From positions 6,758,001-6,822,000 of the forward strand of contig NC_083283.1 in the NCBI RefSeq assembly GCF_963506605.1: DNA of 64,000 nt, written 5' to 3'. Below the pieces are notes generated by a model. The model worked only from the letters and a program-made list of their open reading frames with translations, was not told where the DNA came from and did not search any database. A program made the translations under genes and the position numbers. Each line of letters starts with the position of its first letter. Position 1 is the stretch's first letter. This stretch comes from Zootoca vivipara. Taxonomy: Eukaryota. Shown piece by piece: positions 1-64,000 of the stretch.

Positions 1-301
1 GTTTATAGTGCCCTAGCTGTTGAATTCACAATCGAGAGGCCATCAGCTTAGCAATGGAAATCTGCAGCTTTCACAGCATTACAACCTGGTTTATGTGTGG
101 CTGGTCTGCTGCACAGATTACATGAAAAGGGAGGATGTGGCCAAGGGCTTCTTGAACAGCTAGTCAAAAAATGGTTTTGTGTAGGCTGCAGAGGAAAGGC
201 ACAAATGAGTAGATCTCCTTGCAAATCATGACTGAGTCGAGAACCAAAACCAAACAATTTGCAAAAGGGAGACATTTTGCCACTTTCTATCCTGTTGGAG
301 T

Positions 302-411
302 GGGATGCGGGTGGGGCTGTGGTCTCAACCACTAAGCTTAGGGCTTGCCGGTTAAGGGACCCTGGTGGTGCTGTGGTTTAAACCACTGAGCCTAGGGCTT
401 GCTGATCAGAA
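302..411 (+). mobile_element. Two tandem 5' heads of Sauria SINE (truncated)
   Basis: GGGATGCGGGTGGGGCTGTGGTCTCAACCACT..GGGCTTGCCG followed by GGGACCCTGGTGGTGCTGTGGTTTAAACCACTGAGCCTAGGGCTTGCTGATCAGAAG. Both resemble the tRNA-like head of Sauria SINE as I recall it. Confidence 0.65.
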
Positions 412-548
412 GAAGTATCTGAAGAAGTGTGCATGCACACGAAAGCTCATACAAATAACAAACTTAGTTGGTCTCTAAGATGCTACTGGAAGGAATTTTT
501 TAAATTTTGTTTCAACTACGGCAGACCAACAAGGCTACCTACCTGTAA
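412..548 (+). mobile_element. Penelope-like element (PLE) terminal repeat fragment
   Basis: TATCTGAAGAAGTGTGCATGCACACGAAAGCTCATAC...TTAGTTGGTCTCTAAG...CAGACCAACAAGGCTACCTACCTGTAA. The same sequence recurs as inverted pairs at 44.6 and 54.8 kb, the arrangement typical of PLE pseudo-LTRs. Confidence 0.7.
415..452 (+). ncRNA. Minimal type I hammerhead ribozyme motif within PLE repeat
   Basis: Stem I GTAT/ATAC; core CTGAAGA; stem II GTGTG-CATG-CACAC; GAAA; palindromic AGCT in place of helix III; predicted cleavage after TC at 448. Confidence 0.65.
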
Positions 549-1229
549 TTATAATCCTATTCCATGATGATTGCTCAGTACTTCCATGCAAGTGTATTGC
601 AGTCCTTGGTCTAGCTCCAAACAGCACACTCACTTTCCCTTCCCAGCTCACATTCTTCCTTTTATGCTTTCTCAGAGACCTAATTATTTATCATTTGTAC
701 TCTTTGCTTTCCTCTGTGGCTATGTGGAGGGCACACATTTTGCAAGAGTTCACACTTCCTCTCTTTAGAACCGCAAGAACTCTCCCAGCTTCCTTTATTC
801 AAATGCATGAAATAACTTATTCACCCCTGGCAGAAGCAGCAGCCTACAAAACAAACAAAAAAACAACACGAAGCTAACATGATGTATTTGGATCTGGCTC
901 CAAAGCAAGAGAAAGAAACAGCAGGCAGAGTTTTGTGAGGGTCTCTCTGGTGGCAATCACAATTTTTAAAAATAGCAATAGTATTTGTGAGCGGCAGTGA
1001 GGGATCAGTGAGGGAGCCTGATCTGTGCCAATGGCCCTAATGACATTTATTGGGTGGGGCCAGTAACAAGCAGCCCAGCAGCTAATTTATTCCTTAACCT
1101 TACAATCATCTCTGCCTCCCCCCTCCACCATTCCATGGAACCATTCTTTTAGAAGAAAACAAGGACCTTTGCATTTCAAGCCCCCCATAGCTCACGTGCC
1201 AAATATCTCATGACTCCCACCACACCAAG

Positions 1230-1501
1230 CATAGCTGCCAAGTCTCCCATTTTTCACGGGAAACCCTCAGATTTTAATCCGTTTCCCGCTGTTATCGCGA
1301 ATAGAAAAAAATCCCCCGGATTCCCTACCTGCCAGGGAGGCTCCATTTCGGGTGCTGCTCTGCCCGTGTCTGGGCACCGGAAATCGGGCAGTGCCGGCAC
1401 CAGAAGTCGCTTCTATGCATGTCCAGACATGCGTAGAAGCGACTTCTGGTGCCGCGTCGCTGCTGATCCCGCATTTTTCAGCAGGAGACTTGGCAGCTAT
1501 G
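1230..1501. mobile_element. MITE with CATAGCTGCCAAG terminal inverted repeats
   Basis: Begins CATAGCTGCCAAGTCTCC and ends GGAGACTTGGCAGCTATG. Shorter relatives lie at 8614-8703 and 11133-11222. Confidence 0.75.
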
Positions 1502-4500
1502 CCAATAGGACAAGTTAAGATCAAACTCATCCTGCCAATAAGTGCAGAGCTATGCTAGGTACGGGAGAGGCAAGGCTATCCAGGAACAACACCTTCCTGT
1601 AACCAGTCAATTTTTGAATTTGCTTTGAAGCTTTTGTCCAGGAAGGTAGACTCCAAGCTTCACATACAACTTGTTCTGTTTGCTCAGTGCCAACCATGTT
1701 GCAAATCACTTAGCCGTGGATGGAACTCAGGGTCTGACGTTGTTGCCGTCCCCTGCTTTTTATTCACTACCTCCAGGTCTCTGCTTGAGGCAGAAGCTCC
1801 TTTCGGGGTTCTCTTTCAGTTCCTACTTCTCTGGATCACTGCTTGCTGAAGTAGAGAGCACTTCCTGGATAAGCCTGCCAAGACATGCTGCTACCACTAT
1901 CTAAAGGTCATGATTCATGAGACTCCTAGAATATGTGTGAAACACGTGTCTACCAAAAAGGATCACCAACAGGGGAATAACAGGATGAATGTACTATTGT
2001 GCTCATGCCCTGTTTGTGGGCTTCTTAAAGGCATCTGATTGGCCACGGGAAGGAACAGGATGTTGGGACAGGTAGGCATTTGGTCTGATCCAGCTGTCAG
2101 ACTCTTCTTATTTTTCAGTGGCCATGGTTAGGCTGTGGAACACCCCTCCAACCAAGATGCATCTAGACTCCTCATGAAGTGCAGAAAGTAAAAAAAAAGT
2201 TTGAAGAAAGGAGAGTCTAACTAAACACCAGGAAGAATTTTCTGACAGTAGTTTGACAATGGAAGAGACTCCCTTAGGACGTGGTGGACTCTCCTTCAAT
2301 AGAGGTTTTGAAGCAGAGGTTAGATGGTAACTGTCAGTTGAGATCCCTGCATTGCAAGGGGTTGGACTAGATGACATTGGGTTCTTTCCAGATCTACAAT
2401 ACTATGATTCTATATCCTCTGCCAGCTGGAAGAAACAGAAAATCCTCTTTTTGTTTGTAAGCTGTGGGTCCACAAAGAGTTAAATCTTCCGCCATGCAAA
2501 GTTTCTGGTGCACAGGGGATCGAAATCTTCACCAGAAAGACTGCTGGATCACTTTGCAAAGTCTCTGTGGCCTGTTTCTGGCACTTCAGCGCCACAGATA
2601 ACCAGCTCCTTCTGCAAATTGCAGCTTCCTCTTTAAGTGAGAGTAGCATTCAAGCATCTTTTAAAAAAAAATGCAGCCTGTGTAGTTCCCTCCCAGGCTC
2701 ACCATGCACACTGTGTACACATGTGCTCTCAGATCAGTCAGCAGCGTGAGCCAGGGGAAAGCAGTTCGTGCCCTCTCTTCTTCAGAAACAGCAGTACTTG
2801 CTCGGGACTGGAGATTCCCTAGGCTGAATGAACATCCGGAGATTCTCAGGAATGTGTGGTGTCTGGGAGGGAGTGGGGTGCGTGGGAAGAGGGCGGATCT
2901 GGCTACAAGGGGTGGAGGAGGAGGGAAAAGAGCTGCTGGAGAGACGCCAGTCGAGAAAGAGCCGCTAAGGAGAGCAAGAGAGCGAGAATCAGAAGGGTGT
3001 GTGAATAACAGGAAAGCAATCAGGCAGAAAACATCCCCCCCCCACTGAAGGAGGAAGGAAAGATTGTTACCAGCCAGCCAGATCGCGCGTTTTGCTGGAA
3101 GCTTTGGATTCCCCAGCAGGAACTGGACAAAGAAAGGATCTGTAAGTTATATCTGTAACTTTTATATCTGTAAGTTTTGATTTTCCTGGTTTTTCAATTT
3201 TATTTATTTTAAAAAAGAGTTTTGTGTTCCCATCTCCTCGCTTTGTCCTCCTTTAAAAGTTCCAGGTTTTGGTGGGGATCTGTGATGCTCCTGGGGGCTC
3301 CTTCTCTGGTTTCGCAATCTCTCCTTGCCCAGGCACCCCAGAGGGCACCGGTAACCATGGGTGTAGCCAGGGGGGGCACTTAACTGCGCCCCCTCACATA
3401 AAGCTTGCTCCCCCAACATAAATCCAGGCTATGCCTTTCATTTAGGTGGGGGTCAAGTCACTCCGGCTTGGATCCGGAGTTGCCCTCTGTGAACACGGAA
3501 TTGTGAAATGAGAAGGAGCCTGGAAACTCATTTAGCCCAGCCCTCTGGTGAGGCTGCGGTCGCACCATGGCAGCATTGCTGATAGCTGGCTATCCAGCCT
3601 CTGCTTTCAACCTCTAATGCAGGAAGGTGTCTCTTTGAAGGGACGGGAATAAACCAAATCCCTTCCACTGGACAGAGTCTGATCCAAAGGAGGCTGCCAC
3701 TGTTGGGAGCATGGAGAAGTTTTTTTGGTACTGTTCGCAATATTTTTCATGGCCAGGTCAAGACATTTCTCTCCCCCACACTCACTCCTTTTCATTTTAA
3801 AAGTAGTATTCAAAATTGTAAAAGTTTTTAGTGGCTTCCAGCTAACCACAACGGGGCTCCAAGATTTGTTAGATGTCTGATTGTGATGAAAGCAGTTCCT
3901 CTCCCACCACTTCCTCTGTGGGCTAATTCAGCTTCTGCTTCCATTCATTCTTGTCATCCTTCTGCCTTAACCTCCCAACCCCCATATTTTAAGAATGTAA
4001 GTGTTGCTTTTAAGTATCAGTCCCCTGGATGCATAATAACAGTAATCTTTAAAACAATTTTATGGGAAGGTTTATAACGTTTTGAGCATTAAAACCCAAA
4101 TTCATTTATAAAAAGATAATAAAAGAGTATATCAAAAAAGAATAATAACAACAAAAATAAAAAATAAAATAAAATACCCACGACCCTTACAAAACACAAT
4201 TAAATAAAAAAAAGAGCAAGATAAAGAACAGATTAAAATAACTAAAAGAATAGAAAAGACTAGAAAAAATGATTAAAAAGAAGAACTCCTGCCTCCCTAT
4301 CTGACAATTATCTGTAACAACAATTATTCAAATTGTTTAACATAACAGTTTGGTCACCTCTGTAGGCTGTAATTTTGCCCAAATTTCTCTCTCGAGTCCA
4401 GCCTTTAACTTTTAGTTACTCAGACAGCACAATATGACTCTTCTAATATCTTTCTAGTAATCCAAATGGATATTTCTCCAGTTTCTATATAAAATCTCTG

Positions 4501-4714
4501 ATAAAGTCCTTTTAAACAGTTACTATAATAGTAATTGTAATGCTGGAATTCAGCTGAAAATTTTTGGATGATTGTTTGTTAAACTCTGTACTTGGGCACC
4601 TATTGAGATATTGCATTCTTATTTTGCATGATAGTTCCTGAGATCAAGGGGCAGGGTTTGTCTATGTTTTAATACAACTGGATGTCATTATGAATCAAGA
4701 TGGCAGACTGAAAC

Positions 4715-4793
4715 TTTCAAAACTTCACTGATTTTAACCACTGATTTCAAAACTTTGTTCATTTTAATCACTGATTTCAAAACTTTGCTGATT
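4715..4793. repeat. ~30-bp tandem repeat, about 2.6 copies
   Basis: The unit TTTCAAAACTT....ATTTTAA(C/T)CACTGA is repeated upstream of the first receptor's splice acceptor. Confidence 0.7.
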
Positions 4794-5005
4794 ATTTAGT
4801 TTTTTGTTTTTGAATTCTCATGCAAAGCCATGTCTGGAGCTTCTAATGTCACCCGTTCTTGCTAGCTTTCGGTTGCCTCGCCTTACAAAATAGTAAAAGT
4901 GTTGAGATGAAATGTTCAAATACTTCTGTAGTCCAGCTCAACCAGAGTGACTAATTCCCCTCTGTCGTCCTCTCTCCAACAGAACAAAAAACAGTGTGGA
5001 GTATT

Positions 5006-6022
5006 ATGAGCAGCAGTGAGTGGGACAGCAACATTTTCACCATGGACACTGACAACACATATCAAGTGTACGGAGAGCAACTCCGTGCAAAATGCTCCGA
5101 AGAAGAAATCTACAGATATGCATTTTCTGAATTGGGTTATTATACTAAACCCATTGCCATCCTTATCTGCATATTTGGGTTGTTTGGGAATGGATATGTT
5201 TTGTGGCTCCTTGATTTCCATATTAAGAGAAATCCTTTCACCACCTACATCCTGAATTTGACCGCAGCTGACTTTGGCCTGCTCTTGTTTTTGTCTCTGT
5301 CCCTTATCCTTTTGTTTGCTGATGACCTCTGTGGATTACAGCTCCCTGCCCACATTTCTGCAATACCCCTGTTACACTTATGCCAATTTTGCTATACTGC
5401 CAGTCTCTGTTTCCATACAATCATCAGCATAGAAAGATGCCTCTCTGCCTCTTTTCCAAGCTGCTACCAACATCGGCGGCCACAATCCCTTTCGTCTGGG
5501 CTATCCATACTAGTCTGGATCCTGTGTGTCATGTTCTGCGGAATGGAAATTTCATTTTACCTGGTCTCTAATATGATATTATACCCAGTTGTCAGGAGCA
5601 TGTTCATTGTGGTCATATGGGTCTTGCCTCCAATTTTAGCTGTCTTCACTTTGCTCCTGCTTGCCAAAATGTGTTGCAACTCTCAGCGCCGACTGCCAGG
5701 AAGCCTGACTACTGCCATTCTTCTCTCCCTCCTGTTTTTCCTCCTCTGCCATGGCCCATGGAGCATCACATTTCTGCTATCCTCCCCTAAGCATTCACAA
5801 ACTCTTATTGCACTTTCTCAGCTCCTCCACTCTGTCAATAGCAGCATTAAGCCAGTGCTTTATTACTTGGTGGGGAAACAGGGCAAATGGTCCTCTACAG
5901 AACCCCTGAAGGTCATTTTCAGGAGGGTCTTCCAGGATGAATACTATCCTCTGCAAGAGAACGTGTTGACTGATGCAGAGATACTAAGTACAGTAACGTG
6001 TTCAAGCCAAGCCATCAACTGA
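5006..6022 (+). CDS. MAS/MRGPR-like class A GPCR, 338 aa, single coding exon
   Basis: 7 hydrophobic segments; GLFGNG (TM1), IKRNPFTTYILNL..ADF (TM2), SIERCLS (TM3), NSSIKPVLYYLVG (TM7). First ATG is at 5006 (the ORF track starts at an upstream GTG). Polypyrimidine tract and AG acceptor at 4981-4982. Confidence 0.93.
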   Translation: MSSSEWDSNIFTMDTDNTYQVYGEQLRAKCSEEEIYRYAFSELGYYTKPIAILICIFGLFGNGYVLWLLDFHIKRNPFTTYILNLTAADFGLLLFLSLSLILLFADDLCGLQLPAHISAIPLLHLCQFCYTASLCFHTIISIERCLSASFPSCYQHRRPQSLSSGLSILVWILCVMFCGMEISFYLVSNMILYPVVRSMFIVVIWVLPPILAVFTLLLLAKMCCNSQRRLPGSLTTAILLSLLFFLLCHGPWSITFLLSSPKHSQTLIALSQLLHSVNSSIKPVLYYLVGKQGKWSSTEPLKVIFRRVFQDEYYPLQENVLTDAEILSTVTCSSQAIN

Positions 6023-6319
6023 CTAAGCCAGCGTTGTTCTTGAATGGAAATGCTTTGATCCTGGACTTACCCAGGAATGAAGATACCAGATGTAATCAAT
6101 AGGCATAACGAAAAGCCACAGCTTCATTAACTCAAAGGAGTGCTCTTCTCTTGCCATACTGGTTTAACTGCCACCTCTCTCCAGCTCAGTATTGATAAAG
6201 TTGCTGCAGCACAGTCCGTTGCCGTCAGAAACCTCAGGGTACCTCCGTGTGTGGAGTAAAGTCAGCCATGTTGATGATGATCACTGCCTCTTGTGGGAGC
6301 ATAGTCCCATAGTAAACTG

Positions 6320-6715
6320 CTCAGGACCTCAATGCCTCAAGTATGGCCTCTCTCCATGTGAACCTACCTGGACCCTGAGATCCTCATCTGAGGCCCTCCT
6401 TCATGTGCCTCCTCCACAAAAAGGTCTCAAGGGCGGCAACATGAGAATGGGCCTTTTCTGCAGTGGTTCCCCATTTGTGGAATGCTTTCCCCAGGAAGAT
6501 TAGCCTGGCCCCTTCAGGCAAAACGCTCCTGTTTAACCAGGCCTTTGAGTGATTCACATCCAATACCCTTTTAAAATGTGTTGGGGGGAATCTGTTATTG
6601 GGCTGCTTTTGTTTATATTATATATTTTGTGTTTTTATATTGTGATTGTATCTTGTGAACCGCCCTAAGACCTGTGGGTATAGGGCAGCATACAAATTTA
6701 ATATATAGTAATAAT
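6320..6715 (+). mobile_element. L2-type LINE 3' fragment (degenerate)
   Basis: GACCCTGAGATCCTCATCTGAGGCCCT...TGTGGAATGCTTTCCC...TGTGAACCGCCCT, ending in an AAT-rich tail. Homologous in part to the L2 copies at 36.5 and 42.6 kb. Confidence 0.6.
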
Positions 6716-8613
6716 AGTTTAACTATGCACTGTGTGAATTGTTTTATCTGTGTGAAGAAATATTTTCTTTTGCCCCAGATGCTGTAACCTTTCCTCATAG
6801 GGGAGTTTGCTGGGTTTTTTTTTACTGCCTATCTGTTTGTCAGGCTTCAGGGAATCCGATCCCTCCCAGGGTGGCAGCCAATAAGCAGATAAAAAAGAAG
6901 AGTTCTTACCAAGTCTTTTATTCAAGCTTCACAGTAGAAGGCATAGCAATGCCACCTCTCTTAGATAATGGCATTGCTCCGTGTAAAGTCCCACCCCCTC
7001 CATCTCTCCTGCCATACGTCATCCTTGCACCGTCCAATCTGTGCTTTCTGCCTTTGAGCTTTCTGTTCTACTGCTCTCAATGCTCGCCAGGACCTGGGAT
7101 AGGGGGGAGGAGGGTCTGGCATGCTTTCCAAAGACACTGAGTCTGTCAGTTCTCTCTCCTCTGGTGCTTCTTCTTCCTCCTGCTCCTCTCCCAATATTTC
7201 CCAGCTTCTACCCTCTGCAGCCTCTGAACTGTGACCTTATGCAAACCACTGTTGTAAATCTATACTGTCTCCCTCTTCTCTGGTAAGTGCCGGGGGGGGG
7301 GGGTTGTCTCCACCATTCCTCCTCGGACTAATCCCTGACACTGTTTTAGGCACTGCCATGGGTTCTTTGAAATGTTCGATTGGGAGGAATTCAGTGAAGT
7401 ACTAAGGCATCCATTCTGTCTAATTAATCACCTTTGCTTGCTAGACAGAATGATCACCCTCTTCTGCCGCACTTCGTATTGCAAGGTTTATCCCACCCCC
7501 TGCAGGTCAATTTTGGTGAGCACATAGGGGTGGTGGTGGAGTTGCACAAGAGGAATACTTGCTCTGGGCTTCTGCTGGTGGGGCTTGCTAGCTGAATCCC
7601 TCCCGCTTTATTTGCAACTAGTGCCATTCAGCCCGTTTAATAAACGGGGCTAGAACATTCGGCCTTTTTCGGTGGCAGCGGCGCGTAGGGGGCTTTTATT
7701 CCTTGTCTAATTGATTGTTCCTCCCCCCTCCCTTTGATCCTTAATTTATCCCTAATTTTCTCGCCCCCCGTTCCCAAACCCCAAGCCAAAGTCCCCCCCC
7801 TTTTTTTACCTTTATAGCCTGGGCTCGGCTGGGGTGTGTGTGGGGGTATTTCTTCCTTTACCCCCTCCAACGCTTGTGTTTGGAGTGCGGATCCCTCCCC
7901 ACCCTGTTTTCGCGCGCTTTTTGTGCCTGCCGTTTGGTTCCTAATTTCCCCCCGTCAATAGCGCTGCTGCTGCCAGGGCCCAGTGGCCGAATTCTGGCTC
8001 CTGGACAGCCCGGGCGGCTGCTCCGGGGTGTACGCCCAGTTTTGGGGGGTGTGGGGGTGACTCCCGCTACTTTTGTTGGCCTCTGCGGCTGTTTTTCAGT
8101 CGCCTGCTGCATCCGGGAGGGAGCTTTGCCGTCCGGGGGGCTTGCCCCTGCCCCGGCGCTTTCTGAGGGTCCCGCGGTTGGCACTGAGCATTCGGTGGCC
8201 TCACCGCGCCTTTCCTGGCCGTTCCGGCCCAGTGGGGGTCTCCCGGTTGCTTGCGCTGTTTGGGCCTCAATTTCGGGCCTGTTAGTGAGGAGAAGCCGGG
8301 GCCTCAATTTTTTGGTCGTCCCGGCTTCCTGCTCAGGCCCTTGGGCACGTTGAGAAAGGGCCTGCCCTGCTTAGGGGCCTTGCTGCCTGCTCCTGCCTTC
8401 CACCTGGTGGCCTCTGTTTTAACTGCTTATTGAGCCAGTGCAGGGCAGAGGGGTGGGGTGGGGAGTGTGTGTGTGTGTGTGCGCGCGTGCGTGCGTGCAG
8501 TCTCTGCGTCCAATCCCTGTGTCCCTGGGGCACATGCTCAGTAGCGCGGAAAACGGGACCAGGGAATCTGGACGCAGAGACACTTGCACTTTATTATATA
8601 GGATTTTCTATAG

Positions 8614-8703
8614 CATAGCTGCCAAGTTATCCCTTTTTTAAAGGGATTTTCCCTTATGCTGAATAGGCTTCCTCGCGAGAAAAGGGAAAACTTGGCAGCT
8701 ATG
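8614..8703. mobile_element. 90-bp MITE (CATAGCTGCCAAG TIRs)
   Basis: Near-perfect reverse complement of 11133-11222; 15-bp TIRs. Confidence 0.8.
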
Positions 8704-9649
8704 CTCTATAGTCACCTTGCAGCCTTGAATAAGGCAATGAATTAATAAGGCTATTCAGAAGAATAACAATAGCGTATGCAGCTGCTCTGCCTTGCTATGA
8801 ACTTGCATCTTGTCTTCTAAAGTGGGAAGCAGGTGGCCAAGGAGGTTGGAGGAGTTGGATTTAGAGCAATGTGACTGTTTCCACTGCACTGGGGTCATCA
8901 GAAGGCATCACAACTCTGACATAGTGCATGTACTGAATGGAAGGGCAAAGGTGCAGGGCACCAATTTTTTGCCTTGCAGAGGGCGCCAGTGAAATTTGAA
9001 AGACCAGAGACTTGGAGGAGGACTGACCTGATAATGTATGTACCACAGCCAGATCCACAGTTTCTTCTGCTCCTGTCCATGCGAGCCAACAACCATGAGC
9101 CCCCTTGCCACTGATTTGCCTGTTATAGCATTGGCTTATTATTGGATGTAAAAGGTTTGCCTTTTGTTTTCTTTGGTGTACTACTGAATATCATGTTGCT
9201 TTTTATGATCCCAGAGCTGCATCACTCCATTCATGGCTAGCAGCTTTTAAGCCTTTTGACAATGTCAATAAATACGTAATGAAACTAAAGATTAAAGTTA
9301 GCCGATATTGATTGTTTTCTCTGTTCCAACAGCTTCTTTCTCTTTGAAAATGTCCCCATGTGTGCAGGAAAGAGTGATGTTTAGCTCTCATGTCCAGTGT
9401 TTGTGACTTTGGAAGTGCAATTTTTAAAAGATTGTTTAGGTAGAGGTTTAACACCACCACCACCACCACCAGTAATAATTTTATTTATAGCCTCCTGCCT
9501 TTGCAGGGGGGGGGGTTCAAAATGTATCTACATAGTACCTAGAGAATAACTTGCACCTAAATATTAGCAAGACAAAGGAGATGGTGTGGGACTTTCCGGA
9601 GGAAGAGAGGGGAACTCGCCCTGTTATATATCCGTGTGTGTGTGTGTGT

Positions 9650-9685
<36 letters not shown>

Positions 9686-9699
9686 AGTCTCTTCCTTTA

Positions 9700-10320
9700 A
9701 ATTCCTGGGAGTTTACCTTAGTGAAGACCTCACTTGGAAAAACAATATAACTCAGGTGGTTAGGAAGACCCAACAGAGACTCCATGTCCTCAGGGTCTTG
9801 CGAAAGAACAATGTTAAACAACAATTGATTACCTCCTTCTACCGGTCCACAATAGAAAGTGTCCTCTCATATTGTATCACAGTGTGGTACGTTGGCTTGA
9901 CAGCCACAGACAGAAAAAAAAAGTCTTTACCGAGGGTGGTGAACACAGCACATGATATCATGGGCTGTCCCCTGAGCCTGCCAGATGACATCGCAAGGGA
10001 TTGTTGCCTTAGGAGAGCGAGAAAAATTCTCAGGGATGATTCACACCCCGGCCAGCACCTCTTTAATCTTCTACCCTCGGCAGGAGATATAGGAGTATAA
10101 TCAGTCATACCAACAGGCTAAAAAACAGTTTCTATCCATGGGCTGTTAGGCCGCTGAATGGAAAATAATATAGTGCAACTGACTTTTGGGGTTGGTGTGT
10201 TGTGCGACAAGCACACAGAGTGCAATGAGATTGAGTGTGTGTGTGCAGGGAAGGGAGGCTCGGTTAATTTCAGTGTACACAGGTTGTAGTACATTGACAA
10301 TAAAGGTATTATTATTATTA
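9700..10320 (+). mobile_element. Rex1/Babar LINE 3' fragment
   Basis: ORF 9756-10100 (KTQQRLHVLRVLRKNN...FYRSTIESVLSYCITVWY...HPGQHLFNLLPS) is a typical Rex1 RT C-terminus; ends GACAATAAAG plus (TTA)n. Confidence 0.85.
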
Positions 10321-11132
10321 TATATTTAGTAAGATAAACAGTGGCCTACTTTAGGAAAACAGGAGGAAGGAAAATGAAAGACAGGATACATGACAACAGA
10401 GAGGAAACCAAGGCAATTCTCCGAGTGGCTACCAAGGTGCTTACTTTATGTTGGCCACGATCACCAAGCTGAGACTACAATTCAGCAATTTCTATTATTG
10501 TTCTTATTCATTTCATTGCTATGCCTCTGTATATTTTAAAGGAAAAAAACCTCCATGTGGTTTAAAACACATTAGAGCATCAAATCCAGAATAAAACAAT
10601 ACTGAAGAAAGTTAAATATACATTCAAAGCAAAATAGTTACCAGGAAACTAAAATATTATCTTAAACATTTCAAAAGAAAACATTACTAGAAGAAGCCAA
10701 ATATAAAATGCACATTTAAAACAGCATAATTAACAAGATAATAAAATGTTATTGTAAGCATAGAACATATCTACTCCTGTTGTTGCGAATCTTGCCAAAG
10801 GTGGGCAGCAGTTGTGGGAGCTCAGGACACACATTTAATTAGTGGAGTCTGCAGAGTCATTAAGAAGTATGGCTTATTTACACATATTTACACCTGAGTT
10901 TAGATGGAGGGAGTGCAGAACCTCCCTCCCCTAGAATGTCTCTTGCTGCTCCTCTCAGCTTGAGCAGTCAGCTATACTTGCCAGTTTCTAGGTTGCAGCC
11001 TGCAACTCATGGAGTTCTCACCATTGTTCTCCTTCCTCTTCCCAGAACACATCCAGGAATATATCTGACACACAGGGTCTGGGGATACCTTGCTCCCCCA
11101 CAAACCTGTAACAATACTTTTTGTGGTGGAAC

Positions 11133-11222
11133 CATAGCTGCCAAGTTTTCCCTTTTCTCGCGAGGAAGCCTATTCAGCATAAGGGAAAATCCCTTTAAAA
11201 AAGGGATAACTTGGCAGCTATG
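11133..11222. mobile_element. 90-bp MITE (CATAGCTGCCAAG TIRs), inverted relative to the 8614 copy
   Basis: TIRs CATAGCTGCCAAGTT / AACTTGGCAGCTATG. Confidence 0.8.
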
Positions 11223-11662
11223 GGTGGAACCAGGTTAGATTGGAGATGCAGGAGGCTCTGCTGGGGGACCAGATGGCTTTTACAGCAGATCAGGCTTCAC
11301 ACTTCATGACCAGGTGTGTTAAATTCACACTTTCACACCAAGGGTGTGCAGAGCTTCCAAAGTGATGGAGTTGAAAAGAATTCTGCTTATTCCTTTGAAG
11401 TTTTGGAGCCCTTGGTATCCCCACTTTGGAATGATTTGTTATTCTTTATTAATTTGTATGCCATCTGATGCTCAAATTAGCTCCTAAGCAAATGACAAGT
11501 ATAAAAACCAAAGAAGCAAACATTAAAAGATAAACACCCATGATTAAAAGATGCAGAAAAGAAGCAGAAAAACATGAATCTACAGACTTTCCCCCCCAGA
11601 ATAAACCTATGTTGTTGGTCATCTCTAATGCCATCCTGGCATCTTAGTTTACAAGGAGAGGT

Positions 11663-23462: not shown

Positions 23463-26400
23463 TTACCAGAAGTTTTTCGAAATTTAGTATATAATTATAA
23501 TTTAGAAGATGTATGGAGAAAAGAAAATTTAAAAGAGAAAAAATTTACTTATTATTTGGGGGCAAAAAAATCAGCCTCTAGAATTGATATGATATGGCTT
23601 TCACCTAAACTGGTACAGATGATGGGGAAAACTTAAATTCTGGCTAAATCAATTACAGACCACAATCCAACAATGGTGAAAATTAAAGGGAAAGATATGA
23701 AAAACAGTAGGTGGAGAATGGATGAAAGGATATTAAATGATGAAGATTTTATAAAGAAAGTTAAAAAATTATTAAAGGAATTTTATGAGAAAAACATATC
23801 GGAAGAAGTAGAGCTAAAGACAACATGGGATGCGGGTAAGGCCTTCATAAGGGGACTGTATATACAACAAAAAAGTACAGTAAAAAAGGAAAGGGAAAAA
23901 ATATGGAAAAAATACAAAAGGAAATCAAAGAAAAGGAAAGGGAATTGGCAGGTAACCCAAAAAATGAAAATTTGAGAATGAGAGTGAAGGTATTACAAAA
24001 GGAACAATCCACACTGGTAGGACAAAAAATTGAGAATAAAATAAGATGGATTAAACAAAAAACATTTGAGTGGGGAGACAAGGTAGGGAAATTGCTAGCA
24101 TGGAAATTAAGGAAAAACCAAAAAGAGAGATTAATTACGGAAATAAAACATAAAGGAAAGAAATTGAGAAGGCAAGAGGAAATACAAAAATGCTTTAATC
24201 ATTATTATAAGAATTTATATGAGGAAAAGAAAATCGATTATGGGAAATTAGAGGAATATTTCTCAAAAAGGAGGAAAGAACAATTAACAGAAGAGGAGAG
24301 AGAAATGTTTAACAAACCAGTGTCAAAACAAGAGATATATGAAGCCATAAAAAAATTAACAGTGGGGAAATCACCAGGGACAGATGGTTTGTCGAGCCGT
24401 CATTATAAAATATTTAGAGAAGAATTAGGAGAAACTCTGCAAAAGGTGATGAATGATATTTTAGAAAATGGAGCTATACCCAGGTCATGGCAAGAAGGAT
24501 ATGTAGTATTAATTCCAAAAGGAGAGCAAGATGAAAGACAGGTAGGGGTTTTCAGGCCAATTTCGTTACTCAATGTCGATTATAAATTTTTTACTGATAT
24601 TTTAGCAACTAGATTGAAAAAAACATTAACCAGGATTATAGGTCAAGATCAACAAGGATTCCTACCGGGAAGAAAAATGGCAAAGAATGTGAGAGTTGTA
24701 TTGGATTTATTGGAATTTTTGGACTGGTTCCCGGGGGGAAAGGCAGCCTTTGTTTTTCTAGATATAGAAAAAGCCTTTGACTCTTTATCTTGGAATTTTA
24801 TGAAAAGATCATTAAAAGAAATTGGAATCGAGGGCAAATTTATGAGAGGAATCAATTCAATATATAAAAATCAAACGGCTAAACTGATCTTAAATGGAAA
24901 GGTATTGGAGGATTTTGCGATAAGGACAAGACAGGGCTGCCCCTTATCCCCCTTATTATTTATATTATCAATAGAATTCTTATTGGTGGATATTAAAAAA
25001 GAGGAGAAAATTGAAGGAATCGGAGTAAAAGACAAAAAAATTAAGATAAAAGCTTTTGCTGATGACATGATTGTGATGCTAGAAGAACCAAGGGATTCAA
25101 TAAAAAATTTAGAAGAGATGTTAATTTTTTTTTGAAGAACTATCAGGATTAAAGATTAATGAAAAAAAGACAAAAATGATGTTGAAAAATATGGGGCAGA
25201 TGGATAAGAGTAAATTGCAACAAATTTCAAATTGCGAAATTGTGAATAGATTTAAATATTTAGGTATCGTAATTAGTATTCATAATATCGATTTATATGA
25301 AAATAATTATGTAAAATTATGTAGGGAAGTAAAGAAAGACTTGGAGAGATGGAGGGACCTAAATCTTTCCTTCTCAGGTAGGATAGCAACAATAAAGATG
25401 TCAGTTTTACCTAGAATTTTATTTCTGTACCAAATGTTACCCATATTGGGGGGAAAAGAGACTTTTGAGGAGTGGAGGAAAGACCTGAGTAAATTTATAT
25501 GGCTGGATAGGAAACCAAGAATTCAATACAAATTACTTACAGACGTTAAAGAAAGAGGGGGGTGGGGGTCCCGGATTTGAGACTTTATTATGCATCATCG
25601 TGTATGTGCTGGCTCAAAGATTGGCTAACATTAGAGGATGAAGAGCTATTAGAGGTGGAAGGATTTAGAAACATATTTATTAGAAACAGAGAAAGGAAAA
25701 CATAGACAATTTAGCGGCCATGTGATTAAAAAATCAATATTTAAGATTTGGCAGGAATTTAAAAAATTAATAGAACCAAAGATACCCTGGTGGGTTTCAC
25801 CTTTTGAGATGACGGCCCTAGGGAGAAAGTGGAAAAAAGAAAAATGGTTGACATATCAGGACATTTTGGTAAGTGAGGATGGACAATGGAAGTTAAAACC
25901 ATATGAAGAAATTAAACAATATTGCAATAGTTGGCTGCAATATATGCAGATACAAAGCCTTTTCAAGGAACATAAAAAAATAGGATTTACAATTGGGAAG
26001 TCAAAATTACAAGAATTATTAATAGAAAATAAGGAGAAACCACTATCAAAAGTAAATTCCTTTTAGAGTGGGAGCTAAAAGATGAAGCAATTAAAGAGGT
26101 AATGACAAAATGGGCTCAAGATCTGGGGAGGCCGATTTATATGGCACAATGGGAGAGTATATGGAAGGTTTCGATGCGATTTACAGCTAGTATGAATATA
26201 AAAGAAAACATATTGAAACTCGTTTATAGATGGCACTTGACCCCGAATAAATTAGCAAAAATATATAGGAAGGATTTAGACAATTGTTGGAAGTGTGGTG
26301 AAAAAGGAGGAAATTACTTTCATTGTTGGTGGAGCTGTGAAAAAGTTTATAAATTGTGGGGTGAAATTTATGAAGAAAGGAAAAAATGTTGAGGGTGACT

Positions 26401-26963
26401 TTGGGGGAAAAGCCAGAGTATCCTTTACTGAGCATCATACCAGACAATATACTTGATGATAGGAAAAATATATTTTTATATGCGTGTGTAGCAGCAAGAC
26501 TACTGATTGCTCAGGAATGGAGGAAGAACGATCTACCCACAATTCAAGAATGGCAATTAAAAATGATCGAATTTATGAATCTAGAGAGAATGACGGCAGC
26601 AATTAGAAATACCTCTAAACAGAAATCCAAATTGGAATGGGGGTTTGTAGAAGAGTATTTTTTAAAAAAATGGTATAAAAACGGAGCTGGTGATCTGTTT
26701 AAATTAGATGGTCATGAGGAAAACAAAAATTGGAAAGTAAAAAAGATAAATCAAAGACATATATAATAAATGAAAGCAACACAAATTTAAAGTGAATTTA
26801 TAAGGTAAGCGATGTGAAATGACTGGGAAGGTAACCTTTTTTTCTTATTGGCAAGCATATATTGTATAACAAGATCTATACAAATGTTGTGATTTTTATG
26901 ATTTTATGTTGTTATATTTTATGAAATTTAAATAAAGATGATTTTTATTTTTTTTAAAAAAAG
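23463..26963 (+). mobile_element. 5'-truncated L1-clade LINE ORF2 (APE end, RT, C-terminal Cys/His knuckle) with stops and frameshifts
   Basis: SRIDMIW and TDHNP (APE end); KSPGTDG, FRPISLLNVDYK, FLDIEKAFD, RQGCPLSP, AFADD, FKYLG (RT); CWKC...HCWWSC. AATAAA and A-tail; 16-bp TSD AGCTCTTACTGTCAGG at 23447-23462 and 26964-26979. Confidence 0.93.
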
Positions 26964-27710
26964 AGCTCTTACTGTCAGGAAGTTCTTCCTAATGTTTAGG
27001 TAGAATCTTCTCTCTTGTAGCTTGAATCCATTGCTCCGTGTCCACTTCTCTGGAGCAGCAGAAAACAACCTTTCTCCCTCCTCTATATGACATCCTTTTA
27101 TATATTTGAACATGGCTATCATATCACCCCTTAACCTTCTCTTCTCCAGGCTAAACATACCCAGCTCCCTAAGCCATTCCTCATAAGGCATCATTTCCAG
27201 GCCTTTGACCATTTTGGTTGCCCTCTTCTAGACACGTTCCAGCTTGTCAGTATCCTTCTTGAACTGTGGTGCCCAGAACTGGGCACAGTACTCCAGGTGA
27301 GGTCTGACCAGAGCAGAATACAGTGGTAATATTACTTCCCTAGATCTAGATGCTATACTCCTATTGAAGCAGCCCAGAATTGCATTGGCTTTTTTAGCTG
27401 CTGCATCACACTGTTGACTCATGTCAAATTTGTGGTCTACCAAGACTCCTAGATCCTTTTCACATGTACTGCTCTCAAGCCAGGTGTCACCCATCCTGTA
27501 TTTGTGCCTTTCATTTTTTTTGCCCAAGTTTAATACTTTTACATTTCTCTTTGTTAAAATTCATCTTGTTTGCTTTGGCCCAGTTGTCTAATCTGTTAAG
27601 GTCATTTTGAAGTGTGATCCTGTCCTCTGGGGTATTAGTCACCCCTCCCAATTTGGTGTCATCTGCAAACTTGCTCAGGATGCCCTCAAGCCCATCATCC
27701 AAGTAATTGA
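26964..27710 (-). mobile_element. CR1 LINE RT 3' portion (right half)
   Basis: SKFADDTKLGG, EKDLGVLVD, PLYSALVRPHLEYC, EKRRLRGD peptides. Confidence 0.92.
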
Positions 27711-27803
27711 TGATGAAGACATACAAACTCTGAGATATAAGAAAGAAAATAAGGTAGAAATGAAACACAAGTGAGCAATAGAGAAATGAGAAAAAGGACA
27801 ATA

Positions 27804-28046
27804 CAGTGGTACCTCGGGTTACAGACGCTTCAGGTTACAGACACTTCGGGTTACAGACTCTGCTAACCCAGAAATAGTACCTCGGGTTAAGAACTTTGCT
27901 TCAGGATGAGAACAGAAATCGTGCAGTGGTGGTGCGGCGGCAGCGGGAGACCCCATTAGCTAAAGTGGTGTCTCAGGTTAAGAACAGTTTCAGGTTAAGA
28001 ATGGACCTCTGGAACGAATTAAGTTCTTAACCTGAGGTACCACTTG
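27804..28046. mobile_element. pogo/Tigger-type MITE
   Basis: TA-CAGTGGTACCTCGGGTT ... AACCTGAGGTACCAC(T)TG-TA. Confidence 0.85.
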
Positions 28047-28570
28047 TACATATGAGATAAACTATACAGGAATACAGAAACAATAGAAGATTTAGTAAGG
28101 CAAAACAATGGCCATATAAAGAATCAAAAATTTACAGACCAATAATGAGGGCCACACTCATAACCCTATTTACCTTCTGAGTAGACATGGTTACGATTGG
28201 TAATAACCAAGTGGCTATGAATTATTCATGTCCTCTGCCGTAAACTGCATCATCCTCATAGTTCCACCGGACTGAATTTATCAAACGTTTACTAAATAAA
28301 CTAGATGGCAGTTTAACTATCTGCTAGGAGGAGGGGATGACTATGGAGATCAGGGCTTCCTTGAACAAGGCTTTGCGAGGTCATAGACAGAATTTGGAAA
28401 AGTGGATCCAGTTTTAATAATAATTTATAATTTAGATGCCACCTATCTAACTGGGTTGCCACTCTGGGTGGCTTTCAACAGATGTAATTTTTTTTTAAAA
28501 AAATAGTCATTTCTAGAGGGCATTGACCTAAATCTGGGCCTGATAGCAAAGAGCGGGCATGGGCTGCCAC

Positions 28571-28837
28571 CAGGGGCATAGGAAGATAGGGGTGGTGGGG
28601 GCGGGGCGCCCCAGGCAGTGCGATCCCAGGGATGCCATCGCGGCTGCCCGCCCCACCCCTGGAACGCATGCCATGCCCCTCCGGGAGGCACTCCACACCC
28701 CTGGAACGCGTGTCACGCCCTTCCGGGAGGCGTGTCACGCCCCCAGAATGTGTGCCCTGCCTCTCCGGAAGGTGCGCCCTGCCCCCAGAACTGACGCCAG
28801 CCCCGCCCCTGTGCTGGAGCATGAAGCTCCGCCCCTG
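28571..28837. mobile_element. GC-rich hAT-type MITE
   Basis: CAGGGGC...GCCCCTG termini; perfect 8-bp TSD GCTGCCAC. A related copy lies at 62112-62371. Confidence 0.88.
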
Positions 28838-29439
28838 GCTGCCACCACAGTCAGCATGAGCAAGGGGCTGCAGTTATGGTGGACCTACATTTTTGGGGCC
28901 CTGAAGCTTGAATTGTTATGGGGGGCCCTTTGCAACCAGAAGCAAAGTCTAAGTAACCATTGTTATTTTCTTCAATGGGGTAGTTCCATAACATATCACC
29001 ATATCTTTATAACATTCATGCTACAGACTCTAAAACTTTGGGATTGTTGAAATAGATACAACAAAAAATTAATCAATTTGAATTGTGTGACTCAAAATGG
29101 GTCTACTAGATCCAAGATTTTAAACAATGTAGACTAAAGTTGCTTCTGGGTTGGCTGTAACTCCAAGAAATATTATGACAGTTGTTGGTGGAGAGAGATG
29201 CCCAACCCATTGGACAATATAGGGTTGAAGAAATCTATGTTCACACATATTTTCCATCCAAGCTCCATCTTCACAATAGTGCTATTTCCAAAGCAAACAT
29301 TAAAATGCAGAACTCCTAAAGTGAAACTTTTGACAATAGATAGAAAGGAATTACAAGAAGACACTCAAACAACAGATTATTATCTATACATCATGGTGAT
29401 CATGATAATACAGAAGTTGGCAACGCTTGTCTTAAGCTT

Positions 29440-30400
29440 TTAAGCCATCATAACTGAGTTTTCAGTTCCAGACTTCGACTCTTCCAAAACTGAGTTTTCA
29501 GTTCTGGACACTGACTCTTCCACGCAGTCCTCCGCATCCTTGAAAATCCTCTGGAGTGCAACTTTCATGGAGACCCTGGACTGGCCCTTCTTCTGTCCCC
29601 TCCCAACTAGGAAATAGATCACCGGGTTGACACTACAATTCAGAGAGGCACACACAAAACCAACTTCCATTAGAAATATATTGTTCTCATTAAAATAGAT
29701 GGCAGTGTAAATGGCATTTAGTGGGAAAGCAAAGATGAGGAAGAAAAGAAGGGCAAGCAAAATAGTGGTGAGCAGCTTCCCACGCTGCTTCTGCTCTGAT
29801 TTGCAGCAGACTTTGAGGGCCAGTATCAGAGTGGAGGTGACCATCAGAGGAGTGCAAATGAGGGCATTTACAATAAGCTGGTACACTAAGTTAGAAGTTG
29901 GAAAGCTCTGAGTCAGTAGGAGAGTAAGGTGAGTGCCTGAGAGCAGGAAAGAGAGGGACCAAATCAGGGCACAGATAATGGTGGATAAACGTGGTGGTCG
30001 GTGGCATCGATGCCAAAGTGGGAAGAGGACAGCCACAGACCTGTCAATGCTGATGGCTGTCAGTAGAAACTGGCCTGCAGAATACGTGAAGAAAAATAGT
30101 TCAAATAATACTTTTCTGATCAAAACAGCAACATGGGATTTCTCATAGAGAGTTACAATAGGCAAAATAATACTGAGGAGAGCTGCAAGGACACCAAAGT
30201 CAGCGATGGAGAGGTTCAGGATGTAGGTGGTGAAAGGATTCCTCTTAATGTGGAAGCCCAGAAGCCGGATGACCATTCCATTCCCCAGGAAGCCAAAGAT
30301 GCAGATTATGAAAAAGGCACTGTTGGCAATGCTTTGTGCTAACTTCAAAGAAACAGCTGAGCCATCATCTGAATCACCTATTTTCTCAAAATATAGTTCC
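29440..30400 (-). CDS. MAS/MRGPR-like GPCR paralogue 1, main 7TM exon (predicted spliced protein 328 aa)
   Basis: GFLGNG, IKRNPFTTYILNLSIADF, TAISIDRS, NCSVNPVIYFLVG. The frame stays open upstream of the TTG to an acceptor (TACTGAC..CCTTTTATCTCTTCCAG, AG at 30401-30402, phase 2), with an in-frame stop just beyond it. Confidence 0.9.
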
Positions 30401-30643
30401 CTGGAAGAGATAAAAGGATCTCAGTCAGTACCCGATATGTATTAATATGGATGATGTCTAGGTTCACCTTCACTAACTCTAAAGTCAGCATGGCCCAATC
30501 AGTGATCAATCTCATCAGTAAAGAGATAATAGCACTTTCTTTTTGTCTAAATCGATACCTGAGTCGCTATGGCAGTACACCTTTTCCTGGAACCTTCAAA
30601 GTAAACTGGTAGCTTTTCCATTTTTACTACTATTGAGTAAATA

Positions 30644-31070
30644 CAGTGGAACCTCGGTTTATGAACACCTTGGTTTACAAATTTTCGGTTTACGAACGCT
30701 GTGGACCCATCTGGAACGCATTAATTCACTTTCCATTACTTTCAATGGGAAAGTTTGCTTCAGTTTATGAACACTTCGGTTTATGAACAGACTTCCGGAA
30801 CCAATTACACCCATGCTTTGGGTTAAGTACACTTCAGGTTGAGTACTCCGCAGGCCCATCTGGAACGGATTAATCCACTTTCCATTACTTTCAATGGGAA
30901 AGTTCGCTTCAGTTTATGAACGCTTCAATTTAAGTACTCCACGGACCGTCTGGAACAGATTAATCCACTTTCCATTACTTTCAATGAGAAAGTTCGCTTC
31001 AGTTTATGAACGCTTCAGTTTATGAACAGACTTCCAGAACCAATTGTGTTCATAAACCGAGGTACCACTG
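30644..31070. mobile_element. pogo/Tigger-type MITE with three internal ~90-130 bp repeats
   Basis: TIR CAGTGG(A/T)ACCTCGGTTTATGAACAC; TA TSD; empty site in the paralogous unit at ~41198. Confidence 0.88.
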
Positions 31071-31119
31071 TATTGACACAAAGTAGATGAAATGTTGAGG
31101 TTCAATAGCAAGTTAGGAA

Positions 31120-32290
31120 ATAGCTAACACTATTCAAGGCTGTATCAACAGAAGTATAGTGGCAGGATTGAGGGAAATAATAGTACCACACTATTCTGTC
31201 TTGGTCGGACCACATCTGGAATACTGTGTCCAATTCTGGGCACCCCAATTTAAGAAGGATTTTGACAGGCTGGAACATGTGCAGAGGAGGGCAACCAAGA
31301 TGATCAAGAGTCAGGAAACCAAGCCTTATGAGGAGCAGTTGAAGGTATGTTTAGCCTGAAAAAGAGGGGACTGAGAGAAGATATGAGAGCCATCTTCAAA
31401 TATCTTAAAGAAGGCATTGAGTTACAGGAGGATCTGTCCTGGAGTGTTAATACAAGGGGGCTTGTGAAGAAGGCGCAGCAGAGACTGTATTTTTTGAGAA
31501 TTTTAAGGAAAAACCATCTTCCACAAAAGCTGCTGCTTGCCTTCTATCACTGTGCCATACAGAGCATGCTCACGTACGGTTTATGTGTGTGGTACGGAAG
31601 CTGTACTTCCCAGGACAGAGCAGGGCTGTGTAGAATTATTAAAACAGCAGAGAGCATTATTGGCTGCTCACTCACCACCTTAGAACAAATTTACACCACC
31701 AGGTGCCATAGAAAAGCACTAGATATATCAAGAGATCCAACGCACCCTGGTCACCATTTCTTTCAGCTCCTGCCATCGGGACGGAGATATAGAACAATGC
31801 AGGCAAGAACGAGCCGTCTCAGGAACAGTTTCTTCTCTAGAGCAATTTTGGCCTTAAATGGAAAGCCCGGACTTTGAAGTCATCTTATTTTACTTGTTAT
31901 TTTGTAGTATAATTACTGTTTTTAATTAGCTTTTTGTAATTTTGGATTATGCGGAATGCTTTATCTGAGTGGATGTAGCAACCGAGTAATTTCGTTGTTC
32001 CCGCAAGGGGACAATGACAATAAAGATATCTTATCTTAAGGGCTATCACATGGAAGAGAATAGGACTCAAACCAATAGCTTCAAGTTGAAGGAGATTCTG
32101 ACAAAACATTCCAAAAAACTTTCTGACAGTTAGAGCTGTTCAACAGTGGAACAGACTCCCTCATGAGATTATGGACTCCCCTTCATTGGAGGCTTTTAAG
32201 CAGAGTTTGGATGGCCATCTGTCATGGATGCTTTAGCTGAGATTCCTGCATTACCGGGGGTTGGACTAGATGACCCTTGGTGTCCTTCCA
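31120..32290 (+). mobile_element. Old CR1 fragment in the intron, duplicated with the unit (also 41260-41785, 44560-45200, 51462-52130)
   Basis: [32 protein letters not shown] peptide, in whole or part, in each copy. Confidence 0.85.
31409..32031 (+). mobile_element. Rex1/Babar LINE 3' fragment inserted into CR1
   Basis: GIELQEDLSWS..KKAQQRLYFLR..HPGHHFFQLLPSGRRYR..RLRNSFF; flanked by a TATCTTAA duplication; empty site at ~41528. Confidence 0.9.
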
Positions 32291-32755
32291 AGTTGATCTT
32301 ATCACAAAATAAGGGAACTTTGAGTTCCAAAGCAAGGCAGTGTCATACCCCAACATTATCAGTTAGGAAATGATTCTCATAACAGGGAAAACATTTTTCC
32401 TAGAGGTTTTCCTGGAAAACTACAAATTCAAATACATTTCCAAATAAAGAGAAAGCACCATTTTTTCTTTAATCCAAAATTGTTGGATTATGTTAATCCA
32501 ACTGAATGAAGTGTGTTCATTTTTCGAAACAGCACAAACAATACATTAAAAAAATAACATGAAGTTATTTCTTTTGAATCGCGAAATTGCTGCAGAATTC
32601 AAAACGTGAGAAATTGAGAGAACCCAAAATGGAAATCTCCACTTATCCCTATGGAGACTATAAAAGGAAGTTATGGTCCTGTTTTAGGTGTGTGTTGAAG
32701 TTAATGTATACAGTGCTAATACTGAACAAGAAATTATTGTTTAAAATGCACTTAC

Positions 32756-32766
32756 CCCGCTAGATA
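32756..32766 (-). CDS. Predicted 11-nt coding microexon B1 (TAT CTA GCG GG; YLAG) of paralogue 1
   Basis: Branch-like CTAAT, ~50-nt AG-free pyrimidine-rich tract, AAG acceptor and GTAAGT donor; bridges phase 0 to phase 2. Confidence 0.62.
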
Positions 32767-33079
32767 CTTCATATTTTTGAAGAAGAGGATTTATGTAAGA
32801 GAAAATAAAATTACAATTAGAATCCAGTTACAGAGGCTACTTTTGGTTTAACAGATTGGTTGTTTATAGCAACTGAGCAAAGAGGTCAAGGGAAAAAAAG
32901 AATGCAAAGATACGGTATTTTAATTTTAATAAAGTGCATTGCAATTTTACAAAGCAAATATACGTACTGAATCATAGTAGATAACATTGGAGAACATTTT
33001 ATAATAGCGTGGTGCATGTATGTTGCATGAGATACTCTTACAGTGCATTCAATATGACCTTAACAGATTGTAGAACTGG

Positions 33080-33463
33080 GCCCAAACAAAATGAATTTCA
33101 ATAGGGGGACCAGTTTCAGGTTCTACACAGTTGCACATATATAAGATAAGGGAAACCTGTCTCGCCACTAGTACATGTGAAAAGGATCTAGGGGTCTTAG
33201 TAGACCAAAAGCTTCACCCGTCAGCCATGTGGTGTAGCAGGAAAAAGCTGCTTCTTTCTAGGCTGCATCAACAGACATATAGTTCCTAATCAAGGGAAGT
33301 AATACTGTAGTTCCATTCTTTTCTGCCTTGGTCAAACCACACCTGTAATACTGTGTCCAGTTCTGGGTGCCACAATTTAAGAATTATATTGAAAAGCTGG
33401 AGCCTGTTCAGGGTGTGTGTGTGACCAAGATAACTAAATAATATGATATTGGGGAGTTGTGAT

Positions 33464-33494
<31 letters not shown>

Positions 33495-33970
33495 GCTGTA
33501 ATTGTGTTGGCACTCAATTTCGTTGTACTACGTTCAATGACAATAAAGTATTTATCTTATATCTTATCTTATCATCTTATCTTATCTTATCTTATATCTT
33601 ATCATCTTATCTTCTTATCTTCTTATCTTCTTATCTTATAATCGGGGGGGGGGGGTCTGGAAACCAAGCCTTATGAGGAATTGTTGAGGGAGTTGGGCAT
33701 GTTTAGCCTGGGGCAGAGGAGACTCAGAGGAAATAGAGAGGAGAACAGAATCGTAGAACTGTAGAGTTGGATAAGACCCCATGGGTCATCTAGTGCAGCA
33801 CCCTTTAGATATTAAAGGGCTGTTACATAGAAGATGGAGCCAACTTGTTTTCTCCTGCCTTGGAGGACAGGACCTGACCCAATGGATGTTGGATGAAAAT
33901 CTACACTGCAGGTGGTAGGACCAGAAGACCGTCAGAGTCCCTTCCAACTCTACAATTCTATGATTCTATG
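33080..33970 (+). mobile_element. Second old CR1 fragment duplicated with the unit (also 43100-43895, 45870-46615, 53200-53995, 55812-56147)
   Basis: EKDLGVLVD, LVKPHL.YCVQFW and QRRLRG remnants; TTCTATGATTCTATG tail. Confidence 0.8.
33432..33637 (+). mobile_element. Rex1-type 3' UTR fragment with (TG)n and (TATCT)n tail inserted in CR1
   Basis: TTTCGTTGTAC..AATGACAATAAAG plus (TATCT)n, as at the 3' ends of the other Rex1 copies; absent at paralogous sites 43483, 46214 and 53582. Confidence 0.7.
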
Positions 33971-34277
33971 TATCTAGAATATATATATATATTTCTTTAC
34001 ACATTATCATTGAATACCTACCTGCTTAACCTTATTTGGTTTTAGGCTTTTAGAATGTTTGGGAGTGTCAATGGCTGAATTGGACAGACAACCGCTTCAT
34101 TTTCTCTTCTGCAAGCTGCTATAAGTGTCAAGCCCCACCCCAACTCATGAAAACATGCAGAGAGAAATTGCCACGATATCAGAAAGTAAGCACCTAAATC
34201 ATCATCATAGAAAAGCAAATGGGGAAGCAATTGAACAAGCAGATCTACAAAGAGAGTTTTTCTGCAAGAGTGCTTAC

Positions 34278-34292
34278 CTTGCTATAATTCAT
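34278..34292 (-). CDS. Predicted start-codon exon A2, coding part (MNYSK), paralogue 1
   Basis: ATG AAT TAT AGC AAG|GTAAGC. The ATG and donor are conserved in all six copies, and four encode an N-x-S sequon. Confidence 0.65.
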
Positions 34293-36525
34293 TATGGGAA
34301 TATCCAAAAAAATGAACTGGTCCCGCAAGAAACCCAAGCTACAGTTGTAGCTAGAACAGCTTCCAACGCATAATAAGCTAGTTAGCAAAGTAATTAAGTG
34401 GAAAACGAAAGAGGAAACTGAATCACCAGCTAATTTTGAAATGTATCCTGGTATTGTCCCAGCATCAACACAGGAAGTCGGTGTTAGAGAAAGAAGAATG
34501 GAGCTTTTAATGTTTACTGTGCTTGATGCCAGGCTGTGCTGTTGTGGTTCACCCCTTTCCTGCTTCATTTGGCCTCCGCACTGATGCACCAAATGAGGAG
34601 ACCCCCAGCGGCAGACGGGGAAGGACAGGAAGCTGTGGACAGGGCCTGCCAGAACATGCCTGGACAGAACAAGAATCCTCATGGAAGATGGCACCTGTGT
34701 TGGGGCACCTGGTTCACACCCTCTCAAAATTGTGTGCCTGGAGCCATGCCACCTCCCCACCTGGCTATAACCATTTCCTTCCTCATGGATAACAAAGTGG
34801 AGTGAGTAATCCATGGGATAGGAAGTGTTCTATCATCTCTAATCCCCCTGGCCCCCAATATGACTATGGATAACTTTTTTGATTGATTAGCCACTTGTTA
34901 CATATGACATATGTTCAGAGGCATGTAGAGGAGTGTTCATAGTGGCAAGTCCAGGTGTAGGAATTTCATCAAATTTCATCTGAAATGAACATTTGAAGAA
35001 AATGTTGGGGTAGTCCTTTCATGCAAAACATCTAAGCAATATTTTTGAGTTTTATACATCAAGTCTTAAAGATGGTGTGATGATGATGATTTTTTCTTCC
35101 TCATTTTGCTGGCAGATTGTCCCTCGGGGAAGCACCCCTCTCCTTTTTACTGACGATTCAGTTTCTGCAAGAGCTTGTGTTTTTCAAGAAGTTTCCTTGA
35201 TATGAGGTTTGTTACATATGCTTCATTATCAGCTTTCAACCGCAGGAAGTATCTCACCAGTTAATCTGCTGATTTGTGTGCATAGTTGCCATGGCCAAAT
35301 CTCTTCAAAAACTAGCATTGTGTTGTCAAGAGCATTTGTCCTGTAACTGCATGCATTTTTGGGTGTGTATCAGAGTGCAGAATCAACAATATGGTTTATT
35401 CCCCTCACTCCCAAATAGTAGATACAGTGCTACCTCTGGTCAAGAACTGAATTCGTTCCGGAGGTCCGTTCTTATCCTGAAACCGTTCTTAACATGAGGT
35501 ACCACTTTAGCTAATTGGGCCTCCTGATGCCACCGTGCTGCCGCCGTGCAATTTCTGTTCTCATCCTGAGGTAAAGTTCTTAACCCGAGGTACTACTTCC
35601 AGGTTAGTGGAGTCTGTAACCTGAAGTGTTAGTGGACAATGGCACTTGTGACATTTTTGTGTGATGATGGTGGCCCAGCCACTTGAAATTCTGCTGCTCC
35701 CTGCACTGATGTCACTTAGATATAAGCTAAAAACAGATTTTTCCATAGACTTTTGGAAATAGTTGTTAACACTCAGCAGGCCTGGGTTTGATAAAATTAC
35801 AGGATCATTCTAATCCAAGGCCTGTAGGAATTAGCAAATTTGGAATAGGTGGACTTTAGGCTACACCAACATAGCTCAACCTGGCTCTGCTCCTGGTTCA
35901 ACCAGAGGTCCACTGCAGTGTAAGATCTGACAAATCTTGCCATATAGGCTGTTAGCAACATGCAGGGTGGCCTGAAAACAGCTCGCTCCAGTGAGTGTTA
36001 GGGAGTCATTCATCCACAAACAGGGAGAAGTTTCCAGAACAGTCGTATATAAGTGGGAGAGGCACTCCGAGCATGCACAGCTTCAGTTGTAAGTGCCAAT
36101 AAAAGGAGAACTAGACGACTGACTGTTGAATGATTGTGTAAAATTGTCATTATTGTTTCACTGTACCTTTAAGAGTCAGGAAAGATCTAGTGGCTGGAGT
36201 TCTGCAGCTGTGGAGCACCTCCGCAGGTGTTGCTGTGAAGCTGATGATGCAGGGTATATCAGGGGTGTTGTGTGTTGCCTCTGTGCTGGGCGATTTCCCA
36301 GTGTGCTCTTGGTGGGTGGTTTGGTTGTGTGGGTGGTTTGTGTAAGCCTAATTTATTTTTTGATATTTTTACTTTCTCCATTAAACCAAGCATTTGTTTA
36401 AGTCTTGGTGAGACTCTATGTGTAAGTCCCTCAGCCAGCTTCTGCTGATGCAACTCAATTGCTTCTAACCCTAACATCTTGGTTATGGGCCCAGTGGTTG
36501 AGCGTGGAACTGCACATGTTATAAT

Positions 36526-36529
<4 letters not shown>

Positions 36530-36573
<44 letters not shown>

Positions 36574-37099
36574 TTATTATTTATACCCCGCCCATCTGGC
36601 CGGGTTCCCCCAGCCACTCTGGGCGGCTTCCAAAAAAACAGAAATTCTAAAATACAGAAATCCATCAAACATTAAAAGCTTCCCTAAACAGGGCTGCCTT
36701 GAGATGCCTTCTAAAGGTGTGGTAATTGTTCTCTTTGACCTCTAGTGGGAGGGCATTCCACAGGGTGGGTGCCACTACCGAGAAGGCCCTCTGCCTGGTT
36801 CCCTGTAACTTGGCTTCTCGTAATGAGGGAACCGCCAGAAGGCCCTCGGAGCTGGACCTCAGTGTCCGGGCAGAACGATGGGGGTGGAGACGCTCCTTCA
36901 GGTATACCGGACCGAGGCCGTTTAGGGCTTTAAAGGTCAACACCAACACTTTGAATTGTGCTCGGAAACGTACTGGGAGCCAATGTAGGTCTTTTAGGAC
37001 CGGTGTTATGTGATCTCGACGGCCGCTCCCAGTCACCAGTCTAGCTGCCGCATTCTGGATTAGTTGTAGTTTCCGGGTCACCTTCAAAGGTAGCCCCAC
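36530..37099 (-). mobile_element. L2 LINE 3' end inserted between the Copia PBS and gag
   Basis: KLQLIQNAAARLVTG..DHITPVLKDLHWLPVRFRAQFKVL peptide; (AAT)n tail. Confidence 0.9.
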
Positions 37100-37186
37100 A
37101 TTAGTTTTTGGAGAAAGGTTTAGAAAGGTTTTTTCCCTCTTTTCTGCTGCAACGGTTTTGTGGGCTGGTGGTTGAAAAGTTCCAGC

Positions 37187-38977
37187 ATGGCAGACCGTAT
37201 TGCTGAGGCTGAGAAGGCTTTAACATTCCCGCAACTAACGGCCGAGAACTACAGCTTATGGTCCTTTCGCATGGAAGCACTTCTGACTTCCCGTGATGTG
37301 TGGAAGTACGTGACCGAGGACCCTCCTGCTGCTCCTGTGACCGAAGCCTGGTCGAAAGGTGATGCTAAAGCAAGGGCATTAATTAACTTGGCTGTTAGTG
37401 ATCAGCAAGTTGTGTACATAAGAAATAAGAAAACTGCCAAAGAAATGTGGGACAGTCTTGCGGCAGTGCATGTTAGAAAGGAGTCAGCGTCTGCCCTAAC
37501 ATTTTTTAAACGCCTGTACCAGACAAAGCTGCAGCCTGGAGGCGACCTGGCAGCACATTTAAGACGTCTGGAGGCGATAGGCGGCGAACTAATTCAAAGA
37601 GACGTAGATATAACTGACATTCAATATGTGTTTATTATTCTTTGTTCTCTTGGTGAAGACTTTGATGCCATAGCTAGCCAGATATCTGCTGTACCTCCAG
37701 CACAATTAACTGTGGAAGGGGTAACAGCAAGATTGATGGGCGAGCTGGACAGAAGGGAGGCTTGTGGGATTAGCACTCCTATTTCTAAAAATAATGAGGA
37801 ACGCCGTATTCAAGTCTGCGGTGATTCATCTGCCTTCAAAACTTCCAAGCATTGCTGGTTTTGTAAAAAGCAGGGGCACCTTGCGAGGGACTGCAAATTT
37901 AAAAAGCAAAATGCTTCAGGGTCCGTTCCAGTTCGTAAATCACAGACAGCAACCCAGCAGTCGGCAGCACATAGTAAAGATGGACGTGAGCCGCGAGCGT
38001 TCCATGTTCGTGAATTAGGTCGTAAAGTAATTAAAGATGACACGTGGAAATCGTTTGTAGTAGATTCCGGGGCGTCAATTCATCTTTGTAATGACCGAAG
38101 TCTGTTTGTTTCTTTCGAAGAGGAAATTGGCACCATTCATCTGGCCAACTCCAACGTTCTACAGTCGCTTGGCAGAGGTACTGTGAAACTTGACTCCTTA
38201 AATATCACAATAGCAAATTGCACTTATTGCCCATCAGTGGACAATTTATTATCAGTAAGTTGCTTTGCACGCCAAGGAGTAACTGTGTGCTTCACAAAAT
38301 CACTATGTGAGTTCTACAAAGGGGGAAAGCGTGTATTGTATGCCAGAGAGTCTGAAGGTTAATATAGACTATATTTTAAAAAGCATTCACAGCCACCTGT
38401 GAACTGTAGAGTAACCCAGCCAAGGCAAGGGTTGAGAAAAAGGCAGGGGCTGAGAAATGTAAAGCCTCACTCCGGATGTATTCATGAGGCGCATAGACTT
38501 TTGGGACATTTAAATTTCACAGATGTGATAAAGACAGAGAAGATTGTTGATGGACTAAACTTGAAGCCATGTAAATGCTATATGCATTGTGTATCTTGTT
38601 GTAAGAATAAGATTAAGGTTGCAAGAAAGGGTAAATGCTCAGGCAGGAAAGTAACAGAGCCATTTGAACGTGTGCATTGTGATTTAGTAGGGCCACTCCC
38701 TCCTTCTTTAGGAAATTCAAAATATTGGCTTACTCTTATTGATCAGTACAGCAGATATTGTTTTGTTTACACCATTGCTGAAAAGTCACAAGCACTTGAG
38801 AAGTACAAGATTTTTTGCAACTGGGTAAAAACCCACTTTAACAAACCTATAAAGCATTTATTTTCTGACAGAGGAGGAGAATTTATTTCTGAGGATTTTT
38901 CACATTTCCTGGAAGCGCAGGGGACTGCTCACGAGTTGTCCTGCCCTAGAAGTCCTTGGCAGAATGGGATTGTAGAA
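37187..38977 (+). pseudogene. Copia gag-pol reading frame with one in-frame stop (38360-38362), truncated in the integrase core
   Basis: ORFs 37160-38362 and 38399-39031 share a frame; EG*YRL corresponds to the usual GLYxL motif. Confidence 0.85.
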
Positions 38978-39505
38978 CCACTGCTGGTTCATGACTGCCA
39001 ATTGACTGTGTCTGCCTCCACCACTGCTTAAAAGAAAGAAGGGCTGAAACTTAAGTATGCCATTACAGCTATTGCTATAATGATTGTAAATAATGATACC
39101 ATGACAAGTTTATGAGCAGTCAAGCAATAAATCACTTGACTGAGTGTTACGGCATCTGTGTTTCTTCTCAAAGTGTAGCTTCAATTGCTGACTACTGCTT
39201 CTCAGAAACTCTGCTAAATGGATGGAAGCGGCTAACAAGTTGGCTACCCACAAGTACACCCATGGAGTGAAAATGTGATGGACTGTGACTTTTCAATAGT
39301 GAGTTAGTGTGTGCTGTTCAGAAAGGACTGGAGTCAGATGCAAAGTACAATGAAATTGAAAGATTTATTTAAATTGCAGCTGAGAAATGATTAAGATAAA
39401 ACTCTGTGATATAAGAATGAAAAGAATACATAAATGAAATGCAAGTGAGCATTGGAGAAATGAAAAAGAACAACAGATAAACAAAAAAGAACAATATAAG
39501 ATGCA

Positions 39506-39556
<51 letters not shown>

Positions 39557-40040
39557 CCATTGTGTCTTCAATTAGTATACCACCCTAAACCTTTAGATAT
39601 CAGGGCAGTTCACAGCCACTGCAGTCAGCGTGAGCAAGGGACTGTGGTCATGGATGTTGCTATGCCAATCCATCATGTCCCACTGCTGTCTAACTTGGAG
39701 TTGTGTTCTTTGTCCAGTCTACTTGTGTGCTTTCTTAAATACTGAGACGTCAATCAACATTATGGCATGGGGAGGTGGTGGGGAGAGAATCTTTAGCCCA
39801 ACCCTTCTAAAAATATAGGGGTGAAGAAGGCTACGCTCAAGTAGTCCTTCTGTCCAAAGCCCATCTCCACAGTCTTGCTCAATCCAAAGCAAATGTTACA
39901 ATACAAAACTCCTAGTTTGAATTTCCTATGTTGGACAATAGATAGAAAGGCATTAAAATAAGTCATTCACACCACAGACTACACTCTGTACATTATTGTG
40001 CTTATGATAATAAAGAATTGGTTAGTCCTGCCTTAAGGCA

Positions 40041-40956
40041 TTAAGTTGCTATCATAACCAAGTTTTCAGTTTTGGATACCGATTCTTCCTCATCCTTGAA
40101 AATCCTCTGGAGTGCAACTTTCATGGAGACCCTGGACTGGCCCTTCTTCTGCCTCCTCCCTACTAGGAAATAGATCACCGGGTTGACACTACAATTCAGA
40201 GAGGCACACACAAAGCCAACTTCCAATAGAATCATATTGTTCTCATTAAAATAGATGGCAGTGTAAATGGCATTTAGTGGGAAGGCAAAGATGAGGAAGA
40301 AAAGAAGGGTAAGCAAAATAGTGGTGAGCAGCTTCCCACGCTGCTTCTGATCTGATTTGCAGCAGACTTTGAGAGTCAGTATCAGAGTGGAGGTGATCAT
40401 CAGAGGAGTGCAAATGAGGGCATTTACAATAAGCTGGTACACTAAGTTAGAGTTTGGAAAGCTCTGAGTCAGTAGGAGAGTAAGGTGAATGCCTGAGAGC
40501 AGGAAAGAGAGGGACCAAATCAGGGCACAGATAATGGTGGATAAACGTGGTGGTCGGTGGCATCGATGCCAAAGTGGGAAGAGGACAGCCACAGACCTGT
40601 CGATGCTGATGGCTGTCAGTAGAAACTGGCCCGCAGAATACGTGAAGAAAAATAGTTCAAATAATACTTTTCTGATCAAAACAGCAACATGGGATTTCTC
40701 ATAGAGAGTTACAATAGGCAAAATAATACTGAGGAGAGCTGCAAGGACACCAAAGTCAGCGATGGAGAGGTTCAGGATGTAGGTGGTGAAAGGATTCCTC
40801 TTAATGTGGAAGCCCAGAAGCCGGATGACCATTCCATTCCCCAGGAAGCCAAAGATGCAGATGATGATAATTATGCTGTTGGCAATGCTTTGTGCTAACT
40901 TCAAAAAAACAGTTGAGCCATCATCTGAATCACCTTTTTTCTTAAAATCTAGTTCC
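40041..40956 (-). CDS. MAS/MRGPR-like GPCR paralogue 2, main 7TM exon (predicted 348 aa long form)
   Basis: Near-identical to paralogue 1; acceptor TCTCTTCCAG at 40957-40958, phase 2; N-terminal ELDFKKKGDSDDG. Confidence 0.9.
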
Positions 40957-42317
40957 CTGGAAGAGATAAAAAGATCTCAGTCAGTACCTGATATGTATTA
41001 ATTTGGATGATGTCTAGGTTCACTTTCATTAACTCTAAAGTCAGCATGGCCTAATCAGTGATCAATCTCATCAGCAAAGAGATAATAGCACTTTCTTCTT
41101 GTCTAAATCGATACCTGAGTCGCTATGGCAGTACACATTTTCCTGGAACCTTCAAAGTAAACTGGTAGCTTTTCCATTTTTACTACTATTGAGTAAATAT
41201 TGACACAAAGTAGATGAAATGTTGAGGTTCAATAGCAAGTTAGGAAATAGCTAGCACTATTCAAGGCTGCATCAACAGAAGTATAGTGGCAGGATTGAGG
41301 GAAATAATAGTACCACTCTATTCTGTCTTGGTCGGACCACATCTGGAATACTGTGTCCAATTCTGGGCACCCCAATTTAAGAAGGATTTTGACAGGCTGG
41401 AACATGTGCAGAGGAGGGCAACCAAGATGATCAAGAGTCAGGAAACCAAGCCTTATGAGGAGCAGTTGAAGGTATGTTTAGCCAGAAAAAGAGGAGACTG
41501 AGAGAAGATATGATAGCCATCTTCAAATATCTTAAGGGCTCTCACATGGAAGAGAATAGGACTCAAACCAATAGCTTCAAGTTGAAGGAGATTCTGACGA
41601 AACATTCCAAAAAACTTTATGACAGTTAGAGCCGTTCAACAGTGGAACAGACTCCCTCATGAGATTATGGACTCCCCTTCATTGGAGGCTTTTAAGCAGA
41701 GGTTGGATGGCCATCTGTCATGGATGCTTTAGCTGAGATTCCTGCATTACCGGGGGTTGGACTAGATGACCCTTGGGGTCCTTCCAAGTTGATCTTATCA
41801 CAAAATAAGGGAACTTTGAGTTTCAAAGCAAGGCAGTATCATACCCCAACTTTCTCAGTTAGGAAATGATTCTCATAACAGGGAAAACATTTTTCCCAGA
41901 GGTTTTCCTGGAAAACTACAAATTCAAAGACATTTCCAAATAAAGAGAAAGCACCATTTTTTTCTTTAATCCAAAATTGTTGGTTTATGTTAATCCAACT
42001 GAATGAAGTGTGTTCATTTTTCGAAACAGCACGAACAATACATTTTTTAAAAAGAAAGTCACACTAACATATTATTAAATATTATATGAAGTTATTTCTT
42101 TTTAATTGAAATTGCTGCAGAAATGTAGAGAATTCAAATCGTGAGAAATTGAGAGAACCGAAAATGGAAATCTCCACCTATCCCTATGGAGACTATAAGA
42201 TGAAGTTATGGTCCTGTATTAATCACATATGCTGTGCCACATCTTTAATCTTAGGTGTGTGTTGAAGTTAATGTATACAGTGCATGAACAAGAAATTATT
42301 GTTTAAAATGCACTTAC

Positions 42318-42328
42318 CACGCTATATA
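42318..42328 (-). CDS. Predicted 11-nt microexon B2 (TAT ATA GCG TG; YIAW)
   Basis: Same flanks as B1: AG-free tract, ATGAAG| ... |GTAAGT. Confidence 0.6.
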
Positions 42329-42566
42329 CTTCATTTTTTTTGAAGAAGAAGACGAGGATTTATGTAAGAGAAAATAAAATTACAATTAGAATCCAGTTAC
42401 AGAGGCTACTTTTGGTTTAATAGATTGGTTGTTTATAGCAACTGAGCAAAGAGGTCAAGGAAAAGAAAGAATGCAAAAATACGGTATTTTAATTTTAATA
42501 AAGTGCATTGCAATTTTACAAAGCAAATATACGTACTGAATAATAGTAGATAACATTGGAGAACAT

Positions 42567-42570
<4 letters not shown>

Positions 42571-42602
<32 letters not shown>

Positions 42603-43048
42603 TATTATTTATACCCCGCCCATCTGGCTGGGTTTCCCCAGCCACTCTGGGCGACTTCCAACAGAAAATTAAAACACAATAATCTATTAAACATTAAAAG
42701 CCTCCCTGAACAGGGCTGCCTTCAGATGTCTTCTAAAAGTCTGGTAGTTGTTTTCCTCTTTGACATCTGTTGGGAGGGCGTTCCACAGGGCAGGCGCCAC
42801 CACCGAGGAGGCCCTCTGCCTAGTTCCCTGCAACTTGGCATCTTGCAACGAGGGAACCGCCAGAAGGCCTTCGGTGCTGGACCTCAGTGTCCGGGCAGAA
42901 TGATGGCGGTGGAGACACTCCTTCAGGTATACTGGACCGAGGCCATTTAGGGCTTTAAAGGTAAGCACCAACACTTTGAATTGTGCTCGGAAACGTACTG
43001 GGAGCCAATGTAGATCTTTCAAGACCAGTGTTATGTGGTCTCGGCGGC
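42571..43048 (-). mobile_element. L2 LINE 3' end
   Basis: DHITLVLKDLHWLPVRFRAQFKVL; (AAT)n tail; empty site at ~33005. Confidence 0.9.
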
Positions 43049-44193
43049 GTGGTGCATGTATGTTGCATGAGATACTCTTACAGTGCATTCAATATGACCT
43101 TAACAGATTGTAGAACTGGGCCCAAACAAAATGAATTTCAATAGGGAGACCAGTTTCAGGTTCTACACTTAGGCAGGAAAAAACCAGTTGCACATATATA
43201 AGATAAGGGAAACCTGTCCCGCCACTAGTACATGTGAAAAGGATCTAGGGGTCTTAGTAGACCAAAAGCTTCACCCCTCAGCCATGTGGTGTAGTAGGAA
43301 AAAGCTACTTCTTTCTAGGCTGTATCAACAGACATATAGTTCCTAATCAAGGGAAGTAATGGGTCCATTCTTTTCTGCCTTGGTCAAACCACACCGGGAA
43401 TACTGTGTCCAGTTCTGGGTGCCACAATTTAAGAATTATATTGAAAAGCTGGAGCCTGTTCAGGGTGTGTGTGTGACCAAGATAATCGGGGGCCTGGAAA
43501 CCAAGCCTTATGAGGAATGGTTGAGGGAGTTTGGCATGTTTAGCCTGGGACAGAGGAGACTCAGAGGAGATAGAGAGGAGAACAGAATTGTGGAACTGTA
43601 GAGTTGAATGAGACCCCAAGGGTCATCTAGTGCAGCACCCTTTAGAAATTAAAGGGCTGTTACATGGAAGATGGAGCCAACTTGTTTTCTCCTGCCTCGG
43701 AGGACAGGACCTGACCCAATGGATTGAAATTGCAAGAAAGAAGATTCCAAATAAATATCAGGAAGAACTTTCTGACAAGAAGAGCTGTTTAACCTTGGCG
43801 TTTTTTAAGGAGAAGTTGGATGAAAATCTACACTGCAGGTGGTTGGACCAGAAGACCCTCAGAGTCCCTTCCAACTCTACAATTCTATGATTCTATGTAT
43901 CTAGAATATATATTTTTCTTTACACATTATCCTTGAATACTTATCTGCTTAACCTTATTTGGTTTTAGGCTTTTAGAATGTTTGGGAGTGTCAATGGCTG
44001 AATTGGACAGACAACCTCTCCATTTTCTCTTCTGCTATAAGTGTGAAGCCCTACCCTAACCCATGAAAAAATGCAGAGAGAAATTGCCACAATATCAGAA
44101 AGTAAGCACCTTAATCACCATCATATAAAAGCAAATGGGGAAGCAATGGAACAAGCAGATCTACAAAGAGAGTTTTTCTGCAAGAGTGCTTAC

Positions 44194-44278
44194 CGGGCTA
44201 CCATTCATTTTGGGAATATCCAAAAAAGAAACAGCTGAGCCATCATCTGAATCAGCTATTTTCTCAAAATATAGTTCC
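44194..44278 (-). CDS. Predicted 85-nt chimeric exon (7TM-exon 5' end fused to ATG-exon 3' end): ELYFEKIADSDDGSAVSFLDIPKMNGSP
   Basis: Acceptor TCTCTTCCAG (44279-44280), donor CCG|GTAAGC (44192-44193); 1+84 nt, no stop. Confidence 0.6.
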
Positions 44279-44685
44279 CTGGAAGAGATAAAAGGATCTC
44301 AGTCAGTACCTGATATGTATTAATATGGATGATGTCTAGGTTCACCTTCATTAACTCTAAAGTCAGCATGGCCCAATCAATGATCAATCTCATCTGCAAA
44401 GAGATAATAGCACTTTCTTCTTGTCTCAATCGATACCTGAGTCGCTATGGCAGTACACATTTTCCTGGAACCTTCAAAGTCAACTGGTAGCTTTTCAATT
44501 TTTACAACTATTGAGTAAATATTGACACATAGTAGATGAAATGTTGAGGTTCAATAGCAAGTTAGGAAATAGCCAACACTATTCAAGGCTCTAGTTACAG
44601 GTAGGTAGCCGTGTTGGTCTGAATCTAAGCAAAATAAAAAAATTCCTTCAGTAGCACCTTAAAGACCAACTAAGTTTTTATTTTG

Positions 44686-44723
44686 GTTTGAGCTTTCGTG
44701 TGCATGCACACTTCTTCAGATAC
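44686..44723 (-). ncRNA. Minimal hammerhead ribozyme motif (minus-strand arm, stem I mismatch)
   Basis: GTAT-CTGAAGA-A-GTGTGCATGCACAC-GAAA-GCTC-AAAC on the minus strand. Confidence 0.5.
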
Positions 44724-44732
44724 ACTGCCGTA

Positions 44733-44768
44733 TATCTGAAGAAGTGTGCATGCACACGAAAGCTCATA
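44733..44768 (+). ncRNA. Minimal hammerhead ribozyme motif (plus-strand arm)
   Basis: TAT-CTGAAGA-A-GTGTGCATGCACAC-GAAA-GCTC-ATA. Confidence 0.6.
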
Positions 44769-45533
44769 CCAAAATAAAAACTTAGTTGGTCTTTAAGGTG
44801 CTACTGAGGGACTGTTCAAGGCTGCATGAACAGAAGTATAGTGGCAGGATTGAGGGAAGTAATAGTACCACTCTATTCTGTCTTGGTCGGACCACATCTG
44901 GAATACTGTGTCCAATTGTGGGGACCCCAATTTAAGAAGGATTTTGACAGGCTGGAACATGTGCAGAGGAGGGCAACCAAGATGATCAAGAGTAAGGAAA
45001 CCAAGTCTTGTGAGGAGCAGTTGAAGGTATGTTTAGCCTGAAAAAGAGGAGACTGAGAGAAGATATGATAGCCATCTTCAAATATCTTAAGGGCTGTCAC
45101 ATGGAAGAGAATAGGACTCAAACCAATCTGTCATGGATGCCTTAGCTGAGATTCCTGCATTACCGGGGGTTGGACTAGATGACCCTTGGGGTCCTTCAGA
45201 GTTGATCTTATCACAAAATAAGGGAACTTTAAGTTTCAAAGCAAGGCAGTATCATACCCCAACATTTTTTTACCCCAACAGGTTTTTCACAACCTCCCCC
45301 CTCCCCTCCAAGACTCCTCAAATTTCTGCAGAAATATAGAGAATTCAACACCTGAGAAATTGAGAGAACCGAAAATGGAAATCTCCACCTATCCCTATGG
45401 AGACTATAAGATGAAGTTATGGTCCTGTTTTAATCACATATGCTGTGCCACATCTTTAATCTTAGGTGTGTGTTGAAGTTAATGTATACAGTGCTAATAC
45501 CGAACAAGAAATTTTTGTTTAAAATGCACTTAC

Positions 45534-45553
45534 CCCATTAGTCCAGTTATAGG
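45534..45553 (-). CDS. Predicted 20-nt microexon B3 (CCT ATA ACT GGA CTA ATG GG; PITGLMG)
   Basis: Same flanks as the other B copies; 9 nt longer, so the phase is preserved. Confidence 0.6.
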
Positions 45554-46633
45554 CTTCATTTTTTGGGGGGAAAAAGAGGATTCATGTAATAGAAAATAAA
45601 ATTACAATTAGAATCCAGTTACAGAGGCTACTTTTGATTTAACAGATTAGTTGTTTATAGCAACTGAGCAAAGAGGTCAAGGAAAAGAAAGAATGCAAAA
45701 ATACGGTATTTTAATTTTAATAAAGTGCATTGCAATTTTACAAACCAAATATACGTACTAAATCATAGAAGATAACATTGGAGAACATTTTATAATAGTG
45801 TGGTGCATGTATGTTGCATGATATACTCTTATAGTGCATTCAATATGACCTTAACAGATTGTAGAACTGGGCCCAAACAAAATGAATTTCAATAGGGACC
45901 AGTTTCAGGTTCTACACAGTTGCACATATATAAGATAAGGGAAACCTGTCTCGCCACTAGTACATGTGAAAAAGATCTGGGGTCTTAGTAGACTTAGTTT
46001 CACCTGTCAGCCATGTGGTGTAGCAGGAAAAAGCTGCTTCTTTCTAGGCTGCATCAACAGACATATAGTTCCTAATCAAGGGAAGTAATAGTTCCATTCT
46101 TTTCTACCTTGGTCAAACCACACCTGTAATACTGTGTCCAGTTCTGGCTGCCACGATTTAAGAATTATATTGAAAAGCTGGAGCCTGTGCAGGGTGTGTG
46201 TGTGACCAAGATAATCGGGGGTCTGGAAACCAAGCCTTATGAGGAATGGTTGAGGGAGTTGGGCATGTTTAGCCAGGGGCAGAGGAGACTCAGAGGAGAT
46301 AGAGAGGAGAACAGAATTGTAGAACTGTAGAGTTGGATGAGACCCCAAGGGTCATCTAGTGCAGCACCTTTTATATTTTAAGGGCTGTTACATGGAAGAT
46401 GGAGCCAACTTGTTTTCTCCTGCCTCGGAGGACAGGACCTGACCCAATGGATTGAAGTTGCAAGAAAGGAGATTCCAAATAAATATCAGAAAGAACTTTC
46501 TGACAAGAAGAGCTGTTTAATCTTGGCATTTTTTAAGGAGAGGTTGGATGAAAATCTACACTGCGGGTGGTTGTACCAGATGTCCATCAGAGTCCCTTCC
46601 AACTCTACAATTCTATGTATCTAGAATATATAC

Positions 46634-46814
46634 TGTATATTCCTGCATATAAGACTACTTTTTAACCCAGGAAAATCTTCTCAAAAGTCGGGGGTCGTCT
46701 TATACACTAGTTCATCTTTCTTATACGGCAATTATATCCCAAACTCTATATTTTAACTGGAAAAGCTGGGGGTCGTCTTATACGCCCAGTCGTCTTATAT
46801 GCCAGAATATACGG
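46634..46814. mobile_element. Tc1/mariner-type MITE
   Basis: TA-CTGTATATTCCTGCATATAAGAC ... GTCTTATATGCCAGAATATACGG-TA; empty site at ~43908. Confidence 0.8.
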
Positions 46815-47104
46815 TATATTTCTTTACACATTATCTTTGAATACTTACCTGCTTAACCTCATTTGGTTTTAGGCTTTTAGAATGTTTGGGAGTGTCAATG
46901 GCTGAATTGGACAGACAACCTCTCCATTTTCTCTTCTACAAGCTGCTATAAGTGTCAAGCCCTACCCTAATTCATGAAAACATGCAGAGAGAAATTGCCA
47001 CGATATCAGAAAGTAAGCACCTAAATCACCATCATATAAAAGCAAATGGGGAAGCAATGGAACAAGCAGATCTACAAAGAGAGTTTTTCTGCAAGAGTGC
47101 TTAC

Positions 47105-47119
47105 CGTGCTATCATTCAT
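47105..47119 (-). CDS. Predicted start-codon exon A4, coding part (MNDST), paralogue 2
   Basis: ATG AAT GAT AGC ACG|GTAAGC. Confidence 0.62.
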
Positions 47120-48119
47120 TATGGGAATATCCAAAAAATAATGAACTGGTCCCCCAAGAAATCAAGCTACAGTTGTAGCTAGAACAGCCTCCAATGCATA
47201 ATAAGCTAGTTAGCAAAGTAATTAAGTGGAAAACGAAAGAGGAAACTGAATCACCAGCTAATCTTGAAATACATTTTGTATTTTGTATTGAAATACAGGA
47301 AGTCGGTGTTAGAGAAAGAAGAATGGAGCTTTTAATGTTTACTGTGCTTGATGCCAGGCTGTGCTGTTGTGGTTCACCCCTTTCCCGCCTCACTTGGCCT
47401 CCGCACTGATGCACCAAATGAGGAGACCCCTGGAGGGAGGGACAGGAAGCTGTGGACAGGGCCTGCCAGAACATGCCTGGGCAGAACAGGGATCCTCATG
47501 GAAGATGGCAGCTGTGCTGGGGCACCTGGTTCACACCCTCTCAAAATTGTGTGCCCCACCTGGGTATAACCTTTCCTTCCTCATGGATAACAAAGTGGAG
47601 TGAGTAACCCATGGGATAGGAAATGGTCTTTCATCTCTAATCCCCCTGGCCCCCAATATGACTATGGATAACTTGTTTGATTGATTAGCTACTTGTTACG
47701 TATGACATATGTTCAGAGGCATGTAGAGGAGTGTTCATAGTGGCAAGTCCAGGTGTAAGAATTTCATCAAATTTCATCTGAAATGAACATTTGAAGAAAA
47801 TGTTGGGGTAGTCCTTTCATGCAAAACATCTAAGCAATAATTGAATTTCATACATCAAGTCTTAAAGATGGTGTGATGCTGTTGATTTTTTCTTTTGCAA
47901 AGGTTCTACCTCATTTTGCTGACAGATTTTCCCTCGGGGAAGCTCCCCTCTCCTTTTTACTGAAGATTCAGTTTCTGCAAGAGCTTGTGTTTTTCAAGAA
48001 GTTTCCTTGATAAGAATTTTGTTACATATGCTTCATTATCAGCTTTCAACCGCAGGAAGTATCTCACCAGTTAATCTGCTGATTTGTGTGCATAGTTGCC
48101 ATGACCACATCTCCTCAAA

Positions 48120-49135
48120 AACTAGCATTGTGTTGTCAAGAGCATTTGTCCTGTAACTGCATGCATTTTGGGGTGTGTATCGGAGTGCAGAATCAGCAAT
48201 ATGGTTTATTCCTCTCACCCCCAAATAGTAGATTCAGTGGTACCTCTGGTTAAGAACTTAATTCGTTCCGGAGGTCCGTTCTTATCCTGATACCGTTCTT
48301 AACCTGAGGTACCACTTTAACTAATGGGGCCTCCCGCTGCCGCCGTGCTGCCGCCGCGCAATTTCTATTCTCATCCCGAGGTAAAGTTCTTAACCCAAGG
48401 TACTACTTCCAGGTTAGTGGAGTCTGTAACCTGAAGTGTTAGTGGACAATGGCACTTGTGGTTTTTTGTGTGATAATGGTGGCCCATCCACTTGAAATTC
48501 TGCTGCTCCCTCACTGATGTCACTTAGATATAAGCTAAAAACAGTTTTTTCATAGACTTTTGGAGATAGTGGCTAACACTCAGCAGGCCTAGCATTGTGT
48601 TGTCAAGAGCATTTGTCCTGTAACTGCATGCATTTTTGGGGTGTGTATCAGAGTGCAGAATCAATAACATGGTTTGTTCCCCTCACCCCCAAATAGTAGA
48701 TACAGTGGTACCTCAGGTTTAGAACGTAATTTGTTCCGGAGGTCCGTTCTTTCCCTGAAACCGTTCTTAACCTGTGGTAACACTTTAGCTAATGGGGCCT
48801 CTCGCTGCCACCGTGCATCTGGCACACGATTTCTGTTCTCATCCTGAGGTAAAGTTCTTAACCTGAGGTACTTCTTCCAGGTCAGTGGAGTCTGTAACCC
48901 GAAGTGTTTGTAACCCGAGGTGTTTTTAAACTGATGTACCAGTGTACTCCAATCTGAAATCTCTGGCTGGGTCTTTTATCTGGAAAATGGCACTTGTGAC
49001 ATTTTTGTGTGATGATGGTGGCCCAGCCACGTGAAATTCTGCTGCTCCCTGCACTGATGTCACTTAGATATCAGCTAAAAACAGATTTTTCCATAGACTT
49101 TTGGAGATACCGTAGTTGTTAACACTCAGCAGGCC
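48120..49135. repeat. Local ~470-540 bp tandem duplication containing a Tigger-type MITE (partial at 48235, full at 48703-48945)
   Basis: CTAGCATTGTGTTGTCAAGAG...ACACTCAGCAGGCCT occurs twice; it is single copy at 35312-35785. Confidence 0.8.
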
Positions 49136-50502
49136 TGGGTATGGTATACTTACAGCATCATTCTAATCCAAGGCCTGTAGGAATTAGCAAATTTCGAATA
49201 GGTGGACTTTAGTTTACACCAACATAGCTCAACCTGGCTTGGCTCCTGGTTCAACCAGAGGTCCACTGCAGTGTAAGATCTGACAAATCTTGCCATATAG
49301 GCTGTTAGCAATATGCAGGGTGGCCTGAAAACAGCTTGCTCCAGTGAGTGTTAGGGAGTCATTCATCCACAAACAGGGAGAAGATTCCAGAACAGTCGTA
49401 TATAAGTGGGAGAGTCACTCCGAGCATGCACAGCTTCAGCTGGAAGTGCCAATAAAAGGAGAACTAGATGACTGACCACTGCTGGTTCATGACCTGCCAA
49501 TAGACTGTGTCTGCCTCCATCATTGCTTAAAAGAAAGAAGGGCTGAAACTTAAGTATTCCATTACAGCTATTGCTATAATGATTGTAAATAATGATACCA
49601 TGACCAGTCAAGCAATAAATCACTTGTCTGAGTGTTACGGCATATGTGTTTCTTCTCAAAGTGTAGCTTCTATTGCTGACTACTGCTTCTCAGAAAATCT
49701 GCTAAATGGATGGAAGCGGCTAACAAGTTGCCTACCCACAAGTACACCCATGGAGTGACAATGTGATGGACTGTGACTTTTCAATAGTGAGTTAGTGTGT
49801 GCTGTTCAGAAAGGACTGGAGTCAGATGCAAAGTACAATGAAATTGAAAGATTTATTTAAATTGCAGCTGAGAAATGATTAAGATAAAACTCTGTGATAT
49901 AAGAATGAAAAGAATACATAAATGAAATGCAAGTGAGCAATGGAGAAATGAAAAAGAACAACAGAGAAACAAAAAAGAACAATATAAGATGCATATAATT
50001 ATTATTATTATTATTAATCCATTGTGTCTTCAATTAGTATACCACCCTATATCTTTAGATATCAGGGCTGTTCTCAGCCACTGCAGTCAGCGTGAGCAAG
50101 GGACTGTGGTCATGGATGTGGCTATGCCAATCCATCATGTCCCACTGCTGTCTAACTTGGAGTTGTGTTCTTTGTCCAGTCTACTTGTGTGCTTTCTTAA
50201 ATGCTGAGACGTCAATCAACATTATGGCATGGGGAGGTGGTGGGGAGAGAATCTTTAGCCCAACCCTTCTAAAAATATAGGGGTGAAGAAGGCTACGCTC
50301 AAGTAGACCTTCTGTCCAAAGCCCATCTCCACAGTCTTGCTCAATCCAAAGCAAATGTTACAATACAAAACTCCTAGTTTGAATTTCCTATGTTGGACAA
50401 TAGATAGAAAGGCATTAAAATAAGTCATTCACACCACAGACTACACTCTGTACATTATTGTGCTTATGATAATAAAGAATTGGTTAGTCCTGCCTTAAGG
50501 CA

Positions 50503-51427
50503 TTAAGTTGCTATCATAACCAAGTTTTCAGTTTTGGATGCCGATTCTTCCTCATCCTGGAAAATCCTCTGGAGTGCAACTTTCATGGAGACCGTGGACT
50601 GGCACTTCTTCTGCCTCCTCCCTACTAGGAAATAGATCACCGGGTTGACACTACTATTCAGAGAGGCACACACAAAGCCAACTTCCAATAGAATCATATT
50701 GTTCTCATTAAAATAGATGGCAGTGTAAATGGCATTTAGTGGGAAGGCAAAGATGAGGAAGAAAAGAAGGGTAAGCAAAATAGTGGTGAGCAGCTTCCCA
50801 CGCTGCTTCTGCACTGATTTGCAGCAGACTTTGAGGGTCAGTATCAGAGTGGAGGTGACCATCAGAGGAGTGCAAATGAGGGCATTTACAATAAGCTGGT
50901 ACACTAAGTTAGAGTTTGGAAAGCTCTGAGTCAGTAGGAGAGTAAGGTGAATGCCTGAGAGCAGGAAAGAGAGGGACCAAATCAGGGAACAGATAATGGT
51001 GGATAAACGTGGTGGTCGGTGGCATCGATGCCAAAGTGGGAAGAGGACAGCCACAGACCTGTCGATGCTGATGGCTGTCAGTAGAAACTGGCCCGCAGAA
51101 TACGTGAAGAAAAATAGTTCAAATAATACTTTTCTGATCAAAACAGCAACATGGGATTTCTCATAGAGAGTTACAATAGGCAAAATAATACTGAGGAGAG
51201 CTGCAAGGACACCAAAGTCAGCAATGGAGAGGTTCAGGATGTAGGTGGTGAAAGGATTCCTCTTAATGTGGAAGCCCAGAAGCCGGATGACCATTCCATT
51301 CCCCAGGAAGCCAAAGATGCAGATGATGATAAAGGCACTGTTGGCAATGCTTTGTGCTAACTTCAAAGAAACAGCTGAGCCATCATCTGAAACTCCAGAA
51401 TAGCGAGTTGGATTTTCATACTCTATC
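50503..51427 (-). CDS. MAS/MRGPR-like GPCR paralogue 3, main 7TM exon (predicted 361 aa long form)
   Basis: Near-identical 7TM; acceptor TCTCTTCCAG at 51428-51429, phase 2; N-terminal IEYENPTRYSGVSDDG. Confidence 0.9.
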
Positions 51428-51755
51428 CTGGAAGAGATTACAGAACATTATGTATAAACAGAGGAGGGCAACCAAGATGATCAAGAGTCAGGAAACCAAG
51501 CCTTATGAGGAGCAGTTGAAGGTATGTTTAGCCTGAAAAAGAGGAGACTGAGAGAAGATATGATAGCCATCTTCAAATATCTTAAGGGCTGTCACATGGA
51601 AATGAATAGGACTCAAACCAATAGCTTCAAGTTGAAGGAGATTCTGATGAAACATTCCAAAAAACTTTCTGACAGTTAGAGCCGTTCAACAGTGGAACAG
51701 ACTCCCTCATGAGATTATGGACTCCCAATCATTGGAGGCTTTTAAGCAGAGGTTG

Positions 51756-52041
51756 CTCCCTGGAAGGACAGATCGTGAAGTTGAAGCTGAGGCTCCAATA
51801 CTTTGGCCACCTCATGAGAAGAGAAGAATCCTTGGAAAAGACCCTGATGTTGGGAAAGATTGAGGGCACTAGGAGAAGGGGACGACAGAGGACAAGATGG
51901 TTGGACAGTGTTCTCGAAGCTACGAACATGAGTTTGACCAAACTACGGGAGGCAGTGCAAGACAGGAGTGCCTGGCGTGCTATGGTCCATGGGGTCACGA
52001 AGAGTCAGACACGACTAAACGACTAAACAACAACAACAACA
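51756..52041 (+). mobile_element. RTE-BovB LINE 3' end inserted in CR1
   Basis: LQYFGHLMRREESLEKTLMLGKIEGTRRRGRQRTRWLD; (CAA)n tail; 12-bp TSD AAGCAGAGGTTG. Confidence 0.93.
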
Positions 52042-52876
52042 AAGCAGAGGTTGGATGGCCATCTGTCATGGATGCTTTAGCTGAGATTCCTGCATTACCG
52101 GGGGTTGGACTAGATGACCCTTGGGGTCCTTCCAAGTTGATCTTATCACAAAATAAGGGAACTTTGAGTTTCAAAGCAAGGCAGTATCATACACCAACAT
52201 TATCAGTTAGGAAATGATTCTCATAACAGGGAAAACCTTTTTCCTAGAGGTTTTCCTGGAAAACTACAAATTCAAAGACATTTCCAAGTAAAGAGAAAGC
52301 ACCATTTTTTTTCTTTAATCCAAAATTGTTGAATTATGAATCTAAATGAATGATCAAGTTAATCCAATTTAATGTTGCAATGATGCTTTTCATAATTGCA
52401 GAACTAGTCATTGGGGGAGTGGGATTTGAATCTCCTTGCATTTTACTTAGACATTACCTAATTTAAACTTCCTGAACCAATATGCAAACAACAACATTTT
52501 CTTTGAAATTCATATTTACCCACATTTTTGGATGAAGTTCTCCAACTAAAGTGTTTACAAAAAAATGCATGTATTTTGGGAATATGCTTGTAAAAGTGTG
52601 TTCATTCTTCAGCACAAATGATACATTTTTTAAAAAGAATGTCACACTAACAGATTTTTACATATTACATGAAGTTATTTCTTTTTAATCCAAATTGTTG
52701 CAGAAATGTAGAGAATTCAAAACCTGAGAAATTGAGAGAACCCAAAATGGAAATCTCCACCTATCCCTATGGAGACTATAAAATGAAGTTATGGTCCTGT
52801 TTTAATCACATATGCTGTGTGTTGAAGTTAATGTATATAGTGCTGAACATGAAATTATTTTTTAAAATGCACTTAC

Positions 52877-52887
52877 CACAGTCGAGT
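52877..52887 (-). CDS. Predicted 11-nt microexon B4 (ACT CGA CTG TG; TRLW)
   Basis: Same flanks as the other B copies. Confidence 0.6.
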
Positions 52888-54297
52888 CTTCATTTTTTTT
52901 AAAGAGGATTTATGTAAGAGAAAATAAAATTACAATTAGAATCCAGTTACAGAGGCTACTTTTGGTTTCACAGATTAGTTGTTTATAGCAACTGAGCAAC
53001 TGAGCAACTGAGCAAAGAGGTCAAGGAAAAGAAAGAATGCAAAAATATGGAAGTTTAATTTTAATAAAGTACATTGCAATTTTACAAACCAAATATATGT
53101 ACTGAATCAAAGTATATAACATTGGAGAACATTTTATAATAGCGTGGTGCATGTATGTTGCATGAGATACTCTTACAGTGCATTCAATATGACCTTAACA
53201 GATTGTAGAACTGGGCCCAAACAAAATGAATTTCAATAGGGATCAGTTTCAGGTCTACACTTAGGCAGGAAAAAACCAGTTGCACATATATAAGATAAGG
53301 GAAACCTGTCTCACCACTAGTACATGAGAAAAGGATCTAGGGGTCTTAGTAGACCAAAAGCTTCACACGTCAGCCATGTGGTACAGCAGGAAAAAGCTAC
53401 TTCTTTCTAGGCTGCATCAACAGACATATAGTTCCTAATCAAGGGAAGTAATATTGTAGTTCTATTCTTTTCTGCCTTGGTCAAACCACACCTGGAATAC
53501 TGTGTCCAGTTCTGGGTGCCACAATTTAAGAATTATATTGAAAAGCTGGAGCCTGTTCAGGGTGTGTGTGTGACCAAGATAATCGGGGGTCGGGAAACCA
53601 AGCCTTATGAGGAATTGTTGAGGGAGTTGGGCATGTTTAGCCAGGGGCAGAGGAGAATCAGAGGAGATAGAGAGGAGAACAGAATTGTAGAACTGTAGAG
53701 TTGGATGAGACCCCAAGGGTCATCTAGTGCAGCACCCTTTAGATATTAAAGGGCTGTTACATGGAAGATGGAGCCAACTTGTTTTCTTCTGCCTCGGAGG
53801 ACAGGACCTGACCCAATGGATTCAAGTTGCAAGAAAGGAGATTCCAAATAACTATCAGGAACAACTTTCTGACAAGAAGAGCTGTTTAACCTTGACATTT
53901 TTAAAGCAGAGGTTGGATGAAAATCTACACTGCAGGTGGTAGGACCAGAAGACCCTCAGAGTCCCTTCCAACTCTACAATTCTATGATTCTATGTATCTA
54001 CAATATATATATTTCTTTACACATTATCCTTGAATACTTACCTGCTTACCCTTATTTGGTTTTAGGCTTTTAGAATGTTTGGGAGTGTCAGTGGCTGAAT
54101 TGGACAGTCAACCTCTCCATTTTCTCTTCTACAAGCTGCTATAAGTGTCAAGCCCTACCCTAACTCATGAAAACATGCAGAGAGAAATTGCCACGATATC
54201 AGAAATTAAGCACCTAAATCACCATCATATAAAAGCAAATGGGGAAGCAATTGAACAAGCAGATCTACAAAGAGAGTTTTTCTGCAAGAGTGCTTAC

Positions 54298-54418
54298 CGT
54301 GCTATCATTCATTATGGGAAAAAAGGCACTGTTGACAATGCTTTGTGGTAACTTCAAAGAAACAGTTGAGCCATCATCAGAATCTCCAGAATAGTGATTT
54401 TGATTGCCATACTCTAGC
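54298..54418 (-). CDS. Predicted 121-nt chimeric exon: LEYGNQNHYSGDSDDGSTVSLKLPQSIVNSAFFPIMNDST
   Basis: Acceptor TGTCTCCTCCAG (54419-54420), donor ACG|GTAAGC (54296-54297); 1+120 nt open, consistent with ORF-track 54265-54456. Confidence 0.6.
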
Positions 54419-54780
54419 CTGGAGGAGACAACAGGATATCTTTTCTGGATATACACTAACTATAGGATATCATCAAAAGTCAGGATTATCCAATTGCGAA
54501 AAGATAATGTGATTTTCTTCTTGTCTAGTTCAACACTTGTGTAGCTAAGGTACTACACAGTTTTCGCAAGTCTTCAAAATAAGCTGGTTGGTAGCTTTTA
54601 ATTTTATTATTTTTTTAAAAAAAATATTTTTAATGGTTTTCTTTTCACATAAGACATATTCAATGTCATCATTTAACATCCATTTTCTAGTTTCCCCTCC
54701 TCTTTGACTTCCCCCAACTTCCATTTCTGGTTTATTACTCCAAATGTTACATTCTGCTGTTTATACATAATGTTCTGTTA

Positions 54781-54989
54781 TCAAAACAAAATAAAAAAAA
54801 TTCTTTCCAATAGCACCTTAGAGACCAACTAAGTTTGTTGCTGGTATGAGCTTTCGTGTGCATGCACACTGCACACGATAGGTCATACCAACAATAAACT
54901 TTGTTGGTCTCTAAGGTGCTACTGGAAGGAATTATTTTTTATTTTGTTTTGACTACAGCAGACCAACACGGCTACCTGCCTGTAACTAG
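54781..54989. mobile_element. Penelope-like inverted terminal-repeat insertion (hammerhead cores deleted at the centre)
   Basis: Inverted arms meeting at GTGTGCATGCACAC-T-GCACAC; flanking duplication GTTCTGTTAT. Confidence 0.8.
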
Positions 54990-55408
54990 TTCTGTTATGA
55001 CTAATTGTATTTCCTGTTCTCTGTAAATAAAGTTGAAAATATTGATTTCATAGAATCATAGAGTTGGAAGAGACCACAATGGCCATCCTTTCTAACCCCC
55101 TGCCAAGCGGGAAACACCATCAAAGCATTCCTAACAGATGGCTGTCAGGAATTTAAATCCTGCCAATAGCTTTTCAATTTTTGAAACAACTAAACTGATA
55201 TCTTATCACAAAATAAGGGAAGTTTGAGTTTCAAAGCAAGGCAGTATCATATCCCAACATTATCAGTTAGGAAATGATTCTCATAACAGGGAAAACATTT
55301 TTCCTAGAGGTTTTCCTGGAAAACTAAAAATTATTCTTAGGTGTGTGTTGAAGTTAATGTATACAGTGCTAATACTGAACAAGAAATTATTGTTTAAAAT
55401 GCACTTAC

Positions 55409-55419
55409 CTCGTTATATA
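55409..55419 (-). CDS. Predicted 11-nt microexon B5 (TAT ATA ACG AG; YITR)
   Basis: Same flanks as the other B copies. Confidence 0.6.
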
Positions 55420-56329
55420 CTTCATTTTTTTGAAGAAGAAGAGGATTTATGTAAGAGAAAATAAAATCACAATTAGAATCCAGTTACAGAGGCTACTTTT
55501 GGTTTAACAGATTAGTTGCTTATAGCAACTGAGCAAAGAGGTCAAGGAAAAGAAAGAATGCAGAAATACGGTATTTTAATTTTAATAAAGTGCATTGCAA
55601 TTTTACAAACCAAATATACGTACTGAATCAAAGTAGATAACATTGGAGAACATTTTATAATAGCGTGGTGCATGTATGTTGCATGAGATACTCTTACAGT
55701 GCATTCAACATGACCGTAACAGATTGTAGAACTGGACCCAAACAAAATGAATTTCAATAGGGGGACCAGTTTCAGTATTCATCTTATATCTTATATCTTA
55801 TCATCTTATCTTATAATCGGGGGTCTGGAAACCAAGCCTTATGAGGAATTGTTGAGGGAGTTGGGCATGTTTAGCGTGGGACAGAGGAGACTCAGAGGAG
55901 ATAGAGAGGAGAACAGAATCGTAGAGCTGTAGAGTTGGATGAGACCCCAAGGGTCATCTAGTGCAGCACCTTTTAGATTTTAAGGGCTGTTACCTGGAAG
56001 ATGGAGCCAACTTGTTTTCTCCTGCCTTGGAGGACAGGACCTGACCCAATGGATTCAAGTTGCAAGACAGGAGATTCCAAATAAATATCAGGAAGAACTT
56101 TCTGACAAGAAGAGCTGTTTAACCTTGGCGTTTTTTAAGCAGAGGTTGTTTGGTAGTGGAAATAGCTGAAACATTAAACATCTTAAATTCAATCTCAAGC
56201 CTCATCCTAACTCATGAAAGCAAGCAGAGAGAAATTGCCACAGTATCAGCAAACAGACACCTAAATCATCATCATGTAAAAGCAAATGGGGAAGCAATTA
56301 AAAGGGAGCTTTGGTTTAAGAGTGCTTAC

Positions 56330-56347
56330 CTCGTAATAATCCATCAT
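56330..56347 (-). CDS. Predicted start-codon exon A6, coding part (MMDYYE), paralogue 3
   Basis: ATG ATG GAT TAT TAC GAG|GTAAGC; a diverged copy of exon A that still ends in phase 0. Confidence 0.55.
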
Positions 56348-56961
56348 GGGATAGTCCATAAAATGTACTGGTCCCCCAAGAAACCCAAGCTAGAGTTGTA
56401 GCTGGAACAGCCGCTAATGAGCTAGTCAGCAACAAAATTAAGCAGGAATCAAAAGAGGACACTGAAGCACCAGAAGAGTTTGAAATAGATCTGGATAACA
56501 AACGTCATAGGAAGTAGGCGTTAGAAAAGGAAGAAAAGAATTCAAACCTATGGAATTGGTTCAACATCTTTCCTTGATAAGACATTTGCTGCACATGCTT
56601 CATTATCAGCTTTCAACCACAGGAAATATCTCACCAATTACTATGCTCATTTCTGCTCACATAGTTGCTGTGATCAAATCTCTTCATTTTGCTGCAAAGG
56701 GCATTTGTTTTGTATCTGCATGCATTTTGGGTGTGCGTATCAGAGCACAGAATCAACAATATCTTTAAGATCCAATATCTGGATCTTTAAATTGGATAAT
56801 GACAGTATTATTTTTTGTGATGGTGGCAGCCCAGCCTTGTAATTTCCTGCCACTTGAAATGCTGCTGGTGTTTGACACTCAGCAGCCATAGATCTGATAT
56901 ACTTACAGCACAATTCCAATCAGAGGTCTGCTGGAATTAACAAGTTTGGAATAGGTGGACT

Positions 56962-57890
56962 CCAAACCTCCAGATAGTGGTTTCATGTAGATGTTAAACA
57001 AGATGGGGGATAGGCTTGAGCCCCGTGGAACCCCACATTGAAGGTTCTACGGGTCTGAAAAGCATTTCCCAAGCAACACCCTCCGGGAATGACCATCCAA
57101 GTAAGATTGGAACCACCCACCCCTAGTTCGGACAGCTACTTCAGAAAGATAACATGGTCGATGGTATCAAAAGCAACTGAGTGGTTGAGAAGAATTAACA
57201 GGGACATGTTTCCCTTGTCTCTCTCTCGACAGAGGTAATCAAACAGGGCAACCAAAGAAGTTTCTGTGCCAAAACCGGGCCTAAACCCTGATTGATATGG
57301 ATCCAGAAAATCAGTTTCTTCCAAAAGTGCCTGGATCTGGTCTGTGACCACTCATTCCAGAACGTTGCTCAGAAAAAGGGAGATTAGTAACTGGCTGGTA
57401 GTTAGTTCGGTTTTCCAAATCCAGGGAAGGTTTCTTAAGGAGTGGTTTTACCACTGCCTCATTCAAACAGACAGGGACCACCCCCTCTCGTAAAGAGGCA
57501 TTGATCACCTCCCTGGCCCAACCAGCTGTTCCCTCCCTGCTGGTTCTTATCAGTCAAGAGAGGCAGGGGTCTAGAGTGCAAGCGGTCGCCCTGACTAATC
57601 CGAACACCTTGTCCACATACTTGAGCCTTACCAACTGAAACTCATTCAACACAACATGCTCTGGACACCACATGAAATTCATCTGCTATAACAGCAGAGT
57701 CAAAATCTTGGTGGAGGCAAGGAATTTCATCTCCAAAATGCTTTGCAAACAAGTCACCCTCTTCCTTCCCAGTCAAGAAAACAAGGTCCAGAGTGTGGCC
57801 TGCCACCTGCGTTGCACCAGTGACATATTGGGATAGTCCCATGGTTGTCGTGGAGGCCATGAAGTCCTGAGCCGCCCCAGACCCGTTTTG
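56962..57890 (-). mobile_element. L2 LINE ORF2 internal fragments
   Basis: FLDPYQSGFRPGFGTET, AFDTIDH, AVVKPLLKKPSLD, NYQPVTNLPF, AGHTLDLVF. Confidence 0.85.
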
Positions 57891-57899
57891 AAGCAACAA

Positions 57900-60290
57900 C
57901 TGCAGCCACACCTGTGGAGGCTTTGCCACCATCACCACAGTCACCATCATCGGTACAAAGGAATGTAGTATTTAATGTGGAAGAAGGAGAGATGGGGAAG
58001 GTGTTGAAGGGAATCAACTCAAGGAAGGCCACAGGGCCGGATGGGGTAGCTGGAAGGGTATCAAGAGACTGTGCAGATCAACTAGCAGGAGTTTTCACTG
58101 GGATTTTAAATCGACCCCTAGCCCAGGCTACGGTTCCATCCTGCCTAAAGTCTTCTATTATTGTTCCCATACCAAAAAAAATCTAATCTGGAAAATCTGA
58201 ATGGCTTTCGTCCAGTAGCACTCACACCTGTAATCATGAAGTGCTTTGAAAAGCTGGTGCACAATTATGTTATTGCCTGCTGTAACGAACCTCACTCCTC
58301 TATTACTAACTGTGTGCTGAAGGAATTCAGTTATTGTTCCAACAACCCACTATTCATTCTTTCTCCTAAATAAACTCCCTGTTTATACTGTATATGGGTT
58401 TGCTAGTACATAGAGTACAATTCCAGCTTTCCAAATAACATGGCTCTGTATCCTTAAAAACTCCAGGCAAATTTTACAGGGACAATCTTGTGCCCTCAGT
58501 AAGGTTTCCCTCTCAACTCAGGTTCACCTCAGCAGCTGTTTGCCTCAGCACTCTAGCTACTTCCAGGCACTCTTTCCCTCCACTTGCCTCCTCTGTGCCT
58601 GACTTTGAGGTACAAACTATCCACCTGCTCCTCAGGCTTAGTTTTATCTCCCCTCTTCAGTCACCACCTTTTTGAGTTCAGATACGTTGCTGGAATAAGG
58701 AGGAACATCTAATTTGACACAACATAGATGAAAGCTTTATTTAACTGGAGAACATGTATATTTCTTCATGGTTTCATTTCTTTAAGCTCTTAGTTCATCA
58801 TATTCGATTAATCCATAAAACTAGTACATTCGATTGACCCTAGTATCCAACCAAAACCTCTCATTTTCTCACTATATTTCTCTCACTCCCTCGTCCCTCT
58901 TCTTCCCTCTCCCAATTGTCACTAACTGCCATTCCCTCCTTATAGAATGTCCATAACCCCGCCCCCATGATCATGTGCTGTCACTCAAGGTAGGAGATGT
59001 ATTAACCCTTTTTCATACAGGTGGACACTAAAATATTTCCTACTAGGGTGAGTTTGTTGCACCTGCCTACCAGAGGGACTAGACACATTCCAATTTGCCT
59101 ATAAAATGAAAAGATCGACAGAGGATGCTGTGGCGATTGCCCTACATGCTGTTTTTGCACATTTGGAGCCAGACTGCTTTTTGTAGATTTCAGCTTGGCA
59201 TTTAATACCATTCTACTGTGACGTTTAAAGTGGGAGATCTGGGGTTCCCGCCATCACTCTGTGGGTGGATATTAGACTTTCTGTCAGATCGCCCCCAGAG
59301 GGTTTGGCTGGGCCCTTACACCTCTAATATGCTTAGGACTAACACAGGAACACCACAGGAATGCATACTTAGTCCGCTCCTTTATACTCTCTACACGTAT
59401 GATTGTGTCGCTGCTTACTCTAGTAACAGGGTTGTCAAATTTGCAGATGACACAACCGTGATTGGGCTCATCTCTGATAAGGAGGGTGAAACGGACTATA
59501 GAGATGAGGTTGAACAGGTGACAGAGTAATGCAGAGTTAATAACTTGCTCATAAATACAAAGAAAAGGAGCTCGTGGTGGACTTCAGAAAACAGAAGAAC
59601 GATGTCCAGCCACTTTTGATTGATGGAATCTGCATGGAGAGGGTAACAACGTTCAGATTCCTGGGCATTGAGTTACAGGAGGATCTGTCCTGGAGTGTCA
59701 ACACAATGGGGCTTGTGAAGAAGGCGCAGCAGAGACTGTACTTCTTGAGAATTGTAAGGAAAAACCTTCTTCCGCAAAAGCTGCTGCTTGCCTTCTATCA
59801 CTGTGTCATTGAGAGTGTGCTCACTTATGGGTTATGAGTATGGTATGGAAGCTGTACTTCCCAGGATAGGATAGGGTTGTGTAGAATTATTAAAACAGCG
59901 GAGAGCATTATTGGCTGCTCAGTCTCCACCTTAGAACAAATCTATATCACCAGGTGCCACAAGAAAGCACTGGACATATCAAGAGATCCATTGCATCCTG
60001 GTCACTGCTTCTTCGAGCTTCTGCCATCGGGATGGAGATACAGAATAATGAAGGTGAGAACGAGCCGTCTCAAGAACAGTTTCTTCCCTAGAACAATTTC
60101 AGCGTTAAATGGAAAGTCTGGACTTTGAAGTCATTTTATTTTTACTTGCCATTTCATATTGTATTGTTTAATTAATGTTTTGTAGTTATTTTAAATTTAT
60201 GTGGAGTGCCTTATCTGAGTGGATGGAGCAGCCGAGTAATTTCGTTGTTCCCACAGGGGGCAATGACAATAAAGATTATCTTATCTTACT
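57900..60290 (+). mobile_element. Rex1/Babar LINE (RT region, degraded), interrupted by a solo LTR
   Basis: RKATGPDG, FRPVALTPVIMKCFE, GTPQECILSPLLY, KFADDTTVIGLI, KKAQQRLYFLR; TATCT tail. The 3' half is very similar to 31409-32031. Confidence 0.92.
58281..59061. mobile_element. Solo LTR (781 bp), family unassigned
   Basis: TGTAACGAAC...GTTTGTTGCA imperfect inverted termini; 5-bp TSD CCTGC; the Rex1 frame VIAC|LPEGLD rejoins when the insert is removed. Confidence 0.85.
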
Positions 60291-61029
60291 CTTACCCAGC
60301 TGCCTTGGCATGGATGTTGAAGTCTCCCAGAACCAGCAGTCTGGAAGTCCTCAATACCACCTCTGAAACCAGCTCTGTCAGCTCAAGCAGGGAGACTGCT
60401 GGGCAGCAAGGTGGGCAGTAAACCGGCAGAAGCCCTTATAATCTGTCCCGATTGTCCAATGCCAGGAACACACACTCTGTATGATAAAGAGATACAAACT
60501 CTGAAATATAAGAATGTAGTAATGAAATAAAACTGAGCAATAAAGAAATGCATTCCCTAGGCTGGCACATTATGGAAGCTGTTGATGTGTGTTTCTGCTA
60601 TTACCACATTGCAAAAAAGAAAAAGAAAAAAGTGTTGGTCTTGCTTCTTGTGTTACTTCCCTTTTCTTATGTCAGAAGATTTCATATCAGTGTATTATTC
60701 AAGGCAACTGCTATCCTCTTCTTAGAATGCAATAAGGCGATACCAAGAACTGCTGTAATAGGGAAGTGCTTAAGTTTCTTTGGAAAGTGTTTTTGGCTTG
60801 TCTTCAACTGGTGCAATAGTTCCTCATTGACACCCATTTCTTGTTTCAGATAAATAAGTTACTCATCAGTGGACACTGATGAATGGGCACTGGGAGAATG
60901 GAGGTTAGCGACTGACACGGAAGAAGGGATCAGTGTTAAATGTATCTTGGCAGATATTCAGTATGACATCAGGTAATTGACAGTTGTGTGGCCCGACTCA
61001 CCTGCCAAACCTAGCCCATTGTGGGGGTG

Positions 61030-61083
<54 letters not shown>

Positions 61084-62111
61084 TAAGGATTAAGGGTCTG
61101 GACCCAAAGTGCAACCCAAAGTTATGCACACCGACTTACTAGGAATTAGAATGACTCATTAGAACAAAAGTGATAAAGTTAGAGATGGTAATCTTTTGGA
61201 GGCATCGTAAGTGAGTGCTGGAGGCTTGAGTTATCTCTCTCTCTCTCTCTCACGCACACACACACACCCACTGCAGGAGCTAGATTTGAGGACAGTAATT
61301 TCTCCCTGCCACCCATCGGGCGCTTTGTGCCATTCTGATGATGACAGTTACTTGCTCAGCCTGTTTTCTTTGTTAGCCATTTATGTGAGCAGCTTGCCGA
61401 CTCTCAATTGCATTAGAAGCCTTTGGACATTGTGATGGGTCACTTAGGTTGTGGCAGTGAAAAGCTAATCAGCTTAAGAGGAGCCCAGTCATCTTCTCTC
61501 CTGATCAGAGGTGACTCTTTGCTCTGCTATGCAGAGTGGACTGCCTTGTTTCCCCTGACTGCTTTATTCTCCTGCCCTATCCCAATCCTTCTTCATAAGG
61601 GTTGACTAGAATGATGTGTATGGTATGGAACCATCTCTCCCCCCCCCCCACCAGTACTCTGGTGTTTTGTTTTGTTTCCCCCAAAAACTTTGTTGGAAAG
61701 ATAGAGAAACATTGATGTCCTGAATCACTTCTGCTAATTGCACATTGCCCTCTGAAGGTGTAGACAGCAGAATTTTGTGGATTTTTATGCACAGACTTAT
61801 AATTTCTATATAATTCTATACATGCATATAAAAGGTAGGGCTCTTTTTCAGCTGGAACAGACCAGAAATCAGTTTCAGCACCTCTCAGGTGGGTGCCATA
61901 GCAATTATAAGAGAACAGGGGGGGGGGGTTCTGCACCTCTTTTTCTAGAAAAGTAGCAGAAAAAATAGGGTTTATAGTGGTGGAATATTCCATCATGCAG
62001 TCTTTTAATAAATCTGGGGAAAATATTTTCTTCTGTTTTCTTCAAACATTCGAGTTCTACATGTGAAGAATTGTTTACTTCATTCCCTTTGCAATGAATC
62101 TGTTTTCCAGA

Positions 62112-62371
62112 CAGTGGCGGAGCTTCATGCTCCGCCCTGGGGGGCGGGGGCGGGGCTGGCGCCCATTCCAGGGCCATGGCATGCCTCCCAGAGGGCCGTG
62201 GCGTATGTTCCAGGCGCGGGGCGCTCCTCCTGGAGGGGCATGACACACATTCTGGGGGGCGGGGCAGGCATTTTGGGGGCAGGGCGAGTGCCCATAATGG
62301 GGCCCCTTGGAGCCCGCCACTTGGGGCAGACCGCCCAACCGCCCTACCGCCCCTATCTTCCTACGCCCCTG
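62112..62371. mobile_element. GC-rich hAT-type MITE (relative of 28571-28837, opposite orientation)
   Basis: CAGTGGCGGAGCTTCATG...CTACGCCCCTG; TSD TTTCCAGA/TTTCTAGA. Confidence 0.85.
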
Positions 62372-62538
62372 TTTCTAGACCATTTAGCAAGTCATCCCTC
62401 TCAACTCAAAATCTGTTGAAGCGGCATTTTTTTTTATTTCATTTTCTAAAACATACAAAACATTAATCCTAACAAAAAGGCAATCCAAAGGGCTTTTAAC
62501 GATACTGTTAAAACAAGGATAAAAATTAACAGAGTAAA

Positions 62539-62578
<40 letters not shown>

Positions 62579-63521
62579 GTACAGAGGAAAACAAGTACCA
62601 AGAAATACCATTCCATCTGCCCAGGTTGGGCAGGACCAATTCCATCTGACCCATTTGGGTCAGGACCATTTCCATCTGACCCCCTTTTGGGTCAGGACCA
62701 GCTCCGACTTACCTAATGGTAGGTAAGTCAAGTAAACACCCTAAGGGATTGGAGGTACAGTTCACAGGCACTCTCCTCCCGCAAGGAATGTTCCCCAAGG
62801 CTCATCTCTGTAATGGCCGCACCATCCTTGCCTATGGCAGGATGAATGGACTAGAGTCCCTGAGCCCCAGGATTCCTTTAATGGAATACTTCTATAAGGA
62901 GCAAGTTAGGGGGGTAGGCATTTTTATGCCATGCCCCTCCTATACCAATTTTTAACGGCCAACCTAACAAGTTGTGACAAGTTGCTTGTCAGTAGGCAAA
63001 ACCAAATGGCAACAGCCAATCAGCCAAGTGGCAAAATTCCTACTGGGCCCCTGAAGACAGACGACCCCCGCAAACGGGCAAGCAGTGTCGATTAAAGCCT
63101 ACAGGAGCAGCGGCGGGCGGGTGGGAGATTCGAAGGCTTTCCGAGAGTGAGGCTAAAACGAAAGCAACTGAGCATTAAGTAAAAGGCTGCTGTCAATCAA
63201 AACTGCGACATGCCCCATGACTCAGCCTAAGAACAGCTCACCCCCTCCCACATTTCTTTTGAGCTCATCCGCAACCCCCACTACGCTCTATGGAGCGTAA
63301 TGGGCTTTACAAAAGCATCAAACCCAGAAATGATATTATGGAGAAAGTAACTATATATGCAATAATTATATGCAAAAGCATTCCAAAACATTATGGAGGT
63401 AATTAAAGTTCTGGGCCTCAGACCACATCCAGTTCTCAATCCTTGGGCTGAGTCCTTTGACATCAGTCCAACAGCAAGTTAATTCCTCTCTTTTGAAACA
63501 TCAGATTTACTTTCATTAAAA

Positions 63522-63554
<33 letters not shown>

Positions 63555-63890
63555 GGGGGGGGGAGACTGATTGCTGGAGCTGGGTTGGAAGACAGTAATC
63601 TTTCTCTGCCACCCATCAGGTGCTTTGTGCCATTCTGATGATGAGTGTTACTTTCTGAGGCTGAACCCCACCACCCCACCACCATCACTGCATGAACTGA
63701 TATAGCAGATAATTTTAAAATATAAATAATAAATAAAATAAAAGTAATAAATAGTTAAGAAACAATTAAAAGAACCACAAAGAACTGCAGGCTTCACTCA
63801 TCTGACATCTCTGGGCATATATAAATTCAATAAATAATAATCAGCCATTGAAAAAATGGAGGGAGGTTTTACTTCTATGTCTCCACAGAG

Positions 63891-63935
<45 letters not shown>

Positions 63936-64000
63936 TATTATTATTATTATTATTATTTAGACCCCGCCAATCTGGCTCTTTTCCCCCAGCCATTCTGGGC

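What the first reader, a model, noticed from the sequence alone, without database searches (positions are those of the whole stretch)
29440..56347. Modular, phase-compatible N-terminal exon cassette that could combinatorially diversify near-identical MRGPR-like receptors
Seen: the three 7TM exons have no in-frame ATG before TM1, and all begin at a phase-2 acceptor (30400, 40956, 51427). Upstream lie ATG exons ending in phase 0 (34278, 47105, 56330), five microexons of 11, 11, 20, 11 and 11 nt (all 2 mod 3), and two phase-2-to-0 chimeric exons. Spliced in order they give stop-free proteins: MNYSK-YLAG-ELYFEKIGDSDDG.. (328 aa); MNDST-PITGLMG-ELYFEKIADSDDGSAVSFLDIPKMNGSP-YIAW-ELDFKKKG.. (348 aa); and MMDYYE-YITR-LEYGNQNHYSG..PIMNDST-TRLW-IEYENPTRYSG.. 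(361 aa). Known: mammalian MAS1/MRGPR coding sequences lie essentially in one exon. Inference: any A-B-(chimera-B)-7TM path keeps the frame, so alternative splicing could put many ectodomains on an almost invariant 7TM core. I do not know of a description of this architecture, but I cannot search the literature.
Basis: partly seen in the sequence, partly recalled or inferred. Interest (0 to 1): 0.9.

Follow-up and report, generated by a model that had tools for sequence, protein, structure and literature searches.

The report
Lizard MRGPR genes with coding microexons
Three neighbouring itch/immune-type receptor genes of the common lizard build their outer tip from a tiny start exon and an 11-letter microexon. 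Two of them also carry the in-frame stump of a deleted neighbour gene, but nothing shows the pieces are mixed and matched by splicing.

Summary
The window is Zootoca vivipara, because RefSeq XP_060134168.1 maps to it at 100% identity. It carries three minus-strand MRGPRH-like/Mas-like 7TM exons. None has an ATG before TM1, and each opens at a strong phase-2 acceptor.

All 13 proposed exons, their phases and their stop-free translations check out exon by exon. This differs from RefSeq's 5' end for that gene.

The five microexons are paralogues with almost invariant intron flanks and a hypervariable body. The two chimeric exons are scars of two separate deletions. Each deletion joined the stump of an upstream paralogue to the start exon of the next gene.

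Phase compatibility is therefore inherited, and only in-frame fusions survived. It is not evidence of a combinatorial system. At most three in-frame paths exist per fused gene, and none but full inclusion was seen. Gene 2's upstream exons remain untested.

7TM cores group by species while N-terminal types are shared across genera, which points to concerted evolution of the core. Interest is moderate.

The parts
29440..30400 (-). Gene 1 7TM exon (T1). Acceptor at 30400 in phase 2, stop at 29442-29440.
   Evidence: Pfam 7tm_1 E=2e-20. RefSeq XP_060133570.1.
32756..32766 (-). Gene 1 microexon B1, 11 nt (Y-L-A-Gg).
   Evidence: It is part of RefSeq P0121, MNYSK|YLAG|ELYFEK.
34278..34292 (-). Coding part of gene 1 start exon A1 (MNYSK, with an N-glycosylation sequon). 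Donor AAG|GTAAGC. The 5'UTR part extends further upstream.
   Evidence: RefSeq P0121.
40041..40956 (-). Gene 2 7TM exon (T2).
   Evidence: RefSeq XP_060134167.1. A gene-2-like RNA contig of 1402 nt at depth 25.7 in run X1.
42318..42328 (-). Gene 2 microexon B2b, 11 nt (Y-I-A-Wtg).
   Evidence: The donor is used in RefSeq P0124, MKYIAW|ELDFKKK. The acceptor at 42328 is inferred from the paralogues.
44194..44278 (-). Chimeric exon C2, 85 nt. The first ~51 nt of a 7TM exon are joined to the last ~34 nt of an A exon (..GSAVS|FLDIPKMNGSP).
   Evidence: Its use in mRNA was not tested.
45534..45553 (-). Microexon B2a, 20 nt (an 11-nt type with a 9-nt in-frame insertion). It belongs to the relic upstream unit of gene 2.
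   Evidence: Its use in mRNA was not tested.
47105..47119 (-). Coding part of start exon A2 (MNDST), in the relic upstream unit of gene 2.
   Evidence: Its upstream region is 91% identical to that of A1 over 918 nt.
50503..51427 (-). Gene 3 7TM exon (T3).
   Evidence: RNA contig X15 record 8 is spliced at 51427.
52877..52887 (-). Gene 3 microexon B3b, 11 nt (T-R-L-Wtg).
   Evidence: RefSeq P0003 ..MNDST|TRLW|IEYEN. X15 record 14 has 11 letters beyond 54298.
54298..54418 (-). Chimeric exon C3, 121 nt. The first ~100 nt of a 7TM exon are joined to the last ~21 nt of an A exon (..NSAFF|PIMNDST).
   Evidence: X1 record 7 and X15 record 14 begin and end exactly at 54298 and 54418. The donor is also used in RefSeq P0003.
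55409..55419 (-). Microexon B3a, 11 nt (Y-I-T-Rag), in the relic upstream unit of gene 3.
   Evidence: X1 record 7 is 214 nt, which equals 121 + 11 + 82..
56330..56490 (-). Exon A3, 161 nt. Its acceptor is ccag|atct at 56490, the first ATG is at 56359 (MDYPMMDYYE) and the donor is GAG|GTAAGC.
   Evidence: X15 record 15 covers 56330-56491 with 29 foreign letters on each side. Sequence.

Best explanation
This is a tandem array of three MRGPRH-like (Mas-related) class A GPCR genes of Zootoca vivipara. Their coding sequence is split into three parts:
- an ATG exon giving 5-10 residues;
- an obligatory 11-nt microexon that shifts the frame by 2;
- one large exon holding the rest of the N-terminus, all seven helices and the tail.

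Skipping the microexon runs into a stop within four to five codons of the 7TM exon. Its inclusion is therefore required to make any receptor.

The array once had at least five such units. Two separate microhomology-type deletions each removed the body of a 7TM exon, the intergenic DNA and the next unit's promoter. Each deletion welded the first 50-100 nt of the upstream 7TM exon to the next unit's ATG exon just 5' of its ATG. The downstream receptors (genes 2 and 3) now depend on the upstream unit's promoter. They are made with a 40-55-residue longer N-terminus that repeats the N-terminal module.

Shown here: the anatomy, the paralogy of the units, and the spliced chain for gene 3.
Inferred: the same chain for gene 2; use of the first AUG as start codon; deletion rather than internal duplication.

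The N-terminal coding pieces evolve much faster than the introns around them. The 7TM cores are homogenised within species by gene conversion. Together these two processes give variable tips on a nearly constant core. The modularity therefore arose at the DNA level over evolutionary time. No RNA-level combinatorial splicing has been shown.
For: Identity and family:
- P0003 maps at 100% to the window.
- The best hits are lacertid MRGPRH-like/Mas-like receptors, and Pfam 7tm_1 matches.

Gene models:
- P0124 and P0003 use the B2b and B3b donors and the C3 donor.

RNA:
- X1 record 7 (214 nt) = 54298-54418 + 11 letters + 56330-56411.
- X15 records 15, 14 and 8 chain A3, B3a, C3, B3b and T3 with 30-nt overlaps.
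- Intron bins have zero depth, so these runs are RNA.

Paralogy:
- The five half-units align through their introns at 88-98%.
- All five B exons share ATGAAG|...|GTAAGTGCATTT.

Fast-evolving exon body:
- 7 of 11 exon columns vary, against 14 of 142 flank columns (p=8e-5).
- Pairwise difference is 0.39 against 0.096 in introns.

Deletion scars:
- Homology to T exons ends, and homology to A exons starts, within 2-4 nt in T-runs.
- The breakpoints differ between C2 and C3.
- The promoter-side homology seen upstream of A1 and A2 is absent upstream of C2 and C3.

Concerted evolution:
- In the 7TM-core tree the three Zootoca genes form a clade (95/93) and all Podarcis paralogues group together.
- The AU test rejects grouping by N-terminal type (p=1.5e-4 and 4.5e-3).
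- Yet the ELYFE-, IEY/IEN- and RLW-type N-termini are shared by Zootoca, Lacerta and Podarcis.
Against: - Gene 2's upstream chain (A2 > B2a > C2 > B2b) has no transcript evidence. RefSeq instead starts gene 2 at the ATG just 5' of B2b.
- RefSeq's gene 3 model uses another first exon (57947-57911) and another acceptor (~54459). A minor isoform of that kind is not excluded.
- The letters of the 9-11-nt inserts in the contigs were not printed, so microexon identity rests on exact length arithmetic.
- Contig depths are low (2-6).
- Which AUG is used is unknown. The internal ATG in C3 has the better -3 purine.
- The groups for the AU test were named after the tree was seen.
- The orthologous exon borders in other lacertids come from protein models only.
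Confidence: 0.72

Rival explanations
1. The A, B and chimeric exons form a cassette that is used combinatorially by regulated alternative splicing, within or between genes. One nearly invariant 7TM core would then be displayed with many different ectodomains.
For: - Every A-B-(C-B)-T path keeps the frame.
- Three in-frame paths exist per fused gene.
- In Podarcis muralis two annotation sets give one identical 7TM part (307 aa) two different A/B pairs: P0130 against P0131.
- Contigs break at exon junctions. That could reflect branching, but low depth explains it as well.
Against: - Only the all-inclusive chain was seen.
- Each unit ends in its own 7TM exon with a stop, so there is no shared constant exon.
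- Splicing between genes would have to run through terminal exons and 5-10 kb of intergenic DNA that includes a copia-like element.
- Phase compatibility is fully explained by paralogy.
- The number of possible products is small (three per fused gene), not 'many'.
Confidence: 0.12
2. The relic exons (A2, B2a, C2; A3, B3a, C3) act only as 5'UTR. The receptors of genes 2 and 3 start at the ATG kept inside C2 and C3 (MNGSP.., MNDST..), giving ordinary short N-termini. On this reading the open frame upstream is a coincidence.
For: - The internal ATGs keep the ancestral start context (ccataATGA, with a purine at -3). The A3 ATG has T at -3.
- The chance that both fusions are in frame is only about 1 in 9, which is not negligible.
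- The short products would match the orthologous Lacerta model MKNVS|VRLW|IEY...
Against: - By scanning, the first AUG in the A3 exon is in frame and stop-free through to the receptor, so the long form should be made.
- B2a carries a 9-nt insertion that keeps the frame.
- RefSeq also reads C3 as coding.
Confidence: 0.2
3. Genes 2 and 3 are decaying fusion pseudogenes. Their open frames and splice sites persist only because the deletions are recent.
For: - The promoters of the downstream units are gone.
- A further relic A exon, with a stop, lies at 20538-20547.
- Raw RNA runs X19 and X20 are almost silent here.
Against: - Both 7TM ORFs are intact.
- Gene-2-like and gene 3 transcripts are present and correctly spliced in X1 and X15.
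- The halves of each fused gene differ by 5-12% in their introns, so they are not very young, yet there are no stops in any of the 10 exons concerned.
Confidence: 0.06

Closest known systems
Mammalian MAS1/MRGPR family (MRGPRX, A-H)
   Same: Both are class A GPCRs of the same family by sequence. Both form tandem, lineage-specific expansions. A locally duplicated sauropsid MRGPR group is recorded in PMC6504862. Fast evolution of extracellular parts is known for primate and rodent MRGs from my own background knowledge; I did not check it here.
   Different: The mammalian coding sequence lies in one exon (background knowledge). Here the start codon and the next 8-13 residues lie in two extra coding exons, one of only 11 nt. 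Other MRGPR-like ORFs in the same window (for example 11663-12649) do keep a single-exon ORF with its own ATG.
Split olfactory receptor genes (Barnes et al. 2020, PMC7055050)
   Same: Both are chemoreceptor-type GPCRs long thought to be intronless. The initiation Met lies in an upstream exon and the intron falls in the N-terminal domain. Some loci there give isoforms with variable N-termini, and one is a fusion of two former 'pseudogenes' into one split gene.
   Different: Split ORs have two coding exons and no microexon. Here there are three to five N-terminal coding exons, an obligatory 11-nt exon, and fusion exons made by deletion between paralogues.
Chemokine receptor genes with a short first coding exon and N-terminal splice variants (CXCR4, CXCR3-A/B)
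   Same: A few N-terminal residues are encoded on a separate exon, and alternative 5' exons can lengthen the ectodomain. This rests on background knowledge and was not tested here.
   Different: It is a different GPCR family. There is no microexon and no tandem relic modules.
Clustered variable-exon loci (protocadherin alpha/gamma, UGT1A)
   Same: Both are tandem arrays of similar 5' units in one orientation.
   Different: Those loci splice many variable first exons to shared constant exons. Here each unit has its own terminal 7TM exon and no constant exon is shared, so the defining feature is absent.

Membership tests
MAS-related GPCR (MRGPR) family, class A | Rhodopsin-type 7TM domain | tested here: met
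   Pfam 7tm_1 E=2e-20 over residues 39-262 of the T1 translation.
MAS-related GPCR (MRGPR) family, class A | Closest relatives are MRGPR/MAS proteins | tested here: met
   There are 627 hits. The top ones are lacertid 'MRGPR member H-like' and 'proto-oncogene Mas-like' at 84-92% identity. These names come from automated annotation.
MAS-related GPCR (MRGPR) family, class A | Coding sequence in one exon (the mammalian rule) | tested here: not met
   There is no ATG before TM1. The start codon lies 3.9 kb upstream and an 11-nt exon lies in between. This is a typical feature of the family rather than a defining one.
MAS-related GPCR (MRGPR) family, class A | Expression in sensory neurons or mast/immune cells, and peptide or small-molecule agonists | not testable with these tools
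   Run tissues are coded. Chicken MRGPRH is induced in macrophages by endotoxin (PMC3091694), which is only a lead.
Split-CDS chemoreceptor genes (as defined for ORs in PMC7055050) | Initiation Met in an upstream exon, intron inside the N-terminal domain, RNA support for the junction | tested here: met
   RefSeq models and spliced contigs for gene 3.
Split-CDS chemoreceptor genes (as defined for ORs in PMC7055050) | Start codon and splice junction conserved in orthologues | tested here: inconclusive
   Lacerta and Podarcis protein models fit A|B|T with B of 11, 26, 32 and 53 nt.
Coding microexon | Exon of 30 nt or less, with canonical splice sites, included in mRNA | tested here: met
   The exons are 11 nt with AG|..|GTAAGT borders. 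Inclusion of B3a and B3b follows from exact contig lengths. B1, B2b and B3b are in RefSeq.
Clustered variable-exon system (protocadherin/UGT1A type) | Several variable 5' exons spliced alternatively to shared constant exons | tested here: not met
   Each unit ends in its own 7TM exon with a stop. Only linear inclusion was seen.

The most novel reading that the evidence does not exclude
The 11-nt microexon may be a regulated on/off gate, since skipping it gives a stop within five codons. In the fused genes, regulated in-frame skipping of the relic module (A-B-T against A-B-C-B-T), or leaky scanning to the internal ATG, could give two to three ectodomain variants per receptor in a tissue- or state-specific way. 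The hypervariable microexon body would then be under diversifying selection for ligand or pathogen recognition. That would make this a splicing-gated, fast-evolving sensory or immune receptor array in squamates.
Probability: 0.15. Interest if true: 0.65.

Novelty: new variant of a known kind. Interest (0 to 1): 0.4.

Why it matters
- **Gene structure.** MRGPRs are treated as single-coding-exon genes. Here a squamate subfamily needs an 11-nt coding microexon to make any protein. Exon-blind searches would therefore call these genes pseudogenes or truncate them, and RefSeq's own models for genes 2 and 3 differ from the RNA.
- **Evolution.** The locus shows a small, clear case of how tandem receptor arrays evolve. 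Deletions between paralogues produced in-frame fusion exons and promoter capture. Gene conversion keeps the 7TM core uniform. An 11-nt exon diverges about four times faster than the introns beside it.
- **Function.** If the long and short N-termini differ in ligand response, this would give a natural handle on what the MRGPR N-terminus does.

Tried and rejected
- **The look-up of encoding contigs.** Orthologous loci of Lacerta and Podarcis, and Logan transcript contigs for genes 1 and 2, could not be fetched.
  - The raw RNA runs X19 and X20 are almost silent at these exons.
  - The joints table was filled by transposon-derived reads at 51600-52200, 53830-54000 and 54650-55200. The junction evidence therefore comes from the contig pieces in table 8.
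- **Reason for contig breaks.** I could not tell whether contigs break at exon junctions because of alternative isoforms or because of low depth.
- **Joined spliced models.** Exons were translated one by one and compared with proteins returned by the search tools.
- **Chance AG...GT matches for the microexons.** Rejected because of paralogous conservation.
- **Intragenic tandem duplication as the origin of the chimeric exons.** Considered less likely than deletion. The two halves carry different, old N-terminal types that are shared with other genera.
- **Literature.** Five searches found no description of squamate MRGPR exon structure.
- **The search of earlier findings.** A search by words gave nothing.

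Full report
**What is there**

The window is from Zootoca vivipara. RefSeq protein XP_060134168.1 (P0003) maps to it at 100% identity over 361 residues.

Three ORFs on the minus strand (29440-30348, 40041-40904, 50503-51366) match Pfam 7tm_1. Their best relatives are lacertid 'MRGPR member H-like' and 'proto-oncogene Mas-like' proteins at 84-92% identity.

Each ORF continues upstream to a strong acceptor, tctcttccag|G, at 30400, 40956 and 51427. None has a Met before the GNGMVIR motif inside TM1.

**The proposed exons**

All 13 exons have the stated borders, lengths, phases and stop-free translations. The residue counts add up to 328, 348 and 361 aa.

- The A exons end in AAG/ACG/GAG|GTAAGC.
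- All five microexons sit in the same context...ATGAAG|exon|GTAAGTGCATTT. That pattern occurs exactly five times in the window, against none expected.
- Without a B exon, the 7TM exon is read in a frame that stops after four to five codons. This can be read off the sequences. The microexon is therefore obligatory.

**Independent gene models**

Cluster look-ups returned the RefSeq models of this very locus.

- **Gene 1.**
- **Gene 2.** XP_060134167.1 (310 aa) is MKYIAW|ELDFKKK. It uses the B2b donor but starts at the ATG of the conserved ATGAAG just 5' of the microexon. It ignores A2, B2a and C2.
- **Gene 3.** XP_060134168.1 (377 aa) uses the C3 donor at 54298 and microexon B3b. It takes a different acceptor (~54459) and a different first exon (57947-57911).

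Lacerta and Podarcis models fit the same A|B|T plan, with B segments equivalent to 11, 26, 32 and 53 nt. Those borders are inferred from proteins only.

**RNA evidence**

Runs X1 and X15 are Logan contigs of organism A. They are evidently RNA, because intron bins have zero depth and the contigs are spliced.

- X1 record 7 is 214 nt long: 54298-54420, then 9 letters, then 56330-56411. The microexon ends in AG, like the intron, so the first piece over-extends by 2 nt. The true sum is 121 + 11 + 82 = 214.
- X15 record 14 (144 nt) is 11 + 121 + 11 + 1 letters.
- X15 record 15 covers 56330-56491 with 29 foreign letters on each side.
- X15 record 8 joins the 7TM exon at 51427 to 29-30 upstream letters.

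These X15 contigs overlap by 30 letters and chain A3, B3a, C3, B3b and T3.

The A3 exon itself has an acceptor at 56490 (ccag|atct), so a non-coding exon lies further upstream.

A 1402-nt gene-2-like 7TM contig at depth 25.7 shows that gene 2 or a close allele is expressed in X1. Its upstream exons were not covered.

There are caveats. Depths are low. The letters of the inserts were not printed. The raw RNA runs X19 and X20 are nearly silent here.

**Origin of the cassette**

The five half-units (A to the first part of T) are homologous through their introns at 88-98%.

In C2 and C3, homology to a 7TM exon's 5' end stops, and homology to an A exon starts, within a few bases inside T-runs. The junctions lie about 19 nt (C2) and 8 nt (C3) before the ATG, so the two breakpoints differ. 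The promoter-side homology present upstream of A1 and A2 is missing upstream of C2 and C3.

The simplest reading is two separate deletions between neighbouring paralogues. Each removed a 7TM body, the spacer and the next promoter.

I rate an intragenic tandem duplication as less likely. The two halves of gene 3 carry different old N-terminal types: MDYPMMDYYE/YITR/LEYGNQ against MNDST/TRLW/IEYENP. The second type matches Lacerta MKNVS|VRLW|IEYPN and Podarcis ..TRLW|IEYEKP.

Phase compatibility is thus inherited from one ancestral unit. An out-of-frame fusion would have put an upstream ATG out of frame with the receptor, so only in-frame fusions remain as intact genes. The chance of two in-frame fusions is about 1 in 9.

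**Two further results**

- **Hypervariable microexon.** The body of the microexon is the most variable stretch of the unit. 7 of 11 columns vary, against 14 of 142 in the flanking 160 nt (Fisher p=8e-5). Mean pairwise difference is 0.39, against 0.096 in introns, and no 11-column intron window reaches that value. The A exon codons and the first 48 nt of the 7TM exon are also about twice as variable as introns. This pattern speaks for selection on the encoded N-terminus.
- **Concerted evolution of the core.** A tree of the 255-residue 7TM core groups the three Zootoca genes together (95/93) and all Podarcis paralogues together. An AU test rejects grouping by N-terminal type (p=1.5e-4 and 4.5e-3). 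The groups were named after the tree was seen. N-terminal types, and long against short C-terminal tails, occur in all combinations across genera. The 'invariant core with variable tips' is therefore best explained by gene conversion of the core, plus old or selected N-terminal exons. It is a DNA-level mosaic.

**The combinatorial-splicing idea**

Nothing observed supports it, and nothing excludes a limited form. Per fused gene only three in-frame paths exist: A-B-C-B-T, A-Ba-T and A-Bb-T. Initiation at the internal ATG would add a possible fourth product.

There is no shared constant exon. Inter-genic splicing would have to pass terminal exons and, between genes 1 and 2, a copia-like retroelement.

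One weak lead is that P. muralis P0130 (RefSeq) and P0131 (Ensembl/UniProt) are identical over 307 aa from IENEE... onward but carry different A/B parts. These are predictions, not transcripts.

**Comparison with what is known**

Five literature searches found no description of squamate MRGPR exon structure. PMC6504862 only notes a locally duplicated sauropsid MRGPR group.

The closest described analogue is the split olfactory receptor genes. There the Met lies in an upstream exon, the intron falls in the N-terminal domain, and some loci have variable N-terminal isoforms (PMC7055050).

Other MRGPR-like ORFs in the same window keep a single-exon ORF with its own ATG. The split N-terminus is therefore a feature of this subfamily.

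**Verdict**

The architecture is real, but RefSeq has already captured it in part. The chimeric exons are real, and C3 is in mRNA. The combinatorial function is unsupported. I file this as a new variant of a known kind, of moderate interest.

Noticed in passing
window 11663-12649 (-), 4994-6022 (+), 17700-18350 (+): There are three more MRGPR-like 7tm_1 ORFs, about 35-45% identical to the array genes. The one at 11663-12649 is a complete 328-aa single-exon ORF with its own ATG. The one at 17700-18350 is truncated after about TM4. Classical and split gene structures therefore coexist in one cluster.
   Followed up: partly
window 20538-20547 (-), also 6898-6910 (-): A further A-type start exon relic reads ATGGATTAAG|GTAAGCACTCTT. 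It has an in-frame stop, conserved upstream 5'UTR-like sequence and no B exon downstream. A second donor-like match with one mismatch lies at 6898-6910. Both are probably remains of lost units of the array.
   Followed up: partly
window 37160-39031 (+): Copia-type LTR retroelement ORFs (Retrotran_gag_2, Pol_BBD, rve integrase) lie between the gene 1 start exon and the gene 2 3' end.
   Followed up: partly
window 23903-25135 (+) and 31347-31877 (+): A reverse-transcriptase ORF (RVT_1, LINE-like) lies at 23903-25135. An unscanned ORF at 31347-31877 (its repeat origin is my guess) sits inside the B1-T1 intron of gene 1.
   Followed up: no
window 51600-52200, 53830-54000, 54650-55200: These intron segments of gene 3 have very high RNA depth (up to about 1e5 summed contig depth), many variants, loose ends and strand-switch joints. 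They behave as copies of abundantly transcribed repeats, not as part of the gene.
   Followed up: no
window 56490 (-) and upstream; 57911-57949 (-): The A3 exon has an acceptor at 56490, and RNA contigs carry 29-30 letters of an unplaced upstream exon. RefSeq's first exon for gene 3 (ATGATGGTGACTGTGGTG..CAG|gtgtgg at 57949-57911) is a candidate, but this was not shown.
   Followed up: no
P0122 (XP_034980342.1), an older RefSeq model of this locus: This 500-aa model fuses part of the gene 2 7TM exon to the gene 1 7TM exon. It was replaced in the later annotation and looks like a read-through artefact of near-identical paralogues.
   Followed up: no
P0130 vs P0131 (Podarcis muralis): Two models are identical over 307 aa from the start of the 7TM exon but have different A/B-encoded N-termini: MGDCE|TSENCSGLGLG against MGYSMMDDYE|EKNISRRLW. 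This hints that Podarcis also has two A-B sets upstream of one 7TM exon.
   Followed up: partly
window 56330-56359 (-): The A3-type N-terminus MDYPMMDYYE, which is MDYPMMDDYE in Podarcis, lacks the N-glycosylation sequon of the MNxS-type A exons. It has tyrosines flanked by acidic residues, which looks like a tyrosine-sulfation-type motif. This is speculation from the sequence only.
   Followed up: no

What the first reader, a model, noticed from the sequence alone, without database searches (positions are those of the whole stretch)
32756..55419. Five hypervariable microexons embedded in highly conserved intron flanks
Seen: between invariant ATGAAG| and |GTAAGTGCATTTTAAA the five copies read TATCTAGCGGG, TATATAGCGTG, CCTATAACTGGACTAATGGG, ACTCGACTGTG and TATATAACGAG. 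These are far more divergent than the surrounding intron, yet the only length change is +9 nt and none has an in-frame stop. Each has a CTAAT branch-like site and a ~50-nt pyrimidine-rich tract with no AG before the acceptor. Inference: exon divergence above intron divergence with frame preservation suggests diversifying selection on a 4-7 residue patch of the ectodomain (ligand or pathogen contact).
Basis: partly seen in the sequence, partly recalled or inferred. Interest (0 to 1): 0.82.

Follow-up and report, generated by a model that had tools for sequence, protein, structure and literature searches.

The report
Hypervariable coding microexon in lizard receptors
An 11- or 20-base coding exon near the start of tandemly duplicated Mas-related receptor genes of a lacertid lizard differs five to six times more between gene copies than the introns around it, which most likely means selection keeps the outer tip of each receptor different while the rest of the copies stay alike.

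Summary
Five copies of a roughly 450-bp block on the minus strand carry an invariant ATGAAG and an invariant GTAAGTGCATTTTAAA.

This patch is the most divergent 11-column window among 924 columns that align in all five copies. Mean pairwise difference is 0.41 against 0.07, and the permutation test gave 5 of 20000.

The window is from Zootoca vivipara and holds three Mas-related receptor (MRGPRH-like) genes. The patch, B, is coding exon 2. It lies between a tiny first coding exon A (M-N-x-S-x) and the large receptor exon C, and it encodes 4 to 7 residues of the extracellular N-terminal tail.

RefSeq models already splice B in frame, so the exon is not new. Its excess divergence appears undescribed.

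The copies have exchanged sequence. Informative sites support different groupings in the intron and in the receptor body (p = 2.5e-4).

My best reading is selection keeping B different against a recently duplicated or homogenised background. This is the pattern known from primate L/M opsin genes.

Direct RNA proof of inclusion is indirect only. No ligand or pathogen contact is shown. The finding is a modestly interesting new example of a known pattern.

The parts
32756..32766 (-). Microexon B1 (TATCTAGCGGG; Y L A G with the first base of exon C1)
   Evidence: matches residues 6-9 of RefSeq XP_060133570.1 (MNYSK|YLAG|ELYFEK)
42318..42328 (-). Microexon B2 (TATATAGCGTG; Y I A W)
   Evidence: RefSeq XP_060134167.1 starts MKYIAW|ELDFKK using the upstream ATGAAG as start
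45534..45553 (-). Microexon B3, 20-nt form (P I T G L M G). Its extra 9 nt resemble the intron segment TAACTGGATTCTAAT 55-70 nt upstream.
52877..52887 (-). Microexon B4 (ACTCGACTGTG; T R L W)
   Evidence: residues 67-70 of RefSeq XP_060134168.1 (..MNDST|TRLW|IEYEN), which maps 100% to the window
55409..55419 (-). Microexon B5 (TATATAACGAG; Y I T R)
   Evidence: contig geometry in run X3 fits the splice A5-B5-chimeric exon
32684..33119 (-). Duplicated B block, copy 1: intron 3' end with CTAAT, AG-free tract, ATGAAG, B, and donor GTAAGTGCATTTTAAA. The other copies lie at about 42245-42575, 45456-45908, 52816-53252 and 55331-55775.
34278..34292 (-). Exon A1, coding part (ATG AAT TAT AGC AAG = MNYSK), donor GTAAGC
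47105..47119 (-). Exon A3, coding part (MNDST), upstream of B3
56330..56347 (-). Exon A5, coding part (MMDYYE), upstream of B5. An X3 contig is laid on 56398-56330 and stops exactly at this donor.
44194..44278 (-). Chimeric in-frame exon between B3 and B2: the start of a C exon fused to an A exon (ELYFEKIADSDDGSAVSFLDIPKMNGSP)
54298..54418 (-). Chimeric in-frame exon between B5 and B4 (LEYGNQNHYSGDSDDGSTVSLKLPQSIVNSAFFPIMNDST)
29440..30400 (-). Exon C1: receptor body of gene 1 (7TM), acceptor ccag|G
40041..40956 (-). Exon C2: receptor body of gene 2
50503..51427 (-). Exon C3: receptor body of gene 3, with a type II N-tail start (IEYENPTRYSG)

Best explanation
B is a real 11-nt (once 20-nt) coding microexon. 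It is exon 2 of three tandem MRGPRH-like (Mas-related) receptor genes of Zootoca vivipara.

Gene 1 reads A1-B1-C1. Genes 2 and 3 carry a duplicated 5' module and probably read A3-B3-chimeric exon-B2-C2 and A5-B5-chimeric exon-B4-C3.

A supplies the start codon and an N-x-S glycosylation sequon. B adds 3 codons and 2 bases, and the first G of the next exon completes the fourth codon. Together with the first residues of C they form the extracellular tail before TM1.

The copies are young or are kept alike by exchange between paralogues (unequal crossing-over, gene conversion). Introns and the 7TM body therefore differ by only 3-8%. B and the free positions of A stay far more different because selection favours, or protects, distinct N-terminal tips.

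Shown: the anatomy, the frames, the excess divergence and the mosaic history. Inferred: selection as the cause, inclusion of all five B exons in mRNA, and any role in ligand contact.
For: Anatomy and frame:
- The acceptor ATGAAG|, the donor |GTAAGT and the C acceptor ccag|G are present in all copies.
- A (15 or 18 nt) plus B (11 or 20 nt) always ends in phase 2, which is the phase exon C needs. Both chimeric exons translate without stops.

Annotation: RefSeq models XP_060133570.1 (MNYSK|YLAG|ELYFEK) and XP_060134168.1 (..MNDST|TRLW|IEYEN) contain B and match the window exactly.

RNA:
- In run X3, intron bins next to B5 have zero depth, and contigs stop at exon edges: 56330, 54420 and 51428.
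- The unlaid tails of 11, 28 and 40 letters fit a k-1 = 30 overlap only if B5 and B4 are included.

Family: Pfam 7tm_1 starts at residue 39-42 of exon C. The best solved relatives are MAS1 and MRGPRD/E/X1/X2/X4. The best database hits are lacertid MRGPRH-like proteins.

Divergence:
- B is the top window of 924 columns (0.41 against 0.072; 5 of 20000 shuffles).
- The coding part of exon A is the next real peak (0.32). There the N and S codons of the sequon do not vary among A1, A3 and the two chimeric exons, while the x positions do.

Exchange between copies:
- Informative sites favour (g1,g2) in the B block and intron (32:19) but (g2,g3) in the exon C body (9:30); Fisher p = 2.5e-4.
- Synonymous difference between C2 and C3 is 0.022 in the body against about 0.20 in the N-tail part.
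- The three Zootoca bodies cluster together (support 91/91) although their N-tail types are shared with Lacerta and Podarcis.

The same signature, exons more diverged than introns through conversion plus selection, is documented for gibbon L/M opsins (PMC3213168). Positive selection is reported for mammalian MRG receptors (PMC3221663 and its references 22 and 23).
Against: - No read or contig letters across a B junction were seen, so inclusion rests on contig geometry and on RefSeq models that may be partly computational.
- The two true RNA-seq runs laid (X20, X21) barely cover the gene.
- Eleven bases give no power for dN/dS. All four or more changes among B1, B2 and B5 are non-synonymous, but that is expected about one time in three by chance.
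- AU tests of N-tail type against body phylogeny are weak (p = 0.14 and 0.0485), and a Sawyer-type run test is not significant globally (p = 0.12).
- The 3' splice site is weak: AAG after an A run.
- In solved MRGPR structures the pocket is formed by helices and loops (own knowledge), so a tail tip is not an obvious ligand contact.
- Orthologous DNA from other lacertids could not be fetched.
Confidence: 0.6

Rival explanations
1. The B block is an alternative first coding exon. Transcription starts in the block, the invariant ATG AAG is the start codon, and the variable letters encode residues 3-6 (or 3-9) of a shorter protein that begins MK. The AG of ATGAAG is not used as an acceptor, or is used only in some transcripts.
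For: ATGAAG is in the same frame as B and C, since 17 or 26 nt ends in phase 2. RefSeq XP_060134167.1 (MKYIAW|ELDFKK), XP_034980342.1 and Lacerta agilis XP_033012040.1 (MKNVSVRLW|IEY) start there. The context is A-rich with A at -3. The AAG acceptor behind an A run is weak. X1 contigs cover the B4 block and its flanks at depth 4-6.
Against: Two RefSeq models splice an upstream exon onto exactly this AG. Exon A keeps its own ATG, its N-x-S sequon and a GTAAGC donor in four of five copies, and A is out of frame with C unless B lies between them. The X3 contig geometry fits A5-B5 joining. The X1 coverage also extends into the intron downstream of B4, as unspliced RNA would. Both forms may coexist, and the variable residues are the same in either.
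Confidence: 0.2
2. No selection is involved. The N-terminal tip is functionally free, and B is a local mutational hotspot (templated insertions, slippage next to the A/T-rich tract, CpG decay) that outruns the flanks.
For: The extra 9 nt of B3 look copied from the intron 55-70 nt upstream: TAACTGGA--CTAAT against TAACTGGATTCTAAT, p = 0.0013 for one test, about 0.013 after 10 tests. The pyrimidine/A tract just upstream varies in length between copies. B1, B2, B4 and B5 contain CpG.
Against: Relaxed constraint cannot exceed the neutral rate, yet B is 5-6 times above introns and transposon remnants of the same units. The 6 nt before B and the 16 nt after it are invariant, so a hotspot would need sharp edges at the splice sites. 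Every length change is a multiple of 3 and no stop occurs in five copies. In exon A the variable sites avoid the N and S codons of the sequon. CpG decay could explain at most one or two of at least 10 changes.
Confidence: 0.12
3. B is not an exon. The five patches are non-coding differences inside a duplicated intron or transposon fragment, and the gene models that contain them are prediction artefacts.
For: Gnomon models can be partly ab initio. The first exon of XP_060134168.1 (57912-57947) lies in a transposon-derived ORF and looks spurious. True RNA-seq runs gave almost no coverage.
Against: Exon C has no in-frame ATG before TM1 and opens with a canonical ccag|G acceptor in phase 2, so an upstream coding exon of this phase is required, and B provides it in all five copies. 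All five have perfect GTAAGT donors. Lacertid models from three other species have a homologous short exon at the same place. Contigs of run X3 end at the predicted exon edges.
Confidence: 0.05

Closest known systems
Primate L/M opsin tandem genes: exons more diverged than introns (gibbon study, PMC3213168)
   Same: Both are tandem paralogous class A GPCR genes. Divergence between paralogues is higher in specific exons than in introns. Intron and exon histories are incongruent. The explanation is interlocus gene conversion plus selection against homogenising the functionally distinct sites (compared).
   Different: Here the island is an 11-20 nt microexon encoding the N-terminal tail, not the spectral tuning sites inside the helices. 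There are five copies and three B types rather than two genes. Polymorphism data and GENECONV-grade evidence are missing.
Adaptive evolution of mammalian MRG/MRGPRX receptors (Choi & Lahn 2003 and Yang et al. 2005, cited in PMC3221663)
   Same: The receptor family is the same. Both are lineage-specific tandem expansions with fast protein evolution attributed to positive selection.
   Different: The mammalian genes code the receptor in one exon (own knowledge), and the selected sites reported in PMC3221663 lie in the helices (3.29, 2.56, 2.60). Here the body shows dN/dS of 0.4-0.8, and the excess sits in separate mini-exons of the N-terminal tail.
Vertebrate coding microexons (30 nt or less), including SRRM4-dependent neuronal ones (own knowledge)
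   Same: B is very short, has a very strong 5' splice site (G|GTAAGT) and preserves the frame. MRGPR genes are expressed in sensory neurons in mammals.
   Different: Classical neuronal microexons are among the most conserved exons in vertebrates, whereas this one is the least conserved piece of its locus. No UGC motif lies between the pyrimidine tract and the AG. Tissue specificity is unknown.
Variable 5' exon arrays (clustered protocadherins, UGT1A) (own knowledge)
   Same: Several similar small 5' exons, each with an in-frame ATG and a strong donor, lie upstream of receptor-body exons in the same orientation.
   Different: There is no shared constant exon set; each unit has its own body exon. 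Nothing here shows one-of-many promoter choice or splicing across units.

Membership tests
[quoted passage not shown] | Rhodopsin-family 7TM domain | tested here: met
   Pfam PF00001 at E = 5e-21 to 2e-20 over the full model in C1, C2 and C3
[quoted passage not shown] | Closest characterised relatives are MAS1/MRGPR members rather than other class A groups | tested here: met
   PDB search: MAS1 at 3.8e-48, and MRGPRD, E, X4, X1 and X2 at 1e-41 to 1.6e-33. The next group (C3a, C5a and chemerin receptors) reaches only about 1e-16. Database names are MRGPRH-like or Mas-like.
Coding microexon | Internal exon of 30 nt or less, bounded by an AG acceptor and a GT donor | tested here: met
   11 or 20 nt between ATGAAG| and |GTAAGT in all five copies, with an AG-free tract of 66-75 nt and yTnAy branch candidates
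Coding microexon | Keeps the reading frame with its neighbour exons | tested here: met
   A (15 or 18 nt) plus B (11 or 20 nt) ends in phase 2, and C starts in phase 2. The chimeric exons of 85 and 121 nt restore phase 0. No stops occur.
Coding microexon | Included in mature mRNA | tested here: inconclusive
   RefSeq models include B1 and B4. X3 contigs end at the exon edges with tail lengths that fit inclusion of B5 and B4, but their letters were not shown. True RNA-seq runs had almost no coverage.
Divergence island kept by selection against interlocus gene conversion (L/M opsin type) | Divergence between paralogues is higher in the exon than in flanking introns | tested here: met
   0.41 against 0.072; top window of 924 columns; 5 of 20000 shuffles
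Divergence island kept by selection against interlocus gene conversion (L/M opsin type) | Independent evidence of sequence exchange between the paralogues | tested here: met
   Informative-site topology switches between the intron/B block and the exon C body (Fisher p = 2.5e-4). Homology breakpoints lie at 40929 and 51391 inside exon C. Two chimeric exons exist. A Sawyer-type run test alone was weak.
Divergence island kept by selection against interlocus gene conversion (L/M opsin type) | Homogenised parts group by species while protected parts group by type across species | tested here: inconclusive
   The body tree joins the three Zootoca genes (91/91; 74/92 in a second build), while the N-tail types I and II and the ..RLW type of B recur in Lacerta and Podarcis. 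AU tests are weak (p = 0.14 and 0.0485). No DNA from the other species could be fetched.
Divergence island kept by selection against interlocus gene conversion (L/M opsin type) | Low polymorphism within each copy at the protected sites | not tested
Codon-level positive selection (dN/dS above 1) | Non-synonymous rate significantly above the synonymous rate | tested here: inconclusive
   All differences among B1, B2 and B5 and all variable sites of exon A are non-synonymous, but there are too few sites. N-tail part of exon C: dN/dS 1.4-2.0 between types, on an uncertain alignment. Body: 0.44-0.81.

The most novel reading that the evidence does not exclude
The five A/B modules act as a small array of variable 5' exons. 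Each B has an in-frame ATG and a perfect donor, and all lie in the same orientation upstream of three receptor bodies. Read-through transcripts or alternative promoters could therefore join different B tips, singly or doubled, to different bodies. That would diversify receptor N-termini combinatorially, with selection keeping every B distinct.
Probability: 0.07. Interest if true: 0.7.

Novelty: new member of a known kind. Interest (0 to 1): 0.38.

Why it matters
This would be a clean, very small example of selection acting on a handful of residues at a receptor's outer tip while the rest of a tandem gene family is kept uniform. It points to the N-terminal tail as a functional part of squamate Mas-related receptors, possibly in glycosylation, trafficking or ligand capture. 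That family is greatly expanded in lizards and snakes, and its ligands are unknown.

It also shows that microexons, usually the most conserved exons known, can be the fastest-changing part of a gene.

In practice it warns annotators that these genes need an 11-nt exon to stay in frame, and that current RefSeq models of the locus disagree about the 5' end.

Tried and rejected
1. My first guess was that B is only the tail of a first exon starting at ATGAAG. I downgraded it after finding exon A with its own ATG, sequon and donor and RefSeq models with A-B-C. It is kept as a rival, since both readings share one frame.

2. I tested whether A and B blocks are old duplicates of one another. Local alignment against shuffles gave z of 1.9 or less, except A5-B5 at 3.7, so this is not established.

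3. I searched for further B blocks in the window, for example near the older paralogues at 5-21 kb. None was found.

4. I looked for templated donors for B1, B2, B4 and B5 in their own flanks and found no signal (p of 0.48 or more). Only B3 has one.

5. Strong hypervariability of the exon C start within N-tail type I was not seen. It is only mildly raised, 0.04-0.13 against 0.04-0.07 in the intron.

6. A Sawyer-type gene-conversion run test on the five units was not significant globally (p = 0.12).

7. AU tests of N-tail type clades on the body alignment were weak.

The genome and metagenome collections hold no lizard genomes, so they were not scanned.

9. RNA-seq raw runs X20 and X21 had almost no reads on the exons; coverage came from transposon remnants.

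10. Literature searches found nothing on squamate MRGPR microexons. PMC403691 (Choi & Lahn 2003) is not held in the library.

The joined, spliced protein models were never sent to any search tool; exons were searched and translated one by one by reference.
Full report
**What is there.** The 16-mer GTAAGTGCATTTTAAA occurs five times in the window, always on the minus strand, at 32740, 42302, 45518, 52861 and 55393. By chance 0.12 matches are expected. Aligning about 800 nt around each site shows a shared block of roughly 450 nt. No further copy exists in the window.

**What the locus is.**
- The minus strand carries three long ORFs at 29440-30348, 40041-40904 and 50503-51366, spaced about 10.5 kb apart.
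- They are rhodopsin-family 7TM receptors (Pfam PF00001).
- Their closest solved relatives are MAS1 and MRGPRD/E/X1/X2/X4.
- The Zootoca vivipara model XP_060134168.1 maps at 100% identity to the window, so the window is Zootoca vivipara or something indistinguishable from it.
- None of the three ORFs has an ATG before TM1. Each opens at a canonical acceptor ccag|G whose first base completes a split codon. The exon C starts are 30400, 40956 and 51427.

**Gene model.**
- Each B patch sits 1.4-2.4 kb upstream of an exon C start, or of a chimeric remnant of one.
- About 1.3-1.5 kb upstream of each B lies a second conserved element, exon A. It ends in ATG AAT xxx AGC xxx|GTAAGC, giving MNYSK, MNDST, MNGSP and MNDST. 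In the fifth copy it ends in ATG ATG GAT TAT TAC GAG|GTAAGC.
- A has 15 or 18 coding nt and B has 11 or 20, so A+B always ends in phase 2, as exon C requires.
- Two A exons are fused in frame to the first 70-106 nt of a C exon: 44194-44278 and 54298-54418. These are the chimeric exons of earlier notes s1-853995 and s1-853996. They are 85 and 121 nt long and restore phase 0 for the next B.
- The likely genes are therefore A1-B1-C1, A3-B3-chimeric-B2-C2 and A5-B5-chimeric-B4-C3.
- I checked these frames exon by exon, by reference. I did not send a joined model to any search tool.

**Independent support for B as an exon.**
- RefSeq XP_060133570.1 begins MNYSK|YLAG|ELYFEK, which is A1-B1-C1. XP_060134168.1 contains ..MNDST|TRLW|IEYEN, which is chimeric-B4-C3.
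- XP_060134167.1 instead starts MKYIAW|ELDFKK. It uses the invariant ATGAAG as a start codon, which is in the same frame. The variable letters are therefore read identically in both models.
- Models from Lacerta agilis, Podarcis muralis, P. lilfordi and P. raffonei have a short exon at the same position, between 4 and about 22 residues long. Examples are NVSVRLW, NISRRLW, NISTRLW, ISENFSSIQYQEGVIYLG and ISQNFSIIHCYNGNMGGHPYMG.

**RNA.**
- One search found no run on record as RNA that holds the gene. It did find small contig sets (X1-X4, guessed to be RNA) and three raw RNA-seq runs of the same species.
- X1 and X3 cover exon C3 at depth about 10. They have zero depth in several intron bins, including the bins around B5.
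- In X3, contigs stop at exon edges. An 80-nt contig lies on 56398-56330 (exon A5 up to its donor) and has 11 unlaid letters. A 101-nt contig has 28 unlaid letters, then 54420-54348. A 107-nt contig has 40 unlaid letters, then 51428-51362.
- With k = 31 contigs (own knowledge of the Logan assemblies), neighbouring contigs overlap by 30 letters. The 11 + 19 and 28 + 2 letters give exactly 30 only if the 11-nt B5 lies between A5 and the chimeric exon. The 40 + 1 letters equal 30 + 11 only if B4 lies between the chimeric exon and C3.
- This is consistent with inclusion, but it is geometry and not sequence.

**Is B really hypervariable?**
- I aligned the five units from exon A to beyond B and kept the 924 columns present in all five before homology breaks down.
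- Mean pairwise difference is 0.41 in B and 0.072 elsewhere.
- B needs at least 10 substitutions where 1.9 are expected (Poisson 2.5e-5).
- B is the highest of all 11-column windows, and only 5 of 20000 column shuffles produce a window as high.
- The next peak that is not a homology breakpoint is the coding part of exon A (0.32). Among A1, A3 and the two chimeric exons the N and S codons of the sequon never change, while both x codons do.
- The flanks are not specially conserved. Non-coding parts of the units, transposon remnants included, are 92-98% identical throughout. 'Conserved flanks' therefore means young or homogenised duplicates.

**History of the copies.**
- The exon C body has dN/dS of 0.44-0.81. 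C2 and C3 differ at only 2.2% of synonymous sites in the body, against about 20% in the first 20 codons, although that alignment is uncertain.
- The start of exon C comes in two types. Type I is ELYFEKIGDS (C1, C2 and the chimeric exon at 44278). Type II is IEYENPTRYSG (C3 and the chimeric exon at 54418). Both types recur in other genera.
- Homology between units 2 and 3 runs for 1954 nt and stops at 40929/51391, exactly where the types begin to differ.
- Sites where two genes agree against the third favour (g1,g2) 32:19 in the B block and intron, but (g2,g3) 30:9 in the exon C body (Fisher p = 2.5e-4).
- A protein tree of the body joins the three Zootoca genes (91/91). AU tests against clades by type are weak (p = 0.14 and 0.0485), and a run-length test is not significant globally.
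- Together with the two chimeric exons, this shows that the paralogues have exchanged sequence. How much of the similarity is due to conversion rather than recent duplication stays open.

**Mechanism.**
- Relaxed constraint cannot push divergence above the neutral level of the surrounding introns.
- A mutational hotspot would need edges exactly at the two splice sites. It would also have to respect the frame in every copy and spare the sequon codons of exon A.
- Selection remains the best explanation. Either it drives amino-acid change at the tip of the tail, or it protects old, distinct B types from homogenisation. The recurrence of ..RLW..Y(L/M)G and ..GL(M/G)G endings in other genera favours a share of the second.
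- This is the pattern documented for gibbon L/M opsin genes. There, exons are more diverged than introns, intron trees group by species, and the explanation is gene conversion plus selection against it (PMC3213168).
- Fast, positively selected evolution is also reported for mammalian MRG receptors (PMC3221663 with its references to Choi & Lahn 2003 and Yang et al. 2005), though at helix positions rather than in the tail.

**One mutational detail.** The 9 extra bases of B3 lie within TAACTGGA--CTAAT, which matches the intron segment TAACTGGATTCTAAT 55-70 nt upstream. The p-value is 0.0013 against shuffles and about 0.013 after correction for ten tests. This suggests a templated, microhomology-primed insertion that happened to keep the frame.

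**What is not shown.**
- Inclusion of each B in mRNA was not seen directly.
- The tissue of expression is unknown.
- Any role of the tail tip in ligand or pathogen contact is untested.
- dN/dS at B cannot be estimated.
- Polymorphism at B has not been measured.

**Verdict.** The exon itself is already in RefSeq models; its excess divergence seems undescribed (searches found nothing). This is a new example of a known evolutionary pattern, unusual for being confined to a microexon.

Noticed in passing
window 44194-44278 and 54298-54418 (minus strand): Two chimeric exons fuse the first 70-106 nt of a receptor exon C to an exon A, in frame and without stops. Genes 2 and 3 can therefore carry two B microexons and a tail about 45 residues longer. 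RefSeq XP_060134168.1 uses the second chimeric exon, but with an acceptor 41 nt further upstream (54459).
   Followed up: partly
window 45534-45553 versus 45607-45621 (minus strand): The 9 extra bases of B3 look like a copy of the intron's own branch-site region (TAACTGGATTCTAAT) 55-70 nt upstream. This suggests a templated insertion primed on the microhomology TAAC (p = 0.0013, single test).
   Followed up: partly
window 40929 / 51391 and the three gene units 29440-33100, 40041-42650, 50503-53250: The three genes have a mosaic history. Intron and B block group genes 1+2, while the receptor body groups genes 2+3 (Fisher p = 2.5e-4). The homology breakpoint lies about 30 nt inside exon C. A 150-nt stretch of the body is almost identical in all three genes (0-0.7% difference).
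   Followed up: yes
window 57912-57947 (minus strand): The first exon of RefSeq XP_060134168.1 (MVTVVMVAKPPQ) lies inside a transposon-derived ORF (57642-57950) and looks like a prediction artefact. Run X3 contigs point to exon A5 (56330-56398) as the real upstream exon.
   Followed up: partly
window 20013-20537 (minus strand): This is a remnant of a further paralogue. It is a partial receptor ORF preceded by a degenerate exon A whose coding part carries a stop (ATG GAT TAA G|GTAAGCACTCTT). No B block lies between them.
   Followed up: no
window 4994-6022 (+), 11663-12649 (-), 17700-18680 (+): Three more distant Mas-related receptor paralogues are present. The first two have their own in-exon ATG and no A/B exons. 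The third is split into two ORFs (17700-18350 and 18381-18680) and is probably a pseudogene or an assembly error.
   Followed up: no
window 37160-39031 (+), 23903-26766 (+): Transposon ORFs are present. One is a gag/zinc-knuckle/protease-like ORF followed by an integrase-like ORF, inserted in unit 1 only. The other is a LINE-type reverse-transcriptase ORF run. These were observed only and not analysed.
   Followed up: no
proteins P0043, P0029, P0032 (snake homologues): Snake MRGPRH/Mas-like models have long N-terminal tails rich in N-x-S/T. Some contain repeated short modules, for example GNVSIQDIYEYDIGNASIQDIYDYSD. Modular mini-exon tails may therefore be general in squamate members of this family.
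   Followed up: no
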